Positions 1 to 64,000 of a stretch of DNA of 64,000 nucleotides are shown one piece after another. A program made the translations under genes and the position numbers. The DNA is from Candidatus Enterousia intestinigallinarum (GTDB taxonomy: Bacteria > Pseudomonadota > Alphaproteobacteria > Rs-D84), in contig DVJI01000009.1 of the NCBI GenBank assembly GCA_018716885.1, positions 7,448 through 71,447 of the forward strand. Reading direction: 5' to 3'. The notes beneath the pieces are model-generated. The model saw only the letters and a program-made list of their open reading frames with translations. It searched no databases and was not told where the DNA came from. Numbering within the stretch: position 1 is the first letter of the stretch; each line of letters starts with the position of its first letter.

Positions 1-211
1 GTCAGTTGACTTGGGCGTCTGATAAAGAAGATTTTCGGATGAATATGAACGCGTTATTATCAGACGTTATGGCGTAAACATATATTTGTGTAATTGTCAA
101 GCATTTGTTATCGTTTGTTATAATTCCTTGACACTTGTGTCATAAAATGATAGTTTTAAGTAATGACGCCCGAAAGTGGGCCACAAATTTAACAAAAACA
201 AAGGATAAAAA

Positions 212-445
212 ATGACAACTTTTGAAAAAGTAAGAAAAATCGTAGCCGACAAATTGGGTGTTCAGGAAGCGAAAATTGAAGAAACATCCGCATTTGTGAA
301 CGATTTGGGTGCTGATTCCTTGGACGTTGTGGAATTTGTTATGGAAGTTGAAAAGGAATTTGACATTACAATCCCAGATGAAGAAGCCGCGAAATTGACA
401 ACCGTTGGCGACGCTGTTAAATATATCGAAGCGCACAAAAAATAA
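212..445 (+). CDS. acpP: acyl carrier protein
   Basis: 77 aa; the conserved phosphopantetheine-attachment motif [10 protein letters not shown]; sits upstream of fabF as in the canonical fab cluster. Confidence 0.95.
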
Positions 446-474
446 TTCTGGGGGATATGCCAGATTAAATATAA

Positions 475-512
475 ATCCGTCACGGTATTTGTTTATCGTT
501 GACGGATTTTTT
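475..512 (+). terminator. intrinsic terminator/attenuator between acpP and fabF
   Basis: inverted repeat tccgtca...tgacgga followed by a T7 run. Confidence 0.5.
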
Positions 513-584
513 TCTGTACGTATGCTTAGAAACAGTTTATTATATGGTTGTGTTTTATGTAAAACTTATAAAGGATAAAAAAGT

Positions 585-1838
585 ATGAAAAGAGTTGTTA
601 TTACTGGTATGGGTATTGTGTCGCCGGTTGGAACGGGAATTGAATATGCGTGGAAAAATATTGTGAACGGTGTTTCCGGTGTACGCAAAATTGATACGTT
701 CGATGCGTCTGACCTGACATCACAGATTGCGGGGTTGCCGGTAATTGGAACTGAACCCGGCCAGTATAATCCGGACGCGGTTGTTGATGCGCGTGAACAG
801 CGTAAAATGGACAAGTGCATTATATACGGTATTGTTGCCGCGGATGAGGCGATACGTGACGCTGGACTGATTGATTATGACGGTGATAAAACACGTATGG
901 GTGTGTCCATCGGTGCGGGTATTGGCGGATTAAATACCATATATGACAACTGTGTTGAATTGTATGCAAATGGGCCGCGTCATATCAGTCCGTTCTTTAT
1001 TCCAAAAGTTATTATCAATATGACCGCGGGTCACGTATCAATCAAGTACGGATTAAAGGGACCGAATTTATCCGTTGTTACGGCGTGTGCGTCGGCCGCC
1101 CACTCAATCGGCGAAGCCGTTCGTCTGATTCAGCACGGTGATGCGGATGTTATGATTGCCGGTGGTTCCGAAGGCGCGGTTGGTAAAATCGGTGTTGCCG
1201 GCTTCTGCGCGATGAAGGCATTGTCAACACGTAATGATGAACCGGAAAAGGCGTCACGCCCGTGGGATAAAGACCGCGATGGATTTGTTATGGGTGAAGG
1301 TGCCGGTATTCTGGTTCTGGAAGAATATGAACACGCTGTTGCACGCGGTGCAAAAATTTATGCCGAGGTTGCCGGATATGGCCTGTCGGGTGATGCATAT
1401 CATATTACTGCACCCGCACCAGAGGGCGAGGGCGGCTTACGTGCGATGCAGGCCGCATTGAAAGATGCTGGATTGACCCCGTCGGATGTTGATTACATCA
1501 ATGCACACGGAACATCAACCGGATTGGGCGATTTGGGTGAATTGGCCGCAGTTAAAACTTTGTTCGCGGGCACAAATGCGTGTATGTCTTCCACGAAATC
1601 TATGACGGGACATCTGCTGGGTGCTGCTGGCGCGGTAGAGGCGATATTCTGTGTCCTGGCTATACGTGACGGAATTGTTCCGCCGACAATCAATTTGGAA
1701 AATCCGGTGGACGAAGTTGGCGATTTCAACCTGGTTCCGAATGTTGCCCAGCAACGCCCGGTAAATGTTACTGTCAGTAACTCGTTCGGGTTTGGTGGCA
1801 CAAACGCCAGTTTGGTTATCAAACGATTCGAAAAATAA
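585..1838 (+). CDS. fabF: 3-oxoacyl-ACP synthase II (beta-ketoacyl-ACP synthase)
   Basis: 417 aa; VVTACASAAHSIGEA active-site Cys region, the HGTST and GHLLGAAG motifs, and the C-terminal SNSFGFGGTNASLV. Confidence 0.95.
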   Translation: MKRVVITGMGIVSPVGTGIEYAWKNIVNGVSGVRKIDTFDASDLTSQIAGLPVIGTEPGQYNPDAVVDAREQRKMDKCIIYGIVAADEAIRDAGLIDYDGDKTRMGVSIGAGIGGLNTIYDNCVELYANGPRHISPFFIPKVIINMTAGHVSIKYGLKGPNLSVVTACASAAHSIGEAVRLIQHGDADVMIAGGSEGAVGKIGVAGFCAMKALSTRNDEPEKASRPWDKDRDGFVMGEGAGILVLEEYEHAVARGAKIYAEVAGYGLSGDAYHITAPAPEGEGGLRAMQAALKDAGLTPSDVDYINAHGTSTGLGDLGELAAVKTLFAGTNACMSSTKSMTGHLLGAAGAVEAIFCVLAIRDGIVPPTINLENPVDEVGDFNLVPNVAQQRPVNVTVSNSFGFGGTNASLVIKRFEK

Positions 1839-1840
1839 AA

Positions 1841-1868
1841 AAAATCCCGCCACTGGCGGGATTTTTTA
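1841..1868. terminator. bidirectional intrinsic terminator
   Basis: hairpin atcccgcc-actg-ggcgggat flanked by A and T runs. Confidence 0.7.
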
Positions 1869-1935
1869 TGCATAAAACTATTGAACAAAAGTAAGTATAT
1901 ATTGATATAAAAACAGCGGGATATTCCCGCTGCTT

Positions 1936-3624
1936 TTATTTTTGTTTTTCGTCGTCCTTGCTCAAACCAATTACATTTTTTACAGGTTCTATGATTGTAT
2001 CCTTGGCGCTGTCCAATGTGCGAATTAAAGCACGACGAATTTTACCAGATATTGTCATAGGCAAACTGTCAACGAATTCAATTACGCGCGGATATTTATA
2101 TGATGCAGTACGCGCGCGGACGTGATCTTGTAATTGACGGATTAAAACGTCGGTGCCCTGGAAATACTTGTTCAGTACGATTGTTGCCTTGACCGCCATT
2201 CCGCGCGATGGATCTGGGATTCCGGTAACGGCCACTTCGCGTACGGCGGGGTGTTCCAACAGGACGCTTTCAACCTCAAACGGGCTGACACGATATCCAG
2301 ATGTTTTTATCAAATCGTCGTTACGCCCAACAAACCAATAATATCCATCATTATCACGATATGCAACGTCGCCGGTATGATAAAATCCATCGCGGAATAC
2401 CTTAGACGTCAATTTATCGTTTTTATGATATCCCTGGAATAAGCCAACCGGATGACCATTTTTCAGTGATACGCAAATTTCACCAACTGTGCCGTTGGGA
2501 ACAGGGCGGCCACCTTCGTCCAATAATTGAACGTCCCAACCAGCGGCCGGCATTCCCATACTGCCGGGTTTGGGTTCAATCCATTGGCTCGTAAACATCA
2601 TAACACACGTTTCTGTTTGGCCAAATCCTTCGTGTAATTTTATGCCCGTGGCCTTTTGAAAACGTTCAAAAACTTCTGGATTTAGTGCTTCGCCAGCGAC
2701 GTCCGCTTTGGTTAAAGCAGATAAGTCATATTTGCTGAAGTCCGCGTGTATCAGCATTTTATATACAGTCGGGGGCGCACAAAATGATGTTATATGGTTT
2801 TCCGCCATTGCTGATAACAAATCGTGTGCAGTTGCAATGCCCGAAAAATCAAATACAAATACTGTTGCACCAGCCAGCCATTGACCGTACATTTTGCCCC
2901 ACGAACATTTTGCCCAACCCGATTCTGATAATGTAAAGTGAATATCACCGTCGTGCAGGCGTTGCCAGAACATAGCCGTATTTATATGTCCCAATGGATA
3001 TGCGAAGTTGTGCGCGACCATTTTGGGCATATCCGTTGTTCCACTGGTAAAGTAAATTACCATTGTGTCGCTGTTTTCGTTTGGCACGCGTTCCAGTGTA
3101 TCCGGCATAGTACTAATTGATTTAGCCACTTCGTCATTTGATATCAACTGGACATTTCTGTTACCAATCGCAGTTTTTATTTCGTTTAGAATATGGCCGT
3201 CATCAAATACTATTATTGCCTTGGATTCAGCTTGTTCAATACGGTATTCAATATCTTCGGCCTTTAACTGATTTGTTGAAGGAATCGGAATTACGCCGAT
3301 TTTGTGCATTGCCAGCATTAAAATCCAATATTCCCAACGACGGCGCATAAACAGTAATACCGTGTCACCACGTGTCAAGCCGCGTGATAACAAAAAGTTT
3401 GCAACTGCATTTGACATACGTGATAAGTCACGAAATGTAAATTTCTTTTTTTCGCCCGAATCGTTTTCCCATAATAATGCGATATTATCAGGTGTTTCGT
3501 TTGCTAATACATCAATAACATCGTATGAAAAATTAAAGTGTTCTGGAACAATAGGGGCACCATTTTCAATATAATCATCATAATTATCAAATTTAGTTTT
3601 CTTTAAGAATTTAAGTCCAAACAT
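1936..3624 (-). CDS. AMP-forming acyl-CoA synthetase/ligase (medium-chain type)
   Basis: 562 aa; AMP-binding motif YFTSGTTDMPKMV, the TGD..GY..GR..DLIK.SGYRV motif and the C-terminal ISGKIRR. Confidence 0.85.
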   Translation of the reverse strand: MFGLKFLKKTKFDNYDDYIENGAPIVPEHFNFSYDVIDVLANETPDNIALLWENDSGEKKKFTFRDLSRMSNAVANFLLSRGLTRGDTVLLFMRRRWEYWILMLAMHKIGVIPIPSTNQLKAEDIEYRIEQAESKAIIVFDDGHILNEIKTAIGNRNVQLISNDEVAKSISTMPDTLERVPNENSDTMVIYFTSGTTDMPKMVAHNFAYPLGHINTAMFWQRLHDGDIHFTLSESGWAKCSWGKMYGQWLAGATVFVFDFSGIATAHDLLSAMAENHITSFCAPPTVYKMLIHADFSKYDLSALTKADVAGEALNPEVFERFQKATGIKLHEGFGQTETCVMMFTSQWIEPKPGSMGMPAAGWDVQLLDEGGRPVPNGTVGEICVSLKNGHPVGLFQGYHKNDKLTSKVFRDGFYHTGDVAYRDNDGYYWFVGRNDDLIKTSGYRVSPFEVESVLLEHPAVREVAVTGIPDPSRGMAVKATIVLNKYFQGTDVLIRQLQDHVRARTASYKYPRVIEFVDSLPMTISGKIRRALIRTLDSAKDTIIEPVKNVIGLSKDDEKQK

Positions 3625-3761
3625 CTTTTACTATTCCTTTATTCCTGTTGGATACCCCAAAAAGTATTGCAAAAAAAATTCCTGTAGTAAAAGGAAAATA
3701 ACAAATAAAAATAGTTGATTTTTTCCGTACGCAGTTGCATAATCGGGTTACTTTTGAAATA

Positions 3762-3821
<60 letters not shown>

Positions 3822-3838
<17 letters not shown>

Positions 3839-3861
3839 GAATTTGCCACCGTTGGTGGTAT
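3822..3861. repeat. direct repeat copy 1 (tRNA-Pro 3' end plus downstream terminator hairpin)
   Basis: cagtcactccgaccagaatttgccaccgttggtggtatttttttt recurs at 3976-4020 with 2-3 mismatches. Confidence 0.7.
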
Positions 3862-3975
3862 TTTTTTTGACTGGGGGCGAACCAGCGAAGTAAGCGGTTC
3901 GAACCGCAGGCGAGAGGCGAACGGCAGGGCGCCGGTGAAGCGCGTTACGCGCGAACGAGCCCAGGTGGCGCAGCA

Positions 3976-4020
3976 GCCCAGTCACTCCGACCAGAATTTG
4001 CCACCGTGGGTGGTGTTTTT
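3976..4020. repeat. direct repeat copy 2 (duplicated tRNA-Pro 3' end plus terminator); att-like remnant
   Basis: cagtcactccgaccagaatttgccaccgtgggtggtgttttttt; the intervening 113 bp is GC-rich and holds a T-arm-like hairpin gcggttcgaaccgc. Confidence 0.6.
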
Positions 4021-4062
4021 TTGTTTTTGTGATATAATTCTTGTATTGGCGAGGGAAAAAGT

Positions 4063-5361
4063 ATGGCAGAAGTACAAGATTTTGTGTCCGGTATTCAAAA
4101 ATTGCAGGATTTTGAAGATAACGTTCAGGCCCAGGTAAAATATATGTCTGATATGAATAACTGGGTTATGGTGCACGCAACCAAGTATATGCCACGACGC
4201 TTATCGGACGGCAGTTTGGCAATTCCAACGACTGCGATGGCGACAAATTACGATGTTCCGCGCGCCACGGTGCATACTACGCTGAATCATATTGTTGATG
4301 CAAATTCCGGTGGCAATTGGAACGATATGTCTGTTGTAATATTGGCGCCGTTTAATGATGTTGTTGGCAAAAATGAAAATCCGATAGAGGTTAGTTTGCT
4401 GGATACTTATTTCGCGCCGGATGTAAAAACAGGATTGGTTTTGCCGCCGTCGGCGCATATTGTGCGTGCCGGTGATGTGCCAGATGGAAAATTGTTTGAT
4501 GTTCAAAAAAATGAAACCGTTTATAAAATAGACGGTTTTACGGATTCTGAAAAACAGCAAATTATTGCACGTATGGGGTATATGGCTCGTGACAGATATA
4601 TGAAATTGGAACGCGGTGACATAGAAGATTGGGAAGTTAAACAGGCGCTGATGTTTGCAGGGCCGACAGCACAGAAACTGTATGACGGCGCACGGGACAA
4701 GTCGGCGTTTCTGCGCGGGATGTTTATTGATGAACAAAATGCGATATTGGCAAATACCGTACGTGATATGGCGGTTGACCAGACAATACGGGATATGGGC
4801 TATCGCAGAATAACATCCAGAAGTGATGCTGGGGATGTCGCGCAACAGGTTGCAAAAACTGCACTGGCAAACAAAATGTCCGGTAATGCAAGTAACAAGG
4901 GGCATTTTAATTCTGTACTGGCAAAACTGGAATGGACGTATGCCGATATAACATCTTTTTTCAAAGATAATTTGTTTAACCAATCGTCCGATCTTGACAA
5001 GTTATACAACTATATCAGTTCTGAATTAAATAAGCGTAAACCGTCGGTGCAGGCAACCGATTTCGTCAAAGATATAACGGGTGTCGCGCCGTTAGATTTT
5101 CATAAATATTTTAATGAAACCTTTGATTTTTGGGCACAGAATAATAAATTGGATGCGAAAAGTATCACCGAATACAACAAAAATGTATCTGTTACAGTTG
5201 ATAACTGGATAAAGAAATTTAGTAACGAATATATGCAGTGGCGTAATAAACTGCAATCAATGTCGGGGTATAATCAGTTTGTTACGCGACTGCGTGGGTT
5301 GATGGTCGCAAAAAATGCAGAAATGGCAAAACATATGCTAAATCGTGCAATGGGGGATTAA
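4063..5361 (+). CDS. hypothetical protein (432 aa, no signal peptide, no recognised motif)
   Basis: long ORF with RBS-like aggga upstream; lies just past the att-like repeat. Confidence 0.55.
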   Translation: MAEVQDFVSGIQKLQDFEDNVQAQVKYMSDMNNWVMVHATKYMPRRLSDGSLAIPTTAMATNYDVPRATVHTTLNHIVDANSGGNWNDMSVVILAPFNDVVGKNENPIEVSLLDTYFAPDVKTGLVLPPSAHIVRAGDVPDGKLFDVQKNETVYKIDGFTDSEKQQIIARMGYMARDRYMKLERGDIEDWEVKQALMFAGPTAQKLYDGARDKSAFLRGMFIDEQNAILANTVRDMAVDQTIRDMGYRRITSRSDAGDVAQQVAKTALANKMSGNASNKGHFNSVLAKLEWTYADITSFFKDNLFNQSSDLDKLYNYISSELNKRKPSVQATDFVKDITGVAPLDFHKYFNETFDFWAQNNKLDAKSITEYNKNVSVTVDNWIKKFSNEYMQWRNKLQSMSGYNQFVTRLRGLMVAKNAEMAKHMLNRAMGD

Positions 5362-5365
5362 AAAA

Positions 5366-5400
5366 GTTGCAATCTTCGTGATTGCAACTTTGTTTTTTAA
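5366..5400 (+). terminator. intrinsic terminator overlapping the mltG promoter
   Basis: hairpin gttgcaatc-ttcg-tgattgcaac followed by tttgtttttt. Confidence 0.5.
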
Positions 5401-5418
5401 TTGTATAATTGTTCTGCT

Positions 5419-6435
5419 ATGAAAAAAAGAAAAATAATCCCATCGAATAAGTATGTAAATATTATATGTGCAGTGGTTGTGCTGGTTGTTGTTGCGCTGG
5501 TGTACATATTTGGGGTGCGTTCCGTTGTTTCACGCGACGTGGTAGTTAACGTAACCCGCGGGGGCAGTGTTTCCAGTGTCGCGGAACAGTTGGTCGCACG
5601 TGATATAATCGATTCGCCAGTATTATTCAAAATTGCGGTGCGCGGCAATGGCGGATGCGTTCAATCTGGCCAGTATGATATTCCACGTGGCACCAGTGTA
5701 TGGCGTATTGCAAATATGTTTGCACACGGCGATGTCGCCGCCACAACCGTTGTCGTACCCGAAGGATTGACTGTAAAACAAATCAAGGAAATGTTGCTGG
5801 CGGATGAAAATCTGACTGGCGGGGTGGAATGCGGCCCAGATACCGATTTGCCGGTATGCAATCTGCGTGATGGTGACTTGTTCCCGGACACATACCGTGT
5901 TGCGCGTGGCACATCACGACTGGCGCTGTTGGATTTGATGCGCAAGAAAATGGTTGAATTGGAACAAAACTGGGATAAGGCGGGCAAGGTTGCACCACGA
6001 CCGCTGAAGACCTGGGACGATGTGGTGACATTGGCGTCCATTGTGCAAAAGGAAACGTCCAAGAAATCAGAAATGCCCATCGTGGCCAGTGTATATTTGA
6101 ATCGGTTGCGTGATAATATGCGCCTGCAGGCGGATCCGACGGTGGTTTATGCGCTGACGGGTGGATTGGGCGATATGCGTGGTCGGCCGCTGTTGCGCGA
6201 AAACCTGAAAATAGAAAGCCCATACAATACTTATACAAATTATGGGTTGCCACCGGGGCCGATTGCAAATGTGGGGCTGGATGCGATACACGCGGTTTTG
6301 TCGCCCGCCGATACGAACTATCTGTTTTTCGTTGCAGACGGGCGGGGTGGACATAAGTTTGCACGCACGTACCAAGAGCATATGAAAAATCACGCTGACT
6401 GGCGCGTAATAAAAAAATTTCAAAATGAAAACTGA
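5419..6435 (+). CDS. mltG: endolytic murein transglycosylase MltG (YceG family)
   Basis: N-terminal TM anchor; YceG motifs LASIVQKET, ADPTVVYAL, YNTY...GLPPGPI and FFVADGRGGHKFARTYQEH. Confidence 0.85.
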   Translation: MKKRKIIPSNKYVNIICAVVVLVVVALVYIFGVRSVVSRDVVVNVTRGGSVSSVAEQLVARDIIDSPVLFKIAVRGNGGCVQSGQYDIPRGTSVWRIANMFAHGDVAATTVVVPEGLTVKQIKEMLLADENLTGGVECGPDTDLPVCNLRDGDLFPDTYRVARGTSRLALLDLMRKKMVELEQNWDKAGKVAPRPLKTWDDVVTLASIVQKETSKKSEMPIVASVYLNRLRDNMRLQADPTVVYALTGGLGDMRGRPLLRENLKIESPYNTYTNYGLPPGPIANVGLDAIHAVLSPADTNYLFFVADGRGGHKFARTYQEHMKNHADWRVIKKFQNEN

Positions 6436-6501
6436 AAAAGCGTAATTTATTAAATCTTTTAATAATTTTGCTTTTGAATAAATTTTTTAATAGGATATTA
6501 A

Positions 6502-6530
6502 AAACGCCCGGCTTTCCGGGCGTTTTGATA
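6502..6530 (+). terminator. intrinsic terminator after mltG
   Basis: hairpin acgcccggctttccgggcgt followed by a T-run. Confidence 0.6.
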
Positions 6531-6608
6531 ATTTTTTGTGAATAAAATCCGATTCGCGCACTGGCGTATCATAGCATATTTAGGGATAAAATGCAAAAAT
6601 CTTTTACC

Positions 6609-6638
6609 TTGAAAACACCCCGAATCGCGGGTTAAAAT
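6609..6638 (+). promoter_or_regulatory. sigma70-like promoter (TTGAAA-N18-TAAAAT) for the OMP gene
   Basis: hexamer match about 55 nt upstream of the 6694 start. Confidence 0.3.
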
Positions 6639-6693
6639 ATTCCTAGCTAGGTAGAGAGAATCTAGTTTTTTAACTAAACCATAAGGATATAGT

Positions 6694-7458
6694 ATGAAAA
6701 AATTAGTTTTAACATCTTTGTTGGCAGTTTTTGCAGCGACGGGTGCGAACGCTATGGCAATAAATGATAATCCGATGTACCGTCCGGATGCCGGCAAATT
6801 TTATAGTGTTACAGAATTGAATTCTCATTCTGAAAATGCAGATTCGTGGATGTTGGCTGAAAAGTTTGGTTATGGTATAACTGATCGTGCCGCAATCTAT
6901 GTTGGTACAGATTTCAGCGAAATGGATTGGTTCGATGGTATGGGATGGAACACATTTGAAATCGGTGCCGATTACCGTCTGTTGGACGAAATGAATTGGA
7001 AGATTGATGCCTATGCATCATATGCGCTGAACCCGGTTTGGGGTGACCATCAGCCGTTCTTGGATGAAGATTACACATCTTATTTGTGGACAGTTGGTGT
7101 TCGTGCTGGCTATGTAACAGATATGTGGACAGTTGCCGGTCACGTTGAATTCAACTATGGCAATACAGAATCGTTCAACTGGGGTGATGATGGCATACAC
7201 ACACTGCGCGCCGGATTGGATGGTTTTATGTCAATAACGTCTGACTGGGCATTGTTGCTGGGTGCGGAATACACCGGTGTTATGGATGATTGGGCCGAAA
7301 ACGCAGGTGTTTGGACCGGAAAGGTTGGTGTGAACTATAACATCGACAATGATATGTATGTTGGTGCATACATCTCTGGTGAAATGGATCACAGCACAGG
7401 CGATTGGGAAATTGCTGATGGATTCGGTTTTGGCGTAAAGTTTGGGGCACAGTTCTAA
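6694..7458 (+). CDS. outer-membrane beta-barrel protein (family unknown)
   Basis: signal peptide MKKLVLTSLLAVFAATGANA, alternating aromatic/Gly strands, C-terminal ...GVKFGAQF with terminal Phe (OMP signature). Confidence 0.6.
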   Translation: MKKLVLTSLLAVFAATGANAMAINDNPMYRPDAGKFYSVTELNSHSENADSWMLAEKFGYGITDRAAIYVGTDFSEMDWFDGMGWNTFEIGADYRLLDEMNWKIDAYASYALNPVWGDHQPFLDEDYTSYLWTVGVRAGYVTDMWTVAGHVEFNYGNTESFNWGDDGIHTLRAGLDGFMSITSDWALLLGAEYTGVMDDWAENAGVWTGKVGVNYNIDNDMYVGAYISGEMDHSTGDWEIADGFGFGVKFGAQF

Positions 7459-7476
7459 ACCAGACGCTATGTATCC

Positions 7477-7508
7477 AAAAAAATCCCGCCAATGGCGGGA
7501 TTTTTTTA
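7477..7508 (+). terminator. intrinsic terminator
   Basis: hairpin atcccgcc-aatg-ggcgggat followed by a T8 run. Confidence 0.7.
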
Positions 7509-7538
7509 GAGAACAGAGTACAGATAACAGAGTACAAT

Positions 7539-7817
7539 TTATTGTTCTTGGTTGGGGGTGGGGATAATTTGTCGTTCAATCCAAAAATCCAGGCCAAACG
7601 TAAATATCTTTAATAATAAAACATCGGGTATTACCGCGCGGTCGTTTTCATAATGTTGCCATATCCGCGGACTGACACCGAACTGGCGTGCCATAAATTC
7701 AATTCCCACACCCATAATCATACGGGCTCGTTTTAATAATTGACCGGCGGTTTGTTGGGCACCAAAACTTTGGCGCAGTATTTCACGACGAAATTTTTGT
7801 CTGTGGTTATCGGACAT
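7539..7817 (-). CDS. XRE-family HTH transcriptional regulator
   Basis: 92 aa; helix-turn-helix GIEFMARQFGVSPRIWQHYENDRAVIP typical of Cro/C1-type regulators. Confidence 0.65.
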   Translation of the reverse strand: MSDNHRQKFRREILRQSFGAQQTAGQLLKRARMIMGVGIEFMARQFGVSPRIWQHYENDRAVIPDVLLLKIFTFGLDFWIERQIIPTPNQEQ

Positions 7818-8027
7818 TTTTATCCCCCCTAAAAAAATTATTCAATAAAAACACCGCCGTGATGAAGGGCGGTTGGAGGTTGTCTTTCGAGGTTCTTATA
7901 CCCCGCATTGGTAATCGGTCAATGTGCATCAATTATATCATAATGATTATATTTTTCAATCCTTATGATTTGATACCGATTGCGTGTATGCGGGGCGGGG
8001 TGCAATTATTGGGATATGGTTACGTAT

Positions 8028-8783
8028 ATGAACAAAATTGCATTTGCCGCGATGTTGGTATTTTTGACCTGTGGCGTATCGAACGCCGCGCGACTGGACG
8101 TCAGTCGACTGACGCAATCGGGGGAATTTTCCGCATCGTTTGGCGCGGCGTTCAAAACTGGTGCAAACAGTGACGACACTGCCCAGACGGACTTTATGTC
8201 TGGACGGGTGCACGAATTGTCGCTGGATTTGGACTATACGTTTTTGGACGATTGGACCGTGTCGTTCAGTACCGATAACGACTATGCCGATTCCCAGGTC
8301 GGTATTAAATGGAAATGGGTAACAAATCAGGCGTTTAAGTTGGATTTAATGGCGGACTATGGTATTGCCTGGACCAAAAATGCAAAGACCGATGTGCGAC
8401 TGGGGAATAATAACTTTGATTTTGGTGCGCGTATTCACGGCGTTGCGTGGCGCGATTTTCAATGGGCGTTAAAGGTTATGGGGCAGTTTGTTTTTGCAGA
8501 TCCGCAAAATTTCTGGAATATAAACTTGACAGCCGAAGCGATGTATTATTTCCGTGCCGATATGGCGACCAAGGTTGAGTTTGAATACGATTTTAATGAA
8601 ATCAGTGCGCCTGTGACACAATATGACCGGTCGGTTAAATTTGGGGTTATCTATAATATGTCGGATACCGCGTCCGTGCATCCGTATATAAAATATCATT
8701 TCAAAACTGCAAATGCGGATAACGATGTTGATGCGCCTGATGATTTTTGGAAAATAGGGCTGGAATTTTCGGTTGAATTTTAA
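8028..8783 (+). CDS. outer-membrane beta-barrel protein, paralog-like of 6694-7458
   Basis: signal peptide MNKIAFAAMLVFLTCGVSNA, C-terminal ...GLEFSVEF; similar size and composition to the upstream OMP. Confidence 0.6.
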   Translation: MNKIAFAAMLVFLTCGVSNAARLDVSRLTQSGEFSASFGAAFKTGANSDDTAQTDFMSGRVHELSLDLDYTFLDDWTVSFSTDNDYADSQVGIKWKWVTNQAFKLDLMADYGIAWTKNAKTDVRLGNNNFDFGARIHGVAWRDFQWALKVMGQFVFADPQNFWNINLTAEAMYYFRADMATKVEFEYDFNEISAPVTQYDRSVKFGVIYNMSDTASVHPYIKYHFKTANADNDVDAPDDFWKIGLEFSVEF

Positions 8784-8920
8784 TTGCTGTTTATTATTGA
8801 CATCGTTTGATGTTCAATAAATTTATACTAATAAAAAAATCGTCACGTTACGATATGATAAACATCCCGGTTTTTTGGGATTTTCCAGCGGTTTTTTTGA
8901 TAAAAAATCCCAGATTCTGC

Positions 8921-8949
8921 TTGACAATACGCGGGTTCGTGGTTATAGT
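8921..8949 (+). promoter_or_regulatory. sigma70 promoter TTGACA-N17-TATAGT for the rpsL operon
   Basis: near-consensus -35 and -10 hexamers with 17-nt spacing, about 150 nt upstream of rpsL. Confidence 0.5.
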
Positions 8950-9096
8950 ATGTTCGCTTTCCGTGTAAACAAGGAAAGAAAAAAACACAGAAATCTGCAT
9001 ATTCTGACGGATTTATAATCGCGGCGACGCCGTTGAAATAAGTCCGAAAGGTTGTCTTATGCAGATAAAAATGTACACAAAACAAAGAGATTTTGA

Positions 9097-9468
9097 ATGC
9101 CAACAGTAAATCAACTGATTCGGAAACCACGTAAGAAGGTTGTTGTTAAATCAACGGCACCGGATATGATGGAAGCTCCGCAGAAACGTGGTGTTTGCAC
9201 ACGTGTGTACACAACCACGCCGAAAAAACCTAATTCGGCCCAGCGTAAGGTCGCCCGTGTAAAACTGGCGAATGGTCGCGAAGTTACGGCCTATATCCCG
9301 GGCGAAGGGCATAATTTGCAGGAACACAGTGTTGTTATGATTCGTGGCGGTCGTGTAAAGGACTTGCCCGGTGTTAAATATCATATTATCCGCGGTGTTC
9401 TGGATACCAAGGGTGTCGAAAGCAGAAAGCAGGGACGTTCCCTGTACGGTGCCAAGGCCGGTAAATAA
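9097..9468 (+). CDS. rpsL: 30S ribosomal protein S12
   Basis: [14 protein letters not shown]...[11 protein letters not shown] conserved S12 sequence. Confidence 0.97.
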
Positions 9469-9537
9469 TAATACACGCGGCGCGGCCGTGTGAGTAATTC
9501 GGGATTGTCCCGGATGAAGAAACAAAAGGAAAAGTAA

Positions 9538-10011
9538 ATGTCAAGACGTAAAAGTGCAACTAAACGTGAAATTCTGCCAGATTCAAAGTATAATAATCTG
9601 GTCGTTGCAAAATGTATCAATGTTGTTATGTGGGACGGCAAAAAAGAAGTTGCCGAAAATATCGTTTATGGTGCATTGGATAAACTGAAAAAGATTGCAA
9701 AAGACGGTGATGAATTGGCCGCATTTTTGGAAGCGGTTGATGCCTTGAAACCATCAGTTGAAGTCAAGGGCCGTCGTGTTGGCGGTGCAACCTATCAGGT
9801 GCCGGTCGAAGTCAGACCTGCGCGTCAGCAGACATTGGCTTTGCGTTGGTTGATTATGTTTGCGCGCAAGCGCGGTGAACGTTCTATGGAAGACAGATTG
9901 TTCGGCGAATTGCGTGATGCGTTAAATGGCCAGGGTGGTGCGTTCAAGAAAAAAATTGATACCCACAAGATGGCTGAAGCGAACAAGGCCTTTGCGCATT
10001 TCCGTTGGTAA
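9538..10011 (+). CDS. rpsG: 30S ribosomal protein S7
   Basis: 157 aa; S7 family sequence; str operon position. Confidence 0.95.
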
Positions 10012-10084
10012 TCTGATTTACGCAATGGTTATTTAACAACAGGCAAACACAAACAACTAAAAATAAAATAAGGGAAAGAATAAT

Positions 10085-12166
10085 ATGTCAGTCGGAAAAA
10101 CCGCTCCTTTGAATATGTATCGCAATATTGGTATTATGGCCCATATTGACGCCGGTAAAACAACTACATCAGAACGTATTCTTTTCTATACAGGAAAAAC
10201 GTACAAAATCGGCGAAGTGCACGATGGTGGTGCGACTATGGACTGGATGGAACAGGAACAGGAACGTGGTATTACCATTACGTCCGCGGCAACAACTTGC
10301 TTTTGGCGCGATCACCGCATCAATCTGATTGATACGCCGGGACACGTGGACTTTACAATGGAAGTGGAACGTTCTTTGCGTGTTTTGGACGGTGCGGTCG
10401 CGGTTTTTGAATCTGTGTCCGGCGTTCAGCCCCAGACAGAAACTGTATGGCGTCAGGCAGACCGTTATAATGTTCCGCGTATTTGCTTCGTGAACAAAAT
10501 GGATCGTATTGGTGGTAATTTCTTCCGCTGTGTGGATATGATTCGTGAACGCTTGGGTGCAAATCCGTTGGTTGTAAATTTCCCGATTGGTGCAGAATCT
10601 GATTTCCGTGGCGTTGTCGATGTTGTCGAAATGCGTGGTATTGTTTGGGAAGACGATTTGGGCAAGGATCCCCACATCGTTGACATCCCGGATGATTTGA
10701 AGGAAAAAGCCGAAGAGCTGCACAACAAATTGATTGAAGAAGTCGTAACCCTGGACGACGATATTATGGAAGCGTATATGGAAGGTAACAAGCCCGATGT
10801 CGCAACCATTAAAAAACTGATACGCAAGGGTACGATTGCACAAAACTTTAACCCGGTTCTGTGTGGTACTGCATTTAAGAACAAGGGTGTTCAGCCGTTG
10901 TTGGACGCGATTGTTGATTATCTGCCCAGCCCGCTGGATATTCCGGCAATCAAGGGTACGGCGATGGATGGCGAAACTGTTATCGCGCGTCACGCGGATC
11001 CCAAGGAACCGTTCAGTGCACTGGCGTTCAAGGTTGCAAATGATCCGTTCGTTGGAAACCTGATGTTTATCCGTATTTATTCTGGTAAGCTGGTGTCCGG
11101 TTCGTACATCTATAATTCCAACCGTGATAAGCGTGAACGTGTTGGACGTATGTTGTTGATGCACGCAAATCAGCGTGAAGAAATCAAAGAAGCGTCTGCT
11201 GGTGACATTGTTACATTGGTTGGTATGAAGGAAACAATTACCGGTGATACGCTGTGCGATGAATCAAATCCGATTATTTTGGAAAACATCCACGTTCCAG
11301 ATCCGGTTATGAGCATTGCGGTTGAACCCAAGACCAAGGCCGACATTGAAAAAATGTCATTGGGTCTGCAGGCGTTGGCCAAGGAAGATCCGTCTTTCCG
11401 TGTATCTGTTGACGAAGAATCAGGTCAGACGATTTTGGCGGGTGTTGGTGAACTGCATCTGGAAATTTTGGTTGATCGTTTGCTGCGTGAATTTAAGGTT
11501 GATGTGAACGTTGGTGAACCGCGTATTGCATATCGCGAAACATTCAGCAAGCCGGTTACCGAAGAATATACCCATAAAAAACAGTCCGGTGGTTCCGGTC
11601 AGTATGCTCAGGTGAAGATTGAATTTGAACCATTGGAACCGGGCAAGGGTTATGAGTTCGAAAACAAGATTGTCGGCGGTGCAATTCCCAAGGAATATAT
11701 CCCCGGCGTTGAAAAGGGTTTGAAGATAGCGCAGCAGACAGGTGTTCTGATTGGCTATCCCACAGTGGATTTCAAGGCGACATTGGTTGACGGTAAATAT
11801 CACGAAGTCGATTCCAATGTATTGTGCTTTGAAATTGCGGCGCGTGCGTGCTTCCGCGAAGCAATGAAAAAAGCGGCGCCAAAATTGTTGGAACCGATTA
11901 TGAAACTTTCGGTTACTACGCCGGAAGAATATGTCGGTGACATCATTGGGGACCTGAACAGTCGTCGTGGACAAATCAACGGTATCGAAACACAGTTCGG
12001 TAATCAGATGATTTCAGCATACGTGCCACTGGCGAACTTGTTCGGATACGTCAAGACATTGCGTTCTTTGTCACAGGGGCGTGCAAATCCGTATATGGAA
12101 CTGTCGCACTATGATGAAGTGCCGAAAAATGTCGCAGACGAGGTTATAAAGAAGCTGACAAAATAA
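10085..12166 (+). CDS. fusA: elongation factor G
   Basis: 693 aa; G-domain motifs [22 protein letters not shown]. Confidence 0.97.
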
Positions 12167-12277
12167 AAAAATAATAAAAAAAGATTGTGATTTTTGATTT
12201 CTGGTTTATGATTTGATGTAATGAATCGGAAATCAGATTTCAGAAATCAAACTTAACAAAGCCCTAAGGAGAAAACT

Positions 12278-13465
12278 ATGGCAAAAGAAAAGTATGTAAG
12301 AACCAAGCCACACGTCAATATCGGTACTATTGGTCACGTTGACCACGGTAAGACGACTTTGACGGCCGCTATCGTTCACTACTATGGCGTTGGTGCCGAC
12401 CAGGCCAAGGGTGTCGATCAAATCGACAATGCGCCGGAAGAACGCGCACGTGGTATAACAATCAACACCGCGCACGTTGAATACGAAACAGAACATCGTC
12501 ATTATGCGCACGTTGACTGCCCGGGACACGCGGACTATGTTAAAAATATGATTACTGGTGCCGCGCAGATGGACGGTGCTATTCTGGTTGTTGCCGCGAC
12601 CGATGGTCCGATGCCGCAGACACGTGAACACATCCTGTTGGCGCGTCAGGTTGGTATTCCAAAAATCGTTGTTTATCTGAACAAGTGCGATTTGGCCAAC
12701 GATCCGGAACTGTTGGAATTGGTTGAAATGGAAATTCGTGAACTGTTGTCTGCGAACGATTTCGATGGCGAAAATGTGCCAATCATTCGTGGTTCTGCAG
12801 TTTCCGCATTGGAAGGCAAAAACGACGGTTTGGGCAAAGAATCCATCGATGCGCTGTTGAAGGCGTGCGATGAATACATCCCGCTGCCGGAACGTCCGGT
12901 TGACAAGCCGTTCTTGATGCCGATTGAAGACGTGTTCTCTATCACTGGTCGTGGTACCGTTGTTACCGGTCGTATCGAAGCCGGCACGGTCAAGGTTGGT
13001 GATGAATGCGAAATCGTCGGTCTGCGTCCGACACAGAAAACAACTGTTACCGGTGTTGAAATGTTCCGCAAATTGCTGGATCAGGGTGAAGCCGGTGATA
13101 ACGTTGGTCTGTTGCTGCGCGGTACCAAGAAGGAAGATGTTGAACGTGGCCAGATTATCTGCAAGCCGGGTTCCATCACACCGCACACAGATTTCGAAGC
13201 TGAAGTTTATATTCTGACCAAGGAAGAAGGTGGACGTCATACTGCGTTCTTCAGCAACTATCGTCCGCAGTTCTACTTCAGCACAACAGACGTAACAGGT
13301 ACAATCACGCTGCCGGCTGACAAAGAAATGGTTCTGCCGGGGGACAACGTTCGTATCACGGTGCAACTGATTGCTCCGATTGCTATGGACGAAGGTCGTC
13401 GCTTTGCTATCCGTGAAGGCGGACGCACAGTTGGCGCAGGCGTTGTATCGAAGATCATCAAATAA
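12278..13465 (+). CDS. tuf: elongation factor Tu
   Basis: 395 aa; [25 protein letters not shown]; lies between fusA and rpsJ. Confidence 0.97.
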
Positions 13466-13548
13466 TAAACAAAATGTCGCGGGTCGGTGTAACTGGATGA
13501 AAAACGCCAGTGATTACCGGCCCGGATAACGATAAGGAAAACGAACAA

Positions 13549-13860
13549 ATGGTACCAGCATCTAAAATTCGCATCAAATTGACAGCGTTTGACCACAGGG
13601 TCTTGATGGAATCTGTGGATGAAATAGTCAAAACTGCAAAGCGCACAGGCGCGGATGTAGTTGGACCCGTTCGCTTGCCGACATTGATTAAGAAATTTAC
13701 TGTGAACCGTTCGCCTCACGTCGACAAAAAGTCGCGCGAACAATTCGAAATTCGCAATCACAAAGCGGTTGTTGATATCGTGAATCCAACCCCTCAGACA
13801 GTAGATGCATTGATGAAGTTGGATTTGGCGTCCGGTGTTGATGTAAAGATTAAATTGTAA
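13549..13860 (+). CDS. rpsJ: 30S ribosomal protein S10
   Basis: [18 protein letters not shown]... S10 signature; ATG at 13549 preceded by aagga (the ORF-track start 13510 is a GTG). Confidence 0.9.
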
Positions 13861-13932
13861 AGTGTTTGTGTTGGGCGTACGTAAATATGGTGTGTACAGG
13901 CGTCCAACCTACTAACGAATAAAGGCAAAAAA

Positions 13933-14661
13933 ATGAAACGTAGCGGTTTAATAACAACAAAAATAGGTATGACTCGTTTGTATGACGACGCCGGTGTGGC
14001 GCACGCAGTGACGGTTTTGTCCGTTGGTGACTGTGCGGTTATCGGCAATCGTACAATGGACAAGAACGGTTATGTCGCGAATATTTTGGGTATGCGCGAA
14101 GCAAAAGCTAAACATATTGCAAAACCACAGGCCGTCGCCGCCCAAAAAGCCGGCGTAAAGCCGTATCGCAAGGTTGTTGAATTTCGTGTCTCGGACGATT
14201 GTGTAATTCCGGCGGGAACGGAATTGTCTGCGTCTCATTTTGTTGCCGGTCAATTCGTCGATGTCCAGGCGACCAGCAAGGGTAAAGGATTCCAGGGCGC
14301 TATGAAACGTCATAACTTTGGCGGTAAAGAAGCGACCCACGGTGTTTTGAAGGCGCATCGTTCCATCGGTGGTACGGGTATGCGCGAATGGCCGGGACGC
14401 GTTCTGAAGGGTAAAAAAATGGCGGGACAGATGGGTAATGAAACTGTCACCGTTCAGAATCTGAAGGTTTTCGGTGTCGATGACGCAGATAATCTGATTT
14501 TCGTTGAAGGCGCAGTTCCGGGCGCAAACGGCACATTTGTGTTGGTTGTCGATGCGGTTAAAAAAGAACAGGCAGATCTGCCAATTCCGACAAAAATGAA
14601 GGTTGCACAATCCGCGGAACAACCAGCGGCTGAACCCGAAGCAGAAACTGTTGCGGAATAA
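13933..14661 (+). CDS. rplC: 50S ribosomal protein L3
   Basis: 242 aa; L3 family; FVAGQFVDVQATSKGKGFQGAMKRHNF. Confidence 0.95.
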   Translation: MKRSGLITTKIGMTRLYDDAGVAHAVTVLSVGDCAVIGNRTMDKNGYVANILGMREAKAKHIAKPQAVAAQKAGVKPYRKVVEFRVSDDCVIPAGTELSASHFVAGQFVDVQATSKGKGFQGAMKRHNFGGKEATHGVLKAHRSIGGTGMREWPGRVLKGKKMAGQMGNETVTVQNLKVFGVDDADNLIFVEGAVPGANGTFVLVVDAVKKEQADLPIPTKMKVAQSAEQPAAEPEAETVAE

Positions 14662-14695
14662 TTCAGGTGGCAGCAGATAGAGTAAGGTGGAAAAA

Positions 14696-15316
14696 ATGCA
14701 AATAGACGTTATAAATTTTGATGGCAAGTCGGTCGGCAAGGTTGAACTGGCAGACCAGATTTTTGGAATCAATGCGCGCGCAGATATTCTGCATCGTGTT
14801 GTTACCTGGCAGCGTGCTAAGTCACGTGCAGGTACGCACGCGGTAAAGACCGTTTCCGATGTCGCGGGCAGCGGTAAAAAAGCGTTCAAGCAGAAAAAAA
14901 CCGGTAACGCGCGTCAGGGTGAAAGATACAACGTACATATGCGCGGCGGTGGTGTTGTTCACGGACCTGTTGTTCGTGACCACGCGATTGATCTGCCGAA
15001 AAAGATTCGTGCGTTGGGACTGAAAATGGCGTTGTCGTCCAAGGCAAAAGATGGAAATCTGATTGTTATTGATTCCGAAAAATTGCCAGCGGCCAAGACA
15101 GCGGCGTTTGCAAAGCAACTGAAAAAGTTGAACTTGACGTCAGCATTGTTTGTTGGCGGGGCTCAGTTGGATGAAAACTTCCAGAAATCCGCAGCGAATA
15201 TTCCGAATATTGACGCGTTGCCGACAATTGGTTTGAATGTTTTGGATATTCTGAATCACGACAAACTGGTTTTGACGGCCGATGCAGTCAAAGCGGTGGA
15301 GGCGCGTTTGGCATAA
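14696..15316 (+). CDS. rplD: 50S ribosomal protein L4
   Basis: L4 family; ATG at 14696 preceded by aaggtgg (track start 14687 is GTG). Confidence 0.9.
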   Translation: MQIDVINFDGKSVGKVELADQIFGINARADILHRVVTWQRAKSRAGTHAVKTVSDVAGSGKKAFKQKKTGNARQGERYNVHMRGGGVVHGPVVRDHAIDLPKKIRALGLKMALSSKAKDGNLIVIDSEKLPAAKTAAFAKQLKKLNLTSALFVGGAQLDENFQKSAANIPNIDALPTIGLNVLDILNHDKLVLTADAVKAVEARLA

Positions 15317-15357
15317 TTATACTATGTCGATAACGCAAGACGAAAAGGTATAACAAA

Positions 15358-15690
15358 ATGGCAGAAAAGAAAGTTACATCAGAGAAAAAAGTCGTGCGCA
15401 CCGCTGGTATTTATGATATACTGCGTCGCCCGATAATCTCGGAAAAGGCGGCAAAGCTGTCCGAAAGCAACGGTGTTGCGTTCGAAGTTGCGGCAAACGC
15501 GACCAAGGCGGATGTTGCACGTGCCGTCCAGGCAATTTACAATGTAAAACCGATCAAGGTGAACATTGTTGTTGTCAAGGGCAAAGAAAAATCTTTCCGT
15601 GGCCGTGGTACCGGTACACAGCGTACTGTTAAAAAGGCGTATGTGTCCCTGCCGGCGGATGCGAAATTGGATTTGTCCGCAAACATATAA
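15358..15690 (+). CDS. rplW: 50S ribosomal protein L23
   Basis: 110 aa; L23 family and position. Confidence 0.9.
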   Translation: MAEKKVTSEKKVVRTAGIYDILRRPIISEKAAKLSESNGVAFEVAANATKADVARAVQAIYNVKPIKVNIVVVKGKEKSFRGRGTGTQRTVKKAYVSLPADAKLDLSANI

Positions 15691-15770
15691 ATAACAATGA
15701 AATCGCCACGGCAGAGAACCCGTAAATAAAATGGATGTTAGTGTCGTGGCAGAAACAAAGGTAAGAAAAA

Positions 15771-16604
15771 ATGGCATTAAAGCATTATAAGCCGACAACA
15801 CCGGGTACGCGTGGTTTGACTCAGGTTGACCGCAGTGAACTGCATCGCGGCGCACCGGAAAAGGCGTTGACGGTTGGTTTGAAGTCCAAGGGTGGACGTA
15901 ATAATTTTGGTCACGTTACCGTTATGCATCAGGGTGGCGGACACAAGCGCAAATATCGTCTGATTGATTTCGCGCGCAAGAAAAAGGGTGTTCCAGCGAC
16001 GGTTGTTCGTTTGGAATACGATCCGAACCGCACGGCGTTTATCGCATTGATTGAATACACGGACGGTGCGCGTTCTTATATATTGGCGCCGCGTGATTTG
16101 AAGGCGGGCGATGTTGTCATTTCCGGCGAACGCGAAGATATCAAGCCGGGTAATGCAATGCCATTGAAAAATATGCCAATCGGTACAATTGTGCATAATG
16201 TTGAGTTGAAGCCGGGTGCTGGTGGCCAGTTGGCACGCAGCGCGGGTTGCTATGCACAGTTGATGGGTAAGGACGGTGTCTATGCCCAGATTAAAATGAA
16301 CAGCGGTGAACTGCGCAAGGTTCATTCCGATTGTATGGCGACGGTCGGCAGTGTTTCTAACCCCGATCAACGCAATGTCAACTTGGGCAAGGCCGGTCGT
16401 GCACGCTGGTTGGGCATTCGTCCGTCAGTTCGCGGTATGGCGCAGAACCCGGTTGATCACCCGATGGGTGGTGGTAATGGTCATTCCAAGGGCCACGAAC
16501 CGGTATCACGTACAGGTATTCCGGCCAAGGGATATCGTACCCGTAGCAATAAACGTACTGCAAAGATGATTATCCGCAGCAGACATTTGGCAAAGAAAAA
16601 ATAA
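15771..16604 (+). CDS. rplB: 50S ribosomal protein L2
   Basis: 277 aa; GGGHKRKYR and [17 protein letters not shown]2 signatures. Confidence 0.97.
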
Positions 16605-16626
16605 TAAGTAAAAAACGGAGTAATTG

Positions 16627-16911
16627 ATGTCTCGTTCAGTATGGAAAGGTCCTTATGTTCATCCGTCCATCTTGAAAAAGGTTGCGGCGGCAAATGAAAA
16701 AAATGATCATAAGCCGATAAAGACCTGGTCACGCGGCAGCACTATCGTACCGCCGATGGTTGGTTTGACGTTTGAAGTTCACAATGGAAATAAATTCATT
16801 CCGGTGTCCATCGTCGAAGATATGATTGGCCACAAATTGGGTGAATTTGCGCCGACACGTACGTTCAAGGGTCACGCGGCAAATAAAAAAGCGGCGGCCG
16901 CCAAAAAATAA
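16627..16911 (+). CDS. rpsS: 30S ribosomal protein S19
   Basis: [11 protein letters not shown]... S19; ATG at 16627 (track start 16624 is TTG). Confidence 0.93.
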
Positions 16912-16956
16912 TAATTTCCGGCCCCAAACTGGAACATAAATAATAGGGTAACAGTT

Positions 16957-17376
16957 ATGACAACGACAAGATATGGAATTAAAGATAATCAAGTGCGTGC
17001 GTTCAACAAAATGATACGTATCAGCCACCAGAAATTGAATCTGGTTTGTGATATGGTACGTGGTCTGCCGGTTGATCGTGCAATCGATGTCTTGAAATTT
17101 TCTAAAAAGCGCGTATCTGGCGAAGTTCTGAAAACTTTGTTGTCGGCCATCGCAAATGCAGAACACAATAAAAATCTGCCGGTGGAAAGTTTGTACATCA
17201 AAGAAATTTGGTGTGGCAAGGCACTGACAATGAAGCGTATTTTCCCAGGACCGCGCGGAAGTGCTCGTCCGATTTTGAAACCTTTTTCAAATCTGACGAT
17301 TGTTTTGGAATCGGGCGTTGCGCCGACCAAAAAGGCACCAAAGGCAAAAACAGTAAAAAAAGAAAAGGCAAAATAA
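16957..17376 (+). CDS. rplV: 50S ribosomal protein L22
   Basis: 139 aa; L22 family with a Lys-rich C-terminal tail. Confidence 0.9.
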   Translation: MTTTRYGIKDNQVRAFNKMIRISHQKLNLVCDMVRGLPVDRAIDVLKFSKKRVSGEVLKTLLSAIANAEHNKNLPVESLYIKEIWCGKALTMKRIFPGPRGSARPILKPFSNLTIVLESGVAPTKKAPKAKTVKKEKAK

Positions 17377-17471
17377 TAAATACGGTCGGTGGTATGGGGC
17401 GATGGTTCCTGAATAAAGATTCTTGCCAAATCTTCAAGAACACCGACCGAAAACAGTAAGGAAAAAATAAA

Positions 17472-18173
17472 ATGGGACAGAAAGTATCACCTATCTCGTT
17501 GCGTGAATTTATAAACAAGGTAACAGATTCGCGCTGGATTGCGGGCAAAAAGGACTATGCAAATTTGCTGGCCGAAGATATCAAAATCCGCAAGTTTATT
17601 GAAAAGAAATTAAAAAAAGCCGGTTTGGCCAAGGTTGTTATCGAACGCTTTGCCAAAAAGGTTGTGGTTACAATCCACACATCTCGTCCGGGTATGATTA
17701 TCGGTAAAAACGGTGCCGATATCGAAGCGTTGCGCAACGATATTAAAAAGTTGGTGAAAAATGACCAGGTCGTTGTCAATATTTATGAAGTTCGTCGTCC
17801 GGACTTGAACGCGCAATTAGTTGCGCAGAACATCGCGCAACAAATCGAAGGCCGTGTTTCCTTCAAACGCGCAATGAAAAAGGCCGTCCAGAACGCCACC
17901 AAGGCCGGCGCCCAGGGTATCAAGGTTATGTGCTCGGGCCGTCTGAACGGTGCGGAAATCGCCCGTAGTGAACAAATCCGCGAAGGTCGTATTCCGCTGC
18001 ATACATTGCGTGCTGATATTGACTATGCGTCAATTCAGGCAAAAACAACGTACGGCGTTATCGGTGTAAAGGTTTGGATTTATACCGGCGACGTAGTGAA
18101 CAAGGAAAAGCTGGCATCTGAAATGGCGCGTCCCGCCGAATATGCCGGCAGCAGCGAAAGAAAAAGCAAGTAA
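17472..18173 (+). CDS. rpsC: 30S ribosomal protein S3
   Basis: 233 aa; [11 protein letters not shown]... KH domain S3. Confidence 0.95.
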
Positions 18174-18242
18174 TTTTTGACGGTCATCTATATGGTGCCG
18201 GTAAAATCAAAAATTAAACCAAGAAATTAAAAGGTAGTTATT

Positions 18243-18656
18243 ATGTTGATGCCAAATAAGACAAAATTTCGCAAACAGCACAAAGGACGTATTCACGGCG
18301 TCGCCAAGGGCGGCAGCGAATTGGCGTTCGGTTCCTTTGGCTTAAAAGCGATGACGCCGGAACGTGTTACCGCGCGTCAGATAGAAGCCGCACGTCGCGC
18401 AATTACGCGTCATATGCGCCGTATGGGTAAGCTGTGGATTCGTGTGTTCCCGGATGTTCCGGTAACTAAAAAGCCCGCAGAAGTCCGTATGGGTAAAGGT
18501 AAGGGTGCGGTTGAATACTGGATTTGCCGTGTAAAGCCGGGTCGTATTTTGTTCGAACTGGACGGTGTAAAACCGGAGGTTGCATACGAAGCGTTCGCTT
18601 TGGCGGCGGCGAAATTGCCGGTTAAAACCAAGGTTGTTGAACGCAAGGTCAACTAA
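18243..18656 (+). CDS. rplP: 50S ribosomal protein L16
   Basis: 137 aa; [17 protein letters not shown]16 N-terminus. Confidence 0.95.
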
Positions 18657-18705
18657 TTCATAATCCACACCGCGGCCACGCGGGGCAGGGCAAAAAGGTT
18701 AAAAA

Positions 18706-18900
18706 ATGGCAGAAAAGAAAGTTGAAAAAGAATCTTTGACAGCAGAGGCATTGCAAAGCAAACTGGAAAATCTGAAAAAAGAACAGATGAACCAGCGCTT
18801 TCAGCACGCAGCGGGCCAGATGCCGAAAACACACGTTATGCGTCAGACCCGTCGCGAAATCGCACGCGTGAAAACTCAAATAAACGCTGCGAAAAAATAA
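18706..18900 (+). CDS. rpmC: 50S ribosomal protein L29
   Basis: 64 aa; L29 family and position. Confidence 0.85.
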   Translation: MAEKKVEKESLTAEALQSKLENLKKEQMNQRFQHAAGQMPKTHVMRQTRREIARVKTQINAAKK

Positions 18901-19038
18901 AAATTGCCGATTTTTGTTGAGATTTCTAAATTTTTAGTTATCATATGGCGAAATCGGATAAAAAAGGTGGTTGATTTGTGCGGTCATTTTTATACTGATA
19001 CGTGCAAATTGGAACAAATGATATAAGGGACAAAAGTT

Positions 19039-19308
19039 ATGCCAAGACGTATACTGCAGGGAACAGTTAAAAGTACAGCAAATGACAAAACTGTCGTTGT
19101 AGAAGTTGAACGCCGTTTCCGTCATCCGTTGTACGGTAAGTTCGTAAAGCAGAATAAAAAATACAAGGCGCACGATGAAAACAACGAATACAAGGTTGGT
19201 GATATCGTCGCTATTGAAGAGCATCGTCCGATTTCCAAGACAAAATCTTGGGTCGTAAAGGGTCGTGTCGGTGTTTCCAAGGACGAGGCCGTAGAGGTCA
19301 CGGACTAA
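19039..19308 (+). CDS. rpsQ: 30S ribosomal protein S17
   Basis: 89 aa; RILQGTVKS...KTVVV S17. Confidence 0.93.
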
Positions 19309-19417
19309 CATTGTAAAGCAATGGTCACAACAGGTTCTTTGAGGCGTGATACGCAGTCGGAACCTATAACAAAGCGGCGGGGGATTGCCCCGCACGCAGG
19401 ATAAAAGGTGAAGTGTT

Positions 19418-19792
19418 ATGATACAAAATGAAACAGTTATGACAGTTGCCGATAACTCTGGTGCGCGCAAAGCAATGTGCATCAAGGTTTTGGGTGGTTC
19501 TCATCGTCGCTATGCGACGGTTGGCGACAAAATCGTTGTCGCAATCAAAGAAGCGATTCCACGCGGCAAAGTACAAAAAGGTACGGTTCAGCGTGCAATT
19601 ATCGTTCGTACCAAGTTCCCGGTAAAACGTCCGGACGGTTCAATTATTCGCTTTGACGACAATGCGGTTGTGCTGATAAACAAAAACAACTTTGAACCGA
19701 TTGGCACACGTATCTTTGGACCGATTGCGCGTGAAGTTCGCCGCAAATACGACGTTCAGAAAATTGTATCTTTGGCGCCAGAAGTGATATAA
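19418..19792 (+). CDS. rplN: 50S ribosomal protein L14
   Basis: [19 protein letters not shown]14 N-terminus. Confidence 0.95.
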
Positions 19793-19829
19793 TTACACGG
19801 GCCAAATGCAACAGACAAAGGGTTATGAA

Positions 19830-20132
19830 ATGAAAATCAAGAAAGGCGATGAAGTCGTAGTTATTTCGGGAAAATTCAAGGGCGTCAAGGGCAAGGTTTT
19901 GCAGGCGCGTCCGTCTGAATCCCGTGTCGTGGTCGAAGGTGTCAACCGTCATAAATGGCACATAAAGCCGACCCAGGAACAGCCCGGTCATATCGTTGAC
20001 CGCGAAGCCCCGATTCACGTTTCCAACGTTGCCTTGGTCGATCCAAAGACCAAAAAGGCGTCTCGCGTTGGATACAAAATTGATGGCGATAAAAAGGTTC
20101 GCATTGCAAAAAAATCCGGTGCGGAATTATAA
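19830..20132 (+). CDS. rplX: 50S ribosomal protein L24
   Basis: [21 protein letters not shown] motif; the ATG at 19830 has aaggg upstream; an alternative in-frame ATG lies at 19806. Confidence 0.88.
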
Positions 20133-20182
20133 GGAAAAACTGGTTCCCGCTGTTACGGGGACAAAACGTTAAGGAATAAAAA

Positions 20183-20728
20183 ATGCAAAGCAGATTGCGT
20201 GAAATTTATGAAAAGCAAATTGTGCCCGAATTAGTTAAAGAATTCGGATACAAGAATCAGTTCGAAGTACCGAAACTGACAAAAATTGTATTGAATATGG
20301 GTGTCGGTGAAGCGGTTTCTGATAAAAAGAAACTGGATTCCGCGGCCGCGGACTTGACAGCGATTGCCGCGCAGAAGTCCGTTATCACACGCGCGAAAAA
20401 ATCCATCGCAACGTATCGTCTGCGCGAAGGTCAGCCCATCGGTACCAAGGTTACATTGCGCGGTAAAAGAATGTATGATTTTCTGGATAAGTTGATTACT
20501 GTTGCGTTGCCGCGTGTAAAGGATTTCCGTGGTCTGTCTAAATCAAAGTTTGACGGACGTGGCAACTATGCGTTCGGTATCAAGGAACACCTGATATTCC
20601 CGGAAATTTCCGTTGATAAAATTGATGCGATTCGCGGGATGGACATCGTCATCGCAACAACGGCAAAAACAGATGACGAAGCGCGTGCACTGCTGACCAA
20701 AATCGGCCTGCCGCTGGTTCTGAAATAA
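20183..20728 (+). CDS. rplE: 50S ribosomal protein L5
   Basis: 181 aa; L5 family. Confidence 0.95.
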
Positions 20729-20744
20729 TAAAAGGTAAGTAAAG

Positions 20745-21047
20745 ATGGCTAAATTAGCGTTGATAAACAAACAGAAAAAACGTGAAAAAATGGTCGCCCA
20801 GTACGCTAAAAAACGCGAAGCAATCAAGGCGAAAATGTCTGTGAACGCGACGCCCGACGAACGTATGGACGCGATGAAGAAATTAGCAAAATTGCCGCGT
20901 AATGCGAACCCGACCCGTTTGCATAATCGTTGCGCGGTGACGGGACGTGCACGCGGTTATTTCCGTCTGTTCGGTCTGTGCCGTCAGCAGGTTCGTACTA
21001 TGGCGTCCGAAGGTAAACTGCCGGGTGTACGCAAGTCCAGCTGGTAA
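20745..21047 (+). CDS. rpsN: 30S ribosomal protein S14
   Basis: 100 aa; long-type (non-zinc) S14, ...RNRCAVTGRARG. Confidence 0.93.
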   Translation: MAKLALINKQKKREKMVAQYAKKREAIKAKMSVNATPDERMDAMKKLAKLPRNANPTRLHNRCAVTGRARGYFRLFGLCRQQVRTMASEGKLPGVRKSSW

Positions 21048-21124
21048 TTTTGCAAATATTAAAACCCAGTTGTGGACAATGCAGCTGGTTGTGACAATTT
21101 GTCACGTAACAAGGAGTACAAAAG

Positions 21125-21523
21125 ATGTCATTATCACACCCAATCGGAGATATGCTGACCCGTATTCGTAATGGTCAGAATGCCGGTAAAGAATTTGTAA
21201 CTGTCCCGAACAGCAAACTGCGTGCAGCAGTTCTGGCCGTGTTAAAGGACGAAGGTTTTATCACTGATTTCCGCAAAGAACAAATTGACGAACATCGTGC
21301 CAATTTGGTTATTGAATTGAAGTATGTCGGCGGAAATGGTGCTATCCAGGAAATCACAGTCGTTTCAAAGCCGGGACGTCGTGTCTATTCCGGCAGTGCA
21401 AAAATGCCAAAGGTTTTGAACGGTTTGGGTATCGCGATTGTTTCTACGCCAAACGGGGTTATGACTGATCACAAGGCGCGCCTGATGAACGTCGGCGGTG
21501 AAGTATTGTGCAAGGTTATCTAA
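21125..21523 (+). CDS. rpsH: 30S ribosomal protein S8
   Basis: 132 aa; MSLSHPIGDMLTRIRN S8. Confidence 0.95.
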   Translation: MSLSHPIGDMLTRIRNGQNAGKEFVTVPNSKLRAAVLAVLKDEGFITDFRKEQIDEHRANLVIELKYVGGNGAIQEITVVSKPGRRVYSGSAKMPKVLNGLGIAIVSTPNGVMTDHKARLMNVGGEVLCKVI

Positions 21524-21544
21524 TATTATAGTGAGGATTGAATT

Positions 21545-22096
21545 ATGTCTCGTGCAGGAAAACATCCAGTTAAACTGAAAGAGGGCGTATCGGCCGTAAT
21601 TGCGGACGACGTTCTGACTATCAAGGGCCCCAAGGGCGAAATCAAGATTCCGCTGACAACTAAAAACGCCGGATTGGTTGATATTGTTGTTGAAGCAGAT
21701 CAGGTTACCGTTACACCAAAGGATGCCGAAGATAAAACATCACGCGCAATGTGGGGGACTATGACCCGCAATGTTCGTGCTGCTGTCGAAGGCGTCACCG
21801 ATGGCTTTGCCAAGGATATGTATATGAAGGGTGTTGGTTACAAGGCGTCTGTCAGTGGTAACAAGTTGGTTTTGGTCGCGGGTTATTCTCACGATGTTAT
21901 TATGGAAATCCCGGCGGGGCTGACCGTTCAGATGGGTGAAACACCGACTGAATTTTCTATCCGCGGTGTTGATAAGTGCCTGGTCGGTCAATTTGCGGAC
22001 AAAGTTCACAAGGTTCGTCGCGTTGACCCGTACAAGGGCAAGGGGATTTTCTATAAGGGTGAAAGAATCCGCCGCAAAGAAGGTAAAAAGAAATAA
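21545..22096 (+). CDS. rplF: 50S ribosomal protein L6
   Basis: 183 aa; MSRAGKHPV L6. Confidence 0.95.
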   Translation: MSRAGKHPVKLKEGVSAVIADDVLTIKGPKGEIKIPLTTKNAGLVDIVVEADQVTVTPKDAEDKTSRAMWGTMTRNVRAAVEGVTDGFAKDMYMKGVGYKASVSGNKLVLVAGYSHDVIMEIPAGLTVQMGETPTEFSIRGVDKCLVGQFADKVHKVRRVDPYKGKGIFYKGERIRRKEGKKK

Positions 22097-22144
22097 TAAA
22101 TAGGTAATTCCCGCTGTTACGGGGATTGGAAAAAAGGAAACAAA

Positions 22145-22501
22145 ATGTTGAAACATTTGTCTACAGAAGAAAGACGTACACTGGCAAATCGCAGTGCGTT
22201 GAAAAGAAAGAACCCGGGCAAAATCCGTCTGTCGGTTTTCCGTTCGGGTCGTCACATTGAAATCCAGGCCATCGATGATGTAAAGGGGCACACTGTATGT
22301 GCAGCATCGTCCAAGGAAAAAGATTTCAAGGGCAAGGGCTGGAATATTGCCGGTGCCGAAATGGTTGGCAAGGCGTTTGCCGAACGTGCGGTCAAGGCAA
22401 AAATCGCCGACAACTGCTATTTTGATCGTGGGGGATATCGCTATCACGGCCGTATCAAGGCACTGTGTGAAGCTATCCGCGCGGGTGGCGTCAGAATTTA
22501 A
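22145..22501 (+). CDS. rplR: 50S ribosomal protein L18
   Basis: 118 aa; L18 family. Confidence 0.92.
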   Translation: MLKHLSTEERRTLANRSALKRKNPGKIRLSVFRSGRHIEIQAIDDVKGHTVCAASSKEKDFKGKGWNIAGAEMVGKAFAERAVKAKIADNCYFDRGGYRYHGRIKALCEAIRAGGVRI

Positions 22502-22523
22502 TCGGTAATATACGGAGTTTATT

Positions 22524-23081
22524 ATGGCACGTTTTGATGATAAAAAATTGCAAACGGATAATTTGGTAGACAAACTGGTTTCTATCAACCGTGTTTCTAA
22601 AACGGTAAAGGGTGGACGCAATATGTCGTTCTCGGCCCTGGTGGTGGTTGGCGACAAGGCCGGTCGTGTCGGCTTTGGCAAGGGCAAGGCGCTGGAAGTT
22701 CAAAGCGCAGTGCAAAAGGCGACCAAGGCGGCCAAGGCGAAAATGATCCGTGTTCCGCTGAAAGAAGGACGCACACTGCATCACGACAGCGCGGCTAAAT
22801 ACGGTGCCAGCAAACTGGTTGTTCGCAGTGCTGTTCCTGGTACTGGTATCATTGCTGGTGGTGCGTTGCGTGCGGTGTTCGAATGTCTGGGGGTTCAGGA
22901 CGTTGTTGTAAAGTCCCAGGGTTCTAACAATCCGAACAATATGATTCGCGCGGCGTTTCTGGCATTTGAAAAAATGAATTCGCCGAAAACAGTTGCGGCG
23001 CGTCGTGGAAAAACAGTTGCGGAAATCATTGCCGGTCGTGACGGTAAAAAGGTCGAAACCGAATCCGCCGAAGACAAATAA
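22524..23081 (+). CDS. rpsE: 30S ribosomal protein S5
   Basis: 185 aa; S5 dsRBD and C-terminal domain. Confidence 0.95.
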
Positions 23082-23110
23082 TTTATTCGCTAAAAACGGA
23101 GAAATGTATT

Positions 23111-23290
23111 ATGGCAAAGATAGTTGTTAAACAGGTTAGAAGCATTATCGGCCGTCCGACCGCGCAGCGCAAGGTTGTTGCCGCGTTGGGACTGGGACGT
23201 ATCGGCAAATCGCGCGAGGTTGAAGATACACCCGCCGTTCGCGGTATGGTTGCCAAGGTATCACACCTGGTCGAAATTGTTGAAAAATAA
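23111..23290 (+). CDS. rpmD: 50S ribosomal protein L30
   Basis: 59 aa [40 protein letters not shown]... not in the ORF track (below 60 aa); found by manual translation. Confidence 0.9.
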
Positions 23291-23372
23291 AAATTAGTTA
23301 AACCGAGTACGCTGTTTTCGGCGTGCGACACAGAACCGTAATTCGGTTCACAGGACAAAAGGAAAAAATAAA

Positions 23373-23831
23373 ATGAAACTGAATGCTTTGATGGATAATT
23401 TCGGTGCACGCAGCAACGCCAAGCGCGTTGGTCGTGGTATCGGTTCCGGTATGGGCAAAACCGCTGGTCGCGGAAACAAGGGTCAAAAGGCACGCAGTGG
23501 TTCGCGCAAGCAGGCGACGTTCCAGGGTGGTCAGATGCCGATTTTGCGTCGTTTCCCGAAATTTGGATTTAACAATCCGTTTGCCAAGGAATATGTTACA
23601 ATCAATCTGGGCGATATTGAAAAGTTCATTGCATCTGGAAAGATTGATGCATCGGCGCCGATTACTGTTGATACGCTGATGGCGGCGAAAATTATCAATC
23701 GTACCAAGGATGGTTTGAAGATTTTGGCCAAGGGCGAAATCAAATCGTCTATAAACATTGTTGCCGACAAATGGTCCAAGGCAGCCGAAGAAGCGATTGT
23801 CAAGGCCGGCGGTACAATCAAAAACAAATAA
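23373..23831 (+). CDS. rplO: 50S ribosomal protein L15
   Basis: 152 aa; Gly/Arg/Lys-rich L15 N-terminus. Confidence 0.93.
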   Translation: MKLNALMDNFGARSNAKRVGRGIGSGMGKTAGRGNKGQKARSGSRKQATFQGGQMPILRRFPKFGFNNPFAKEYVTINLGDIEKFIASGKIDASAPITVDTLMAAKIINRTKDGLKILAKGEIKSSINIVADKWSKAAEEAIVKAGGTIKNK

Positions 23832-23889
23832 TTTGGGCATTTGCATCTGGGGGTACCCGGATGCAAATAACAATTAAAAGTTCGTTCGT

Positions 23890-25206
23890 ATGAAATTTTT
23901 GAGAGAATTTTTTGGCAGTATGTCCGATTTACAAAAGCGCATATTATTCACAATAGGTGCGCTGATTGTATATCGTATCGGTTCGTTTATTCCACTGCCG
24001 GGGGTAAATGCGTCCGCGGTTCTGCACCTGTTCACGGGCGAGGGCAGCGGTATGATGGGGATGTTCGATATGTTTGCCGGCGGTTCGCTGTCGCGTATGT
24101 CGGTTTTGGCGTTGAACATTTTCCCATACATTTCGGCATCTATCGTTTTGCAGTTGTTGACCGCAACCAGCAAATCGTTAAACGAACTGCGCAAGGAGGG
24201 TGAATCCGGACGTATCAAAATCAACCAATACACTCGTTATCTGGCGGTATTCCTGGCAGTTGTTCAGGGCTGGGCCGTGGTTCGTGGATTGGAATCTATG
24301 GCACCAGTGAACGGTGTTGCGGCGGTTGTAAATCCAGGATTTGCATTTGAACTGTCGGCGATTATTGCATTGGTCGGCGGAACCGTGTTTGTTATGTGGT
24401 TGGCCGAACAGATTACCGCGCGTGGTATCGGCCAGGGGGCATCCCTGTTGATTTTCGCTGGTATTATTGCAGAGGTTCCAGGCGGTGTTGCCCAGTTGTT
24501 CTCGCTGGGGTCGGTGGGACAGATTTCGCCGGCTATGATCGCGCTGATTGTGGCGTTCGTTGTCGGTATAGTTGCACTGATTGCGTTCTTTGAACAGGCG
24601 CAGCGTCGTATTCAGATTCTGTACCCGCGCCAGGTTATGGCGAACGGTGTTATGAACACGAACGCATCTTATTTGCCGATAAAGGTAAATATGTCGGGTG
24701 TTATGGGCCCGGTGTTTGCGGCCAGTATTATGATGCTGCCGGCGTTTATTCAGCGCTTTGTGCAAAGTGAAAATCCGATTGTCCAGTCGATTATGGGATT
24801 CTTTACGTACGGCACGTGGTCATATATCATAACATATACGATACTGATTGCGTTCTTTGCGTATTTCCAGACGGCGGTTATATTTAATTCCGAAGAAACC
24901 GCTAACAACCTGAAAAATGCGGGCGGATATATTCCGGGGGTGCGTCCAGGTGAACAGACAATGCACTATTTGGATTCCGTCGTATCGCGTACAACCGCAA
25001 TCGGTGTTTTGTACCTGGTGGTGGTGTGCGTGGTGCCGATAATACTGAATTCGCACGCAGGTATGCCGCTGACCATCGGGGGAACCAGTGTGTTGATTGT
25101 CGCCGGGGTTGTTCTGGATACTGTGAACCAGGTTCAATCATATCTGGTTGCAAAGCAGTACAGAAGCGTTATTAAAAAGGCGCAGAAAAAGGGACGTTTC
25201 CGTTAA
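23890..25206 (+). CDS. secY: preprotein translocase subunit SecY
   Basis: 438 aa, 10 predicted TM segments, SecY signature sequences. Confidence 0.97.
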   Translation: MKFLREFFGSMSDLQKRILFTIGALIVYRIGSFIPLPGVNASAVLHLFTGEGSGMMGMFDMFAGGSLSRMSVLALNIFPYISASIVLQLLTATSKSLNELRKEGESGRIKINQYTRYLAVFLAVVQGWAVVRGLESMAPVNGVAAVVNPGFAFELSAIIALVGGTVFVMWLAEQITARGIGQGASLLIFAGIIAEVPGGVAQLFSLGSVGQISPAMIALIVAFVVGIVALIAFFEQAQRRIQILYPRQVMANGVMNTNASYLPIKVNMSGVMGPVFAASIMMLPAFIQRFVQSENPIVQSIMGFFTYGTWSYIITYTILIAFFAYFQTAVIFNSEETANNLKNAGGYIPGVRPGEQTMHYLDSVVSRTTAIGVLYLVVVCVVPIILNSHAGMPLTIGGTSVLIVAGVVLDTVNQVQSYLVAKQYRSVIKKAQKKGRFR

Positions 25207-25236
25207 ACAATAATTTTGGCGGAAATAAAACAAAAT

Positions 25237-25264
25237 TTGACTTTTGCGGCATTTTGTATAAAAT
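25237..25264 (+). promoter_or_regulatory. internal promoter-like element (TTGACT-N16-TAAAAT) upstream of rpsM
   Basis: hexamer match; belongs to a ~50-bp motif that recurs upstream of rpoA. Confidence 0.4.
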
Positions 25265-25371
25265 AGTGCGGCAAAATAAAATACGTGTGTAGTTCAAATA
25301 TTTGAATTACAGGCGTTTGTATCGGGGCGTGGTAACGCGCGCACCGCAGTAAATAAAAAGGAAAATGAAAA

Positions 25372-25749
25372 ATGGCACGTATAGCAGGTGTGAACATTCC
25401 GACAGAAAAGCGCATTGAAATCGCGTTGCAATACATTCACGGTATTGGCCCGGCCAAGGCGGCACAGGTTTGCAAGGCCTTGAAATTAAAAGACGGGTTG
25501 CGCGCCAAGGACTTGACTGACGAGGATGTTGTTAAAATTTCTAACTACATTGAACAAAACTTCAAGGTCGAAGGTGACGTTCGTCGCGAAGTTGCGATGA
25601 ATATTAAACGTCTGCAGGATCTGAAAACATATCGCGGTATTCGCCACCGTAACCGTTTGCCGGTTCGCGGCCAGCGTACCCAGACAAATGCACGTACCCG
25701 CAAGGGCAAACGCGTCGTTGTCGCAGGTTCCGCGGTCAAGGGTAAATAA
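25372..25749 (+). CDS. rpsM: 30S ribosomal protein S13
   Basis: 125 aa; [11 protein letters not shown]13. Confidence 0.95.
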
Positions 25750-25815
25750 TCTAACGTCTTTAGGTAGAGATTAACACGATAGTTAATTGAAGACATCTAA
25801 CAAAGGTATAAAATA

Positions 25816-26199
25816 ATGGCAGTAACAAAAGCTAAAAAGAAAGTCGTAAAGAAAGTATCACACGGCATTGCCCACGTGGTCGCGACAAACAACAATACAC
25901 GCATTACAATCACGGACCAGTCGGGCGCTGTTTTAACGTGGGCGACCGCTGGTGCAAACAACTTTAAGGGTGCAAAAAAATCCACCCCGTATGCCGCGAC
26001 GGTTGTTGCCGATGCAGTTGGCAAAAAAGTTGCAGAAATGGGTATGAAAACGGTTGACGTTTTGATGCGCGGTATTGGCCAGGGTCGCGAATCTGCTGTC
26101 CGCGGTTTGGCAAACGCCGGGCTGATTGTTCAGTCCATTACTGATACGACACGCATTCCGCACAATGGATGCCGTCCGAAAAAAGTACGTCGTGTTTAA
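25816..26199 (+). CDS. rpsK: 30S ribosomal protein S11
   Basis: 127 aa; S11 family. Confidence 0.95.
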   Translation: MAVTKAKKKVVKKVSHGIAHVVATNNNTRITITDQSGAVLTWATAGANNFKGAKKSTPYAATVVADAVGKKVAEMGMKTVDVLMRGIGQGRESAVRGLANAGLIVQSITDTTRIPHNGCRPKKVRRV

Positions 26200-26203
26200 T
26201 TCT

Positions 26204-26233
26204 TAAAATCCCGCAAAATGCGGGATTTTTTAT
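26204..26233. terminator. bidirectional intrinsic terminator after rpsK
   Basis: hairpin atcccgcaaaatgcgggat followed by a T-run. Confidence 0.65.
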
Positions 26234-26859
26234 TGTTTATAATAACAGTTTTGGGAAAATGTGTATGTGCCATAACCATCTGTTTGGTTATAATTATTGG
26301 GGATATAGCAGTCTGTGATTTTATTAAAACCTGCTTCGCTTGTTATCCCCGATGCGTTGTTCCCGTTGCGTGGGCACGGCAGGCAGCCATAACTTTGGGC
26401 AGAATAATATTCCCCTCGTTCACAGTGTTCTTCCCATCCGTGTTGACAAGCACCCCCGACATCGTCATCATAATAATATTCACTCCATTTATTTAAGTCA
26501 CTGCCACTAAGATAATTGGGCTGACTATAAAAGAATATTTCCCAATAGTTGTCAAATAGTAAATTTTTTGGTGCACATACGATTGTTAGGCGGACATTAT
26601 CCATACCAATGGAGCCTGTATTTAACCAGCAGCCTTTGGGGCCTTCATTAGCTTCTTGGGTGCTTTCACATTGTTGCGGTCCATTGTTTTTATATTCAAT
26701 TTCTTCAAATGAATCATAGCAGTATGTTTCCAGACAGTATGCGACAAAATCTGATGGACCAGAATTTTCAGTATAACAATATGTACCACAATTATCTTTT
26801 AATTCGCTAAAATCTTTTAATCGTGCGCTGGCTGGGAAAGTATATAATAATATTGGCAT
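26230..26859 (-). CDS. hypothetical Cys/Tyr/Asn-rich protein (209 aa), low GC, inserted in the alpha operon
   Basis: long ORF in a compositionally AT-rich segment; weakly hydrophobic N-terminus; no recognisable motif. Confidence 0.5.
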   Translation of the reverse strand: MPILLYTFPASARLKDFSELKDNCGTYCYTENSGPSDFVAYCLETYCYDSFEEIEYKNNGPQQCESTQEANEGPKGCWLNTGSIGMDNVRLTIVCAPKNLLFDNYWEIFFYSQPNYLSGSDLNKWSEYYYDDDVGGACQHGWEEHCERGEYYSAQSYGCLPCPRNGNNASGITSEAGFNKITDCYIPNNYNQTDGYGTYTFSQNCYYKQ

Positions 26860-27029
26860 AAAAAAACCGACGTTTGTTTTCGACAGAAACAGGAGTAAAA
26901 AATGTCAGTAAAAACAATAAAAACACAAATTATAAAAATTGGGAATATAATCGTCCGTTTGGATTCGGCGTGTTTTATGTAAAGTTATCCATATAATTTT
27001 ACCTGGATTTTATATTGTTTGCAATAGAA

Positions 27030-27058
27030 AAAACGCCCGATTGGGCGTTTGTTTTTTT
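27030..27058 (-). terminator. intrinsic terminator for the 27068-27490 gene
   Basis: hairpin aacgcccgattgggcgtt with a flanking T-run. Confidence 0.6.
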
Positions 27059-27067
27059 GTATCCCGT

Positions 27068-27490
27068 TTATCGGGCACACGTGCCAAACTGTGGATTCGG
27101 CGCGTCGATATAGCGGCGGGTTGTATATTCACCGGCCGGCTTGTACGTTACAACGGGCTGATATACTTGATAGTGGTCTATGACCTCGGTATACGTTTTT
27201 ACACGGACGGGCTGCATCTTTTTAGATGCCGGCGCGTTGCAACCACAGGGTTTGCGTGCAACGTCCAGTGATGATGCCACGCGGCAGGGGGCCGGTTTTT
27301 CCGCCCGAACCGCGGCGCGTGCGACGCGTGGTGCAACGTATGCGGCGTCAACGTATGTGACCGTGTCTATTTGTATCGTTTCATATGTATTCACGGTTTC
27401 CGTTTCTGTATACGCAAATCCATCGGCGGACGCATTGGCGCAAATCCCCAGAATACCCGCAAAAACACCAAAGAAAATTGCTTTTTTCAT
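27068..27490 (-). CDS. small secreted protein (140 aa), unknown function
   Basis: signal peptide MKKAIFFGVFAGILGICANASA; Thr/Tyr/Val-rich. Confidence 0.55.
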   Translation of the reverse strand: MKKAIFFGVFAGILGICANASADGFAYTETETVNTYETIQIDTVTYVDAAYVAPRVARAAVRAEKPAPCRVASSLDVARKPCGCNAPASKKMQPVRVKTYTEVIDHYQVYQPVVTYKPAGEYTTRRYIDAPNPQFGTCAR

Positions 27491-27605
27491 ACCATATTCC
27501 TTATTGTTGGGTTTATTTGCACATTAGTACAATATTTATTGATTGTCAATATTTTTGGCGAAATAAAATTTATCGCGACAATTATCTATATTATTCAAGA
27601 AATGT

Positions 27606-27634
27606 TTGACTTTTGCGGATTTGTGTTATAAAAT
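27606..27634 (+). promoter_or_regulatory. promoter-like element (TTGACT-N17-TAAAAT) upstream of rpoA
   Basis: ttgacttttgcggatttgtgttataaaat; near-duplicate of the motif at 25237. Confidence 0.4.
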
Positions 27635-27707
27635 TCGCGGGCGCGTTGGATAATCCATTGCGTGAAACTATTGGCGAAAATGATAAACTAAGCCTATGGA
27701 GGAATTT

Positions 27708-28736
27708 ATGATTGAAAAAAACTGGGTCACTTTGATTAAACCCAAAAAACTAAACATCAAGACAGACGAACACAATCCTAATCAGGCGACTTTGATTGCC
27801 GAACCGTTGGAAAAGGGTTTTGGTTTGACACTGGGGACTGCATTGCGTCGTGTTCTGTTGTCATCGTTGCAGGGTTGCGCACCGATTTATATCAAGATTG
27901 ACGGTGTCCAGCACGAATTTTCCAGCATATCCGGTGTTCGTGAAGATGTTACCGATATTATTTTGAATCTGAAGGGTGTTTATTTCAAAGCATTGACCGA
28001 AGGACAGCACAAGGCCACATTAAAGGTCAAGGGGCCGGCTGTCGTCACCGCGGGTATGATTGAAACAACCGGCGGGGTAGAGGTTATGAACAAAGACGCC
28101 GAAATTTGCACATTGGATAATGGCGCAAATCTGGATATGGAAATAACCCTGTCCACGGGACGTGGGTATGTTCCGGCATCGGCGCACGCGGACGGTCTGC
28201 CGTTGGGTGTGATTCCGGTTGATTCAATCTTTTCACCGATTTTGAACGTCGCGACCGAGGTTTCTGAAACCCGTGTTGGTCAAAGCACTGATTACGACAA
28301 ACTGGAAATGACCGTAAAGACAAACGGTTCCGTTTCGCCCGAAGATGCGATTGCACTGGCGGCACGTATTTTGACAGATCAGTTGGTCGTATTTATCAAC
28401 TTTGAAGACCCGGCGCAAATCAATGCTCCGGCCGAAGAAGAAAAGGCCAAAGATGCATTGCCGTTCGATCCGAAACTGTTAAAGCACGTTGATGAACTGG
28501 AACTGTCCGTCCGTGCGAACAACTGTCTGAAAAACGACAAAATCAACTGGTTGGGCGAATTGGTTCAAAAGACCGAAGCCGATATGTTGAAAACACCGAA
28601 TTTTGGCCGCAAGTCACTGAACGAAATCAAGGTTCAGTTGGAAGCAATGGGCCTGAGTTTGGGTATGGAAGTACCAGGATGGCCACCGGAAAATATTGCG
28701 GAATTGGCCAAAAAGTACGAAGACCCATACAAATAA
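27708..28736 (+). CDS. rpoA: DNA-directed RNA polymerase alpha subunit
   Basis: [13 protein letters not shown]...; the ATG at 27708 is preceded by GGAGG (the track start 27696 lies inside the RBS). Confidence 0.95.
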
Positions 28737-28876
28737 ATTTATTACTTTACAAACGACGGGCAGTTTATATAATTGTACCGCAAAAGTAAAACAATCCCGC
28801 GTTACTGAAAGTAATTTTAGGGCGTGGCGTCTCAACAATCCCCGTAATGGGGCGGAAACAATAAAAGGAGTAATCG

Positions 28877-29422
28877 ATGAGACATATGAAAGCAGGTCGC
28901 ACATTTAATCGCGACACAAACGCACGCAAGGCCCTGTTTGTTGGTCTGGCGAAAAACTTGATTGAAAAAGAACAGATTAAAACTACTTTGCCCAAGGCCA
29001 AAGATTTGCGCGGCGTTGTTGAAAAATTGATTACCCGCGCCAAGGTGGATACGGTTGCAAATCGTCGTCTGGTTGCCAGTGAATTGGGCAATGGTTCGGA
29101 TGCAACGGTTAAAAAACTGTTCACTGTTTTGGGGCCGCGTTATGCCAAACGTCCTGGTGGATACACCCGCGTGTTAAAGGCCGGTTTCCGTTATGGTGAC
29201 GCTGCGCCGATGGCTATTATTGAATTGGTTGACCGTGATGTGAACGCGAAAAAGGTTGTAAAACCAGCCGCCACCACGGAAGACAAGGCGACAGAAAAGT
29301 CCGCGGACAAGGCACCGAAACAAGAAAAGACCACTAAAGCACCTGCGGCTAAGGCCGACAAGGATGCCGATGCGGCAAAAGAAAAAAAGCCGGCGACAAA
29401 ACGTCGCAGCGCGGCGAAATAA
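28877..29422 (+). CDS. rplQ: 50S ribosomal protein L17 with a Lys/Ala/Asp-rich C-terminal extension
   Basis: [22 protein letters not shown]17 core (about 120 aa) followed by an approximately 60-aa low-complexity tail. Confidence 0.92.
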
Positions 29423-29449
29423 AAAACGGGGCATTGCCCCGTTTTTTTT
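29421..29449 (+). terminator. intrinsic terminator ending the ribosomal superoperon
   Basis: hairpin acggggcattgccccgt followed by a T8 run. Confidence 0.7.
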
Positions 29450-29649
29450 ATGGAATAGATAACAGAGTTTATATATCGGTCTGCGACCATTTTGGCGCAG
29501 TATTTTTTTATTTGTTGCATTGCCACGTGGTGCGAAATTGCAAGCTTATAAATAGTAAAATCGACTTTGTGGTTGATTTAATCGTTGTGTATGATAACAT
29601 ACAAACGTCAGTGGGTGTTCCATTGACGGGGTGTAGTAGCCCTTTGTAA

Positions 29650-29805
29650 TTGTCAGAGATGACATAAAATATCGCCTCCACAATTTAGGTTGGAGGGTTG
29701 TGAATATCACGAATAAACAACACTATTATTACAATAGCTACTAACCTCCAACCACCTGAAATATTTTGGTGGTTTTTTCATTCGCAATGAAAAAGGAGGT
29801 TTAGA
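29650..29805 (+). promoter_or_regulatory. conserved structured 5' leader with an intrinsic terminator (candidate attenuator/riboswitch-like element), copy 1
   Basis: hairpin cctcca...ggttggagg (29685-29706), distal complement cctccaacc (29755-29763), then terminator aaccacc-N11-ggtggtt-tttt (29760-29788) about 20 nt before the RBS aaggagg; the same architecture precedes the paralog at 38675-38880 (minus strand). Confidence 0.45.
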
Positions 29806-30228
29806 ATGAAAAAACATTTAATCATCGCTGGCATAATTTGTGCGGCATCAATCCCACCAGCGTATGCAGTAACAAAATGCGTAAAACTAACGTCGTCAAC
29901 AACGTGTACAAGTTCCTCTGGCGCGACCGGTCAGTCAAATTGGTCTGCAACCTGTGGCGGTATAGAAATTCAGGGTGTTGCATTTTGTGGCTCTCAAGAT
30001 GGTTATTCATTTGGCGCAACATCCGAAACTGTCACGACCAGTTCAACCAGTGACGATAACAAATATTGTTGGTGCAAAATGGTTTCGCCTGCGGTGTCGC
30101 GCTGGGTTTTCTTCAACGCGCGCACGTCGGCCGGTATTTGCCTTAACTCTTGCGCGAACGGCTGTGCGTTCATCGCCCAGGTCGATGCGTCTTTCCGGTC
30201 GGTGCTGTTTAGTGGACTATCTGACTAA
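29806..30228 (+). CDS. small secreted Cys-rich protein A (140 aa)
   Basis: signal peptide MKKHLIIAGIICAASIPPAYA, 11 Cys, Ser/Thr-rich; about 90% nt-identical paralog at 38252-38674. Confidence 0.7.
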   Translation: MKKHLIIAGIICAASIPPAYAVTKCVKLTSSTTCTSSSGATGQSNWSATCGGIEIQGVAFCGSQDGYSFGATSETVTTSSTSDDNKYCWCKMVSPAVSRWVFFNARTSAGICLNSCANGCAFIAQVDASFRSVLFSGLSD

Positions 30229-30240
30229 ACGGGGGCGAAT

Positions 30241-30519
30241 ATGAAACGTATATTTATTTTTGTACTAGCGATTGTGCCGATTGGCGCATTTGCCGCCGCG
30301 CCGTCAACGTCGTGTCCCACGGGTTATGTTGCGGTTGTGGAATCGTATATGGAAATCGCGGACAGCACGTGTCCCGCTGGATATACATCCGCCGGTACGG
30401 CGGACAGTTGTCTGGCGTCGTCACCGGCCGGTTCGTGCATAATGTATGCGCCAACTGGTGTAACTTATACCGACGACAGCGGTTCATATGAATTTACATC
30501 TGCCTGTCCATTGGAATAA
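30241..30519 (+). CDS. small secreted Cys-rich protein B (92 aa)
   Basis: signal peptide MKRIFIFVLAIVPIGAFA; near-identical paralog at 37961-38239. Confidence 0.7.
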   Translation: MKRIFIFVLAIVPIGAFAAAPSTSCPTGYVAVVESYMEIADSTCPAGYTSAGTADSCLASSPAGSCIMYAPTGVTYTDDSGSYEFTSACPLE

Positions 30520-30520
30520 G

Positions 30521-30546
30521 CAAAACGCCCAAATGGGCGTTTTGTT
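30521..30546. terminator. bidirectional intrinsic terminator
   Basis: hairpin aacgcccaaatgggcgtt followed by a T-run. Confidence 0.6.
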
Positions 30547-31405
30547 ATCTGGTACGTTGTAATACCACAATCATTTCTGAATTGACATTTGTTTTGTCTT
30601 TGCGTATGCAGCCAATGCGAGCCCAGCGTTTGAATTTTTTTACAGCATCACGATATGCCGTAATTTTGTGCGCTATACCCCAGTTGCCGGTTTGGGCTAT
30701 TATCGTGCCACCTGGACGGACGTGGTTGCGCAACGACGCCAATGTCTGGTGTATTTGTTGCGGGGTCATATATTCAAATATATTTGACAGATTTATTGTA
30801 TCGTATTCACCGATCAGATGTGTGTGCAATGATTTTATATCCGACCATATGAATTTGAATGGTTCGTGTATTTTGTTACGCATTTGGGCATATTCGTCGT
30901 CTGTTGGTACAATATTCGCATAGTACGACGGGTTTAATCCGTTACTGAATATAGGATAAGCCGCCATTTGCTTTATAAAATATGCACTGTTTTGCGGAAT
31001 GTCATCAATCAATGTTCCGATTTGCTTTATATCCGATGCGCGATGTGCGGTATGCATATCGGACAACAGCTGTATATATTCCACACGGGATAATTTCTTT
31101 AACGCAGCGGTTTTAATGTCCATTGCCGCTTTGGCACAGAAAGACAGGTCGAATGTATCGATTTTTGTTGCGCCGCGCATAGCATAAAACATAGGATGAT
31201 CGCCAGACGCCGCAACGGTCAAAACGCGCGGCCCATCATTTTTTGTCAGTTCCGAAACCCAACGAATATCTTCGTTTGTCAGGACGTACGACGGGGAATA
31301 GTTTGAAAAGCCCAACATTTGATTATAAAATGTTGTGCCGTTCCCGCCGATAATGTATTCAGCGTGGGCATTGTCAATATTTAATCTTGGTGTTGCGTAT
31401 TTCAT
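30545..31405 (-). CDS. class I SAM-dependent methyltransferase-fold protein, DUF3419/BtaA-like
   Basis: 286 aa; RVLTVAASGDHPMFYA (SAM-binding-like GD motif) and the C-terminal GEYDTINLSNIFEYM...VRPGGTIIAQT resemble BtaA-family proteins; assigned from memory of family motifs only. Confidence 0.4.
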   Translation of the reverse strand: MKYATPRLNIDNAHAEYIIGGNGTTFYNQMLGFSNYSPSYVLTNEDIRWVSELTKNDGPRVLTVAASGDHPMFYAMRGATKIDTFDLSFCAKAAMDIKTAALKKLSRVEYIQLLSDMHTAHRASDIKQIGTLIDDIPQNSAYFIKQMAAYPIFSNGLNPSYYANIVPTDDEYAQMRNKIHEPFKFIWSDIKSLHTHLIGEYDTINLSNIFEYMTPQQIHQTLASLRNHVRPGGTIIAQTGNWGIAHKITAYRDAVKKFKRWARIGCIRKDKTNVNSEMIVVLQRTR

Positions 31406-31566
31406 TTCGCTCCCTCAGTTATTCTTTACTCAATATTATATAGTACAAAATAACCGATTGTCAATATCTGGCATTTTTTATGTTAAAAATATAATTGCGA
31501 CAGAAAAAATGCTTTCAATAAATTCATTAAATGTGATAAAATCTGATAAATAGGAAGGGCCTTTTT

Positions 31567-34557
31567 ATGAAAAAAATTGCAATTTTTTGTGCATTATTGA
31601 TGGGTTTTGTATATAACGCAGATGCGGCAACTGCACGTAATCCGCGGGGCAGCACGTCTGCAGCAACGGGTACGACGACTGCAACGCGTTCGTCTGGTGC
31701 GGCGACTGCGCGTAGTGCCACAACCGCACGCAGTGCGACCGCCACCCGCAGTGCGGCAACGCCCGCCACCACGGCACGCGCGGCGACGGCTGGTCGTACC
31801 ACTGTCAGCAGAACCCCCACCGCAACATCAACAACATCGGCCAGTACGGTCACACGCAGTGCAACCACGGCCCGTGCCGGTACAACACAAAAGGTCTTGA
31901 ATACTGGTACCAGTGTTGCCGCGGCAAATGAAAATGTTGTTGTCAGCGCGGAATGTCGCCAGAAATACTATGGTTGTATGGATTCTTTTTGTATGTTGGA
32001 TAACGACAGTGGTGGCCGCTGTATCTGCAGTGATAAAAATGCCGAATATGACGACATTTTGGCTCAAATAGAAGAATTGGATCAACAGTCGTATCAAATG
32101 GCGACGTACGGCGTTGAACGTATTGAAATGGGTGATGCGGCCGATGTTGCGATTGCAAACGCAAATGCGGTGGCACAGTCAATTATGGACGAAGCTGCCA
32201 AAGAGGAAGAAGATGATCGTCGCACGTTGGATTTGACGTCGTGGTTGTCGCCGGTTGATTTTTCTTCTGAAGACATTTTTGCCGATACCGGTATGATGGC
32301 CAGCCCGATTGAGGGCAAGGAAGGTGATGCACTGTACCAGGCATCGCATCAGATTTGTGCACAACAAATGCCAGAATGCAGCAATGAAATGAGTATGTTG
32401 CAACTGATGTATGCGCAACAAATTCGTTCTGACTGCAGCGCGTATGAAAACAGTTTGAAACAACAGAAAAATGCCAGTGCACAAAAACTGTATGCGGCGG
32501 AACAGGCACTGCGTGAAGCGGCACTGGAACAATACCAGACAGCTAATAAATATGACCTGGGGCAGTGTACCGTTGAGTTTAAGAATTGTATGATTTCAAC
32601 GGGTGGCTGTGGGGACGATTTTTCTGGCTGTGCGTCTGTTGCTGCGTTTGATTCAACAAATACACGTGGACGTGGCAGCGGTGCCGACACATATGAAATT
32701 CAGGGTAGTGCAACCAGCATAGAAATCCAAGCATCAACGTACGATATCTTGTTATCTAAAAAGCCCTTGTGCGAAGGCGTTACGAAGCAGTGTCAGTTGG
32801 TCGCTGACCAGGTCTGGGATACTTTCCTGCGTGAAGTCGCACCACAGGTCAAATCTGCAGAACTTATTGCTGAAAACAATGCAAGACAAAACTGCATCGG
32901 TAATATTTCTTCCTGTTTCCAGCAGGCCTGTCGTGATACTATTGACCCAAATGATCCGGACGGCTCTTATGATATGTGTCTGACCAGACCAGAAACTATG
33001 TTAAACCTGTGCCAGGTTCCTTTGAACGCCTGTGGGATTTCTACCGCGTCCGCAAGTGATGCAGAAGAATCTCCTATTTGGGAATTTGTCGTCGCGCGTT
33101 TGGCCTCTATGCGCGTCAATTCCTGCTCTACTCAGTTCAAAGAGTGTCTCCAATCTACAGACCGGTGTGGACCAGATTATACTCAATGTATCGGATTGGA
33201 TACGGATACCATTATGCGTATGTGCCCGTATGATACGCTGGTCGGATGTCAGCAACAGTATGGTGAAACTGAAATTATGGGCGAAGACGTTTATGATGAA
33301 TTGTATAATATCGCACAGGGTATTTTCCTGAATATCGATAATAATATGCTGACCGAATGCCAAAATGCCGCAAATGAAGCTATGATAAAGGTCTGTGGCG
33401 ATACAGAAACCTGTACTAATCTGACCACAGATGAAAATATCGGTGCTCGTTCGCTGGAATACAAGATTTGTGAATACACCAGCAGTGATAACAGTTTGGA
33501 TATTGATTATGCCAAATGTAGAACGGATGTTTCGCAAATTTTGGATACTGAATTGGGACGTGTTGAGGGCTCGACCAGCAGCGAATTAGGCCCAGTTACT
33601 CCGTTCGCCGGCGTTATTGACGGTACTATTTACTGGGAAAGCGTTGAAATTGACGAAGATGGTCGCCTGGCCAGTGTTGATGATTATCTGGAAAACATTG
33701 GTGAAACAAATATGAATGCAGCGACCAAGGATAAATTGTCGTCGGAATTGGCGGTATTACAGAAAAATATTGATACCGCAATCAATGCGATAGAGGCCGA
33801 CCCCAAGGTACAATTCTGTATGACTGGGCGCAATGTTGACGGTATTACAAACCGCAATGTCGTTGACCGCAGTTCCAGCACGACGGGACGCTTCCCGGAA
33901 CTGACTAAACAAATGCGTATGATAATTGCCAATGCCGCATTAAAAGTGGCTAAAGATAATTATTATAAAAAGTATGATGAATTAAATGAAAAAATGTTAC
34001 AGGATTACGCCACAATTGGTGAACGTATGGCGGAAATTCAGGGTGAAAATGCATTGGATGCCAGACGTGAAATTGCACGTATTGCGTGTGTGAATTTTGC
34101 AGAAATGGCCAGTTTGCCAAAATCGCCGGATCCACCGAAAAACGCATTTGGTAAAATCTTGTCTGCGGTGGCCTTGGTTGGTGCAGCAGTTGCAATACCG
34201 TTTACCGGTGGTTTGTCGGCGGTTGCAATTGCGGGCATCGGTGGTGCAGTAAGCGCCGGGGTAGGCGTGGCCGCTGCAGGTGCCGCGGTGGCCGGAATCG
34301 GATTGCTGGGCAATGTTGGTTCGGGCAGTGCAAATGGTGCGGATGCATCGGCACAGCGTGAACTGATTGGTTCCAAACAGTTGAATCAATGGAATTACAA
34401 AGAAACCATTACTTCAACGTTTGAATGGGATACGCTGATTTGCCACAAGTGCACGCGTACACAGCAGTGCAGCAAGACCAAGAACCCATTGTTTGGTAGC
34501 AAGTATTGCAAAACTTGGGCTGATCCGGTTGAAACCTGTACGGATACACAGTTCTAA
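31567..34557 (+). CDS. large secreted Cys-rich repeat protein (996 aa), lineage-specific family
   Basis: signal peptide MKKIAIFCALLMGFVYNADA; ATTARSAT-type low-complexity region; multiple Cys-rich modules including GGCGDDFSGCASVAAFDS and DRCGPDYTQC; C-terminal glycine-zipper hydrophobic stretch. Confidence 0.75.
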   Translation: MKKIAIFCALLMGFVYNADAATARNPRGSTSAATGTTTATRSSGAATARSATTARSATATRSAATPATTARAATAGRTTVSRTPTATSTTSASTVTRSATTARAGTTQKVLNTGTSVAAANENVVVSAECRQKYYGCMDSFCMLDNDSGGRCICSDKNAEYDDILAQIEELDQQSYQMATYGVERIEMGDAADVAIANANAVAQSIMDEAAKEEEDDRRTLDLTSWLSPVDFSSEDIFADTGMMASPIEGKEGDALYQASHQICAQQMPECSNEMSMLQLMYAQQIRSDCSAYENSLKQQKNASAQKLYAAEQALREAALEQYQTANKYDLGQCTVEFKNCMISTGGCGDDFSGCASVAAFDSTNTRGRGSGADTYEIQGSATSIEIQASTYDILLSKKPLCEGVTKQCQLVADQVWDTFLREVAPQVKSAELIAENNARQNCIGNISSCFQQACRDTIDPNDPDGSYDMCLTRPETMLNLCQVPLNACGISTASASDAEESPIWEFVVARLASMRVNSCSTQFKECLQSTDRCGPDYTQCIGLDTDTIMRMCPYDTLVGCQQQYGETEIMGEDVYDELYNIAQGIFLNIDNNMLTECQNAANEAMIKVCGDTETCTNLTTDENIGARSLEYKICEYTSSDNSLDIDYAKCRTDVSQILDTELGRVEGSTSSELGPVTPFAGVIDGTIYWESVEIDEDGRLASVDDYLENIGETNMNAATKDKLSSELAVLQKNIDTAINAIEADPKVQFCMTGRNVDGITNRNVVDRSSSTTGRFPELTKQMRMIIANAALKVAKDNYYKKYDELNEKMLQDYATIGERMAEIQGENALDARREIARIACVNFAEMASLPKSPDPPKNAFGKILSAVALVGAAVAIPFTGGLSAVAIAGIGGAVSAGVGVAAAGAAVAGIGLLGNVGSGSANGADASAQRELIGSKQLNQWNYKETITSTFEWDTLICHKCTRTQQCSKTKNPLFGSKYCKTWADPVETCTDTQF
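31650..31870. repeat. imperfect tandem low-complexity repeat (codons for A/T/R/S) inside the 996-aa gene
   Basis: reiterated gcgac/gccac...cgcagtgcg units coding for ATTARSAT-like repeats. Confidence 0.6.
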
Positions 34558-34586
34558 ACAAAAACGGGGCGTTCGCCCCGTTTTTG
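34558..34586 (+). terminator. intrinsic terminator
   Basis: hairpin aacggggcgttcgccccgtt followed by a T-run. Confidence 0.65.
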
Positions 34587-34634
34587 TTGTGTTGGTACAG
34601 AATTATAAAAATAAGATTATATCGCGAATAACAG

Positions 34635-35693
34635 TTAGTGCAGGTCGTTCAAATCGGTTATAACCGTTATACCATCGCGGGTCCATTGCGCGCGGCGTGC
34701 GTCCAGGTCAAGTATGTTCGTTTGTCCCAGGTACAATACTGGACGCACGCCGCGCGCCACGCCGGCCGCCAATACCGCGTCGGCGGGTGATGGCTTTTGT
34801 TTCCCAGATGCAAACCAGTTTGTATCGTCGGCTATCCAGAAATCGGGGTCATTATGCGCGGCAATCGCATCTTGTAATGTGAATATTATCCCGGATTCTA
34901 TTGTGTGTTCGATGCCTTTGGCAGACAAGTATTCCGCAACCGGTCTTAAATCGTCCGTTACATCGCCGGGTAATTGTGTTGGGGCGGGGGCCGGCTTGTT
35001 TTCTATTGGCGCTTGTGCGTCAGTATCAGCGTCGGTGGTGCCGGTGTCATTGTCAAAGTTCACATCGGAAAATACCGGCGCAAATGTTGGGGTACCCATA
35101 TCAAACGGATTGTCTTCGGCAACATCAAAATCTGTGGGCAAGGGCAGTTCAGTTGCGGGCTGTAGTTCCGGTTGCGGGGATGGTGTGGCTGGGTGGGATG
35201 ATGTAATATTGCTGATATCAAAGTTTGATTTTGGGGCGTGGCCACTGTGCGCGCGTGCACGAATAAATGCCGCACGCAGTTCCGTTGGAATTTCTTTTGG
35301 TGCGGGTGTTGGGGTGGTATCGACAATCGGCGCCGTGTCCGCGTTTTTGGGGGCTGTGTCCTGGGTCGGTTTGATTGTATCGTCTGGGACGGGCTGCATA
35401 AATTGTGGTAATGGTATTGTGAACAACGGCTTTTTAGTGCGTAAAATGATACTTGTTGTGGCAATGTACATCGGTATAGCCGCCAAAATCAGTATCCCGA
35501 AAACAAAACCCGGAAAACCACGCAGTTGTGCGTGCATCAAAATATGCCACTGTGCGCCGGAAAATATGTCAAAGTTGAACAGCCATTTCAAAACAGCCCA
35601 TATAATCACGCCATAACAAATCGTCCATATCAGCGCATATTTATTTTTTTGCAAAAATTCCAGGACTTTTTTCATCTTTATTATTATAGACAA
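34635..35693 (-). CDS. inner-membrane protein with a Pro/Thr-rich linker (352 aa)
   Basis: two N-terminal TM helices, PTPAP-type linker, acidic C-terminal domain; no recognisable motif. Confidence 0.55.
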   Translation of the reverse strand: MSIIIKMKKVLEFLQKNKYALIWTICYGVIIWAVLKWLFNFDIFSGAQWHILMHAQLRGFPGFVFGILILAAIPMYIATTSIILRTKKPLFTIPLPQFMQPVPDDTIKPTQDTAPKNADTAPIVDTTPTPAPKEIPTELRAAFIRARAHSGHAPKSNFDISNITSSHPATPSPQPELQPATELPLPTDFDVAEDNPFDMGTPTFAPVFSDVNFDNDTGTTDADTDAQAPIENKPAPAPTQLPGDVTDDLRPVAEYLSAKGIEHTIESGIIFTLQDAIAAHNDPDFWIADDTNWFASGKQKPSPADAVLAAGVARGVRPVLYLGQTNILDLDARRAQWTRDGITVITDLNDLH

Positions 35694-35809
35694 TTTTATT
35701 TATTTGTCAATAAACTTGTTGGGTTTGTGTTTATTTTATGTCTAAAAAGTGCTTTTTTTAGTGTTGCTTTAATGGTATAATTAAACAGATATATCAAGGG
35801 GGAGTTTTT

Positions 35810-37909
35810 ATGCAATCTTTGCTGAAGTTATTTGGTACATCTGTGGCGGGACTGGGAATCTTTGTCTTTGTTGGCAATGCGTATGCCGTTACCGCGCGCA
35901 ATACTGCGGGAAATGTTGCCCAATGGAACAGTCGGGCCGGCGTAACCACTTCTGTGTCGTCACAGCGTATGCCGACTATGCCGACATTGCCGAATTTTAC
36001 GGTTGGAAATGTGTCACCAGATTTGCCGAATAATACAACCCCCAGTAACCCAGGTGACCCGGATAATCCTGATAATCCTGATAATCCCGACCCGGAACCA
36101 GAGCCGGAATGTCCGGACGGTGGGGTCAAGGATTCTGAATACACAGTTGACAGCTGTATGAACGACGTGCTGATGTGTATAAACACCGGGGCGTTGCCGG
36201 GTGGATTGAACGATTTGTTTAATGAAGATTTGCGCAATTCCATTGTGAACGGTATGAATCTGTGTGCCACCCAGGTTGAATACTGTATCGCAAATGTTCG
36301 TAAAAACTGTTCGTATGTTTATCGGTCGGCCGCAGATGTGTGGATTGACTTTAATGCGCGCAAGGTTCAGCCCGCTTACTATAACTTTGTTTTACGCAAG
36401 ACGGGATTGACGCCGAACCAGGCGGAAAATACGTGTCTGTTGCTGGACGTGAATACATATGGTTCTTCGTTTAATGCGGTTGCTAATTCGGGCAGCGTTA
36501 CATCAGAATATAACATCGGTGTCGGTGCTTATAACAGCCAGAACGGAAATATGCTGATTAAAAATAATCCCCAGGGGGCTGAATTGAACTATGGCAATCC
36601 CGGGGTTGATGGTCAGCGTGGTCATTATGCGCGTTGGGATCCAACGACGGCGGAATGCTGGCTGCGTGTTGCGGCGTATAATAAGGATACCCAAATTAAA
36701 AACAGTTGGTTGTTTGGTGCCGCCGGAAACGACCAGCCGGCCGAAGTATGGCGCCAGGCGGGTGAAACATTTACGTGCAACCGTGATTTGTTTGGCTTTT
36801 CATTGATGAACCAGACAAATACTGCGGCGGTTGTTGGTGTCGGTGGCGGCGCGGTTGTTGGTGCCGGGGTTGGTGCGATTGCTGGACACGGCGCACGTGC
36901 CTTTGACTGCAGCAGGGCCAGCCATCGTGAAATGCTGACCGAAGAATTGCGGGCAGACGCCAGTTTTGGTTCAATCAGTGAATATCTGGAAGACCCGATT
37001 TTGGCAACGGTTGATGAAATAACACGCGACCAATGTGAACAGATTGTGTTGCTGTATGACAAGTTTGTTCAGGTAAAAGAAGCACTGAAAAAATGCAATA
37101 CGATTGAAGTCACATCGTCTGAAACAACGATTTATTCCGATGTTGCAGTACAATGTAACAATTATATAAATATTGAAGATTGCTTTTCTAATGTTGCTAT
37201 GCTGAATCCTTGCAAAGGACAGGGATTTACCACGGCACAACAGTGCGCGAACTTCTTAGCCCAGCAAAATGCGGATGCGGCCGCTGCGTTGGTGGACAAT
37301 GATCCGGCTGCGTCGGAAAATGAGTTCTGTTCGTTCCAACCGTTGAATCTGGCGCGCGCCAGTGGTACCGGCATATACTGTAACGCCGGCGGGGCGGGAT
37401 GTCAAAATGCGGTTCAAATATCGGTGGATGTAGAACGTCTGGACGATATATTCACATCTGAAATCAAGGATCTGTTACAAAATGGCGAAGAATCCAATAT
37501 GGGCAAGTCAATCGGTATTGGCATTGGTGTCGGCGCAGGTGCCGGTGGGTTGGCAACGGCGATTACCGCGTTCGTTGAACGCAGTAACATCAGTTGTCAC
37601 GTTGGTGACGGACTGGCGCAGGTCGGATATGGCAAATCATATTCGATTGGGTCGCTGAAAGATTTCTATGTCAAATGGAACCTGAATCTGCCAGACACAA
37701 TTACCCCAACGGGAACGGCGGTGGATTGTGATTCTTGGAAACGTGCGTGCGGTACAATTACTAACCTGGAACAGTGTGCGTCGGCTCAGTTAAATTATAA
37801 ACCGGCCGATGCGGCGACAACAACGTTGGTACCGACGGCGTGCACAGTATCGGGCAGCGTGTGCATAGAAAATTATCCGGTTGCCAAATCGTACGGTGCG
37901 TGTGAATAA
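35810..37909 (+). CDS. large secreted Cys-rich protein (699 aa), same family
   Basis: signal peptide ...FVFVGNAYA followed by VTARN (compare ATARN in the 996-aa protein); PDNPDNPDNPDPEPEPE repeat; 24 Cys; glycine-zipper segments AVVGVGGGAVVGAGVGAIAG and IGIGIGVGAGAGG. Confidence 0.75.
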   Translation: MQSLLKLFGTSVAGLGIFVFVGNAYAVTARNTAGNVAQWNSRAGVTTSVSSQRMPTMPTLPNFTVGNVSPDLPNNTTPSNPGDPDNPDNPDNPDPEPEPECPDGGVKDSEYTVDSCMNDVLMCINTGALPGGLNDLFNEDLRNSIVNGMNLCATQVEYCIANVRKNCSYVYRSAADVWIDFNARKVQPAYYNFVLRKTGLTPNQAENTCLLLDVNTYGSSFNAVANSGSVTSEYNIGVGAYNSQNGNMLIKNNPQGAELNYGNPGVDGQRGHYARWDPTTAECWLRVAAYNKDTQIKNSWLFGAAGNDQPAEVWRQAGETFTCNRDLFGFSLMNQTNTAAVVGVGGGAVVGAGVGAIAGHGARAFDCSRASHREMLTEELRADASFGSISEYLEDPILATVDEITRDQCEQIVLLYDKFVQVKEALKKCNTIEVTSSETTIYSDVAVQCNNYINIEDCFSNVAMLNPCKGQGFTTAQQCANFLAQQNADAAAALVDNDPAASENEFCSFQPLNLARASGTGIYCNAGGAGCQNAVQISVDVERLDDIFTSEIKDLLQNGEESNMGKSIGIGIGVGAGAGGLATAITAFVERSNISCHVGDGLAQVGYGKSYSIGSLKDFYVKWNLNLPDTITPTGTAVDCDSWKRACGTITNLEQCASAQLNYKPADAATTTLVPTACTVSGSVCIENYPVAKSYGACE
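36061..36087. repeat. 9-bp tandem repeat x3 (ggataatcc[t/c]) encoding DNPDNPDNP
   Basis: direct observation; in-frame. Confidence 0.8.
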
Positions 37910-37926
37910 GTTTTACCCAAGGTGTC

Positions 37927-37955
37927 AAAACCGCCCGCAAGGGCGGTTTTTTATT
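37927..37955. terminator. bidirectional intrinsic terminator
   Basis: hairpin aaccgccc-gcaa-gggcggtt followed by a T-run. Confidence 0.65.
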
Positions 37956-37960
37956 TTATA

Positions 37961-38239
37961 TTATTCCAATGGACAGGCAGATGTAAATTCATATGAACCG
38001 CTGCTGTCGGTATAAGTTACACCTGTTGGCGCATACATAATACACGACCCGGTCGGTGACGACGCCAGACAACTGTCCGCCGTACCAGCAGATGTATATC
38101 CACTGGGACACGTGCTGTCCGCTATTTCCATATATTCTTCCACCACGGTAACATATCCAGCGGGACACGACGTGGACGGTGCGGCGGCAAATGCGCCAAT
38201 CGGCGCAATCGCTAGTACAAAAATAAATATACGTTTCAT
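37961..38239 (-). CDS. small secreted Cys-rich protein B' (92 aa)
   Basis: differs from the 30241-30519 product at only a few residues. Confidence 0.7.
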   Translation of the reverse strand: MKRIFIFVLAIAPIGAFAAAPSTSCPAGYVTVVEEYMEIADSTCPSGYTSAGTADSCLASSPTGSCIMYAPTGVTYTDSSGSYEFTSACPLE

Positions 38240-38251
38240 ATTCGCCCCCGT

Positions 38252-38674
38252 TTAGTCAGATAGTCCACTAAACAGCCCCGACCGGAATTTGGAGCTGCGC
38301 TGAGCGTGGAGCGCACAGTTGTTCGCGCAATTGTACGCGCAATAGCCGGCGGTCATCTCTTCGAAGTAGAACACCCACGACGAAACCGCTGGTGAAACCA
38401 TTTTGCACCAGCAATAATAGTTATCGTCACTGGTTGTACTGGTCGTGACATTTTCGGATTTGGTGCCAGCTGAACCACCATCTTGAGAGCCACAAAATGC
38501 AACGCCCTGAATTTCTATACCGCCACAGGTTGCTGACCAATTTGACTGACCGACCGCGCCAGAGAAACTTGTACACGTTGTTGATGAAGTTAGTTTTACG
38601 CATTTTGTCACCGCATACACTGGTGGGATTGATGCCGCACAAATTATGCCGGCGATGATTAAATGTTTTTTCAT
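38252..38674 (-). CDS. small secreted Cys-rich protein A' (140 aa)
   Basis: MKKHLIIAGIICAASIPPVYA...; ATG at 38674 with RBS aagggaga; the track's longer ORF (to 38716) adds an upstream in-frame MKKGDKN. Confidence 0.7.
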   Translation of the reverse strand: MKKHLIIAGIICAASIPPVYAVTKCVKLTSSTTCTSFSGAVGQSNWSATCGGIEIQGVAFCGSQDGGSAGTKSENVTTSTTSDDNYYCWCKMVSPAVSSWVFYFEEMTAGYCAYNCANNCALHAQRSSKFRSGLFSGLSD

Positions 38675-38880
38675 ATTCTTATCTCCCTTTTTCATTTTTT
38701 GATATGAAAAAACCACCAGAAATCTTCAGGTGGTTGGAGTTTAAGAACAATCAGTAGTAATTGCGTGGTTTATTCAATATATTCACCACACTCCAACCAA
38801 AATACGGTTGGATTTATTTTACGTCTTGCCGACGCTACTGACGGGTTCTTAAGCCCATCGGCGGAATACCCACCGACATT
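38675..38880 (-). promoter_or_regulatory. conserved structured 5' leader with terminator, copy 2
   Basis: the reverse complement carries ...tccaacc-gtatttt-ggttgga...ctccaacc then aaccacc-tgaagatttct-ggtggtt-tttt; the compensatory change in the first hairpin relative to copy 1 preserves pairing. Confidence 0.45.
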
Positions 38881-39009
38881 GTTTATAATATCGTGTTAGT
38901 TATTTTAATGCAAGGGATAATAGTTTTTTATTGTCGGACGTTTATAAGTTTGTTCTGTTTTTTTGGGGGGCTGTCGGTAAAGAAACATCCCGCCAGTTGG
39001 CGGGATGTT

Positions 39010-41679
39010 TTATGATGCGCATTTATTATTAGAAAACTGTACTTCTACCTTGCGGCAATTTTTATCATACTTGCTGGTGCTGTTACATTGGGTCGAACCA
39101 ACACCGCTGGCCGTTATGTTTGACGCGGACAGCCCACCAGATACCAGTGCATTTTTTACCGCATTTGCACGTCGTTCGGATAGTGGCTGATTTATTGCAT
39201 CGGTACCGCTTTTATCTGTGTGACCGGTAACGGTAATACAATAATCTGTATTGTTGCCAACCTGGGCTTTAACGTCTGTGACAAATGTGTTCAGAACATT
39301 TTGTGCATCGGATGTTAAATTTGACGAGTTCAATTCAAACAGGTTGCCTGTATTCAATGTAATTGTTGGAATTTCGACAACTGGTTGAACAATTTCGGTT
39401 ACAGCAGGAATTATCTGCTTTGTAACGCATTGACCCTGGGCATTGATTTCGTGTGTTGCGGTCGGACAGTGGCATTTTGGTGTTGCGTCACTGCTTAAAG
39501 TATATCCGTCGGTACATTCGCAATCGCCGGTGTTTGGGTCAACGGTGACGTGTCCGGCGGAAGTATCACATTTTGCCGTTACGGTTGGTGCTGTGGGGGT
39601 AACACACGTATTGTTTTCACCGGGTAATGTTCCGTCTGGACAGCCACAGGTGTTATTCACAGAAACCATATCGCCGGGACAGGATTCGCACATATTTGTA
39701 TTTGCGTTATGTATGTATTTTGTATTTGTACATACGCAGTTTGGATATGTTCCAGTTGCGTCAGACGGACATTTAGCCGTAGATTCAGCGTCCGGCAATT
39801 TTGCGGTATTGTCGCGTAATTTCTTTAATGGTTCATATTTTGCCAGAATTTCGTCAGAACTTTCGCGTGGTTTATCACCGACATAGTTAGTCAACACATC
39901 GCCCACAATTCCAACAACCGCACCCGCGCCGGCAACAATAGCACCTGTTTTTAATTGTGATGATGTATCGGACTTCTGCGCCGCCCATTCTGCCGCATCC
40001 GCGCCGGTCGGATCAGACAACGCACGTGACAATGACGTATATGCTCCGTCGGTTATACCAGTCGCCGCATTGTCGTACAAACCAGACGTCGCCGCATCCA
40101 GAATAACTTCGGATTCTATACCTGGGGTCATACCAAGGGCCTCTTTACGCGTTTTCAAATCTGCTGCTAATGTCGTATATTCGTTATATATCGGCAATAA
40201 TACATTTGCGCCGGGCAGTTGTATGTTTGTTTCGCCACCGCTGATTGTCATACCCTGGCCATAGTCGCATTTGAACGTTGCAAGATACGCCGCCATATCA
40301 CGTTCGGCGTCCGCATCGGCATTTTGTTCGGCCAGTGCGGATGCTACCTGCATCCCGCCAATACCCATTGCGCCGATACCCGCACCACCAATCAGACGAT
40401 TTGCCAACGATTGTTCACGTTCTTTCATTGCGTCGGCGTTTTCCTGTAATTCCGCGATTTGCTTTTGGGCATCTTCCTGTGACAGGGTTGGTTCGATACA
40501 GGATTTTTTATCATTGCTGATGCTGTAGCCGTCGCGACAGGCGTCTATAATACATACCTCGACACCGGCGGTGGAATCGTATTCACGATGTGCAGATGTC
40601 GCATTTTCCGGCATCGGACTGCAGTTGCCAGATATAGCAATACATTTGCCGCCCGATACCTCATATCCGGCATCGCATTCAGTTGCGTGACAGACGCCAC
40701 GCTTTAGTTCGCCGGCCGTTGCGTGTTCGATTTGTTGAACTTGGGCGTCGGTACAGGGACCTTCGCTGACATCACAGGCGGTGCCGGCATCGTTTGGTAA
40801 ATATCCCTTGTTACACTTTTTAATTTCGCATTTTAGTGTATTGTTTTCCCAAACATATTCGGATTTTGATGCATTTGCATCGGTTGCGGTGCAGTCCTTG
40901 CCAACCTGATCTTCACATTTATCGCCGGCAGCATTTAATACATAGCGTGGCGATTCACAGTTTAATGCATCACAAGTATTTGCTTTTTTGTTTAATGTGT
41001 AACCATATGCGCAATCGTCCGGAACACAGTATATACCATTGCCGTCGGCATTGCGGGCGGTGTGACCAGATGTGGCATTTATTGCGGCTAATTCTTCGCC
41101 CGTACAGTCACGTGATTTCCATTGTTCCTCAACAACAATTTCATCCAGTAATTCGGCATCTTCGGTCAGGGTTATATTCATATTTTGACCGGGTGTCAGG
41201 GTTTGGTCTTTGAACCCGATGTATGATATTTGAACATCACGGTCACTGGGGAAATTATCAAGTGTAAAATTCCCATCCATATCAGATGTTGTACCAATAC
41301 CCGTGGACGCACCAGATGGAACAATAGTCGCGCCAATTAAAGGTTCACCGTTTTCATCAACAATACGACCAGATATTGTCATTGTTGCAGCTGCGGAATT
41401 TAATTCTGACGAATTTTCATTTAATGTTTTTTCGCAGTAATTGCGTATCATTTCGGCACGTTGTTCGGCAGTTACGCTTGATTTGAATCCGCCGGCACAG
41501 GAAATTGAGTTATCAATATTTACGTTGCCGCCACTTGTAACACGATTGCAGTTTATTGACGAACCGCTGGCTATATTGCATATTTGACTAAAAAAATCAA
41601 TCTCCGCGTCAATATCGATTGCGCCGAATGCGGGCAGGGCGAATAATACTGCAAAAAATCCGAACAAATATTTTCTCAT
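39010..41679 (-). CDS. multidomain secreted protein with a C-terminal OmpA-like peptidoglycan-binding domain (889 aa)
   Basis: signal peptide MRKYLFGFFAVLFALPAFGA; CarbopepD_reg-like segment ISGRIVDENGEPLIGATIV...; Cys-rich EGF-like repeats; glycine zippers; C-terminal VTGHTDKSGTDAINQPLSERRANAV OmpA/MotB signature; ATG at 41679 with RBS aggaag. Confidence 0.8.
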   Translation of the reverse strand: MRKYLFGFFAVLFALPAFGAIDIDAEIDFFSQICNIASGSSINCNRVTSGGNVNIDNSISCAGGFKSSVTAEQRAEMIRNYCEKTLNENSSELNSAAATMTISGRIVDENGEPLIGATIVPSGASTGIGTTSDMDGNFTLDNFPSDRDVQISYIGFKDQTLTPGQNMNITLTEDAELLDEIVVEEQWKSRDCTGEELAAINATSGHTARNADGNGIYCVPDDCAYGYTLNKKANTCDALNCESPRYVLNAAGDKCEDQVGKDCTATDANASKSEYVWENNTLKCEIKKCNKGYLPNDAGTACDVSEGPCTDAQVQQIEHATAGELKRGVCHATECDAGYEVSGGKCIAISGNCSPMPENATSAHREYDSTAGVEVCIIDACRDGYSISNDKKSCIEPTLSQEDAQKQIAELQENADAMKEREQSLANRLIGGAGIGAMGIGGMQVASALAEQNADADAERDMAAYLATFKCDYGQGMTISGGETNIQLPGANVLLPIYNEYTTLAADLKTRKEALGMTPGIESEVILDAATSGLYDNAATGITDGAYTSLSRALSDPTGADAAEWAAQKSDTSSQLKTGAIVAGAGAVVGIVGDVLTNYVGDKPRESSDEILAKYEPLKKLRDNTAKLPDAESTAKCPSDATGTYPNCVCTNTKYIHNANTNMCESCPGDMVSVNNTCGCPDGTLPGENNTCVTPTAPTVTAKCDTSAGHVTVDPNTGDCECTDGYTLSSDATPKCHCPTATHEINAQGQCVTKQIIPAVTEIVQPVVEIPTITLNTGNLFELNSSNLTSDAQNVLNTFVTDVKAQVGNNTDYCITVTGHTDKSGTDAINQPLSERRANAVKNALVSGGLSASNITASGVGSTQCNSTSKYDKNCRKVEVQFSNNKCAS

Positions 41680-41700
41680 ACTTCCTGTTGCCCCCAAACT

Positions 41701-43542
41701 TTAACGCGATGATACGCCACGTGTTGATACCGTGCGTGTTCCTAATGTGCCGCCACTGGTTCCCGTACCCAACATATTGCCAATGCCGGAATTTGTTCCG
41801 CCCAGCAAACCGCCACCATTATTATTACCAGTTAAACCAGATGTTAAATCAATCTGCAAATTCAGTTCACATTTTTGTGTTTCAGAATTATATTTTTGAT
41901 TTGCACCACATTCGCACATACCGGTTACATTATTAAATGTACCACCATTATTGCAAATGCATTTACCATTTACCCACGAACCAACAATTTTACAACGCTG
42001 TTCTTGTTCACTGATTAGAAGTGGTGTGGTTTCTGGGTCACGTTCCTTGCACCGGCCATTAAAATCGTCCCAGATTTGACCGTCGCCACATTGGGGTTCG
42101 CTGCAAAAACCGTTTCGCCACGTGCCACCCATCTTTTCACATTCGGCCTGGCGGGCCGCCGCGTCAGGGCGAGAGGACAGTATCCCGTTATCTGTTTTAT
42201 TAGATTCTGAATCTGTATCGGATTCGGTGGCCGCGTCCGGTGTGTTGTCATCGGTATCAGCATTGCCACTGTCGCCATAGTTTTCGTCGTATTCCGCCTG
42301 GGCGTCTTTCAGTGCATTTTCGGCCTTTTGACGGTCAATCGCACGTGTAATAGCGCCGGATGTAATAGCACCCGCCGCAACACCCAAACCAGAGCCAAGT
42401 AATGCCGATGATGCCGATGTTTGTGACCGGGTCAGACGATATGCGTTTTCCATAAATGTTGTTATATCGATTCCAAACCAATTCGGGGTGCAACTGAATA
42501 TGTCACCGGCGTACGCCTTTTTCGATGCATACAGTGTTGTATCATCCCCAGCATAGAAATTGACCGTATAGACGCAACTGAATGTGCGTTCATCGAACAT
42601 TGCGCCCAATGTTTGACACTGAGTCGCCATTTCGTCGCGCAATTCATACAAGCGTTGTTCATCACGCTGAACCTGTTCTTCGGCGTCAACGCGCAGGTTT
42701 GCAAATACCTGCATCGCGCGTGATGCCAGGCCACTGTCTTGTTGTGTACAGTTATCGGCGATTGTTTTACATTTTGCGATTGCCGCGTCGCCTGCAGATT
42801 TGCCCAGGCACTTGCTGAACGTTGTTCCGCATTCTGTCACGATACAGTCGTTATAACGATTGCCACAATCCAATATGGCGTTATATGATGCCAATCGTGC
42901 GTTCATATCGCGGTCTGATTTTATTTCCGCGGCGAATAATCTGTATTCTTCGCCAGTACAGGTGGCATCAATAGAATTGCGACACGAATCCATTTTATTA
43001 CCCCACGTGGTGTCGGTGTCGCCACTGCAATTTGTAAAGTCGGTACCACATTTTTCCTGCATACAGGCACGCAGACCAGAATCACAGGCATTGCGCCCAC
43101 CTGTCGTGGTGGATTTTGTGGCCGTATTTATGGCACTTTGTGCATCCAATTCGGCGCGCTGTTGACGAATTAGTTCTGCCAAGCGGTCCGACGATGTATC
43201 TGTGGCAGTTGTGCTGGCCGTTGATAATGTAGTGTCAAATTGTGATGCCTTGTTTTCAATTACAACTTCGTCATCCGTGCTGTCTGTTTCGGGTGCGGTT
43301 GTTTCGGTTTCTGTTTCCGTCGTTGTTGTAGTTGTTGTCGATGTTGACACGGTTGCCGACGGCATTCGTCCAGTATTGTTCGTGCGCGTCGATACCGTTG
43401 GGCGTGCGGAAACATTTGATGCCGCGCCACGAGATACAACCGCCGCATTTGCGTCAAATGCAAACAATGCCATTATCGCAGAGCATATAATTCCACGAAA
43501 TGCTGGGGTGTATCGATAAAAATTTTTTTGTGTACTAATCAT
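41701..43542 (-). CDS. secreted Cys-rich protein (613 aa), same family
   Basis: N-terminal hydrophobic segment ...ICSAIMALFAFDANA followed by AVVSRGAASNVSARP; poly-Thr/Glu linker; CGTDFTNCSGD Cys modules; Gly-rich C-terminus. Confidence 0.7.
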   Translation of the reverse strand: MISTQKNFYRYTPAFRGIICSAIMALFAFDANAAVVSRGAASNVSARPTVSTRTNNTGRMPSATVSTSTTTTTTTETETETTAPETDSTDDEVVIENKASQFDTTLSTASTTATDTSSDRLAELIRQQRAELDAQSAINTATKSTTTGGRNACDSGLRACMQEKCGTDFTNCSGDTDTTWGNKMDSCRNSIDATCTGEEYRLFAAEIKSDRDMNARLASYNAILDCGNRYNDCIVTECGTTFSKCLGKSAGDAAIAKCKTIADNCTQQDSGLASRAMQVFANLRVDAEEQVQRDEQRLYELRDEMATQCQTLGAMFDERTFSCVYTVNFYAGDDTTLYASKKAYAGDIFSCTPNWFGIDITTFMENAYRLTRSQTSASSALLGSGLGVAAGAITSGAITRAIDRQKAENALKDAQAEYDENYGDSGNADTDDNTPDAATESDTDSESNKTDNGILSSRPDAAARQAECEKMGGTWRNGFCSEPQCGDGQIWDDFNGRCKERDPETTPLLISEQEQRCKIVGSWVNGKCICNNGGTFNNVTGMCECGANQKYNSETQKCELNLQIDLTSGLTGNNNGGGLLGGTNSGIGNMLGTGTSGGTLGTRTVSTRGVSSR

Positions 43543-43550
43543 TTATTCCA

Positions 43551-44420
43551 CTAGTCCAACAGGTTGCACGCTGTGTCATAAAATTCGCACAGCAGGTTTG
43601 CATTTACACGTTCCGATTCGTATCCTTCGCCGCACTTGTTCGGCATATTGCGTTCGCATACCGTTTCAATGCACGCGTCGCGACCGGCGTTATTTGTGCA
43701 ATTCGCCTGTGCCGTTACCATTTTTTGTTCGCGTGCGGTTTGATATCCAGCAACTAAACTGGCAATCAGCGTGTCGGCGTTTTGAATTGCTGTATCGCGT
43801 GCAGCGGTCAGCGTCGTACGTATGTCTGCAATATAATCGCCGCAACCCGTTGCCTCTACACTGCAGGCGGAAAAGAAATTATCAAATGCGGCGTCATCTT
43901 CGCACGCACTGTAATCCGGACCGCATCGTTTTGCATCAACCATACACGCACGAATTGTAGATGTACAACTGGACGCGCTGGCTGTGTTTTTATTTGCGTC
44001 AGCAATTGTTGCGGACATTTGTGCGCTGATACCAGCCGCACGACAGGACTGTTCAATCAATTCATCATATACGTCGGATACATCGTCCGGCGTGCAACCG
44101 TCAACCTTTTTAATACATTGCGCAGTCGCCCAGACATATCGCTGACCAGGATCGGTTGGCGCATCTTCCAATTCGTCTTCACTTAAAGTATATCGGGCGG
44201 ATGCCCCCAGTGATAAACTGCGCATACCAGATGATGCCGGCGGAGTTCCCGCACTGGATGTACCGCAATACTGGCACCGCGCAGCCGGATTTGACGATAC
44301 GTTTATCGCGCATACGGAATCCAGACATCGCGTCAAATTCATTGTCGAACACGTGGCCGCCACCGCAATACCAGGGCAGGCAATCAAGCCACATATAAAA
44401 AATAGGGTACTTTTTTTCAT
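43551..44420 (-). CDS. secreted Cys-rich protein (289 aa), same family
   Basis: signal peptide MKKSTLFFICGLIACPGIAVAA; KRCGPDYSACEDDAAFDN module almost identical to the GGCGDDFSGCASVAAFDS and DRCGPDYTQC modules of the 996-aa protein; apparently first gene of a minus-strand operon with the 613-aa and OmpA-domain genes. Confidence 0.7.
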   Translation of the reverse strand: MKKSTLFFICGLIACPGIAVAATCSTMNLTRCLDSVCAINVSSNPAARCQYCGTSSAGTPPASSGMRSLSLGASARYTLSEDELEDAPTDPGQRYVWATAQCIKKVDGCTPDDVSDVYDELIEQSCRAAGISAQMSATIADANKNTASASSCTSTIRACMVDAKRCGPDYSACEDDAAFDNFFSACSVEATGCGDYIADIRTTLTAARDTAIQNADTLIASLVAGYQTAREQKMVTAQANCTNNAGRDACIETVCERNMPNKCGEGYESERVNANLLCEFYDTACNLLD

Positions 44421-44573
44421 TTCTCTCTTTCCATAAAGTATATCAAAAAACGGATTGCGTGCAAAGTGAAAATAAGTAATAAATTGCCCGATAAATAAAA
44501 ATTTTGATTTTACAGTTGACAAATAATTAAATTTGTCCTATATTGTCGTGTGTAGAAAACAAAGGGATAAAAA

Positions 44574-45260
44574 ATGGCTTTGAATAAAAAAGTTTTGATT
44601 CATACTGGCGCTGGGATTGCGGCCGTAATTTTGCTGGCGTTCGGCATCACACAGTGCAGCCAAAAGCGTAGCGAACGTGAAGCCAACGATTCCGCAATGC
44701 GCAAGATTGAATCTAATAGACAAGAAATGCAGGCGGCAAATGAAACGCTGAAACGTGCGACTTGTGTGTTGGACAGTTTGCTGGATGCTAATTTGATCCA
44801 AGCCGATTCCATTATCGTTCTGAATGATTCTATTGCGGTTCTGAACGATTCGCTGGATTTGGTTCAAGGTCAACTGGATGACTGCAGAAAGGGAAAGCGT
44901 AATCCGACGCCGACACGCCCAACACCGACGCGTCCGACACCGGTAAAGCCGACTAACCCGCATAATGGAAACCGTACCAGAATTGATATGCGTGACAATT
45001 CCATCAATAACGAACAAATCGTTGTTCAAAATGATGGCGGAAATGGTAATGATACGGAAATAACCCTGGGTAATGGTACAACAAATAACGGCCAGATTGT
45101 CGTCAATAATGGTGGCACGGTTACAATCACGTCTAACCAGGCGGCAATTGATTCACTGCGCAATGCGGTTGACTCGTTGCAGATGAAAAATGGTAATTCG
45201 TTTGCTGGGTCCAGTGTTGTTGTCATTAAAAAGGTGAAAACATATACTCGTACACGCTAA
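44574..45260 (+). CDS. membrane-anchored coiled-coil protein (228 aa)
   Basis: N-terminal TM anchor, PTPTRPTPTRPTPVKP repeat, C-terminal TEITLGNGTTNNGQIVV...TITSNQAAIDSLRNAVDSLQMK. Confidence 0.55.
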   Translation: MALNKKVLIHTGAGIAAVILLAFGITQCSQKRSEREANDSAMRKIESNRQEMQAANETLKRATCVLDSLLDANLIQADSIIVLNDSIAVLNDSLDLVQGQLDDCRKGKRNPTPTRPTPTRPTPVKPTNPHNGNRTRIDMRDNSINNEQIVVQNDGGNGNDTEITLGNGTTNNGQIVVNNGGTVTITSNQAAIDSLRNAVDSLQMKNGNSFAGSSVVVIKKVKTYTRTR

Positions 45261-45414
45261 ATGATAACGCGTATGTTGACCATATAAAACAACCCCGTTC
45301 TATCGATACGGGGTGTTTTTTTTATATGCCTTTTCTACTAGACAAATAATAAAACAGTGTGTATTATGATTCTGGACAGGGGGAATGGTGTATAAAACTG
45401 TACAAGGATAAAAA

Positions 45415-45960
45415 ATGAATTGGAAAAGAATTATTGGTGCTGGTTCCGTAGTGGTGGCGGCTGTTGCGGTTGTGTTTTTTGCGAAAACTTGTTCAGACCA
45501 GCGGGTCAGTGATGCTATTCAGGAATCTTATAAAACTATTGCCGATACCAAGCAGGAATTGGTCGATGTGCGGCGTCAAAATGATTCTTTGCGTAAGATT
45601 GTGGAATATCGTGATTCTGTTGCCGCGCCGCGTGACAGTGTGCCGGTGAAGAAAACGGCGGCGCGCGACAGTGGCGTAATTGTTGTGCGGCATACGACCA
45701 CACCAACAGTGACGCGTCGTGCGGTTGCATCGACCAAGCCGGTCAGTGGAAAAACAACCGTTCGTATGCAAGAAAATGCAAAAAATAATAAAAACATTAT
45801 TGTTCCAGCAGATGCTACGCGTGGCGATGAAATAGAAATCGTTTTGGGTAACGGTGCGGTCAATGATGGAAACATAATTATTGGCGGTGACAAAATTATT
45901 GTTACCAGTCGTGATTCTTTGCGCAATGTTATCGACACGTTGCACGTAAAAACGCGATAA
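45415..45960 (+). CDS. membrane-anchored coiled-coil protein, paralog (181 aa)
   Basis: shares the TM anchor plus EIVLGNGAVNDGNIII...IIVTSRDSLRNVIDTLHVK module with 44574-45260. Confidence 0.55.
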   Translation: MNWKRIIGAGSVVVAAVAVVFFAKTCSDQRVSDAIQESYKTIADTKQELVDVRRQNDSLRKIVEYRDSVAAPRDSVPVKKTAARDSGVIVVRHTTTPTVTRRAVASTKPVSGKTTVRMQENAKNNKNIIVPADATRGDEIEIVLGNGAVNDGNIIIGGDKIIVTSRDSLRNVIDTLHVKTR

Positions 45961-46088
45961 CATAATATAATATATAAAGTATATTGCTGACCCGGACAGA
46001 TGTACTGTCCGGGCTATTTTTATGGAAAGTTTTTTCTAGACATAGAATTTGATTGTATGTTATGATGTTTTTACAGAGAGAATTTTCA

Positions 46089-49000
46089 ATGAAATACATC
46101 AGATTATTACTGTTTGCATTGTTTTTGATTCCGGCGGGTGCTGTTGCGGCGACAACCGCAAATAACAGCGAATTTATGGTTGCGGCGCAATTATTGGCCG
46201 CGGCAAAAAATGCCGATATTCAACAGGTGCAGTTGCTGATAAGCAATGGTGCAAATGTGAACTATGTTGACAGCACGGGATTGTCGTTGGTTTGTACCGC
46301 GTTGATGAACAATGACGTTCGGGCGGCGCAAATTTTACAAATGTATGGCGCGGACGCGTCACAATGTGACCGCCAGATAAAGCAATATAATTCGCGAACG
46401 CAAACGGAAAGCAGTGGGGGGCTGTTCAGCGGATTATCCTCCGCCCAGACAATATCTTTGGCGGCGGCGGGGGCCGCCGTTGTTGTAGGTGGGCTTTTTT
46501 TGTTGACTGATTGGTTGGATCCGGGAAATGAAAATGGTGGCGGGTCTTCATCTGGCAATCGGCCAAACGGTGGTGGCGATGATGACAATGGTGGCGGAAG
46601 TGCCACGGCGGGGGCCGAAATTCCTGTGGGGCCGGCGTATTTTACGTCTGACGGCGAAATCGCGTACAGCACAGCAGCGTATGAATCAAATTTGGCACAG
46701 TGGGATCCGTCGGCTGGTGGGGTGCGTGAAGCGGACTTTAATTATTTCCGCCCAACAACACAGCCGGAAAACAATTATGTTGTTGATGGTATTTTGTTGC
46801 CGTTGCAAAACTATTTGCTGATAATGCACGGATATTCTTCGTTTGCAAATGGGTATATGGGACAGACAACATTCCGTGACAATAATCATAATCCTATACG
46901 CGTATTAAATTCAACTGGTGGTGGACGCCCTGTTTTAGCATCTTTGATTACCGCAAATGGTATAAATGCGGCCGGTTCCGCGGCACGTTCGGTTGATGGT
47001 ATTGCTTGGTCGGATTCAACGGCGGTGAATTCCAATACAGACAGATTTGATAAGTATGCTAATTACAACAAACCGTCAAATGGAAATCTGGGGACGGAAA
47101 TTTCCGGATTTGACCTGTCGGGCAGTGGTACGGCAATGAATCCGTTTGCAAGTGCAACGGAAAGTGCGTTGGCAAAAATTGTCGGTGGCTGGGAAGCGGG
47201 TGGTCGTGCATACGGCGACTTGTACGGATTTGTGCCAAACGGTCAGTTGGCGATTTACAGAACCGGTGGCGGTGGAAAATGGGTTGATGTTGAAGACCCA
47301 ACCAGTGGGGAATTGATTGGTACGCTGACGGATTCTGGGGCTACGACTAAGGTTGGAACGATTGAGCCGGGTGATGTTATAACGTTGGCAAACGGTGTTA
47401 AATATACAATATCTAATGCACTGGATGATGCGGGGGTTACCAATCCAACCATAGAAATAAATGGCAAAACATATAAACTGGGCGCGGGCAGCATACTGCT
47501 AAAGGGAACCTGTACCAGCGATACACCGTCGGAATGTGAAAATGTTTCCGACATTGCGATTTATCAGGGTACTGACGGGTACTATTATGTGAACAGTACT
47601 GGTGGCGATACGGTTGATGCGGTGTATGTTATAAATGATAACAATATTTACGTGCAAAAAGAGTGGAAGGAATCCGATGTCCGAAATTTTGAAGCGATAT
47701 ATAACGCGCGTACTAATGGTTCCGCTGTTATTGCCAATGTTGCATTAAATCCCGAATCGCGCAAGGTTTCATATACCAATATTGGTGAAATAGAATCATA
47801 TTTTGCGCTGGGGGGCAGTACAGATAAAAAAACGTTATTCGCTGCGCTGATAAATAATTATTATGAAAAGGATTCGTCTGATTCCACAACCCAGGGTGGC
47901 TATGCAAATTCCATATTTAATGGATATAATTCCAGTTTGCCGATTTTGGTTATGCCGGCGGGCGAATTTGCTTGGGGGCAGGGCGATGGAAAAACAATGA
48001 ACGTGTTGGATGCAACGTTTGAAAACTATGCGCCTGCACTGTATGACAGTAATTTGGAACATATGTTTATGACCGTTGTTGCTGTTCAGCATTCCAAGGG
48101 AACGTCTGATGCAGACAGCATTGGTGATTATGGTAATGGTATAAATGATGATTTCGGGCCACTGTATCTGTCTATGTGGACGGACAATAACGGTACGCCC
48201 GATGATACCAGTGACGACACGCGTTATATGTCGCGTAAGTGTGGTATTGCGGGATTGGGATTAAATGGCGTCGATCCGTGGTGTTTTTCCGCCGCCGGAC
48301 CGACCGCGGAAATGGCAACAGCGTCCGCTGCGGGGGCGGTGGCTGCGTTAAAGGGGGCGTTCCCTTATATGACAAACGGTGATATTTTCACTTTGATGGC
48401 GTTGACCGCAGACGGGCCATATTTGGGAACTGATAATGCCGGTAATGCATTTACGGTTGATTCGTTGGTGTCATATCTGAAAACGATGTATTCTTTGCCG
48501 CCGGATTATCACGCGTCTGAATTGACCGGCCAGGATTATTTGGATGCCTTTGCCGAAGTTTACGGTTACGGTATGATAAATCTGGAACGTGCAATGACGC
48601 CCGGTAACAAGATTTATTATTATGACGGAAACAGTATTGTGTCTGGTAATGGAAATGCGTATTGGCGCGCGGCGTCTAACACCGTTTTTCGTGCGTCGTC
48701 CGCGTTCAGCCCCAGTACCGCGAAAATTAGCGCGCCGTTCTTTGACATATTGGAAAGTGTTGATGGCAAAATGACCCTGCCGCGTGTTTGGAAAAATGAA
48801 TTTGCGTTGGGTGTTACCGACAAGCGCGGGTTGTATATGGGTGATGTATTGGGCGAATTCAAAACTCGTAATGACGCCCCGCAACGCGTGCAATTTGGAA
48901 ACTTTGGTTTTTCAATGACAACATCGGAAAAGCCGTATGCTGATAACTTGAACGGGTTGGATAATATGCGTTTGGATTATACGTCCGGTAATTGGAATTT

Positions 49001-49835
49001 TGCAGCCGGATATCAGCGGCACTTTACCGATGGGGCGTCGCGCTTTGATGGTATGTCCAATCCGATTTTGGGACTGACGTCAAATGCGATGACAACAGAT
49101 ATTGCGTATAATATGGGACGCTGGACATTTGGGGCACGTGCGTTTTCGGGGGCAATTACTGATGAAACTATGCTGGACAGTGATCCGACATTGGCGTCAC
49201 AATATTTGCCTGCGCGTCTGGGGCTGATGCAGGGTGCACAATCAGACATCTCGTGGCAGGGTGAACGTTTCGGATTTACCACGTCAGTTGGTGCCGCACA
49301 CGAAAATAATACGTTACTGGGGGCGGTATCAGGTGGATTGTTGGATATGGGTAACGGCGACACTATATATGTTGATTCGGAATTTCGGTACAGCCCGGCG
49401 GAAGACGTTACGCTGACTATGCGGTCGACATTTGCACGTACCACCGCCGACGCCACAGGACAATTTATCCTGGGGATGAGTGATATAGATTCCAATGCGT
49501 TTGCATTTGGTGTTGATGCCGGCAATTTCAGTTTCAGCGTATCGCAACCGTTGACGGTCAGCCGTGGGTATATGCAATTCCCATATGCCGAATACGAATT
49601 GGTTGATTTGGGTGACGGAAAATATGATTTAGATATAACTGATATGCATATTGAAAATGTCAATTTAAGTCCTGATAAGCGCGAAGTACGATTTGCGGGT
49701 GCATATCGTCATAACTTTGGGGAATTTACAGACGGGGCAATAGGGTTTATATATCGTGTGAATCCGAATAATACCGATGAGTTTGGAAACGAGTCCATAT
49801 TTATGATGAAAATGACACATCGACTTGGCATTTAA
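46089..49835 (+). CDS. giant surface protein: signal peptide, ankyrin-like repeat, TM/Gly-rich linker, large passenger region, autotransporter-like C-terminal beta domain (1248 aa)
   Basis: MKYIRLLLFALFLIPAGAVAA; ankyrin-like LLISNGANVNYVDSTGLSLVCTALMNNDVRAAQILQMYGADA; C-terminal 300 aa with alternating hydrophobic beta-strand pattern; a weak subtilase-like stretch GPTAEMATASAAGAVAAL is inconclusive. Confidence 0.6.
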   Translation: MKYIRLLLFALFLIPAGAVAATTANNSEFMVAAQLLAAAKNADIQQVQLLISNGANVNYVDSTGLSLVCTALMNNDVRAAQILQMYGADASQCDRQIKQYNSRTQTESSGGLFSGLSSAQTISLAAAGAAVVVGGLFLLTDWLDPGNENGGGSSSGNRPNGGGDDDNGGGSATAGAEIPVGPAYFTSDGEIAYSTAAYESNLAQWDPSAGGVREADFNYFRPTTQPENNYVVDGILLPLQNYLLIMHGYSSFANGYMGQTTFRDNNHNPIRVLNSTGGGRPVLASLITANGINAAGSAARSVDGIAWSDSTAVNSNTDRFDKYANYNKPSNGNLGTEISGFDLSGSGTAMNPFASATESALAKIVGGWEAGGRAYGDLYGFVPNGQLAIYRTGGGGKWVDVEDPTSGELIGTLTDSGATTKVGTIEPGDVITLANGVKYTISNALDDAGVTNPTIEINGKTYKLGAGSILLKGTCTSDTPSECENVSDIAIYQGTDGYYYVNSTGGDTVDAVYVINDNNIYVQKEWKESDVRNFEAIYNARTNGSAVIANVALNPESRKVSYTNIGEIESYFALGGSTDKKTLFAALINNYYEKDSSDSTTQGGYANSIFNGYNSSLPILVMPAGEFAWGQGDGKTMNVLDATFENYAPALYDSNLEHMFMTVVAVQHSKGTSDADSIGDYGNGINDDFGPLYLSMWTDNNGTPDDTSDDTRYMSRKCGIAGLGLNGVDPWCFSAAGPTAEMATASAAGAVAALKGAFPYMTNGDIFTLMALTADGPYLGTDNAGNAFTVDSLVSYLKTMYSLPPDYHASELTGQDYLDAFAEVYGYGMINLERAMTPGNKIYYYDGNSIVSGNGNAYWRAASNTVFRASSAFSPSTAKISAPFFDILESVDGKMTLPRVWKNEFALGVTDKRGLYMGDVLGEFKTRNDAPQRVQFGNFGFSMTTSEKPYADNLNGLDNMRLDYTSGNWNFAAGYQRHFTDGASRFDGMSNPILGLTSNAMTTDIAYNMGRWTFGARAFSGAITDETMLDSDPTLASQYLPARLGLMQGAQSDISWQGERFGFTTSVGAAHENNTLLGAVSGGLLDMGNGDTIYVDSEFRYSPAEDVTLTMRSTFARTTADATGQFILGMSDIDSNAFAFGVDAGNFSFSVSQPLTVSRGYMQFPYAEYELVDLGDGKYDLDITDMHIENVNLSPDKREVRFAGAYRHNFGEFTDGAIGFIYRVNPNNTDEFGNESIFMMKMTHRLGI

Positions 49836-49852
49836 CAGATATTCGTCCGGCA

Positions 49853-49881
49853 TCCCCGCGGATTTTTCCGCGGGGTTTTTA
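49853..49881 (+). terminator. intrinsic terminator
   Basis: hairpin ccccgcggatttttccgcgggg followed by a T5 run. Confidence 0.65.
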
Positions 49882-49955
49882 TTCCCGTGAAATGTACTTG
49901 ATAAAAAAAATTGGTGGTGTAATATTGGTTGACAAAAACAAAAAGGGTTAAATAA

Positions 49956-50360
49956 ATGAAAATTTTGCAAACGATAAAGGATTATTTTGCCCCGGCATAC
50001 AGTGTTAAATATGCTAATCCGGTTGAAGACGTAAAAATTTTATCTGCTATTGGGCGTGAAGCATTGTTCTTGACGGCCAGAAACGGGAAAAATTATTTTT
50101 ATTATTTCCCGGGTACGGAAAATAATCTTTCATTGGCCAAGTATTTGTTGGTGCGGAACGGGATTTCAGCGAAAACACATATTACAACATATCATTATAA
50201 AAAGGAACCGTGTCTGCGGGTTCTGGCAAAATCTTTGGGTAAAAATACGCCAGCGCGTCGCTTTGTTGACAGTATCGATGTTTATCAAGCGCGTCACTAT
50301 ACGGAAATAAACGAACGGTTGGAAATCATTCGTCAACAGATGCAGGGCAGGGTAAAATAA
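49956..50360 (+). CDS. hypothetical protein (134 aa)
   Basis: ORF with RBS-like agggt upstream; no recognisable motif. Confidence 0.4.
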   Translation: MKILQTIKDYFAPAYSVKYANPVEDVKILSAIGREALFLTARNGKNYFYYFPGTENNLSLAKYLLVRNGISAKTHITTYHYKKEPCLRVLAKSLGKNTPARRFVDSIDVYQARHYTEINERLEIIRQQMQGRVK

Positions 50361-50512
50361 TTTGTATCTGTTATTTCGCCGTCCGATAAAAATGCCTTCG
50401 CATAACATCGTGTTATGTTACTGGTGGCAGTGATACAGCTGGTTCATATTCTTATACACAAAATTGTTATTACAGCAATTAAAATACGCCCCGTAATTGT
50501 GGGGCGTTTTTA

Positions 50513-51106
50513 CTATTTACATACAACAACCATTGCTGTTCGTAAAACTGTATCGCCGAACATATATCCAGGTTGCAGTTCTTCAATAATAGTATTTGGC
50601 GCGGGACGCGGATCGGCATCCGCAGGGGCGTCGATAACCTGAATCGCGTTATGAAATTTTGGATCCAAAACCTGGCCGACCGAATCGATTTTTATTATAC
50701 CGACCTGGGCAAATGCGTCATTCATTGCCATTGCCATTGATTTGATACCCGCGTCATCAGGCGCGTGTTTTTGTGCCGCTTCGATTGCATCCATTACCGG
50801 TAAAAACTTTTTTGCAACGGACATAGCGCGGTTGCGGGCACTTGATTCAATATCCAATGCGGCACGACGACGGGTGTTTTCCAATTCCGCCGCCAGACGT
50901 AGAAATTTATCCGTCAGTTCGGCAATTTGGGCATTTAATTTGTCTGTTTCAGAATCTGCGGCGTTTTCATTTGCCGGTGTATCGGGTGTATTTTTTGCGT
51001 CCGCTTTTTCGGGTGCTGTGTCCGATTGCGGTGCAGTCGTACTTTTTTCCGGTTCGGTGGAAATAGAAACTTCATCAATCTTTACGTTTTTTTCGTCCAT
51101 ATTCAT
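50513..51106 (-). CDS. grpE: nucleotide exchange factor GrpE
   Basis: 197 aa; acidic N-terminus, coiled coil, C-terminal ...IIEELQPGYMFGDTVLRTAMVVV GrpE signature. Confidence 0.9.
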   Translation of the reverse strand: MNMDEKNVKIDEVSISTEPEKSTTAPQSDTAPEKADAKNTPDTPANENAADSETDKLNAQIAELTDKFLRLAAELENTRRRAALDIESSARNRAMSVAKKFLPVMDAIEAAQKHAPDDAGIKSMAMAMNDAFAQVGIIKIDSVGQVLDPKFHNAIQVIDAPADADPRPAPNTIIEELQPGYMFGDTVLRTAMVVVCK

Positions 51107-51162
51107 ACCTGCCTGTAACAGTTTGGGGGCGGCGGATATGCGCCCCCGGTTTAACTATACAT

Positions 51163-51867
51163 TTATTTAACACTGGTTATTATAGGTATGAAATCGTCCG
51201 GTTTCAAGGATGCGCCACCAACTAAAACGCCGTCAACGTGTGGTATGGACATAATGTCCGCGGCGTTTGCGGCCTTTACACTGGCGCCGTACAGAACCGG
51301 CGTTCCGCCCAGACCCATAGATGCCAATGTATCCGCAATCAGTTTATGGGCTTCGGCGATTTCCGCCGCTGTCGGGGTCAGACCAGCCCCAATCGCCCAA
51401 CGTGGTTCATATGCGATAATTATATCAGCATCAACGTCACTGGGGACGGATTCGCGTACGCCAGATTCAATAATGTCCATTGTTTTTCCGGCCTGCTTTT
51501 CGTCCATTGTTTCGCCGACACATATAATCGGTGTCAATCCCGCGGCGATTGCGGCGGTGGCTTTTTGACGGACGGTATCATTAGTTTCACCGTGGTATTG
51601 GCGACGTTCACTGTGGCCGACAATGACATATTTGGCGCCGGTATCGGCAATCATAGTGGCGGAAACTTCACCCGTATATGCACCGTGGTCGTGCGCGCTG
51701 ACGTCCTGGGCACCCAGGGCGACGTGACCACCGTCAACACACAGCATTGTATAGGGTACGCACAAAACAACCTTGTTTTCTGTTTTCACACTTTGCAGTG
51801 CATCAACCATTTCACGCAGTGCGGTGCGTGATCCGTTCATTTTCCAATTCCCAGCAATAACTTTCAT
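51163..51867 (-). CDS. tpiA: triosephosphate isomerase
   Basis: MKVIAGNWKMNGS..., ...IAYEPRWAIGAGLTPT..., GASLKPDDF; ATG at 51867 with RBS aagggga (the track ORF extends upstream to 52065). Confidence 0.92.
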   Translation of the reverse strand: MKVIAGNWKMNGSRTALREMVDALQSVKTENKVVLCVPYTMLCVDGGHVALGAQDVSAHDHGAYTGEVSATMIADTGAKYVIVGHSERRQYHGETNDTVRQKATAAIAAGLTPIICVGETMDEKQAGKTMDIIESGVRESVPSDVDADIIIAYEPRWAIGAGLTPTAAEIAEAHKLIADTLASMGLGGTPVLYGASVKAANAADIMSIPHVDGVLVGGASLKPDDFIPIITSVK

Positions 51868-51935
51868 TGATTTTCCCCTTTTTTTCGTTGATTTTCGTGA
51901 TATCGTTTTGCTATGGTATCGCAAAAGGGGATTAA

Positions 51936-53348
51936 ATGCTAGAATATTTACGTAATGCGGCGGACAAGCCGGTCGCAAAGATTCTGATTGGAATTTTGGC
52001 GTTTTCTTTTGTTGGCTGGGGCGTGGCGGAATGGATTTTCGGCGGCGCGGCCAGTGATACGACATTGGTTCGTACCGGCAGTTCAGAGGTTACTATCCAA
52101 CAGTTCAGTTTGGAAAAATCGCGTGAATTGGCCGCGATGACGCGTGAACAACAGCGTGCGCTGTATGCCGACCCGGCCCAGACAGATGCGCTGAACGGGC
52201 GTATTATGTCCAATCTGACAACCCAGGCGATGGCCGACAGTCGTGCCGCCGATTTGGGTTTTGTTGTATCAGATGCTCAGATTGCGCGCGAAATTCGCGA
52301 ATTTCCGGAATTTCAAATAGACGGCCAGTTTTCAACATATATGTTTGATACCGTTTTGGCCAACAGCGGATATAGCGAGGCCGCATTTGCCGACGTCCTG
52401 CGTCGCCAGGTATTGCGCGGATATACGTTGGGGGCGATGTCTGTGCCGGTTGCGGTGCCTGACTTTGCAGTTCGGGCGGCATACGATGCGCGCTATGCCC
52501 AACGGGCGATAGATTATGCCACGGTAAAGTTTTCTGATTTTACGGTTGGTACGCCGACAACGGAACAGTTGCGTGCGTTTTATGACCAGAATCCGCACGT
52601 TGTCCCGGAACAGCGCACCGTGTCCTATGTTCTGATTCCGGCGGAAATGGATAAACCGGACAGTTATGATGCCGCGTATGAAAATGCTATTGCGGTTGAA
52701 GATGCAATTATCGCAGGTGACGCTATGGCGGATGCGGCCGTGGCACACGATGCTAAATACGTTGCGCTGGGAACGTTTGATGCGGACAGCCGTCCGGTTG
52801 ATGAAATCCTGACCGATGCGATGATGAATCGTATATTTGGTATGGAAGAGGGACTGGAAAGCGAACTGATTGAAACCAAAAAGGGTTTCGTCATAGTTCG
52901 TGTTGATAAAGTAATTCCCGCACATAATGCCGAATTTGATGACGTACGTGAACAGCTGGTCACCGGGTGGACGCGTGCGGAACAGCGCAAACAGGCGTAC
53001 GTTCGTGCAAATGAATTACTGGTTGATTTGAACGATGGTGGCGAATTGGCCGGCAAAAAGACGGTAACTGTGACACGTGCGTCAGGCGCGCCGCTGGATG
53101 TGTTGAGTGCCGCGTTTAATTCGGAAATTGGTACAAATTCCATTGTAACGGCTCCAGACGCGTTTTATGTATTGCATATAGAACGTGAAATTATGCCGTC
53201 GGATGACGAAAAAAAGATGGCCGATATTCGTGCCGAACTGGAAAAAACGTCAACTCAGGATATCATTGATGATTACAATGCGTTCCTGATTCGTGAATAT
53301 CCGGTAAAGGTGAACGAAAAGGTGTTTAATCGCTTCTTTGCGAAATAA
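51936..53348 (+). CDS. ppiD: periplasmic chaperone PpiD-like (SurA-N family, membrane-anchored)
   Basis: MLEYLRNAADKPVAKILIGILAFSFVGWGV matches the canonical PpiD N-terminal anchor; 470 aa. Confidence 0.7.
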   Translation: MLEYLRNAADKPVAKILIGILAFSFVGWGVAEWIFGGAASDTTLVRTGSSEVTIQQFSLEKSRELAAMTREQQRALYADPAQTDALNGRIMSNLTTQAMADSRAADLGFVVSDAQIAREIREFPEFQIDGQFSTYMFDTVLANSGYSEAAFADVLRRQVLRGYTLGAMSVPVAVPDFAVRAAYDARYAQRAIDYATVKFSDFTVGTPTTEQLRAFYDQNPHVVPEQRTVSYVLIPAEMDKPDSYDAAYENAIAVEDAIIAGDAMADAAVAHDAKYVALGTFDADSRPVDEILTDAMMNRIFGMEEGLESELIETKKGFVIVRVDKVIPAHNAEFDDVREQLVTGWTRAEQRKQAYVRANELLVDLNDGGELAGKKTVTVTRASGAPLDVLSAAFNSEIGTNSIVTAPDAFYVLHIEREIMPSDDEKKMADIRAELEKTSTQDIIDDYNAFLIREYPVKVNEKVFNRFFAK

Positions 53349-53376
53349 AAAAATCCCCCATTCGGGGGATTTTTTA
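53349..53376. terminator. bidirectional intrinsic terminator
   Basis: hairpin atcccccattcgggggat followed by a T-run. Confidence 0.65.
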
Positions 53377-54612
53377 TGACAGTTTGTGGATTACCAGGCC
53401 ACTGCGCAGTTTGGGTTCAAACCACGTTGTTTTTGGTGGCATAATATTGCCGGTGTCCGCGATATCAATTATCTGGCGCATCGTTACGGGGTACAGTGCA
53501 AATGCCGCTGCCATTTCACCGGAATCAACACGCTTTTGCAATTCGCCCAGACCACGAATACCACCGACGAAATCGATTCGCTTGCTGGTACGCAGGTCGC
53601 CCAGATTTAATATTTTATCAAATACCAGATTGGACAGCACTGTTACGTCCAGAACCCCGATCGGGTCGTTGTCGTTATATGTGCCCGGCTTTGCCGTCAA
53701 TGAATACCATTTGCCGTTCAAATACATTCCAAAGTTATGCAGTTTTGTCGGCTTGTATATTTCCGTGCCCATTTCAACAACGTCAAATGATTCGCGCAAT
53801 TTTTCTAAAAATTCATCCGGGCTAAGGCCGTTCAAATCTTTCACCACGCGGTTATAGTCGATGACCTTTAACTGGCTTTCCGGGAATATCACGGCCAGGA
53901 AATAGTTGTATTCTTCATCCCCAGTGTGATTCGGGTTTTGTTCACGCTTTTCCGCGCCGACGCGTGCGGCGGCGGCGGTTCTGTGGTGGCCGTCCGCGAC
54001 GTACATTGCCGGAATATCACGGAATATTTCCGTTATGCGGTTTATGATTTTGTCATCGTCAATTTTCCAAAATGTGTGGCCAAATCCGTCCGGTGCAACA
54101 AAGTCGTATTCCGGTTCGTGGGATGCGACATAGTCCGCAATGATTTTGTTCATTTCATCAACGTCCGGATATGCAAAAAATACTGGTTCAATATTCGCGT
54201 TTTGAATACGTACGTGAATCATACGGTCGTCTTCTTTGTCGCGACGGGTCAGTTCGTGTTTCTTTATTTTGCCGTTCATATAATCATCAACATTGGCGGC
54301 GGCAACCAAACCGTATTGAGTGCGACCGTCCATTGTTTGGGCATAGATGTAGTACATTTCTTTGTCATCTTGAACCAGCCAGCCACGTTCCTGCCACAGT
54401 TTGAAATTTTCAACTGCTTTGTCATATACGGGCTGTGAATGTTCGTCGGCAATCGGGTCGAAATCAATTTCCGGTTTGATAATATGCAGTAATGATTTTT
54501 CACCGGCTTCGGCTTTGGCCTCGGCAGAGTTCAGAACGTCGTACGGACGTGATGCTACATCGGCGGCCAGTTCTTTGGGTGGACGTACACCAGCAAATGG
54601 TTTGATTTTCAT
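53374..54612 (-). CDS. DUF1015 family protein
   Basis: MKIKPFAGVRPPKELAADVASRPYDV... and the ADGHHR motif; ATG at 54612 with RBS aaaggaga. Confidence 0.7.
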   Translation of the reverse strand: MKIKPFAGVRPPKELAADVASRPYDVLNSAEAKAEAGEKSLLHIIKPEIDFDPIADEHSQPVYDKAVENFKLWQERGWLVQDDKEMYYIYAQTMDGRTQYGLVAAANVDDYMNGKIKKHELTRRDKEDDRMIHVRIQNANIEPVFFAYPDVDEMNKIIADYVASHEPEYDFVAPDGFGHTFWKIDDDKIINRITEIFRDIPAMYVADGHHRTAAAARVGAEKREQNPNHTGDEEYNYFLAVIFPESQLKVIDYNRVVKDLNGLSPDEFLEKLRESFDVVEMGTEIYKPTKLHNFGMYLNGKWYSLTAKPGTYNDNDPIGVLDVTVLSNLVFDKILNLGDLRTSKRIDFVGGIRGLGELQKRVDSGEMAAAFALYPVTMRQIIDIADTGNIMPPKTTWFEPKLRSGLVIHKLS

Positions 54613-54699
54613 ATGTTCTCCTTTTTGGTGTTTGGTATAAATTATATACTCATAAAACAAAAAGGCAAAGTGCCACCAGCAAAAATATTTTGATTGATT

Positions 54700-55794
54700 T
54701 TATCGATTTATTTGTACCGGAATTATGGTTTCAACCTGTGGTGTGTCCAATGGGTGTGTTTGAAACGGTATAGTGTCAAAATCGATTTTTGATAAATCTA
54801 TTTCGCGGATTGTGCGGTTGTACATTGTGTGATAGTACACGACTTTGTTGCGTGTGTCGGTGGCGATTGTCCATTGGGTTGCCGACGGCATATTATTTGG
54901 CGCGGCGTTTTGTGCAAACTGAACCCCCAGTGGTACATCAAAGTTATTCAGTATATGAAACGCTGCCATTGCGGTATCGTGTCCGTTTTCCTGGGGCAGG
55001 GAATATTCTTGTAAAAACGCGGCGCGCACAAATCGTGACGGCGGTGTAAAATCGCCCGGCAGTCCCAGCAATCCAGAACCCGCCCCAAATGCGCGCAGTG
55101 TTATCGGTCCCATTTTGACTGGCCCGGCCGTGCCAGGATGCAGATTTACATAGTTATTCAAATTCTTTATGTGCCACGGGTATTCGGGGGCATTTGTTAA
55201 AACGCCCAGTTTGCTGTCGTAAAATGTTGCAACGCCGTTTATGATTTCCAAAATAACCTGGCGACCAGATGGTTCGGTTATGCGCCAGTGCAGGGTGTCT
55301 ATGCGCGGGTCAACGTGTACTATGCGTACATTTTTTATGGCGTCTTTGACCTGGTCAATGGTTGAAAACTGTGACAGAATCCAGGGCACCACCTGGGCGT
55401 CGGCCAATGTTTGTGATTTATATTCCGGATTGTATTCGGGATATTGACCGTATTCTGGGAAATAGAACAGGGCGGCCGACAGGCCCGCTTCGTTTATGCC
55501 GTCAATAACAAATTCTGTTTGCGCCAGTCCCAATCCAACAAAACCGTATCGCGCGGCAAACGTATTTCCGTCATTTGCACCGTCGGGCAGCATTGATTGT
55601 TGGGCATATCCGCGGGGCGCAATCAGATAAAAACTGTCCATTTCTTCGCGTGACCAATCCATAGTGCGTGCAACGATAACCGCACCGTCGTTCGCCGTAA
55701 GTGTTATGCCAGTACAGGCCGACGCCGTATTATTTTGGGTATAAAATCCAGCCAATGCAACCGCGGTTGCAAATATAATTTGTTTCGTTTTCAT
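54700..55794 (-). CDS. secreted linear amide C-N hydrolase, choloylglycine hydrolase (Ntn) family
   Basis: signal peptide ending ...NTASA immediately followed by CTGITL (N-terminal nucleophile Cys); 364 aa. Confidence 0.75.
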   Translation of the reverse strand: MKTKQIIFATAVALAGFYTQNNTASACTGITLTANDGAVIVARTMDWSREEMDSFYLIAPRGYAQQSMLPDGANDGNTFAARYGFVGLGLAQTEFVIDGINEAGLSAALFYFPEYGQYPEYNPEYKSQTLADAQVVPWILSQFSTIDQVKDAIKNVRIVHVDPRIDTLHWRITEPSGRQVILEIINGVATFYDSKLGVLTNAPEYPWHIKNLNNYVNLHPGTAGPVKMGPITLRAFGAGSGLLGLPGDFTPPSRFVRAAFLQEYSLPQENGHDTAMAAFHILNNFDVPLGVQFAQNAAPNNMPSATQWTIATDTRNKVVYYHTMYNRTIREIDLSKIDFDTIPFQTHPLDTPQVETIIPVQINR

Positions 55795-55799
55795 TTTGC

Positions 55800-56897
55800 T
55801 TACTGCGCTGTTCTGTTTATCTGAACCGGTATCACGGTTTCGCGTTTAGTTGTATCCAATGGATGTGACTGGAACGGGATGTTTGCAAAATCAATCTTGT
55901 TCATATCGATTGAACGCAATGTCCGGTTGTACATAGTGTGATAGTACACTATGCGGTCGTGCATATCGGTGGCGATTGTCCATTGTGTTGCCGACGGCAT
56001 ATTTACTGGTACCTGGCCGACGGGAAATTCCGTTCCCAATGGCACGTCAAAATTGTTCAAAATATGAAACGCCTGCAGAACCGAATCGTATGAAGTATCC
56101 TGTTGCACGGAATAGGTCTGTAAAAACGCGGCACGCACAAATCGCGACGGCGGTGTAAAGTCACCCGGCAATCCCAAAAATCCCGACCCCGCGCCAAACG
56201 CGCGCAGTGTAATCGGCCCCATTTTTACTGGCCCGGCCGTGCCCGGTATTAAATTTACGTAATTGTTCAGGTTCTTTAACTGCCACGGATATTCTGGTGA
56301 ATTTGTCAGTACGCCCAGTTCGCTTTCATATACCTGGGGGCGGCCGTCGACAAATTCAATAATAATCTGTTTGCCGGACGGTTCCGTTACACGCCAGTGT
56401 GCGGTTGAAGCGCGCGGATCTATGCTGACAACGTCGATGTTTTGAATTGCGTTGCGTACCTGGTCAACGGTTGAAAATCGCGACAGTATCCACGATACCA
56501 GTTGAAAATCTGAAATTGTGCGCGCCTTGTTTTCCGGGTTATATTCCGGGTATTCGCCGTATCCGGGAAAATAAAACAATCCTGCGGACAGGCCTGCTTC
56601 GTTCATACCGTCCATAACCCAGCCCGGTTGCACCACGGCCAGGCCAACGTATCCATACATACTGGAAAACGTCATACCGCCCGTGTCGCCACCCGGCAGC
56701 ATTGATTGCTGGATATATCCACGTGGAACAATGGTGTATAAATTTTCCATTTCCGATTCGCCCCACTCAATCGTGCGGGCGGTGACAACACCGTTATCTT
56801 TGGATTTCAGGGTGATGCCCGTACAGGCATCCGCCCCGTTTGCGCAAATAGTGCCCAATATTACGGCCAGCGCAGAAAAAATTTTTCTCTTTCCCAT
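55800..56897 (-). CDS. secreted linear amide C-N hydrolase, choloylglycine hydrolase (Ntn) family, tandem paralog
   Basis: signal peptide ...ANGADA followed by CTGITL; colinear with the downstream paralog over most of its length. Confidence 0.75.
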   Translation of the reverse strand: MGKRKIFSALAVILGTICANGADACTGITLKSKDNGVVTARTIEWGESEMENLYTIVPRGYIQQSMLPGGDTGGMTFSSMYGYVGLAVVQPGWVMDGMNEAGLSAGLFYFPGYGEYPEYNPENKARTISDFQLVSWILSRFSTVDQVRNAIQNIDVVSIDPRASTAHWRVTEPSGKQIIIEFVDGRPQVYESELGVLTNSPEYPWQLKNLNNYVNLIPGTAGPVKMGPITLRAFGAGSGFLGLPGDFTPPSRFVRAAFLQTYSVQQDTSYDSVLQAFHILNNFDVPLGTEFPVGQVPVNMPSATQWTIATDMHDRIVYYHTMYNRTLRSIDMNKIDFANIPFQSHPLDTTKRETVIPVQINRTAQ

Positions 56898-56963
56898 ATT
56901 GCTATTATGCGATGTGCGGACATTTTATTCCACAGGAAAGATATCTAGATTTAATATATAAAT

Positions 56964-56992
56964 AAAAACGCCCCAAATGGGGCGTTTTTATT
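56964..56992 (-). terminator. intrinsic terminator for the autotransporter gene
   Basis: hairpin aacgccccaaatggggcgtt with a flanking T-run. Confidence 0.6.
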
Positions 56993-59900
56993 TAGAAGTC
57001 GTATCTGAACTTCAACATACCGGTCTGTGAAGTGTAATCTTCGTGCAGATCCAAATCATAGTTCAACGATACTGTCAGACCACGCCATTCGGCAGTCAGG
57101 CCGATGCCAAATTCGCCGCCAAAGCGTGACAGACGATCGGCGTCGATGACGTATGATACGCTGCCCGGGGCGGTTATTGTCGCAACCGCTGCATCAGACA
57201 AGAAATCATATGTCGCCGCCGCACGCAGTTCCGGACGGAATTTCAATTCCATATCCGATTCGATTTCGAACGCGTAACGGATACCAGCAACACCGGTCAG
57301 ATAATCCATATCTGCGCCGTCAACGTGACCCAAAGCGACGTCATACGCGTCCTGGCTGATGTGCAGGTAACGGGCGCCGATTTCCGGGGTCAGACCAGAT
57401 GCGAAATCATAACCGGTCATAACCTGGCCACCGAACGAATCGACATCGTATTCGGATTCAAACTGAACACCGAACGGATTTGATGTTTCCGTATAGTTGC
57501 CCATTGTATAGTTCAACGCGGCATTGACATACCAGTTGTTCGGTTTGTATTGGCCGTACAGGAACAAGCTGTTCGATTCGATTTTCGTATCGCGAGAATC
57601 AGAATCAACGTCTGTATCGTTGTACGCATAACCGATACCGATTGTGTTTTTACCGTCAATCAATGCGTCTGCACCGACGGAAATACCGGTCGTGTCGCCC
57701 TTGAACTGGCCATTTAATTTAGAATGGTTATACAGACCCTGGGCCCAGATGCCATAATCTGCATTTGCCAAATCACCACCGCTGCGTCCAACTGTGCCGC
57801 CAGTCATACGGCCCGCCGCCAGTGACAGAACCTGGTTCTGGACGGATGACGAAATGGAATGTGCAACCGGTTTGTTTTCTGGATTCAGTTTAGCCGTTTC
57901 GTGTTCGACATAATCAACATTGCCTGCCGCCAGTTCAGTTTGGGCGCGCAATGAAATTGCAGTCAGAACATCGTCATCTGTATTGGCCAACACTGCGATT
58001 GTGGCTGCGCCCTGGTTGGACAGGCCGGTGTCTGCCGCGATATCTTCAACCGCCTTGATAGCGATTTCAATACCGTCCGCGCCATTGTTTATGACGTCGT
58101 ACGCCAGGCCAGCATCAATGGTGATGTCTTCGTGCGCAATGCCGCCGAATATGTCGTATGTGCCGACACTGCCGATTGTCAGTTGCAGTTTGCCGTTTTC
58201 ACCGGTTGTAATGCTGTCAGCCAACAATTTGCCATAGTTGTCGGAACTCAACATAGATGCGTTCAATGTACCGTCGATGTCGATGGATGCCTGTTCAACG
58301 GTTGTTGTGCCGATATCCAATGTTGCACCATCCGCAATGGTCAGTGTACCGTCACCGGTAATACCACCACCCAGCGTAGTTGTGCCGGATGCGACCGTCA
58401 TTGTGCCGATATTATGAATATCGTTTGCAACACCATCCGCCATATTGCCACTGAACACGTTTTCACCGTTCAGGGTCATAGCAACGGTGTTATATATTGC
58501 ACCACCGTTCACACCAGCTGTATTGTCGGTAAATGTTGCACCGTCAATCGTCAACGATGAATTTTCTGCCGATGCGCCGATACGTGTGGAAATTGCACCG
58601 CCGTATGTGCCGGATGAATTCTGGCTGAACACAGAATCACGAACTGTGGTGTTGGATTGGTCATACAAGAATATTGCGCCACCACCATTATTTGCATAAT
58701 AGGCGGGTTGACCTTCTTCAACATCCTCGATTTTTACCGTTCCAGTTGTTTTGTTCCCGATAAATTCAGAATTAGTAATCGTCATTGTCGCATCGGAAAC
58801 AATGGCGCCACCTTCGGCATCGACCGAGTTCGATTTAAATATTGATTCATCAATGTTTATCGTCGCGGTTGACCCATCGGCCTGAGATATCGCACCACCA
58901 GCAACAGCCGCCGTATTAGAACTGAATATTGAATTATTTATATTCAATTCGCCTGCGGCATTTGTTCCAACTGCAATGGCACCACCTATGCCAGCGGCGG
59001 TATCTGTTGCTTTGTTGCCAGAAAATGTGAAATTATTTAGTGCCAGATTTGTGTTCATTGAATTATAGAATATGGCACCACCCTGGGTTGCAGTATTATT
59101 TACAAATATAAAGTCACTGCCCAGATTCATATTATTGCTGCCCAGATATAATGCACCACCAGCTTTTGTACTGGAATTGGCAATGAACTGTGCGTAATCA
59201 GCGATTGTCAGATGTGAATCTGCATATGATGCTTTTATTGCACCGCCACCTGTTAGGGCTGCTTTGTTACCCTGGAACAAGGCGTCTTTGCCGATTGTCA
59301 AATTACCATTATTACCCAGGGATATTGCACCAGATTGTAAACCGCGTGTTCCGTGTGTGTTATCAACAAACTTTACATTGTCGCCGATTGTGGTTGTGGC
59401 ACCGGTGCCCATAAACAATGTGCCGTCGCCGGTGTTTCCAGAAAACGTAACATTGTCACCAATGTTTAACGTACCGGAATTGTATATTGCCCCACCGTCA
59501 CCGGTATCGGTTGAATTGCCACTGAATACGGTATTGTCTGCAACGGTCAGGGTGCCGCTGTTATATATTGCGCCACCTTGGCTGGCTGCATTTGTTGCGG
59601 TGTTATTTTTAAATGTTCCAGCAACGGACATTTCGCCAGCGTTATAAATTGCGCCGCCGTGACCACGTGTAGCAGTTGTGCTGTTGCCGTCAAATGTGCC
59701 ATCGACATTCATTGTTCCCAGATTGTAAATTGCACCACCTGTTTTGGCAGAATTTCCCGTAAACGTTGAACCAGATGCAATATTTACGGTGTTATAGAAA
59801 TCTGTTTTATTTTCAGCTTTGTCACTATTCAGGTTGGCAATGGCACCACCACGGTTTGCAGCCGTATTGCCGGTAAAATCAGTACGTCCCAGTGTCAGTT

Positions 59901-60456
59901 CAGTGCCACTTGTTGCGCCATTGGATTTGTCTGTCCAGATTGCGATTGCGCCACCGTCCGCTTCTGTGGAATTGGATTCAAATTTCGTGTTGTCACCGAT
60001 TGTGACCGTGCCAGCGGATTCAATACCCAGTGCACCACCCAGCCATACCGATGTATTGCCAGAAAATGTTGTCCCGTTTCCAAGTACAATATTTCTGTTT
60101 GATTCGGCATCTTCTGGGATTTTTACGTACAGACCACCAGACATCTTGTCAGAATGGTTATTTGTAAATGTCCAGCCATCACCCGCGACAAATCCATTTA
60201 ACGCCTTCATCGCACCGCCAGAATTTACGGATGAATTCTTATTAAATGTTACATTGTTGACCCCCGACGTTGTCAGTGAATCACCATATGTAATTGTCAA
60301 TCCCGCAGCATTCTGATTAGCATCGTCATTATTTGTTTGATTTTCTATTACTTGCCCTTCGGTTATATCAACTGCTGCAAACGCCGGCATAACGGCCAAC
60401 GCGGGCAGTACAGAGCAAATCTTTAGCAAATCGGCTAAATGTTTGTATCTGGACAT
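56992..60456 (-). CDS. Pmp-like (polymorphic membrane protein repeat) autotransporter adhesin (1154 aa)
   Basis: signal peptide; more than 15 reiterations of FxGN...GGAI(Y/A) (e.g. FTGNSAKTGGAIYNLG, FSGNSTDTGDGGAIYNSG); C-terminal beta-barrel region ending ...LKFRYDF. Confidence 0.8.
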   Translation of the reverse strand: MSRYKHLADLLKICSVLPALAVMPAFAAVDITEGQVIENQTNNDDANQNAAGLTITYGDSLTTSGVNNVTFNKNSSVNSGGAMKALNGFVAGDGWTFTNNHSDKMSGGLYVKIPEDAESNRNIVLGNGTTFSGNTSVWLGGALGIESAGTVTIGDNTKFESNSTEADGGAIAIWTDKSNGATSGTELTLGRTDFTGNTAANRGGAIANLNSDKAENKTDFYNTVNIASGSTFTGNSAKTGGAIYNLGTMNVDGTFDGNSTTATRGHGGAIYNAGEMSVAGTFKNNTATNAASQGGAIYNSGTLTVADNTVFSGNSTDTGDGGAIYNSGTLNIGDNVTFSGNTGDGTLFMGTGATTTIGDNVKFVDNTHGTRGLQSGAISLGNNGNLTIGKDALFQGNKAALTGGGAIKASYADSHLTIADYAQFIANSSTKAGGALYLGSNNMNLGSDFIFVNNTATQGGAIFYNSMNTNLALNNFTFSGNKATDTAAGIGGAIAVGTNAAGELNINNSIFSSNTAAVAGGAISQADGSTATINIDESIFKSNSVDAEGGAIVSDATMTITNSEFIGNKTTGTVKIEDVEEGQPAYYANNGGGAIFLYDQSNTTVRDSVFSQNSSGTYGGAISTRIGASAENSSLTIDGATFTDNTAGVNGGAIYNTVAMTLNGENVFSGNMADGVANDIHNIGTMTVASGTTTLGGGITGDGTLTIADGATLDIGTTTVEQASIDIDGTLNASMLSSDNYGKLLADSITTGENGKLQLTIGSVGTYDIFGGIAHEDITIDAGLAYDVINNGADGIEIAIKAVEDIAADTGLSNQGAATIAVLANTDDDVLTAISLRAQTELAAGNVDYVEHETAKLNPENKPVAHSISSSVQNQVLSLAAGRMTGGTVGRSGGDLANADYGIWAQGLYNHSKLNGQFKGDTTGISVGADALIDGKNTIGIGYAYNDTDVDSDSRDTKIESNSLFLYGQYKPNNWYVNAALNYTMGNYTETSNPFGVQFESEYDVDSFGGQVMTGYDFASGLTPEIGARYLHISQDAYDVALGHVDGADMDYLTGVAGIRYAFEIESDMELKFRPELRAAATYDFLSDAAVATITAPGSVSYVIDADRLSRFGGEFGIGLTAEWRGLTVSLNYDLDLHEDYTSQTGMLKFRYDF

Positions 60457-60850
60457 ATTTTCTCCTTTTGTATATAAACTGTCCTTCGATTTTTCAGCGT
60501 ATCACAGTTGAAAGAAATCGCAATAAAATTTGTCAGGATTTTTTCCCCAATAAAAACGCCGCCAAATCAGCACAGATGTGGCGGTCGGGGAGTTAAGAAA
60601 ATCAACCAAATCGTGACCCCGCCAGTTTTCGGGAAACCCTGTTTTATAACTGACGGCCCCCCGACCTGTATTGCGGGGTGCGGGATAATAAAAGGCGCCC
60701 AAATCGCGCCGTAATTTATCCCCAGGCGGATTACGACATAACGATATGTCGGATTTGGTTAGGTTTTCTTACGACCCCGAACCCACATCCCTGTGGATTC
60801 GTAATTTAAGTATACGTTGACAGTTACGATAAATCAAACAAAAAAATAGA

Positions 60851-60879
60851 TTGCAAAGCCGCACAAAGCAATATATAAT
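60851..60879 (+). promoter_or_regulatory. sigma70 promoter TTGCAA-N17-TATAAT for tRNA-Gln
   Basis: near-consensus hexamers with 17-nt spacing, 12 nt upstream of the tRNA 5' end. Confidence 0.5.
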
Positions 60880-60890
60880 GTGGCGCACAT

Positions 60891-60964
60891 TGGGGCATAG
60901 TTTAACGGTAGAACTCCGGACTCTGACTCCGTCAGTGTTGGTTCGAATCCAGCTGCCCCAACCA
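60891..60964 (+). tRNA. tRNA-Gln (anticodon CUG)
   Basis: U1:A72 acceptor TGGGGCA/TGCCCCA typical of tRNA-Gln, anticodon loop CUCUGAC, T-loop GGTTCGAAT, encoded CCA. Confidence 0.8.
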
Positions 60965-61784
60965 AGATTGACAACCGTTCAGTTCCATCAGGATGTTGAA
61001 CGGTTTTCTTATTGAATATACTAATTTTTTATTTTTCAATTCGCAGTTCGAAAGCAGCAGGTTCAAAAGTGCACGTTTTTGTTCTACTTTCGAACTTTTG
61101 AACAGTTCCGACGCGTGTGACGCCACAGATAATAACGATTCAACCGTTGTTATAAAGTCGTCATCTGCCTTGGAATGTGCTTCTAAACGCACGCCTACAT
61201 CATACAATTCTTTCTCTATATCATTCTTTTTATCTGCGTATTCTTCTTGTGTAATACTGCCGGTCAGTAAAAAATCTAACAGGCGACTTCTTTTGGACTT
61301 TAGGGCATCTTGTTTTTTACGCAGATTGTCTATCTCTGCCAGCGCATAGGCGTTTTCCGCCTGTGATATATTGGTCAGACACTGTACCACTTCCTGCATA
61401 ATATCGCGTGGAAAAGAGAGTTTATTCAAAATTTCATCCTGAATCTGCTGCAACAAATCGTTTTCATTAATCGCTGGTTGTGTACAATTACCCTTAAAAT
61501 GTGAACAAGATAGATATGTATAGGTCTTGCCGCTGGGCTTTGTCTTTGTGTCGCTGGTAATCCGCAACAATTGCAATTTTTTCTCGTTGTGCTTTAACAA
61601 AGTTCAGCATTTCAACGAACTTTTTACGGTCGCCCTTTGTTGAACTCTCGGTAATTTGAAAGGTTTTAAGCAACGTTAACCCATTGCGCTGGATATATTT
61701 GTTCAGATTATCCAGTTGGGCATCAATAGACATACCATTTTCTTGCTCACGCGATGAAACACGAGCAAGTATTACTGCTTTCAT
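60932..61784 (-). pseudogene. large serine recombinase (integrase), frameshifted and internally truncated
   Basis: N-terminal resolvase catalytic domain MKAVILARVSSREQ...SIDAQ (61784-61494, frame a) and C-terminal zinc-ribbon/coiled-coil part YTYLSCSHFKGNC... (61600-60932, frame b); total span about 285 aa against about 450-550 for intact enzymes; the 3' end overlaps tRNA-Gln by 33 nt. Confidence 0.55.
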
Positions 61785-61809
61785 GTTATTCACCGAACAA
61801 AATATTGTT

Positions 61810-62553
61810 TTAACAGAGTCCAAAAGCGTTTAATAATAGCTTAATTGTTGGAATTTGATTTATATTGGCAAGCAAAACCTCACGTCCAACTTTAGTATTT
61901 AAAAATCGTTTAAAAACAATTTCATTTTTTTGTCTGTTTATATCGTTAATTTTAAATTCTATTGATTTGATGGTTTGCTTATAATTGGTTTCTTCTCCGG
62001 TTAATTCTTGCTTGGCATTGATATAACGTGCAATTTTAGTGTCGCAAGCATCTATGAATTTTTTATCGTCTTCTGTTAGCGTGACAGCAGATATTTCTGC
62101 ATCTAACATTTCTTTCATTTTTTTTGTCGTTTTTCCGCGCAAAATTTTCTCAGAGACGCCAAGAAGCATTAAAATTAATCCCTCTATAGAATTTGGCGAA
62201 GAAACAATTAAGATGGGGTTTTTATTGTTAATATTTGTATTTTGTAAATCTGTATACGGAATGTCTTTTAATTTTCCGTCGGTTAAATGCCATCTTTTTT
62301 CTAATGCCGCTAAAACATCTTCACTTATTCGCAGTTCTTTAACAAATTGAAAGTCTTCGTCAAAAAACGCAAATACAACCTGACCATAATCAGAGCACTT
62401 AAAAGCGGTATTTAACACGTTATCAGCGTCCTTGCCATAACAAGGTTGTAAATTTAACCTAAAATCGCTAAATTGCCCGATATGTTCTAGAAAATATTTT
62501 TCTCTATATCCCTCATGAACTACCAGTATAGATTTGCGTTTTTTCTTTACCAT
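61810..62553 (-). CDS. Toprim-like (RloB/DUF4276/AbiLii-like) partner protein
   Basis: 247 aa; N-terminal ...KSILVVHEGYREKYFLEHI (EGxxE motif of OLD/RloB-type Toprim); ATG at 62553 with a GGAGG RBS inside the 3' end of the upstream ATPase gene. Confidence 0.5.
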   Translation of the reverse strand: MVKKKRKSILVVHEGYREKYFLEHIGQFSDFRLNLQPCYGKDADNVLNTAFKCSDYGQVVFAFFDEDFQFVKELRISEDVLAALEKRWHLTDGKLKDIPYTDLQNTNINNKNPILIVSSPNSIEGLILMLLGVSEKILRGKTTKKMKEMLDAEISAVTLTEDDKKFIDACDTKIARYINAKQELTGEETNYKQTIKSIEFKINDINRQKNEIVFKRFLNTKVGREVLLANINQIPTIKLLLNAFGLC

Positions 62554-62555
62554 TA

Positions 62556-63746
62556 TCAAGCCTCCTTTATCTTTGGGCGGCCATCATATTCTCCCGCTAG
62601 ATATTTTATGAAATAATTTTCATCGTTTCTAACTCCTTGAATGTCATCTAATCTCGTAAGCTCTGTTTCGCTTTTTGAGTTTTTTTCCGCTATAAATATC
62701 TGTGTCTTCGTTAAATTTTGTAGAAACCATGGGTTGTGCGTGGTAAACAAAATCTGTGAATTATTCGGATTTTTTTCTGGGTCTAAAAATCTATTGATAA
62801 TTCTGCTTGTTATATCAGGATGAAGACTTTGTTCAAGCTCATCAGCTATTAACAACCCGCCGTCTCTAAAGATTTTATATAGGTGTACGAACAAATCAAT
62901 ATAAGACAAGGTGCCACTAGATTCTTGAAGTAGTAACAAAGGATGAACCTCTCCATCAATAGTATGTTTGGTCACTATTGCAGAATATTCTTCTTCACCA
63001 TTTACATCAGAATTTATTTTTTGTAATTTTCCAAACCCTAATTCAGAAATACCAGTATCTATGTTTTTTAGTTCTTCCATTAATTCTTCAAATAACAACT
63101 TATCTTTTTCTAATTCTTTTGATATTTCGCTAAGTCTACGCAATGGATTATGTTGGCCAATAACGACTTCTGGGCGAACATTAGTTAAAAGTTTTTTTAC
63201 TGTTCCTAATTCACCTTTGCCAAAATAATTTAGTTCCAATAATAATGACAACAAAGACATGTCATCGCGTAAGCGCTCTAAATCTTGTGTATTGACAGAG
63301 AGCGTGTTTTGTATGCGTTTGCCTGATTCTCGTTTAAAAATCGTATTATATCGCTTTGTGTTTTCTTTTAGTTCTCCTAACCATTCTTTTTGAACTTCTC
63401 CCTTAAAAAGGCCAATTTCATATTTATATTGTTTTTGGTTGTCTATAAATTCTGTAGAAAATTCTGTAGGCGCATTTTCACAACAAAAATGTGTATCTAC
63501 ATTACCTTCTCCTCTTAAAGAAGGAACAGAATAAGAACGACAAATATATCGCAAAAAAAACACGATAGCCTTTAGGATATTGCTTTTTCCACTAGCGTTT
63601 GGCCCGACTATACATGCAATATTATTTATAGCCTTGCCTCCAACCTCAGAATAAGCATTTTTTCTTTGGCTTTCAGATATTTCAAAGTTGACGACAATTT
63701 CTTTACCAATAGACCTATAATTTGTTATTTTAAAGTTCAAAAACAT
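62556..63746 (-). CDS. AAA_21/ABC-type ATPase (AbiLi/AriA/OLD-N-terminal-like)
   Basis: FKITNYRSIGKE...GPNASGKSNILKAI (Walker A), LLIADELEQSLHPD (Walker B/D-loop), LFTTHNP (H-loop); ATG at 63746 (a longer ORF runs to 63791). Confidence 0.7.
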   Translation of the reverse strand: MFLNFKITNYRSIGKEIVVNFEISESQRKNAYSEVGGKAINNIACIVGPNASGKSNILKAIVFFLRYICRSYSVPSLRGEGNVDTHFCCENAPTEFSTEFIDNQKQYKYEIGLFKGEVQKEWLGELKENTKRYNTIFKRESGKRIQNTLSVNTQDLERLRDDMSLLSLLLELNYFGKGELGTVKKLLTNVRPEVVIGQHNPLRRLSEISKELEKDKLLFEELMEELKNIDTGISELGFGKLQKINSDVNGEEEYSAIVTKHTIDGEVHPLLLLQESSGTLSYIDLFVHLYKIFRDGGLLIADELEQSLHPDITSRIINRFLDPEKNPNNSQILFTTHNPWFLQNLTKTQIFIAEKNSKSETELTRLDDIQGVRNDENYFIKYLAGEYDGRPKIKEA

Positions 63747-64000
63747 GGTTTTGCTCCATTTTTGACGATTTTCTGTTAAATTTTGCCTCAAAATATTATA
63801 AAAGTCAATAAAAAACGAACCTTATGAAAAGGTTCGCTAAACTTATTTTAATTTATAACACTTTTGCTGTAGATAATACTTTTGTATGTATATTTCAAGG
63901 GCATAAGACCTATTTTTATGACATTTTCATGACACTTATTGCAAAAAACTTTTACCTCATTTGACAACCTTCTAAAGCAATTTCTATTAATAAATCGCTT

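Follow-up and report, generated by a model that had tools for sequence, protein, structure and literature searches.

Gene content of the interval between rplQ and grpE

The sequence analyzed, referred to here as the window, is a 64,000-nucleotide stretch from Candidatus Enterousia, a gut alphaproteobacterium of the order Rs-D84 that has not been cultured and whose genome measures ~1 Mb or less. A locus of ~20 kb in this window is bounded by rplQ (28877-29422; Ribosomal_L17 match) and grpE (50513-51106; PF01025 match), where the original prediction had placed it. Its features are listed below in window coordinates; some labels differ from the true protein lengths, which are 889 aa for E895, 289 aa for G323, 346 aa for X352 and 1248 aa for J1260.

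29742-30519, no strand: inverted repeat, left arm, ~780 bp, carrying A140 (29806-30228, +) and B92 (30241-30519, +)
30545-31405, minus: MT286, cytoplasmic SAM-methyltransferase-fold protein (DUF3419), divergent from C996
31567-34557, plus: C996, with signal peptide, ~90-aa T/A/R/S linker, Cys-rich helical/coiled-coil body, ~55-aa Gly-zipper region and small Cys-rich beta C-terminal domain ending in F
32566-32631, plus: Cys module copy 1 of C996, aa 334-355, CTVEFKNCMISTGGCGDDFSGC, matched by the HMMs of G323 (2.9e-6) and C996 module 2 (2.2e-5)
33124-33189, plus: Cys module copy 2 of C996, aa 520-541, CSTQFKECLQSTDRCGPDYTQC, matched by the HMMs of G323 (2.7e-5) and F613 (1.6e-5); hhalign 67-75%
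34147-34311, plus: Gly/Ala-zipper hydrophobic region of C996, aa 861-915, hydropathy 1.5-1.9, long enough for a helical hairpin
34635-35675, minus: X352, with 2-3 N-terminal transmembrane helices, Pro-rich linker and conserved C-terminal domain of unrecognised type
35810-37909, plus: D699, with signal peptide, linker with RMPTMP motif and PDN repeats, conserved Cys-rich domain (aa 101-330), two zippers and Cys-rich C-terminal domain
36815-36892 (aa 336-361) and 37505-37579 (aa 566-590), plus: glycine zippers of D699, with a variable Cys-containing middle region in between
37961-38743, no strand: inverted repeat, right arm, carrying B92b (37961-38239, -) and A140b (38252-38674, -)
39010-41679, minus: E895, with signal peptide, CxxGY-type Cys repeats, two Gly zippers and further Cys repeats
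39073-39342, minus: C-terminal OmpA peptidoglycan-binding domain of E895, aa 786-875
41131-41379, minus: CarboxypepD_reg beta-sandwich of E895 (CarbopepD_reg_2, 57.7 bits)
41701-43542, minus: F613, with signal peptide, T/S/E linker with RMPS motif, two Cys modules, Gly zipper and variable C-terminal region with Cys repeats and Gly-rich tail
42343-42411, minus: Gly zipper of F613
42808-42867 (weak) and 43027-43086 (strong), minus: Cys modules of F613 (G323 HMM, 6.7e-7)
43551-44420, minus: G323, with signal peptide and 20 invariant Cys, all-helical
43902-43967, minus: Cys module of G323, single copy
44574-45260, plus: H228, bitopic, with N-terminal anchor, coiled coil and beta-rich C-terminus
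45415-45960, plus: I181, paralog of H228 with the same layout
46089-49835, plus: J1260, with signal peptide, ankyrin pair, GLFSGLS motif, large passenger and Gly/aromatic-rich, Cys-free C-terminus
46185-46373, plus: ankyrin pair of J1260
46431-46505, plus: hydrophobic Gly/Ala segment of J1260, after the invariant GLFSGLS motif
49956-50360, plus: K134, small, no signal; follows J1260 in several relatives, locus membership uncertain

Thirteen of the 15 ORFs between rplQ and grpE begin with a signal peptide or membrane anchor. Ten (A140, B92, C996, D699, B92b, A140b, E895, F613, G323 and J1260) have a signal-peptide-like segment with an AxA-type site, H228 and I181 have an N-terminal anchor, and X352 is polytopic; a hydrophobic N-terminus is absent only from MT286 and K134. 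Cys content averaged 4.6% in nine locus proteins and 0.48% in 18 other window proteins, a ~tenfold enrichment. The original prediction described nearly every gene as carrying an export signal and the large members as sharing Thr/Ser/Ala/Arg linkers and glycine zippers, in a block that does not look like housekeeping content, and these features were confirmed. The block consists of exported or envelope proteins, low-complexity linkers with small tandem repeats were found (T/S/A/R or P/D/N types), and C996, D699 (two), E895, F613 and J1260 have hydrophobic stretches of the Gly/Ala-zipper type. The GxxxG/AxxxG pattern itself is there, but the Pfam glycine-zipper families (PF13488 and relatives) matched no window protein. 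The description of a self-contained system was overstated, as neither an ATPase nor another energising component is encoded in the locus, which is transcribed as several separate units in both orientations, with 12/12 promoter-like sites at 31464-31435 (MT286) and 35710-35683 (X352). No component was found that connects it to adhesion, secretion or feeding machinery of a known kind, and the core locus proteins matched nothing in Pfam, NCBIfam or the PDB, by sequence or fold.

The two inverted-repeat arms are 85-92% complementary to each other. A140 and B92 are small exported proteins with signal peptides and 7.1% and 5.4% Cys, respectively, and the left-arm genes were seen only in the same species and in locus L083. 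Further Cys-rich orphan genes are inserted nearby, between rpsK and rpoA.

A Cys module shared by C996, F613 and G323

C996, F613 and G323 carry a new module of 20-22 residues, C-x6-C-x4-6-C-G-x-D-[FY]-x2-C, in which four Cys form two Cx6C pairs. The window holds five copies, two in C996, two in F613 and one in G323, and none elsewhere; among the 5071 ORFs of the fetched loci, six of which are same-strain contigs, it was present in 171, all of them relatives of these three proteins. HMMs of the three families recognized one another with i-E values of 1e-4 to 1e-7, and hhalign probabilities among them were 61-93% (92.8% for F613 against G323). Against D699 or E895, the module-family HMMs gave no score better than 4; hhalign matched D699 to F613 only in the signal peptide/linker (84.5%) and Gly zipper (44%), and the best result for E895 was a weak 17% match to F613, the rest being signal-peptide matches. 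The twin-Cx6C module family that we propose is defined by the pattern together with significant cross-family profile matches; it comprises C996, F613 and G323, and D699 and E895 fall outside it. The four motifs on which a shared module had been predicted were all found in the proteins named, and the module itself was confirmed by HMM and hhalign for the 996-, 613- and 289-aa proteins but not for the 699- and 889-aa proteins, which have other Cys-rich regions.

Comparison of the locus proteins likewise did not support the predicted single paralogous family, since at least five mutually unrelated groups were seen among them: C996, F613 and G323 with the module; D699; E895; and the paralogous pairs A140/A140b (79% identity), B92/B92b (92%) and H228/I181 (E 1e-14). 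This number of unrelated groups, together with transcription units on both strands, the other Cys-rich orphan genes between rpsK and rpoA, and variable extras in other species, would fit a reading in which there is no system at all, only unrelated exported orphan genes that gathered at a permissive spot downstream of rplQ, with paralogs arising by recurrent duplication and sharing no common function. We regard this as quite unlikely. Otherwise unrelated members are linked by an RMP[ST] motif ~25-30 residues past the signal peptide, found in D699, F613 and distant C996-like paralogs (72 occurrences observed, 2.6 expected; 0 in 845 other ORFs), and glycine zippers recur in four different members (C996, D699, E895 and F613). 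The recurrence of RMP[ST] in these proteins hints at a common sorting or docking step.

Twin CxnC helical motifs are known from the mitochondrial intermembrane space, as the twin Cx9C of CHCH proteins and the twin Cx3C of small Tims. The new module resembles them in having two Cx6C pairs in a helical context, and the heptad-like Cx6C spacing would bring paired Cys to the same face, a hint that they are stapled by disulfides. There is, however, no homology, the context here is bacterial and extracytoplasmic, and the second Cx6C in the G323 model, which is confidently helical over its C-terminal half, is mostly loop plus a short helix.

Glycine zippers of C996, D699 and F613

C996 has more than 900 homologs (900 clusters at 50% identity), with relatives in 274 species genomes, and had no Pfam, NCBIfam or PDB match. 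Its 39 Cys positions are 97% conserved across 61 sequences. Sequence conservation of its zipper region is low (0.34), yet the region is always there. In D699, which lacks the Cys module and had no Pfam or PDB match, Cys conservation is 94% and the zippers are among the best conserved segments (0.76-0.80, mean 0.60); the Pfam Gly-zipper model matched 1/24 of its orthologs, at E 0.053. In F613, too, the zipper ranks among the best conserved parts. Conservation of this kind in both proteins suggests that the zippers take part in specific packing of helices or in oligomerization and are not passive anchors.

Such conservation would also fit membrane-inserting effectors, whose zipper hairpins on long helical bodies would enter the membrane of a partner or competitor as pores or a translocon and open another cell's contents to an organism dependent on external metabolites. 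They would act in the manner of alpha-pore-forming toxins, colicin-type hairpins or CdzC/CdzD, glycine-zipper bacteriocins bound to the cell surface. C996 is predicted to consist largely of long helices followed by a ~55-residue hydrophobic region, and glycine-zipper proteins mediate killing by contact in another alphaproteobacterium (PMC5380434). The C996 model is of low confidence (pLDDT 49.5), however, and its Foldseek search returned nothing significant, the least bad matches being colicin Ia (E 0.04) and a tripartite alpha-PFT component (E 2.8). The bacterium in question is Caulobacter, whose CdzC/CdzD resemble the locus proteins in being alphaproteobacterial and cell-surface-associated, with activity that rests on glycine-zipper repeats. 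The Cdz proteins are small, are not known to carry Cys modules, and have dedicated type I export and an immunity gene. In contrast, the proteins here are large (289-996 aa), Cys-rich and Sec-dependent; no ABC transporter, MFP or small immunity ORF was found in 29.6-50.4 kb, so a Cdz-type system was rejected. The locus has no immunity gene, type I/III/VI secretion component or ATPase, and the OmpA peptidoglycan anchor of E895 argues for residence in the producer's own envelope. These considerations make effectors of this kind a very doubtful reading.

Among the neighbors of C996, MT286 passed the PF11899 test (53.8 bits, cut-off 28.2) in a partial match covering profile positions 12-101 of 385, with weak Methyltransf_12/25 matches besides, and lies upstream of C996 in 38/78 loci. 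X352 had no Pfam or PDB match and lies between C996 and D699 in 50 loci.

E895, J1260 and the membrane-anchored proteins

The OmpA-type peptidoglycan-binding end expected of one member is that of E895 (PF00691, 62.2 bits, cut-off 27.2), and points to a periplasmic location for at least part of the protein. Many OmpA-type NCBIfam models matched the same region, all under their whole-protein cut-offs. By combining glycine zippers with a C-terminal OmpA domain, E895 resembles glycine-zipper lipoproteins of the outer membrane, a class whose members may or may not have an OmpA domain (YiaD, SlyB/Pcp, Rickettsia 17-kDa antigen type). It differs from them in lacking a lipobox, in its length of 889 aa, and in its Cys repeats and CarboxypepD_reg domain. 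Assignment as a YiaD-type lipoprotein (YiaD_Gzip_OmpA, NF053611; E 6.7e-21) was rejected, as the match reached 74.9 bits against a cut-off of 175 and covered profile positions 97-205 only.

J1260 had been predicted to be an autotransporter-like giant with an ankyrin repeat. The ankyrin part stands: Ank_4 scored 24.7 bits (cut-off 22.7), designed ankyrins (DARPins) in the PDB matched aa 40-107 at 1.8e-19, and 8/8 orthologs had an ankyrin match. The autotransporter part was not confirmed: the C-terminal 12-stranded beta-domain (PF03797) gave no match even at E up to 1, and J1260 cannot on this basis be classed as a type Va autotransporter. A genuine autotransporter, with a PF03797 beta-domain and a faint Chlam_PMP signal, is encoded at 56992-60456, ~7 kb beyond the locus; the C-terminal profile of J1260 had no significant match to it. 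Amphipathic-strand density of J1260 was 2.7 per 100 aa (control barrel 5.2, helical control 1.5). J1260 resembles type Va/subtilase autotransporters (NalP/SphB1) in its very large size, signal peptide, weak subtilase-like stretch and Gly/aromatic-rich, Cys-free C-terminus; classical autotransporters do not have its N-terminal ankyrin pair and hydrophobic segment. A subtilase assignment was also rejected. Peptidase_S8 (PF00082) matched the Ser region only (E 0.03, 14 bits, cut-off 21.8), the aligned Ser position reads T-[A/T/S/D]-E-M-A, and neither the Ser nor the candidate His is conserved, as in a catalytically dead stretch. Public names say just "ankyrin repeat domain-containing protein". 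H228 and I181 had no Pfam match.

Distribution and divergence of the locus

The relatives of C996 in the 274 species genomes usually lie directly behind rpoA-rplQ; both genes were within the 10-kb flank in 55/78 loci, and in those loci that were inspected they immediately preceded the cluster. All 77 related loci came from Enterousia or uncultured gut Alphaproteobacteria bins (two, labelled Bacteroides fragilis and Muribaculaceae, were taken as mis-binning), and no relatives were found in phages, plasmids or viral contigs, in agreement with the predicted lineage specificity. A strain-variable island was rejected: the cluster belongs to the conserved core of the genus, and only the A140/B92 pairs are species-specific. 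Variable extras in other species were A140/B92 pairs, tandem C996 copies and additional distant paralogs. The blocks C996-X352-D699, G323-F613-(E895) and H228-J1260 were kept adjacent in several differing orders, and adjacency kept despite such variants argues for a functional unit. The gene set stays together across many species, which would be unexpected of a chance gathering of orphan genes without selection for linkage, and a genome of ~1 Mb is unlikely to carry 20 kb of conserved coding DNA, with purifying selection acting on it, that it could do without.

The core proteins diverge about ten times faster than RpoA. Mean protein identity to the window was 94% for RpoA and 92% for SecY, 57-60% for C996, D699, F613 and G323, and 42-45% for E895, X352 and J1260. 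dN was 10-15 times that of RpoA, with dN/dS of ~0.08-0.19, indicating purifying selection overall, and the Cys framework of the core proteins is 93-97% conserved; five large proteins keep theirs rigidly. In locus L034, C996 is 56% identical, compared with 86% for MT286 and 75% for D699.

High and invariant Cys content, purifying selection, an OmpA-domain member, core-genome status and a conserved place beside ribosomal-protein operons would suit a purely structural scaffold. In it, a network of disulfide-cross-linked Cys-rich proteins, placed in the periplasm or the outer membrane and fastened to peptidoglycan through E895, would stabilize the envelope of an organism without lipid synthesis (PMC12306168) and make no partner contact. 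Chlamydiae provide a precedent in their disulfide-cross-linked Cys-rich envelope proteins (PMC6752827, PMC6812762). OmcA and OmcB, with the Pmp autotransporters, parallel the Enterousia case as exported Cys-rich envelope proteins with supposed disulfide action in a host-dependent bacterium with a reduced genome, and the autotransporter with the faint Chlam_PMP signal is ~7 kb away from the locus. OmcB has a second role as an adhesin (PMC2229832, PMC6752827). By contrast, the Enterousia proteins are predicted to be helical with glycine-zipper segments, belong to a different phylum and are only assumed to be cross-linked. OmcB/OmcA membership was rejected, as C996, D699, F613, G323 and nine distant family members had no Pfam match, which leaves no similarity to OmcA, OmcB or MOMP. 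The fast change of the core proteins and the out-of-step identity of C996 in L034 are easier to reconcile with proteins that are exposed or that interact than with an internal scaffold, and the long disordered Thr/Ser/Pro-rich stalks are typical of surface-projecting proteins. We consider a purely structural scaffold unlikely.

Discussion

The products of this locus probably belong to the cell envelope or surface. Judging from sequence, there is about an even chance that the locus encodes a conserved, lineage-specific envelope or surface assembly of Enterousia, most likely one that touches a partner cell or the surface of the host. Once exported by Sec, the Cys-rich proteins would be stapled by assumed disulfides, and their glycine-zipper segments would fix them to a membrane. 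Further parts of such an envelope-associated or surface assembly may be E895, bound to peptidoglycan, X352, H228 and I181 in the inner membrane, and the large J1260; the whole would serve to contact a partner cell or the host surface, or to attach to it. Rs-D84/Enterousia genomes, of ~1 Mb or less, apparently encode no amino acid, nucleotide or lipid synthesis (PMC12306168). The need for outside metabolites and the ~tenfold faster divergence make contact or attachment the most likely role of such an assembly. Against this reading count the absence of an energy source from the locus, the several transcription units in both orientations, the missing link to known machinery, the poor C996 model and the periplasmic location indicated for part of E895. 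Nor are the assumed disulfides favored by the anaerobic, fermentative life of Enterousia in the gut, in which no respiratory chain operates (PMC12306168).

More speculatively, and with little probability in our judgment, the locus might specify an envelope-spanning contact or feeding apparatus, not described before and peculiar to Rs-D84. Its twin-Cx6C, disulfide-stapled helical proteins would be routed by RMP[ST], oligomerize through their strictly conserved zippers, project from a base anchored to peptidoglycan (E895), and dock on or insert into a partner membrane to obtain metabolites.

At least three new families or modules are offered to domain databases by these data: the twin-Cx6C module, D699 with its two conserved zippers, and the ankyrin-plus-orphan arrangement of J1260. 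Rs-D84/Enterousia bacteria are widespread in the guts of humans, ruminants, birds and horses (PMC12306168). A locus that makes up ~2% of the genome, is conserved in hundreds of species beside ribosomal-protein operons and encodes exported or membrane orphan proteins is a concrete candidate for the missing machinery with which they would attach to, or feed from, other cells. If surface-exposed, its proteins would be lineage-specific markers or antigens with which to track or enrich these uncultured bacteria.

Gene content of the rplQ-grpE locus

The locus is a conserved gene cluster of 15 ORFs between rplQ (28877-29422) and grpE (50513-51106), and most of its products are Sec-exported or membrane proteins.

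ORFs of the locus (coordinates, strand, product)
29806-30519, +, A140 and B92, first copies of a gene pair
30545-31405, -, MT286, DUF3419/SAM-methyltransferase-fold protein
31567-34557, +, C996
34635-35675, -, X352
35810-37909, +, D699
37961-38674, -, B92b and A140b, second copies of the gene pair
39010-41679, -, E895 (889 aa)
41701-43542, -, F613
43551-44420, -, G323 (true length 289 aa)
44574-45260, +, H228
45415-45960, +, I181
46089-49835, +, J1260 (1248 aa)
49956-50360, +, K134

Signal-peptide-like starts with an AxA-type site were present in 10 of the 15 ORFs, H228 and I181 had an N-terminal anchor, X352 was polytopic, and MT286 and K134 alone looked cytoplasmic. Cysteine content was 4.6% in nine locus proteins compared to 0.48% in 18 other proteins of the window. 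Gly/Ala-zipper hydrophobic stretches were found in C996 (~55 residues), D699 (two), E895 (two, one from a hydropathy scan and the other read off the sequence), F613 and J1260, and the low-complexity linkers were confirmed, with small tandem repeats inside them. The raw features named in the original prediction were therefore accurately described, since export signals, cysteine content, zippers and linkers were all seen. An Rfam scan of the window returned two tRNAs only, none of them within the locus. The locus consists of several transcription units, each with promoter-like sites and terminators, and contains no ATPase. Because of these last two properties, any reading of the locus as a machine is weakened. 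We hold out very little expectation of a dedicated contact or feeding apparatus.

A four-cysteine module is shared by three proteins

The 12 or more exported proteins had been predicted to form one paralogous Cys-rich/glycine-zipper family. In a BLASTP comparison, clear pairs were A140/A140b (79%), B92/B92b (92%) and H228/I181 (1e-14), and C996, F613 and G323 were joined by weak links (E 6e-4 to 1e-5). These three proteins share a new four-cysteine module of 20-22 residues, the twin-Cx6C module (C-x6-C-x4-6-C-G-x-D-[FY]-x2-C), of which a six-frame translation of the window shows five copies (two each in C996 and F613, one in G323). Among the loci fetched for comparison, which include six same-strain contigs, the motif was present in 171 of 5071 ORFs, all of them relatives of C996, F613 or G323. 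Module HMMs built from a single family matched the other two families (i-E 1e-4 to 1e-7) but scored 0.5 or worse against D699, E895 and any other ORF. Profile-profile comparison gave 61-93% among C996, F613 and G323, whereas D699 matched through its signal-peptide/linker and glycine-zipper regions only and the best match of E895 was a weak 17% to F613. A small CxxGY-type Cys repeat, distinct from the module, was seen in E895 and at the C-terminus of F613. A single family that takes in D699 and E895 was thus rejected by the HMM and profile-profile comparisons, and the predicted single family holds only in part. On the BLASTP, HMM and profile-profile results, the 12 or more exported proteins comprise one three-member module family and at least four unrelated groups.

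Short motifs cross some of these boundaries. An RMP[ST] motif lies ~25-30 residues past the signal-peptide cut in D699 (RMPT, 35966-35977), F613 (RMPS, 43360-43371) and distant C996-like paralogs, three groups that are otherwise unalignable with one another. It was observed 72 times against 2.6 expected from composition, and in none of 845 other ORFs. Mature N-termini were also similar (A|ATARN, A|VTARN, A|AVVSRG, A|AVRD). RMP[ST] might, as a guess, be a signal by which these proteins are sorted, processed or docked in a common way. Separately, a (G/V)LFSGLS heptapeptide (46422-46442 in J1260), invariant in J1260 orthologs just ahead of a hydrophobic segment, forms the extreme C-terminus of A140 (30205-30225) and A140b (38255-38275). 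LFSGLS was present in 17 of 1267 ORFs of related loci, 16 of the 17 belonging to the J1260, A140 or A140b families.

Known domains and structures

Pfam and NCBIfam searches of all locus proteins, of 24 D699, 24 X352 and 8 J1260 orthologs and of nine distant C996-family members returned only OmpA, CarboxypepD_reg, Ank and DUF3419. As predicted, one locus protein binds peptidoglycan and one giant protein has ankyrin repeats: Pfam/NCBIfam assign a CarboxypepD_reg beta-sandwich to E895 and, at its C-terminus, an OmpA peptidoglycan-binding domain, and Pfam and PDB searches found one ankyrin pair in J1260. Sequence and profile searches of the PDB with C996, G323, D699, X352, J1260 and MT286 gave ankyrin matches only. 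A possible kinship of MT286 to the Rickettsia OmpB lysine methyltransferases was dropped as no PDB match supported it. No Pfam, NCBIfam or PDB entry matched C996, D699, F613, G323, X352, H228, I181, A140 or B92. The C996 model, mostly long predicted helices, had a pLDDT of 49.5, too low for it to be of use, and colicin Ia, its top fold-search hit, was not significant (E 0.04). Judged by these searches, the locus protein families are new in that they match no curated family or solved structure. They are of a well-known type, namely exported, Cys-rich envelope proteins particular to one lineage, here with an OmpA anchor and in a host-associated bacterium with a reduced genome.

Fast but constrained evolution

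Identity to the window in the same genomes was 94% for RpoA and 92% for SecY, compared to 57-60% for C996, D699, F613 and G323 and 42-45% for E895, X352 and J1260, and dN of the locus proteins was 10-15 times that of RpoA. Although dS was saturated between species, dN/dS was ~0.08-0.19 where dS was unsaturated, so gene-wide positive selection was rejected wherever the ratio could be estimated. Evolution of the locus is fast but constrained. Cysteine positions were 93-97% conserved. Four locus proteins carry conserved glycine zippers; in D699 and F613 the zippers rank with the most conserved parts of the protein (0.75-0.80, the means being 0.60 and 0.44), and the hydrophobic region of C996 is variable in sequence.

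C996 was out of step with its neighbors when loci L034, L026 and L045 were compared with L068 and L007. In L034, MT286 was 86%, D699 75% and C996 only 56% identical to the window, whereas in L068 MT286 was 49% but C996 77% identical. Many species have two tandem C996 copies. These patterns hint at allele replacement or recombination at C996. Other species also have three more subfamilies that resemble C996 distantly.

Synteny and rearrangement

Three blocks (C996-X352-D699, G323-F613-(E895) and H228-J1260-K134) stayed adjacent across related loci in varied order and orientation, and rpoA and rplQ were in the flank of 55 of 78 loci; in those inspected, they lay immediately upstream of the cluster. 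Because of this adjacency and flank, the locus is a core feature of the genus and not a variable island. That the orphan genes are merely co-located and unrelated in function seems to us quite unlikely.

The exceptions to this core status were the A140/B92 pairs, which were limited to their own species and one relative. They form the arms of a ~780-bp inverted repeat (29742-30519 and 37961-38743, 85-92%) that encloses MT286-C996-X352-D699. One metagenome contig (L002, 1-8019 against window 29584-38803) is 99.7% identical over 9220 bp and carries the A140...A140b cassette; where rplQ would be, its left flank has smpB, an xerC-like integrase, tyrS, rpsD and LemA, and the contig stops at the right arm of the repeat. 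Possible explanations are a rearrangement in the strain, a mobile cassette, and a chimeric assembly via a third repeat copy.

In a more distant relative (L084/L085, 6385-19435), two tandem C996-like genes (988 and 1106 aa) come after rplQ, with orphan genes of 857 and 910 aa beyond them; the site behind rplQ has thus been retained and its content expanded. Between rpsK and rpoA, the window has two orphans on the opposite strand (26230-26859 and 27068-27490, both -), one for a Cys-rich protein of 209 aa and one for a signal-peptide protein of 140 aa, and L084 has a 373-aa Ephrin_rec_like Cys-rich protein (3260-4381) at the same site. This makes the rpsK-rpoA interval a second place in the ribosomal-protein gene region where Cys-rich orphans insert.

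Distribution

When each GTDB species was represented by one genome, a scan found C996 relatives in 274 genomes, and exact C996 copies were on contigs from gut metagenomes, the longest of 384 kb. The 77 best loci were labelled Candidatus Enterousia or uncultured (gut/rumen) Alphaproteobacteria and included a circular 958,618-bp MAG. In a library of 1.8 billion proteins, clustering at 50% identity split the family into 900 clusters (best 150 of the 900 representatives listed); ten distant members were named only 'hypothetical protein', and the nine distant members searched against Pfam had no domain. A mobile-element origin was rejected, as phage genomes, plasmids and IMG/VR viral contigs contained no relatives.

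Autotransporter and other genes of the window

J1260 had also been described as autotransporter-like, which could not be demonstrated. PF03797 was absent from J1260, its orthologs and public precomputed annotations, J1260 had no similarity to the autotransporter beta-domain at 56992-60456, and its amphipathic-strand density was intermediate only. A subtilase-like stretch was sub-threshold and its catalytic Ser was not conserved. On present evidence (PF03797, Ser and strand density) J1260 was rejected as an autotransporter or an active subtilase. The classical autotransporter of the window is instead the protein at 56992-60456 (-), which has 1154 aa, a signal peptide, a genuine Autotransporter beta-domain (PF03797), a faint Chlam_PMP signal and one Cys.

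Two tandem choloylglycine-hydrolase-family genes (PF02275 CBAH; 54700-55794 and 55800-56897, -) encode proteins with a signal peptide and an N-terminal A-C-T-G-I-T-L motif; from these three features, they are possible bile-salt hydrolases of a reduced-genome gut bacterium. Directly past a tRNA gene (60891-60961), G+C falls from ~0.47 to 0.32-0.40 (60891-64000), and the ORFs of this stretch include two orphans and one for an AAA_21/AbiEii-type ATPase (62556-63791, 103 bits). The tRNA is probably the site of a small island with a defence or mobile function.

Proposed role of the locus

Enterousia/Rs-D84 are gut bacteria with genomes of ~1 Mb or less that lack amino acid, nucleotide and lipid biosynthesis as well as respiration and are probably partner-dependent (PMC12306168). 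The Cys-rich locus proteins may be stapled by disulfides, with glycine zippers that would anchor or oligomerise them, and may assemble into an envelope or surface structure. Because the organism depends on external metabolites, such a structure would contact a partner cell or host surface. A purely structural envelope scaffold cross-linked by disulfides, which we liken to the chlamydial outer membrane complex, would be an unlikely alternative, and we consider pore- or translocon-like effectors that insert into membranes by glycine-zipper hairpins very improbable. We give an even chance that the locus encodes this disulfide-stapled, zipper-anchored envelope or surface assembly, through which the bacterium may contact its partner cell or host.

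Follow-up and report, generated by a model that had tools for sequence, protein, structure and literature searches.

What kind of regulatory element precedes gene A was the question raised by two cassettes in the analysed window, a 64,000-nucleotide stretch of a contig of Candidatus Enterousia intestinigallinarum. The cassettes are an inverted duplication (identity 87%), and an earlier note had read the leader before each gene A as an attenuator or riboswitch-like element. Enterousia and other Rs-D84 are Alphaproteobacteria of the gut that have not been cultured; their genomes measure 0.75–1.0 Mb and encode hardly any biosynthetic capacity (PMC12306168). A literature search on Enterousia and Rs-D84 yielded no reports of RNA elements. 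Sequence comparison indicated that the leader of both copies is probably a cis-acting conditional transcription terminator with its own promoter and a 5' leader RNA of ~175–200 nt. Its architecture consists of nine helices: P1 to P6, the long-range pseudoknots PK-A and PK-B, and the terminator. The earlier reading of a leader terminator with mutually exclusive helices was supported by covariation and by folding; the element itself proved larger and more complex than described. The positions given at that time (29650–29805) cover its 3' two thirds, whereas it starts at P1 (29607), preceded by a predicted promoter at 29573–29600 (Table 1).

The hairpin AACCACC-N11-GGTGGTT occurred exactly twice in the window, at 29750–29774 (+) and 38711–38735 (functional strand −), and none was expected by chance (100 shuffles). 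It had been described as lying 20–45 nt before the start codon and as followed by four or more U; the distance from its end to the ATG was 31 nt in copy 1 and 36 nt in copy 2, with T6 after the hairpin in each. With a stem of 7 bp, or 10 bp with inner pairs, U6 and an upstream promoter, both copies have the sequence features of an intrinsic terminator. A simple terminator and promoter scanner was uninformative, as it missed both the leader hairpin (loop > 8 nt) and the promoter. Both leaders folded better than shuffled sequence (z = −5.4 and −7.6; 0/200 shuffles folded equally well). The alternative pairing proposed in the earlier note was likewise present. CCTCCAACC (29745–29753) and ACTCCAACC (38732–38740, −) lie directly upstream of the hairpin and overlap its 5' arm by AACC, and their upstream complements are GGTTGGAGG (29688–29696) and GGTTGGAGT (38790–38798, −). 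Each GGTTGGAG also pairs in a local hairpin with CCTCCA (29675–29680) or TCCAACC (38806–38812), in differing registers.

A search of the whole window with Rfam 15 (4227 covariance models) at gathering thresholds returned two tRNAs only, in agreement with the earlier failure to recognise a known riboswitch class. Eleven further leader-bearing loci gave tRNAs only, and with E up to 10 both leaders had scattered sub-threshold chance matches, mostly to neighbouring terminators. A covariance-model match at 1761–1940 (23.6 bits), considered as a third copy in the window, consisted of two ordinary terminators without seg3 and PK-A and was rejected.

Table 1. Features of the two leaders and their cassettes, in window positions. 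seg1, seg2 and seg3 are the switch strands; SD, Shine–Dalgarno sequence.
Copy	Feature	Position	Strand	Sequence or remark
1	Promoter (predicted)	29573..29600	+	−35 TTGATT 29573-29578; 16-nt spacer; TG-extended −10 TGATAACAT 29592-29600
1	P1	29607..29627	+	8-bp hairpin, conserved GUGUU loop, RNA 5' end
1	P2 hairpin GGGG...CCCU	29628..29643	+	loop 29634-29640 UAGUAGC = PK-A 5' strand
1	PK-B 5' strand UUGUAAU	29644..29650	+	linker directly 3' of P2
1	P3 hairpin GUCAGAGAUGAC	29652..29663	+	covariation; also RNAalifold prediction
1	A-rich linker AUAAAAUAUCG	29664..29674	+	conserved unpaired stretch in alignments A3 and A5
1	P4, anti-antiterminator hairpin	29675..29696	+	seg1 CCUCCA 29675-29680 : seg2 GGUUGGAGG 29688-29696
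1	P5	29697..29721	+	stem of 5 bp; its loop, GAAUAU-NNN-GAAUAA, is the most conserved
1	P6 hairpin CUAUU...AAUAG	29723..29737	+	loop region 29728-29734 AUUACAA = PK-B 3' strand
1	PK-A 3' strand GCUACUA	29737..29743	+	immediately 5' of seg3
1	seg3 CCUCCAACC	29745..29753	+	antiterminator partner of seg2; AACC for terminator 5' arm; CCUCC = anti-SD
1	Intrinsic terminator (predicted) AACCACC-N11-GGUGGUU + U-tract	29750..29778	+	
1	U-tract:A-tract hairpin UUUUUCAUU-CGC-AAUGAAAAA	29774-29794	+	present in MFE
1	SD GGAGG	29795-29799	+	able to pair with AACCUCC of seg3
1	Gene A	29806-30228	+	ORF, 140 aa, signal peptide, Cys-rich; proposed regulated gene
1	Gene B	30241-30519	+	ORF, 92 aa, signal peptide; proposed regulated gene
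2	Promoter (predicted)	38885..38913	−	−35 TTGCAT 38908-38913; 17-nt spacer; −10 TATTAT 38885-38890
2	P1 GUCGGUGG-GUAUU-CCGCCGAU	38857..38877	−	compensatory changes vs copy 1
2	P2 hairpin	38843-38856	−	loop UUAAGAAC 38845-52 = PK-A 5' strand
2	PK-B 5' strand UCAGUAG	38835-38841	−	
2	P3	38822-38834	−	
2	A-rich linker	38813-38821	−	
2	P4	38790-38812	−	seg1 UCCAACC 38806-38812; seg2 GGUUGGAGU 38790-38798
2	P5	38763-38791	−	
2	P6	38748-38763	−	loop CUACUGA 38751-57 = PK-B 3' strand
2	PK-A 3' strand GUUCUUAA	38741-38748	−	
2	seg3 ACUCCAACC	38732-38740	−	
2	Terminator (predicted)	38707-38735	−	
2	U-tract:A-tract hairpin	38688-38711	−	in MFE
2	SD GGGAG	38683-38687	−	
2	Gene A	38252-38674	−	proposed regulated gene
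2	Gene B	37961-38239	−	proposed regulated gene

Homologous leaders were compared in two sets. The first contained 31 leaders adjoining gene A homologues in alphaproteobacterial genome assemblies (MAGs) of Enterousia/Rs-D84. The independent set contained 56 non-redundant metagenomic leaders fetched by the pattern of seg3 plus terminator only, which fixes the six core terminator pairs in that set. For the first set, the full-length MAFFT alignment A3 was dropped from pair counting, since seg1 and P3 were too misaligned, and was superseded by a stitched, N-padded alignment (A4); the combined alignment A5 (74 leaders) was plain, unfitted MAFFT. Adding 85 homologues yielded strong covariation and did not abolish it. 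In A5, 93.4% of cells were paired (78.1% in shuffles) and the covariation score was 0.446, compared with 0.165 in shuffles (0/500 reaching it) and 0.06–0.09 in slid controls; shuffle statistics overstate significance with related and often recombinant sequences, for which the slid, non-cognate and independent-set controls are a partial remedy. An alignment-free test of cognate against non-cognate duplexes (31 leaders) favoured the cognate pairings of P1 (z = −11.3), PK-A (−10.0), PK-B (−10.7), P4 (−5.5), the antiterminator (−6.9), the terminator (−5.3), P5 (−4.9), seg3:SD (−4.7) and the U-tract:A-tract hairpin (−4.4), while three negative controls lay between −0.1 and +1.6. RNAalifold independently predicted P1, PK-A, P3, P4, P5 and the terminator, with compensatory changes in 27 of 40 pairs. 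The comparative data thus show all helices, including the two pseudoknots, and the two alternative pairings open to seg2.

P1, P3, P5, P6, PK-A and PK-B make up a conserved, structured and covarying domain of the kind expected of a riboswitch sensor. P1 was paired in 93.5–95% of cells, with both-side changes at 7/8 pairs. The base of P3 (74 leaders) was 92% paired and covaried at 4/4 pairs; the helix varies in length, and some homologues carry a nested GC-rich insert. P5 was 93.8% paired with covariation at 5/5 pairs, a hairpin being inserted between the two GAAUA halves of its loop in some homologues. P6 was 93.5% paired, and one of its pairs was AU in 41 leaders and UA in 32. PK-A was 96.5% paired (74 leaders), and 7/7 pairs covaried with up to five pair types. 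Its 29 distinct sequences were each matched by a partner about 105 nt away, and in the independent set (z = −15.9) about 50 of the 56 leaders had their best complement in the P2 loop. PK-B, the register of which varies among leaders, was assessed by the alignment-free test only; with few exceptions, homologues had a linker complementary to the P6 loop, and z was −10.0 for this region in the independent set. Pseudoknots were mismatched in about 6 of 87 leaders. Covariation in the P2 stem was modest (GGGG/CCC, GAGG/CCUC, GGAG/CUCC, CAGG/CCUG). An extension of PK-A by pairing P2 GGGG with seg3 CCUC, as used in the nested MFE of RNAfold, was unsupported because the P2 stem covaries locally (GAGG/CCUC, CAGG/CCUG, GGAU/AUCC) whereas seg3 stays constant.

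Two mutually exclusive pairings share seg2 as the switch strand: P4 and the antiterminator, a plain 9–10-bp helix with no bulge. GGUUGGAG, for example, has alternative partners, one upstream and the other the downstream CUCCAACC. The strands co-varied in four flavours, given here as seg1 / seg2 / seg3 / SD: CUCCAAC / GGUUGGAG / CUCCAACC / GGAGG, CUCCUGA / GGUCAGGAG / CCUCCUGACC / CAGGAG, UCCCGAC / GGUCGGGAAG / CUUCCCGACC / GGAAGG and GCCAACC / GGUUGGGGG / CCCCAACC / GGGGG. P4 was 89–91% paired, seg1 and seg2 changing together across flavours, and its loops varied in length and sequence. Pairing of seg2 with seg3 reached 97–99%, the inner pair being UA in 23 leaders, AU in 7 and GC in 1. In A4 the antiterminator was 99.3% paired with three covarying pairs, compared with 96.8% for PK-A and 95.1% for P1. 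The last base of seg2 paired with seg3 in 73/74 leaders (GC 59, UA 13, AU 1) and with seg1 in only 41/74, which argues that the antiterminator itself is under selection. The SD altered together with seg3 in leader L023 and in unit 2 of L026.

The terminator stem was invariant and 99.6% paired. Its six core pairs never vary, so covariation is uninformative on them, and the extension pairs alone covaried (GC 13, AU 7, GU 6). At least six U were found in the 7 nt after GGUGG in 61/74 leaders. At the other end of the element, a TAnnnT hexamer, taken as evidence of the predicted promoter, ended 3–13 nt (mode 6–7) before P1 in 69/74 leaders. Upstream genes have terminators of their own, with the predicted promoter between those and the leader. 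SD masking and the U-tract:A-tract hairpin were confined to leaders with an ORF close behind.

Together, these pairings suggest how the switch might work. Transcription would begin a few nucleotides before P1 (1–6 nt in copy 1), and P1 to P6 would fold as the RNA emerges. The P6 loop and the linker after P2 would form PK-B, while the 7–8 nt after P6 would pair with the P2 loop as PK-A, both together giving a compact pseudoknotted sensor domain. At first, seg2 (GGUUGGAGG in copy 1) would be held by seg1 in P4. In the OFF state P4 would persist and leave seg3 (CCUCCAACC) free, so that its AACC could enter the 7–10-bp terminator hairpin and RNA polymerase would halt at the U-tract, some 30 nt short of the ORF. 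Should a transcript get past this point, CCUCC of seg3 could pair with the SD, aided by the U-tract:A-tract hairpin, as a second, translational lock masking the ribosome site where the ORF adjoins. In the ON state seg3 would oust seg1 from seg2, and the resulting 9–10-bp antiterminator would take up the terminator 5' arm and the anti-SD, allowing the downstream genes to be transcribed and translated. The choice would fall to a putative effector, whether small molecule, protein or second RNA, that acts on the sensor domain. The nested MFE was the terminator state in 30/31 leaders, energy comparisons leaving pseudoknots out; this state appears to be the thermodynamic and probably also the kinetic default. 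For that reason we lean slightly towards an effector that turns expression ON rather than the reverse.

Other readings of the leader were weighed against this switch. That the helices are incidental, the likeness of the leaders stemming from recent cassette duplication, gene conversion or a DNA recombination site, would suit the inverted duplication at 87% identity and the mosaic nature of the leaders, some of which are recombinant chimeras. It is nevertheless extremely improbable, being contradicted by the duplex tests, the independent set, the alignment covariation and RNAalifold. Leaders L003 and L008 differ by compensatory double changes on near-identical backgrounds, the many PK-A sequences keep their distant partners, the negative controls were flat and the identical fold stands before unrelated genes. 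Ribosome-mediated attenuation of the trp/pyrBI type, with translation of a short leader ORF choosing between helices, had two candidate ORFs. The small ORF at the ribosome-binding site noted earlier exists as read (MKKEV* overlapping this site in copy 1, an in-frame extension in copy 2) but was not conserved: among 31 homologues, 11 had none, 9 an in-frame extension and 11 an ORF of 5–7 aa. Its AUG merely belongs to the A-tract hairpin, and it plays no evident part in the switch. The other would begin after the SD-like seg2, where both window copies have GUG after GGAGG and 45/70 leaders have an ORF of 8 codons or more. Only 25/66 leaders had a start codon there, because this codon takes part in a covarying base pair of P5; the SD–start spacing is 3 nt, the stop position is scattered from −43 to +32, and P4 sequesters seg2. 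The apparent frame bias is a by-product of the conserved loop, which holds stop codons in both remaining frames. A conserved short ORF overlapping the helices is contradicted by these data, making a leader-peptide attenuator very improbable.

The leader could also be a complete gene for a free-standing sRNA, with promoter, structured RNA and terminator, that acts in trans, for instance through an exposed CCUCC binding Shine–Dalgarno sequences or a conserved P5 loop titrating a protein, downstream read-through being secondary. Consistent with this are units (L026 1357–1532, L114 5610–5798) that carry a promoter and a terminator of their own but have no ORF ahead of the next promoter, arrays preceding XRE genes in which 2–4 units or partial modules (P4-P5-P6) stand in tandem, the terminator state as default fold and the many copies in each genome (at least 13 in one of roughly 1 Mb). 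The stand-alone and tandem ORF-less units fit a free-standing RNA as well as an attenuator. In the great majority of cases, however, an SD and start codon follow the terminator within 25–40 nt on the same strand, seg3 and SD co-vary, the U/A helper hairpin ties the leader to the ORF, and a selected antiterminator pairing would be purposeless if termination were constitutive. An sRNA in place of the switch is unlikely, although the two roles can coexist. A constitutive structured 5' UTR, stabilising the mRNA or tuning expression by SD masking with the hairpin and U-run as an arm of a three-way junction, seems quite improbable too. Where leader and ORF are closely coupled, the MFE does contain such a junction, built from this hairpin, the U/A hairpin and the helix of seg3 with the SD, and the stem of the window copies is short (7 bp, 4 G-C; 11-nt loop). 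Yet hairpin and U-tract persist where no ORF follows or only one at a distance of >100 nt, and where SD pairing or the U/A hairpin is missing, the run of six or more U is widely retained, and the inner loop often adds 2–3 covarying pairs. A passive stabiliser would have no need of a selected alternative pairing and two pseudoknots.

As a conditional terminator, the leader resembles several known systems. Its closest formal analogue for P4, antiterminator and terminator is the pyr attenuators of Bacillus subtilis (PyrR; RF00515), with which it shares three mutually exclusive helices and a small 5' hairpin that locks the switch strand so that the terminator forms. Unlike these, it has a far larger domain with two pseudoknots and no pyr genes nearby, and a protein is only one possible effector; P4 lacked the PyrR binding-loop consensus (no RF00515 match, variable loops). 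In T-box leaders (RF00230), a trans-acting RNA stabilises the antiterminator. These share a long structured leader and default termination with our element, which lacks the T-box sequence, specifier loop, stem I features and antiterminator bulge, had no RF00230 match in either copy with E up to 10, and does not precede aminoacyl-tRNA synthetase or amino-acid genes. The 1:2 / 2:3 / 3:4 competing-helix logic ending in a terminator recalls the trp, his and pyrBI attenuators, but there is no conserved leader ORF, and P1 sits at the extreme 5' end with no ribosome site. Riboswitches with terminator/antiterminator platforms are also similar, especially second-messenger classes such as c-di-GMP-I (GEMM-I, RF01051), which act on varied surface and virulence genes. 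In common are a cis-acting 5' leader, a conserved, covarying and pseudoknotted sensor, a strand shared by sensor and antiterminator, a predicted terminator just before the ORF, diverse surface-protein targets and occasional tandems. In contrast to these riboswitches, the leader matched none of the 4227 Rfam models and points to no particular ligand; its sensor (about 150 nt) is larger than most aptamers and is accompanied by an explicit anti-antiterminator hairpin.

With about 90 examples, nine covarying helices including two pseudoknots and no catalogued family, the leader represents a well-supported orphan RNA class. What makes it unusual is that comparison supports its expression platform, with both alternative pairings, and not just its sensor; this recommends it as a model of how such switches work and as a candidate system for a new effector. 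As the predicted promoter is σ70-like and the predicted terminator intrinsic, E. coli could serve directly as a test host.

The leader is not confined to cassette gene A and precedes many unrelated genes. These mostly encode secreted or surface proteins with a signal peptide (Listeria-Bacteroides repeat, OMP beta-barrel, Cys-rich repeats), besides XRE regulators, an EcoRI-type methylase and Fic, with no metabolic theme. So mixed a gene set would be uncommon for a metabolite riboswitch, and it offers no hint of a ligand. The presence of a single complex fold before many secreted, surface-protein and accessory genes suggests RNA-level control of the cell surface in Enterousia/Rs-D84, which is probably central to dependence on a host or partner. 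Tentatively, the leader might sense a single global cue, be it a second messenger, a molecule from host or partner, or a dedicated RNA-binding protein, and so gate the whole variable surface-protein repertoire together with XRE, restriction-modification and Fic genes. In host-dependent Rs-D84/Enterousia it would conceivably do so through at least a dozen copies in a genome of roughly 1 Mb, and the promoter-bearing tandem arrays and ORF-less units might, speculatively, serve as signal decoys or amplifiers. If so, the leaders would form an RNA-based master regulon in bacteria where most conventional regulators have been lost, responding to a new class of ligand or effector. No Pfam domain was detected in genes A and B of copy 1, the family of which comprises 505 clusters.

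The window belongs to a metagenome-assembled genome (MAG) of Candidatus Enterousia intestinigallinarum, an alphaproteobacterium of the order Rs-D84; its proteins matched HIS70739-70747 exactly. It carries two A-B cassettes with 87% identity, enclosing approximately 7.4 kb. An earlier note, made from the sequence alone, had proposed a terminator-containing attenuator or riboswitch-like element ahead of both copies of gene A. Its hairpin AACCACC-N11-GGTGGTT was present exactly at both predicted places (chance expectation: none), followed by T6 in each copy and ending 31 or 36 nt ahead of the ATG. The segments CCTCCAACC and GGTTGGAG(G) were found with their local hairpins as described, and both leaders were far more stable than shuffled sequences (z = −5.4 and −7.6). 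Searches of the window, both leaders and further loci placed the leader in no catalogued Rfam family, whether judged by gathering scores or by E values up to 10; the note had likewise not recognised it as a known riboswitch class. The observation is real, and its interpretation is supported and considerably extended: two long-range pseudoknots had been missed, PK-A (P2 loop with the 7–8 nt directly 3' of P6) and PK-B (P6 loop with the linker directly 3' of P2). Comparative sequence evidence gives good support to a new class of leader RNA with a complex fold, which would work like a terminator-type riboswitch.

Features of the gene A locus and of the leader (copy 1 numbering)
Feature	Position	Strand	Description
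rplQ terminator	29423-29450		directly 3' of rpoA-rplQ; gene A cassette comes next
Promoter	29573-29600	+	−35 TTGATT, TG-extended −10
P1	29607-29627	+	8-bp hairpin, GUGUU loop
P2	29628-29643	+	hairpin; loop is PK-A 5' strand
PK-B 5' strand	29644-29650	+	linker immediately 3' of P2
P3	29652-29663	+	hairpin of variable length
A-rich linker	29664-29674	+	unpaired, conserved
P4	29675-29696	+	seg1 29675-29680 : seg2 29688-29696
P5	29697-29721	+	closes conserved loop GAAUAU-NNN-GAAUAA
P6	29723-29737	+	hairpin; loop is PK-B 3' strand
PK-A 3' strand	29737-29743	+	7 nt right after P6
seg3	29745-29753	+	CCUCCAACC
Terminator	29750-29778	+	hairpin and U-tract
U-tract:A-tract hairpin	29774-29794	+	helper hairpin
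Shine-Dalgarno (SD)	29795-29799	+	GGAGG
Gene A, copy 1	29806-30228	+	140 aa, signal peptide, cysteine-rich
Gene B, copy 1	30241-30519	+	92 aa
Second A-B pair	38674-37961	-	inverted relative to copy 1

The gene A family comprised 505 clusters at 90% identity, none with a Pfam domain. Its N-terminal half was conserved and its C-terminal stretch hypervariable (residues ~100–130, with conserved flanks, in the homologue alignment). A scan with one genome per species gave 32 loci, all in alphaproteobacterial MAGs, Enterousia-like ones included, from which 31 leaders could be extracted. A metagenome scan with the seg3-plus-terminator pattern alone gave 123 matches, 59 of them with GGTTGGAG upstream as well; the others are chance hits. 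De-duplication left 56 leaders, preselected for invariant seg3 and terminator and used as an independent test for all parts upstream of seg3. Sequences in both sets were related and mosaic.

Within-leader and between-leader duplex energies were compared for each helix in the 31 genome leaders, free of any alignment (5000 permutations). The z values were −11.3 for P1, −10.0 for PK-A, −5.5 for P4, −4.9 for P5, −6.9 for the antiterminator (seg2:seg3), −4.7 for seg3:SD, −5.3 for the terminator, −4.4 for the U/A hairpin and −10.7 for PK-B, assessed by alignment-free comparison only; three unrelated control strand pairs gave +1.6, −0.1 and −0.1. Among the 56 metagenomic leaders, the 8 nt ahead of seg3 complemented the P2 loop in approximately 50 (z = −15.9), with 29 distinct sequences, and the P6 region reached z = −10.0. 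When 74 leaders were aligned with plain MAFFT and no structure was imposed, 93.4% of cells paired (78.1% in shuffles). The covariation score was 0.446 versus 0.165 in shuffles (0/500), falling to 0.06–0.09 once partners were slid by 1–3 columns; the homologue check named in the earlier note thus gave strong support. PK-A was 96.5% paired, with changes on both sides at 7/7 pairs, P1 93.5% (7/8 pairs covarying), P5 93.8% (5/5), P6 93.5% and the P3 base 92%; the P2 stem covaried only modestly, as did seg3:SD. RNAalifold, unaided, recovered P1, PK-A, P3, P4, P5 and the terminator, with compensatory changes at 27 of 40 pairs. Two near-identical leaders (loci L003 and L008) differed by two matched double substitutions, both in PK-A.

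Gene conversion alone was rejected as the cause of this conservation, given matched changes 105 nt apart and flat negative controls. The pseudoknots were mismatched in about six of 87 leaders (loci L011 and L021, from one MAG, and L041, L064, L077 and L139) because these join the 5' half of one leader type to the 3' half of another; they may have arisen by natural recombination of paralogous leaders, or be chimeras that metagenome assembly created at repeats.

The switch strands seg1, seg2, seg3 and SD varied in concert, in four flavours.

Switch strands of the four leader flavours
Flavour	seg1	seg2	seg3	SD
Majority	CUCCAAC	GGUUGGAG	CUCCAACC	GGAGG
Seven loci	CUCCUGA	GGUCAGGAG	CCUCCUGACC	CAGGAG
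Locus L023	UCCCGAC	GGUCGGGAAG	CUUCCCGACC	GGAAGG
Locus L026, unit 2	GCCAACC	GGUUGGGGG	CCCCAACC	GGGGG

The antiterminator was 97–99% paired. Its terminal pair was maintained in 73 of 74 leaders (GC 59, UA 13, AU 1), whereas the matching seg1 position paired with that seg2 base in merely 41 of 74; what constrains this base is therefore seg3, not seg1, and the comparison speaks directly for use of the antiterminator helix. Since AACC is common to seg3 and the terminator 5' arm, antiterminator and terminator are mutually exclusive. The six core terminator pairs were invariant and hence uninformative on covariation; the inner extension pairs covaried (GC 13, AU 7, GU 6) and the U-tract was well conserved. 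SD masking and the U/A hairpin occurred only where an ORF followed within ~40 nt.

Anti-antiterminator (P4), antiterminator and terminator make the leader functionally similar to a riboswitch or protein-dependent attenuator, with the same formal logic as the pyr attenuators of B. subtilis. A role for a small upstream ORF was rejected. The one reported at the RBS was not conserved: of 31 leaders, 11 lacked it, nine had an in-frame extension instead and 11 had an ORF of 5–7 aa, and the A-tract hairpin includes its AUG. For an ORF after the SD-like seg2, the apparent frame bias follows from stop codons in both alternative frames of the conserved loop; a start codon was present in just 25 of 66 leaders and the stop position was widely scattered. 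When transcripts cut off at the U-tract were folded as nested structures, 30 of 31 leaders had the terminator state as their minimum free energy fold. Imposing the antiterminator cost ~11 kcal/mol on average, a gap overstated because nested calculations cannot retain pseudoknots. P4 would form first, leaving seg3 little toehold. These points weakly favour OFF as the default, with an effector promoting read-through; effector and direction are guesses.

A σ70-type −10 hexamer ended 3–13 nt (mode 6–7) ahead of P1 in 69 of 74 leaders, often with a TG extension and −35 element, so each leader is apparently transcribed as a separate unit starting at P1. Complete leaders stood ahead of many unrelated genes, an unusually broad set. 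Most products had signal peptides, including Listeria-Bacteroides repeat proteins, an OMP beta-barrel and ephrin-receptor-like Cys repeats, and many ended in the gene A module CWC...W[VL]F...C...C...C...FR..LF. This module, which also terminates many much larger secreted proteins behind the leader (L051, L065, L070, L079, L121), looks like an uncharacterised domain shared at the C-terminus by a superfamily of variable surface proteins. XRE-type HTH regulators and an EcoRI-type adenine methylase also followed leaders, and a Fic protein lay 393 nt downstream of one. These associations recall second-messenger riboswitches controlling surface genes. No literature was found on RNA elements in the Enterousia/Rs-D84 lineage.

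The ~1 Mb MAG BRZ_KL bin36 held at least 13 leaders within gene A homologue neighbourhoods. A covariance model of the 74 leaders found tandem arrays of 2–4 units outside the window, upstream of XRE-family HTH genes, at loci L114 (5180-6020), L064 (260-1009) and L026 (1357-1771) and also at L082, L094, L047 and L129. Some consisted of complete units, each bearing a promoter and a terminator, with no ORF behind; some units may double as free-standing RNAs. Others held partial P4-P5-P6 modules head-to-tail, one unit's seg3 doubling as the next unit's seg1. At L026, a leader-XRE unit lay directly upstream of a leader-geneA-geneB cassette.

Within the window, the model found no leader beyond the two copies. 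A weak candidate third copy at 1761-1940 scored 23.6 bits, lacked seg3 and PK-A and was judged spurious; this region is intergenic, with two convergent-looking terminator hairpins. The inverted cassettes (29806-30519, +; 37961-38674, −) bracket 30545-37909, which encodes a DUF3419/methyltransferase-like protein and three large proteins, of 996, 300 and 699 aa, without a Pfam domain, and which could be inverted by homologous recombination of the arms. Beside the tRNA at 3762-3835, 46 nt (3822-3867), comprising the tRNA gene 3' end and a terminator-like hairpin, recurred 155 nt downstream (3977-4022; 96% identity), a pattern characteristic of the scar left at an integration (att) site. Two diverged tandem duplications (54707-55221/55816-56330, period 1109 nt; 58444-58506/59515-59577, ~1071 nt apart) with 74–78% identity suggest adjacent paralogous genes. 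Ribosomal protein L17 (28877-29422, 181 aa) extended ~60 residues beyond its Pfam domain, which stops at residue 118, and was Lys- and Ala-rich toward the end.

Follow-up and report, generated by a model that had tools for sequence, protein, structure and literature searches.

The msp2/p44 genes of Anaplasma, pilE/pilS of Neisseria and vlsE of Borrelia belong to host-dependent bacteria, some of them with reduced genomes, serve antigenic variation by segmental gene conversion and combine a hypervariable core, conserved arms and mosaic alleles with a single expression site and promoterless donor copies. Inverted arms that bracket a segment are known from Hin/Gin, the fim switch, shufflons and rRNA or IS inversions. 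In purine ON-switches, T-box leaders and ANTAR-type leaders, a terminator and an antiterminator are mutually exclusive, and in chlamydiae the single-copy genes for OmcA and OmcB, which are not hypervariable, encode a small and a larger Cys-rich exported envelope protein. Gut Alphaproteobacteria of the order Rs-D84 are predicted to depend on a partner. The bab paralogues of Helicobacter pylori (babA, babB and babC, at the fixed chromosomal loci A, B and C) encode exported proteins and have conserved ends and a variable middle, with alleles found at different loci in different strains and with variants arising by intragenomic recombination (PMC4552749, PMC3444412). Enterousia, a member of Rs-D84, comprises widespread gut bacteria with genomes under 1 Mb (PMC12306168).

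Here, we describe two facing copies of a cassette, made up of a leader RNA and the genes A and B for small secreted proteins, in a 64,000-nt stretch of DNA from Candidatus Enterousia intestinigallinarum (the window). We estimate a probability of roughly two-thirds that the two arms are members of a dispersed, multicopy, recombining leader-A-B family of variable secreted proteins and that they were inserted independently. Like msp2, pil and vlsE, this is a multicopy family with a hypervariable core, conserved arms and mosaic alleles, but in this family each intact cassette comes with a leader, a ribosome-binding site (SD) and a signal peptide of its own; a few pseudogene copies have deleted leaders.

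Two facing copies of a gene pair

The A-B pair at 29806-30519 on the forward strand, which encodes proteins of 140 and 92 aa, has a second copy at 37961-38674 on the reverse strand. The arms are convergent (A-B ... B'-A') across four enclosed genes, with 7,441 nt between their inner ends. The features of the locus are as follows.

29646-30519, + strand: left cassette or arm (promoter region, leader, A1 and B1), its extent set by conservation among 19 cassettes from many loci
29664-29808, + strand: left leader RNA, type I, covariance-model match of 148 bits
29806-30228, + strand: A1, 140 aa, with a Sec signal peptide cleaved after AYA and a mature part containing 9 Cys
30241-30519, + strand: B1, 92 aa, with a signal peptide, two CPxGY motifs and a mature part containing 5 Cys
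30523-30543, no strand assigned: GC-rich hairpin where B1 and the methyltransferase-like gene converge, likely a bidirectional terminator
30545-31405, - strand: MT, DUF3419/SAM-methyltransferase-like protein, 286 aa (Pfam DUF3419, 53.8 bits)
31567-34557, + strand: P996, 996 aa, secreted and Cys-rich, of no known family, with a hydrophobic region rich in Gly and Ala
34635-35693, - strand: M352, 352-aa membrane protein of no known family (public gene calls give 346 aa)
35810-37909, + strand: P699, 699-aa secreted Cys-rich protein, no known family, homologues mapped in relatives
37927-37950, no strand assigned: GC-rich, terminator-like hairpin between the convergent 699-aa gene and B2
37961-38239, - strand: B2, 92 aa
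38252-38674, - strand: A2, 140 aa
38674-38825, - strand: right leader RNA, type II, covariance-model match of 140 bits

A Chlamydia-PMP-repeat autotransporter is also encoded within the window. A 154-aa open reading frame at 38252-38716 was rejected as a 5' extension of A2, whose true start is the ATG at 38674 according to homology and the ribosome-binding site.

Aligned with general tools, the arms share three inverted-repeat blocks, at 29806-30180/38300-38674 (375 nt, 85% identity), 30193-30519/37961-38287 (327 nt, 92%) and 29742-29781/38704-38743 (40 nt, 88%), which bears out the initial annotation where it described A and B as a homologous two-gene unit recurring in inverted orientation. 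The similarity that it put at roughly 90% of nucleotides is real, and the exact figure is slightly lower: the coding parts are 84-91% identical and the whole gene pair 87%. A1 and A2 differ at 67 of 423 nt and 29 of 140 residues (79% amino acid identity), and B1 and B2 at 24 of 279 nt and 7 of 92 residues (92%). The 12-nt spacer between A and B, also described as common to both copies, is identical in the two arms and lies within their longest exact run, 71 nt at 30204-30274 (p < 1e-4). Similarity reaches about 160 nt 5' of A, as far as ~29646 in the left arm and ~38840 in the right, which gives arms of about 0.87-0.9 kb, in line with the ~0.9-kb inverted repeats around 7.4 kb that had been proposed. 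Among 19 cassettes from many loci, mean pairwise identity is 0.57-0.83 within the cassette versus 0.08-0.25 outside it. At 99.9-100% identity, the locus recurs on contigs of Candidatus Enterousia intestinigallinarum from at least six different samples, whose metagenomes were assembled independently, and the inverted repeat is therefore neither a chance match nor a misassembly.

A structured leader RNA

A conserved leader of ~145 nt precedes every cassette. A covariance-model search recovered 43 copies in 29 sources, and the only two in the window are those of the two arms, which belong to different subtypes. Their elements are listed below, the left leader first.

29665-29670, + strand: -10-like TAAAAT
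29675-29681, + strand: seg1, CCUCCAC
29688-29696, + strand: seg2, GGUUGGAGG
29697-29721, + strand: P2 hairpin, loop GAAUAUCACGAAUAA
29723-29737, + strand: P3 hairpin
29745-29753, + strand: seg3, CCUCCAACC
29750-29756 and 29768-29774, + strand: terminator halves, AACCACC and GGUGGUU, then a U-run to 29778
29795-29799, + strand: SD, GGAGG
38821-38816, - strand: -10-like TAAAAT of the right leader
38812-38806, - strand: seg1, UCCAACC
38798-38791, - strand: seg2, GGUUGGAG
38739-38732, - strand: seg3, CUCCAACC
38735-38729 and 38717-38711, - strand: terminator halves, then a U-run

In the RNAalifold consensus, a seg2:seg3 helix closes P2 and P3. This fold pairs 99.4% of cells and shows compensatory changes in 11 of its 19 pairs; none of 500 shuffles reached the observed paired percentage, count of double-change cells or covariation score, and for the number of pairs with double changes a single shuffle did, all with controls that do not fully remove phylogenetic signal. 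Controls in a slid register were 29-56% paired, and G-U pairs favor the sense strand. The seg1:seg2 helix covaries too, and seg1, seg2 and seg3 covary jointly across four sequence variants. Leaders retain 70-77% nucleotide identity where their A proteins share only 35-45%, and the leader contains an invariant hairpin loop.

Seg1 duplicates seg3 and competes with it for seg2, and seg3 overlaps the 5' half of the terminator by 4 nt, the terminator across leaders being judged from alignments; the predicted antiterminator and terminator folds are mutually exclusive. The minimum free energy fold of the right leader consists of seg1:seg2, P2 and the terminator (-32.1 kcal/mol, z = -3.9), and its core alone folds as the junction. 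In the mechanism that we propose, transcription should stop when the seg1:seg2 hairpin and the intrinsic terminator form, and pairing of seg2 with seg3 would close a three-way junction around P2 and P3, in which case read-through is expected because that fold takes up the 5' half of the terminator. The leader is a candidate for a previously undescribed RNA switch. It resembles known riboswitches and attenuators in a junction-closing helix that overlaps the terminator 5' half, in its strong covariation and invariant loop and in being a regulon-wide element, but it differs in the additional seg1 that competes for seg2 and in having no Rfam match, whether at the gathering score or at E <= 10. Pairing between seg3 and the ribosome-binding site appears in many folds, the SD being complementary to CCUCC by nature.

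A leader peptide was considered and rejected: a GTG-started 14-codon open reading frame overlaps P2-P3 of the left arm, and its start is lost (GTCACG) in L017, L027b and L016. Since compensatory stem changes destroy the GTG start in these other copies, it is RNA structure, and not coding, that is conserved in the leader.

The exported proteins A and B

Signal peptides and cysteine counts confirm the initial description of A and B as small, Sec-exported, Cys-rich products. Both partners have odd numbers of cysteines (9 in 26 of 34 A proteins and 5 in 27 of 28 B proteins), their adjacency is conserved, and natural B-A fusion proteins occur, one of them belonging to a 30-member cluster. Giant proteins that bear Listeria-Bacteroides repeats contain the A domain as well, in tandem. 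The AlphaFold2 model of A1 has a pLDDT of 91; A1 has no sequence match in Pfam, NCBIfam or PDB, and Foldseek retrieved nothing structurally related to the predicted fold from PDB or BFVD. In the model of a natural B-A fusion, the B half has a pLDDT of ~50, which makes it unusable for the structure of B or the A-B interface. An EGF-like assignment of B was rejected, with cEGF, the sole Pfam match of B1, reaching a sub-threshold 14.3-15.5 bits against a cut-off of 26.6. Searches of Pfam, NCBIfam, PDB and Rfam recovered no relatives of the A-B family; the A domain with its confident predicted fold, its partner protein B and the covarying leader RNA are three objects absent from current databases.

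Throughout the family, A is hypervariable in its C-terminal third: entropy is 1.62 bits at residues 96-131 versus about 0.3-0.6 elsewhere, and the cysteine positions are fixed. A may thus be a conserved cysteine scaffold with hypervariable patches, mainly at residues 102-130. We infer that A and B would be exported and oxidized in the periplasm, where they are probably joined as a heterodimer, and that they may serve the cell envelope as a ligand, either on the surface or secreted; an adaptive purpose for their variation and a trigger acting on the leader are presumed. Chlamydial OmcA and OmcB are likewise a small and a larger Cys-rich exported pair in a host-dependent bacterium, but there is no detectable sequence or fold similarity to A and B.

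The family comprises 646 clusters at 50% identity. In GTDB genomes we found 27 A-B loci, nearly all with adjacent A-B pairs, and the MAG BRZ_KL_bin36 carries at least nine cassettes in one genome of roughly 1 Mb. That so small a genome keeps at least nine copies, each behind the same structured RNA, suggests that the cassette is central to the Enterousia way of life. A phage, plasmid or defense-island origin was rejected, as neither phage and plasmid records nor the PADLOC and PHROG models gave a match to A, B or the cassette DNA. The variable region as the target of a diversity-generating retroelement (DGR) was likewise rejected, with no reverse transcriptase domain in the window open reading frames scanned, no template repeat and no third copy of the variable region in the window.

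Mosaic arms, shared alleles and competing explanations

Identity between the arms changes from segment to segment: the leaders are 66% identical, A codons 1-95 reach 91% and codons 96-140 only 70%, the A/B junction stands at 97% and B at 91%. This divergence is strongly non-uniform (chi-square p = 3e-10). The concentration of differences in the C-terminal third of A that had been read from the sequence is therefore confirmed (70% versus 91%), and alignment with per-segment dN/dS, as the initial annotation had suggested, shows extensive homology, not short patches, with both dS and omega peaking in A codons 96-140. Between A1 and A2, dS is 0.45 in the variable third versus 0.15-0.20 elsewhere; omega in codons 96-140 is 0.87 for this pair and 1.23 between the window and the sister species L012. 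Non-uniform divergence together with the higher dS in the variable third points to imported sequence rather than to selection after duplication alone. The right leader shares 65% identity with its left counterpart, but 82% and 80% with paralogous leaders in other genomes (L018 and L027). The nearest relatives of A1, segment by segment, are in L008, L012 and L007, and close relatives of A1 (83% identity) occupy a non-orthologous CarD locus.

Cassettes also differ in presence between species. The sister species has the order rplQ-A-B-MT-P996-M352-P699-OmpA895, in which P699 directly precedes OmpA895, and has only one leader and no right cassette, and the more distantly related L057, L058 and L065 have the same gene block without either cassette. 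No target-site duplication or terminal repeat was seen at the right cassette, where the intergenic DNA is not alignable with L012. The window matches L012 at 96-100% identity along ~29150-31600, a tract that is broken by an island of 72-93% exactly over A-B, and dS is 0.05 for MT versus 2.8 for rpoA. In a strain about 1% diverged (L034), a left-type leader precedes an A gene that agrees with A2 at 423 of 423 nt, after which left-type sequence resumes, and in L040 and L041, on short contigs of low coverage, the A2 allele lies at a third site, behind a flavodoxin/DsbA flank. The L002 and L054 contigs, both singletons of a single megahit project, could be chimeras formed through identical repeats. 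As read from these assemblies, the same A alleles occupy different loci in different strains. The occurrence of the A2 allele at the right site, the left site and the flavodoxin-flanked site recalls bab, but Bab proteins are large beta-barrel adhesins from single genes, whereas here a pair of 140 and 92 aa is present in at least nine copies per genome behind a terminator/antiterminator leader, and there is no sequence relationship.

A simple, recent inverted duplication of one A-B pair in place, followed by point mutation and by diversifying selection in the C-terminal third of A, would fit the 84-91% identity of the coding parts, the identical spacer, the omega of 0.87 and the absence of the right copy from L012. 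We nevertheless think it unlikely, because divergence along the unit is not uniform and the two copies are not mutual closest relatives over its whole length; the right leader (65-66% identity to the left versus 80-82% to those of paralogues), the two- to threefold higher dS in the variable third, the relatives of A1 at the CarD locus and the unchanged A2 sequence at other loci all argue against it. Diversification after a single inverted duplication, as first envisaged, thus does not hold for a multicopy family with a subtype II right leader, a dS peak and alleles at several loci. It is less probable still that the arms act as a switch by which homologous or site-specific recombination flips the 7.4-kb segment, altering expression of the enclosed envelope genes or making A/B chimeras. 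The flanking inverted repeats are there, with exact runs of up to 71 nt, and non-reciprocal exchange between arms evidently happens, but the rplQ-arm-MT and OmpA895-arm-P699 contigs, from at least five samples, are all colinear with the window, and no assembly held an inverted isomer, although a rare one could be missed in consensus assemblies. With contigs in a single orientation, the suggestion that recombination between the arms inverts the segment finds no support. Neither the interior genes nor the 30 other window open reading frames scanned with Pfam gave a recombinase domain, the arrangement is absent in relatives, and a flip would change little, since each arm and interior gene has its own expression signals. 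Unlike Hin/Gin and similar systems, the locus has no invertase, no second orientation in assemblies and no orientation-dependent promoter or gene fragment.

What the proteins do bears on a further alternative, in which A and B, instead of being a structural or adhesive surface ligand, would be secreted against competitors or a partner cell as a toxin of two components or a bacteriocin-like effector pair, and their diversification would reflect an arms race with targets. Small size, secretion, disulfide richness, hypervariability, two components and many copies are traits that some toxin families also have, but the cassettes have no neighboring cognate immunity gene without a signal peptide, there are no matches to PADLOC, PHROG, Pfam toxins or PDB, and the A domain also occurs within giant repeat proteins typical of surface adhesins; we consider this reading improbable. 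Ordinary recombination among paralogues with diversifying selection could also account for the pattern, and to speak of a variation system may overstate the case because all copies look expressible, unlike those of single-expression-site systems: paralogues with conserved flanks and alleles shared between loci are present, as in a gene conversion family, but a single expression site with silent donors was not found. A bolder reading, which we put forward as speculative, is that leader-A-B is an unrecognized modular variation system of obligately partner-dependent gut Alphaproteobacteria, in which many expressible cassettes with built-in homology arms would swap hypervariable A cores between loci and strains, a new riboswitch-like three-way-junction leader would co-regulate all of them and control small XRE-type regulators as well, and a disulfide-linked A-B heterodimer with a new fold would bind or recognize a host or partner cell.

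The reading that we prefer, of independently inserted members of a dispersed and recombining family, treats each cassette as a self-contained unit in which a -10-like TAAAAT and the ~145-nt leader would be followed by A and then B. Copies would exchange sequence by segmental gene conversion, with one homology arm formed by the leader 3' end and the signal-peptide codons and the other by the 12-nt spacer together with the end of A and the start of B that flank it; as these conserved blocks would act as homology arms, whole A cores could move between loci and strains. In this window, two cassettes would have been inserted independently and in opposite orientation on either side of a conserved block of envelope genes, their coding parts would have been partly homogenized, and their inverted geometry would be incidental. 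Variable cores swapped between sites would look like a means of varying an exported protein, and in public metagenomes the family offers a natural example of alleles being shuffled among paralogous loci. To annotators, the cassettes explain assembly breaks at such sites in Enterousia genomes.

The inverted arms and their presence in related species

The initial annotation described a two-gene pair that recurs in inverted orientation, its 12-nt junction included, and this was borne out both by a repeat finder and by comparison of the ORFs. The arms are located directly past the ribosomal-protein/rpoA/rplQ cluster, and the repeat finder aligned them in three segments, with the inner arm ends separated by 7,441 nt.

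Paired segments of the inverted arms
29806-30180 (+) and 38300-38674 (-), 375 nt, 85% identity
30193-30519 (+) and 37961-38287 (-), 327 nt, 92% identity
29742-29781 (+) and 38704-38743 (-), 40 nt, 88% identity

Each arm consists of a 140-aa ORF (A), a 12-nt gap, and a 92-aa ORF (B), with similarity extending ~160 nt 5' of A. The left and right copies of A (A1 and A2) differ at 67 of 423 nt and 29 of 140 residues, and those of B (B1 and B2) at 24 of 279 nt and 7 of 92 residues; the spacer between the genes is identical in both arms and lies inside their longest exact shared run (71 nt, 30204-30274). Four genes are enclosed, encoding a DUF3419/methyltransferase-like protein (MT), a 996-aa protein (P996), a 352-aa membrane protein (M352), and a 699-aa Cys-rich protein (P699). 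The locus recurs with 99.9 to 100% identity on contigs of six or more different samples, indicating that the arm structure is real and not an assembly artefact. The inverted duplicate as first stated is correct but ordinary; more interesting is what lies beneath it according to evidence that is computational throughout and in part taken from metagenome contigs, namely, an undescribed cassette family, an undescribed leader RNA, and clear exchange of alleles between loci.

The arms had also been proposed to mediate inversion of the segment they enclose, which would keep the inner junctions and link rplQ to the P699 side. We found a single orientation instead: all contigs that connect an outer flank to the interior do so as in the window. 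They include contigs running from rplQ to MT, which come from five or more samples, and several that join P699 to the gene beyond the right arm (OmpA895). No inverted isomer was seen in these consensus assemblies, in which a rare isomer could escape notice. Neither the interior genes nor the remaining window ORFs that were scanned showed a recombinase domain, and two of three tests that define an invertible segment gave negative results. A flip of the segment would be without obvious effect on expression, as every gene carries signals of its own.

Divergence along the arms is heterogeneous (P = 3e-10; for the 71-nt exact run, P < 1e-4 under uniform divergence), with identities of 66% in the leader, 91% in A codons 1 to 95, 70% in A codons 96 to 140, 97% across the end of A, the spacer, and the start of B, and 91% in B. 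The divergence peak that had been noted in the C-terminal third of A is thus real, but diversification after duplication is probably not its sole cause. The dS between A1 and A2 is 0.15 to 0.20 in the first two-thirds of A and 0.45 in the last third, which appears to fit imported sequence better than postduplication selection alone. The right leader is ~65 to 66% identical to the left leader and 82%, 80%, and 78% identical to leaders on contigs of other genomes (L018, L027, and L014, respectively), where the A proteins that follow are just 42 to 47% identical to A1; in the right arm, a leader of an old, distinct subtype thus stands before coding sequence close to that of the left arm. The unit gave negative results in two of three tests defining a simple duplication, and the arms are mosaics rather than a clean duplicate.

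The distribution of the arms across species points to a late origin. In the sister species (L012; rpoA 98% identical at the amino acid level), the order rplQ-A-B-MT-P996-M352-P699 is followed directly by OmpA895, with no right cassette and a single leader only. In more distant relatives (L057, L058, and L065; rpoA 94% amino acid identity), the block rplQ-MT-P996-M352-P699-OmpA895-P613 is present without either cassette and without a leader. Both arms are thus later additions to a conserved envelope-gene block, and the right cassette is specific to the window species; no insertion scars were found. The P699-OmpA895 intergenic region of one distant relative (L057, 12245-12900), which has no cassette, contains short inverted ORF-like repeats in which 'SFRGLTPESRS' is encoded on both strands.

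A structured leader RNA 5' of gene A

Every cassette carries a structured leader of ~145 nt 5' of A, which is better conserved than the protein (70 to 77% nucleotide identity where the A proteins share only 35 to 45%). An alignment of 26 leaders revealed a motif in three copies, comprising seg1 (CUCCAAC), its complement seg2 (GGUUGGAGG), and seg3 (CCUCCAACC); two hairpins, P2 and P3, lie between seg2 and seg3, and the P2 loop (GAAUAUnnnGAAUAA) is almost invariant. The leader also contains an intrinsic terminator (AACCACC ... GGUGGUU followed by a U-run), the 5' half of which overlaps seg3. The seg2:seg3 pairing that closes P2 and P3 was predicted independently by RNAalifold, and in the resulting structure 99.4% of cells are paired, with two-sided changes in 11 of 19 pairs. 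None of 500 shuffles matched the observed paired percentage, the count of double-change cells, or the covariation score, only 1 of 500 matched the number of pairs with double changes, and slid-register controls reached a pairing of only 29 to 56%. The competing seg1:seg2 helix covaries too, and all three segments vary in concert, with four variants represented (CUCCAAC, CUCCUGA, UCCAACC, and CCCGAC). The G-U pairs are limited to the sense strand, which points to an RNA rather than a DNA structure. The minimum free energy fold of the full right-arm leader consists of seg1:seg2 and the terminator (-32.1 kcal/mol, z = -3.9), and the core without seg1 folds as a three-way junction (z = -4 to -5). 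We read the leader as a putative transcription-attenuation switch common to a regulon; its predicted mode resembles that of a terminator/antiterminator riboswitch or attenuator, but it belongs to no described family, and a search of Rfam returned no family match even at an E value of 10.

A covariance model built from the alignment recovered 43 copies in 29 sources, those of the window being confined to the two arms. Some of the copies outside the window lie 5' of genes for other secreted Cys-rich proteins or of three small HTH_3 (XRE-type) genes, the latter being candidate regulators of the cassette regulon.

Leaders 5' of small HTH_3 (XRE-type) genes, on contigs of other genomes
L007, 18208-18347 (-)
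L014, 17360-17507 (+)
L018, 9502-9647 (-)

The HTH_3 gene of L018 is divergent from an A-B cassette and ~200 nt from it. Two leaders have lost the stretch between seg1 and seg3 and precede A genes truncated to 84 and 46 codons (L016 and L020, respectively); seg1 and seg3 are direct repeats, and recombination between them is a possible origin of these deletions.

Leaders with a seg1-to-seg3 deletion
L016, 16252-16324 (+), seg1 fused to the terminator
L020, 15311-15381 (+), seg1 fused to the terminator

A 14-codon GTG-started ORF (29697-29741, +) runs through P2 and P3 of the left leader, with a TAA stop just 5' of seg3, and the right leader has an equivalent. We regard it as probably fortuitous, since other leaders lose the start codon through compensatory changes in the stem.

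Cassette family, allele exchange, and the encoded proteins

Rather than an isolated duplicate, the A-B pair is a multicopy family. In GTDB genomes, scanned with one representative for each species, 27 loci were identified, all in Enterousia-like MAGs, with the order A then B at nearly all of them and often several cassettes per locus (at least nine in the single MAG BRZ_KL_bin36). An exhaustive HMMER search recovered 646 clusters at 50% identity (E ≤ 1e-3), among them proteins with tandem A domains (four copies in 784 aa) and giant proteins (4,750 and 6,218 aa), of which the shorter has Listeria-Bacteroides repeats and an endonuclease I domain besides A. There are also natural B-A fusions, one of which belongs to a 30-member cluster and is present on many contigs. 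Neither A nor B matched entries in Pfam, NCBIfam, PADLOC, PHROGs, or PDB sequences, and no relatives of the cassette were found in phage and plasmid records. Other conserved cassette sites adjoin LemA, CarD, and flavodoxin/DsbA. Opposed cassettes enclose flavodoxin, DsbA, RecO, L9, S18, S6, and an OmpA-family gene on another contig (L054, 3088-10265) and stand head-to-head around DsbA-RecO in L014 (7082-10707); gene order near both varies between species, and cassettes may be markers of rearrangement breakpoints.

Alleles have moved between these sites. A close strain (L034), which differs from the window by ~1% in flanking genes, carries at its left site a left-type leader followed by an A gene identical to the window A2 at 423 of 423 nt; it is right type at 68 of 68 consecutive informative sites (29829 to 30275), has a distinct B allele past A, and is left type again from 30456 on. 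Two independent SPAdes contigs from the same study as the window contig (L040 and L041) also carry the A2 allele, with 66 to 76 consecutive right-type sites, here behind the flank of the flavodoxin locus and that locus's own leader. The outer part of the right leader of another contig (L002) is left type. Exchange appears to have crossed species as well: synonymous sites of rpoA are saturated between the window and the sister species (dS 2.8; ~84% nucleotide identity), although positions ~29150 to 31600 (the rplQ 3' end, leader, and MT) are 96 to 100% identical, with a dS of 0.05 in MT, suggesting a recent interspecies recombination tract. This tract is broken by an island of 72 to 93% identity exactly over A-B. 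Exchange tracts end in blocks conserved in all cassettes, namely, the leader 3' end with the signal-peptide codons and the A 3' end with the spacer and B 5' end, and these blocks would act as homology arms for cassette exchange. Two megahit contigs join A1-B1-MT-P996 to a LemA flank (L002) or a flavodoxin flank (L054); each join is a singleton among 24 contigs and may be a real rearrangement or a chimera formed through identical repeats. The A-B unit differs from classic antigenic-variation systems of the msp2, pilE/pilS, and vlsE type in that all its copies look expressible. The closest match in population pattern is that of the Helicobacter pylori bab paralogues, where intragenomic recombination carries alleles from one fixed locus to another (PMC4552749, PMC3444412).

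Both A and B have a Sec signal peptide, and the mature proteins have 9 Cys (A, 26 of 34 family members) and 5 Cys (B, 27 of 28). These odd numbers, the strict adjacency of the genes, and the recurrence of B-A fusions make a disulfide-linked A-B heterodimer a plausible product. An AlphaFold2 model of A from a diverse alignment is confident (pLDDT 91, pTM 0.80) and predicts a five-stranded sheet against two C-terminal helices, for which Foldseek found nothing similar in PDB (best E value 0.8, TM 0.33) or BFVD. Variability among 115 close homologues is concentrated in residues 96 to 131 (1.62 bits versus ~0.3 to 0.6 elsewhere), a segment made up of the last part of strand 5, a loop, and helix 1, within which C112, C116, and C120 are fixed; lesser variable patches lie at residues 36 to 42 and 66 to 75. 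Omega in the variable third is 0.87 between A1 and A2 and 1.23 between the window and the sister species, compared to 0.14 to 0.46 in the rest of A and 0.2 in B.

Fast-evolving neighbors and other features of the window

The envelope-gene block at 31567-41697 evolves much faster than its neighbors, with amino acid identities between the window and the sister species of 54% (M352), 65% (OmpA895), 78% (P699), and 80% (P996), compared to 99% for MT and 98% for rpoA. Exact protein matches and source names assign the window to Candidatus Enterousia intestinigallinarum. Its genus is part of Rs-D84, an uncultured order of Alphaproteobacteria, and has genomes below ~1 Mb; published genome analysis has led to the inference of an obligate symbiotic or parasitic lifestyle in animal guts (PMC12306168). 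Based on their secretion, Cys pattern, and variability and on these fast neighbors, we propose that A-B may serve a bacterium that depends on a partner as a variable, exported ligand or as a component of its surface; the main alternative for its function is a toxin-like role.

A 1,154-aa autotransporter (56992-60456, -) has Chlamydia polymorphic-membrane-protein (PMP) repeats and a C-terminal autotransporter beta-domain; it adds another type of surface protein that is typically found in host-associated bacteria. Two choloylglycine-hydrolase (bile-salt-hydrolase family) genes stand in tandem at 54700-55794 and 55800-56897 (-) in this genome of <1 Mb. Past a tRNA gene (60891-60961) the G+C content falls to 32 to 40%, and the region 60891-64000, which encodes an AAA_21 (AbiEii-like) ATPase (62556-63791) and two ORFs without a family, is possibly an island that entered at the tRNA gene. 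Two secreted proteins of no known family (209 and 140 aa; 26230-27490, -) are encoded on the opposite strand between rpsK and rpoA, interrupting an otherwise conserved ribosomal cluster; the 140-aa protein is just 66% identical in the sister species, versus 98% for rpoA. The rpsD (S4) gene is missing from its usual place in the window and adjoins LemA in L002. A 1,260-aa protein (46053-49835, +), the sole Pfam match of which is an ankyrin repeat (Ank_4, 24.7 bits), contains a weak tblastn match to B1 at 47802-47912 (E = 0.045).
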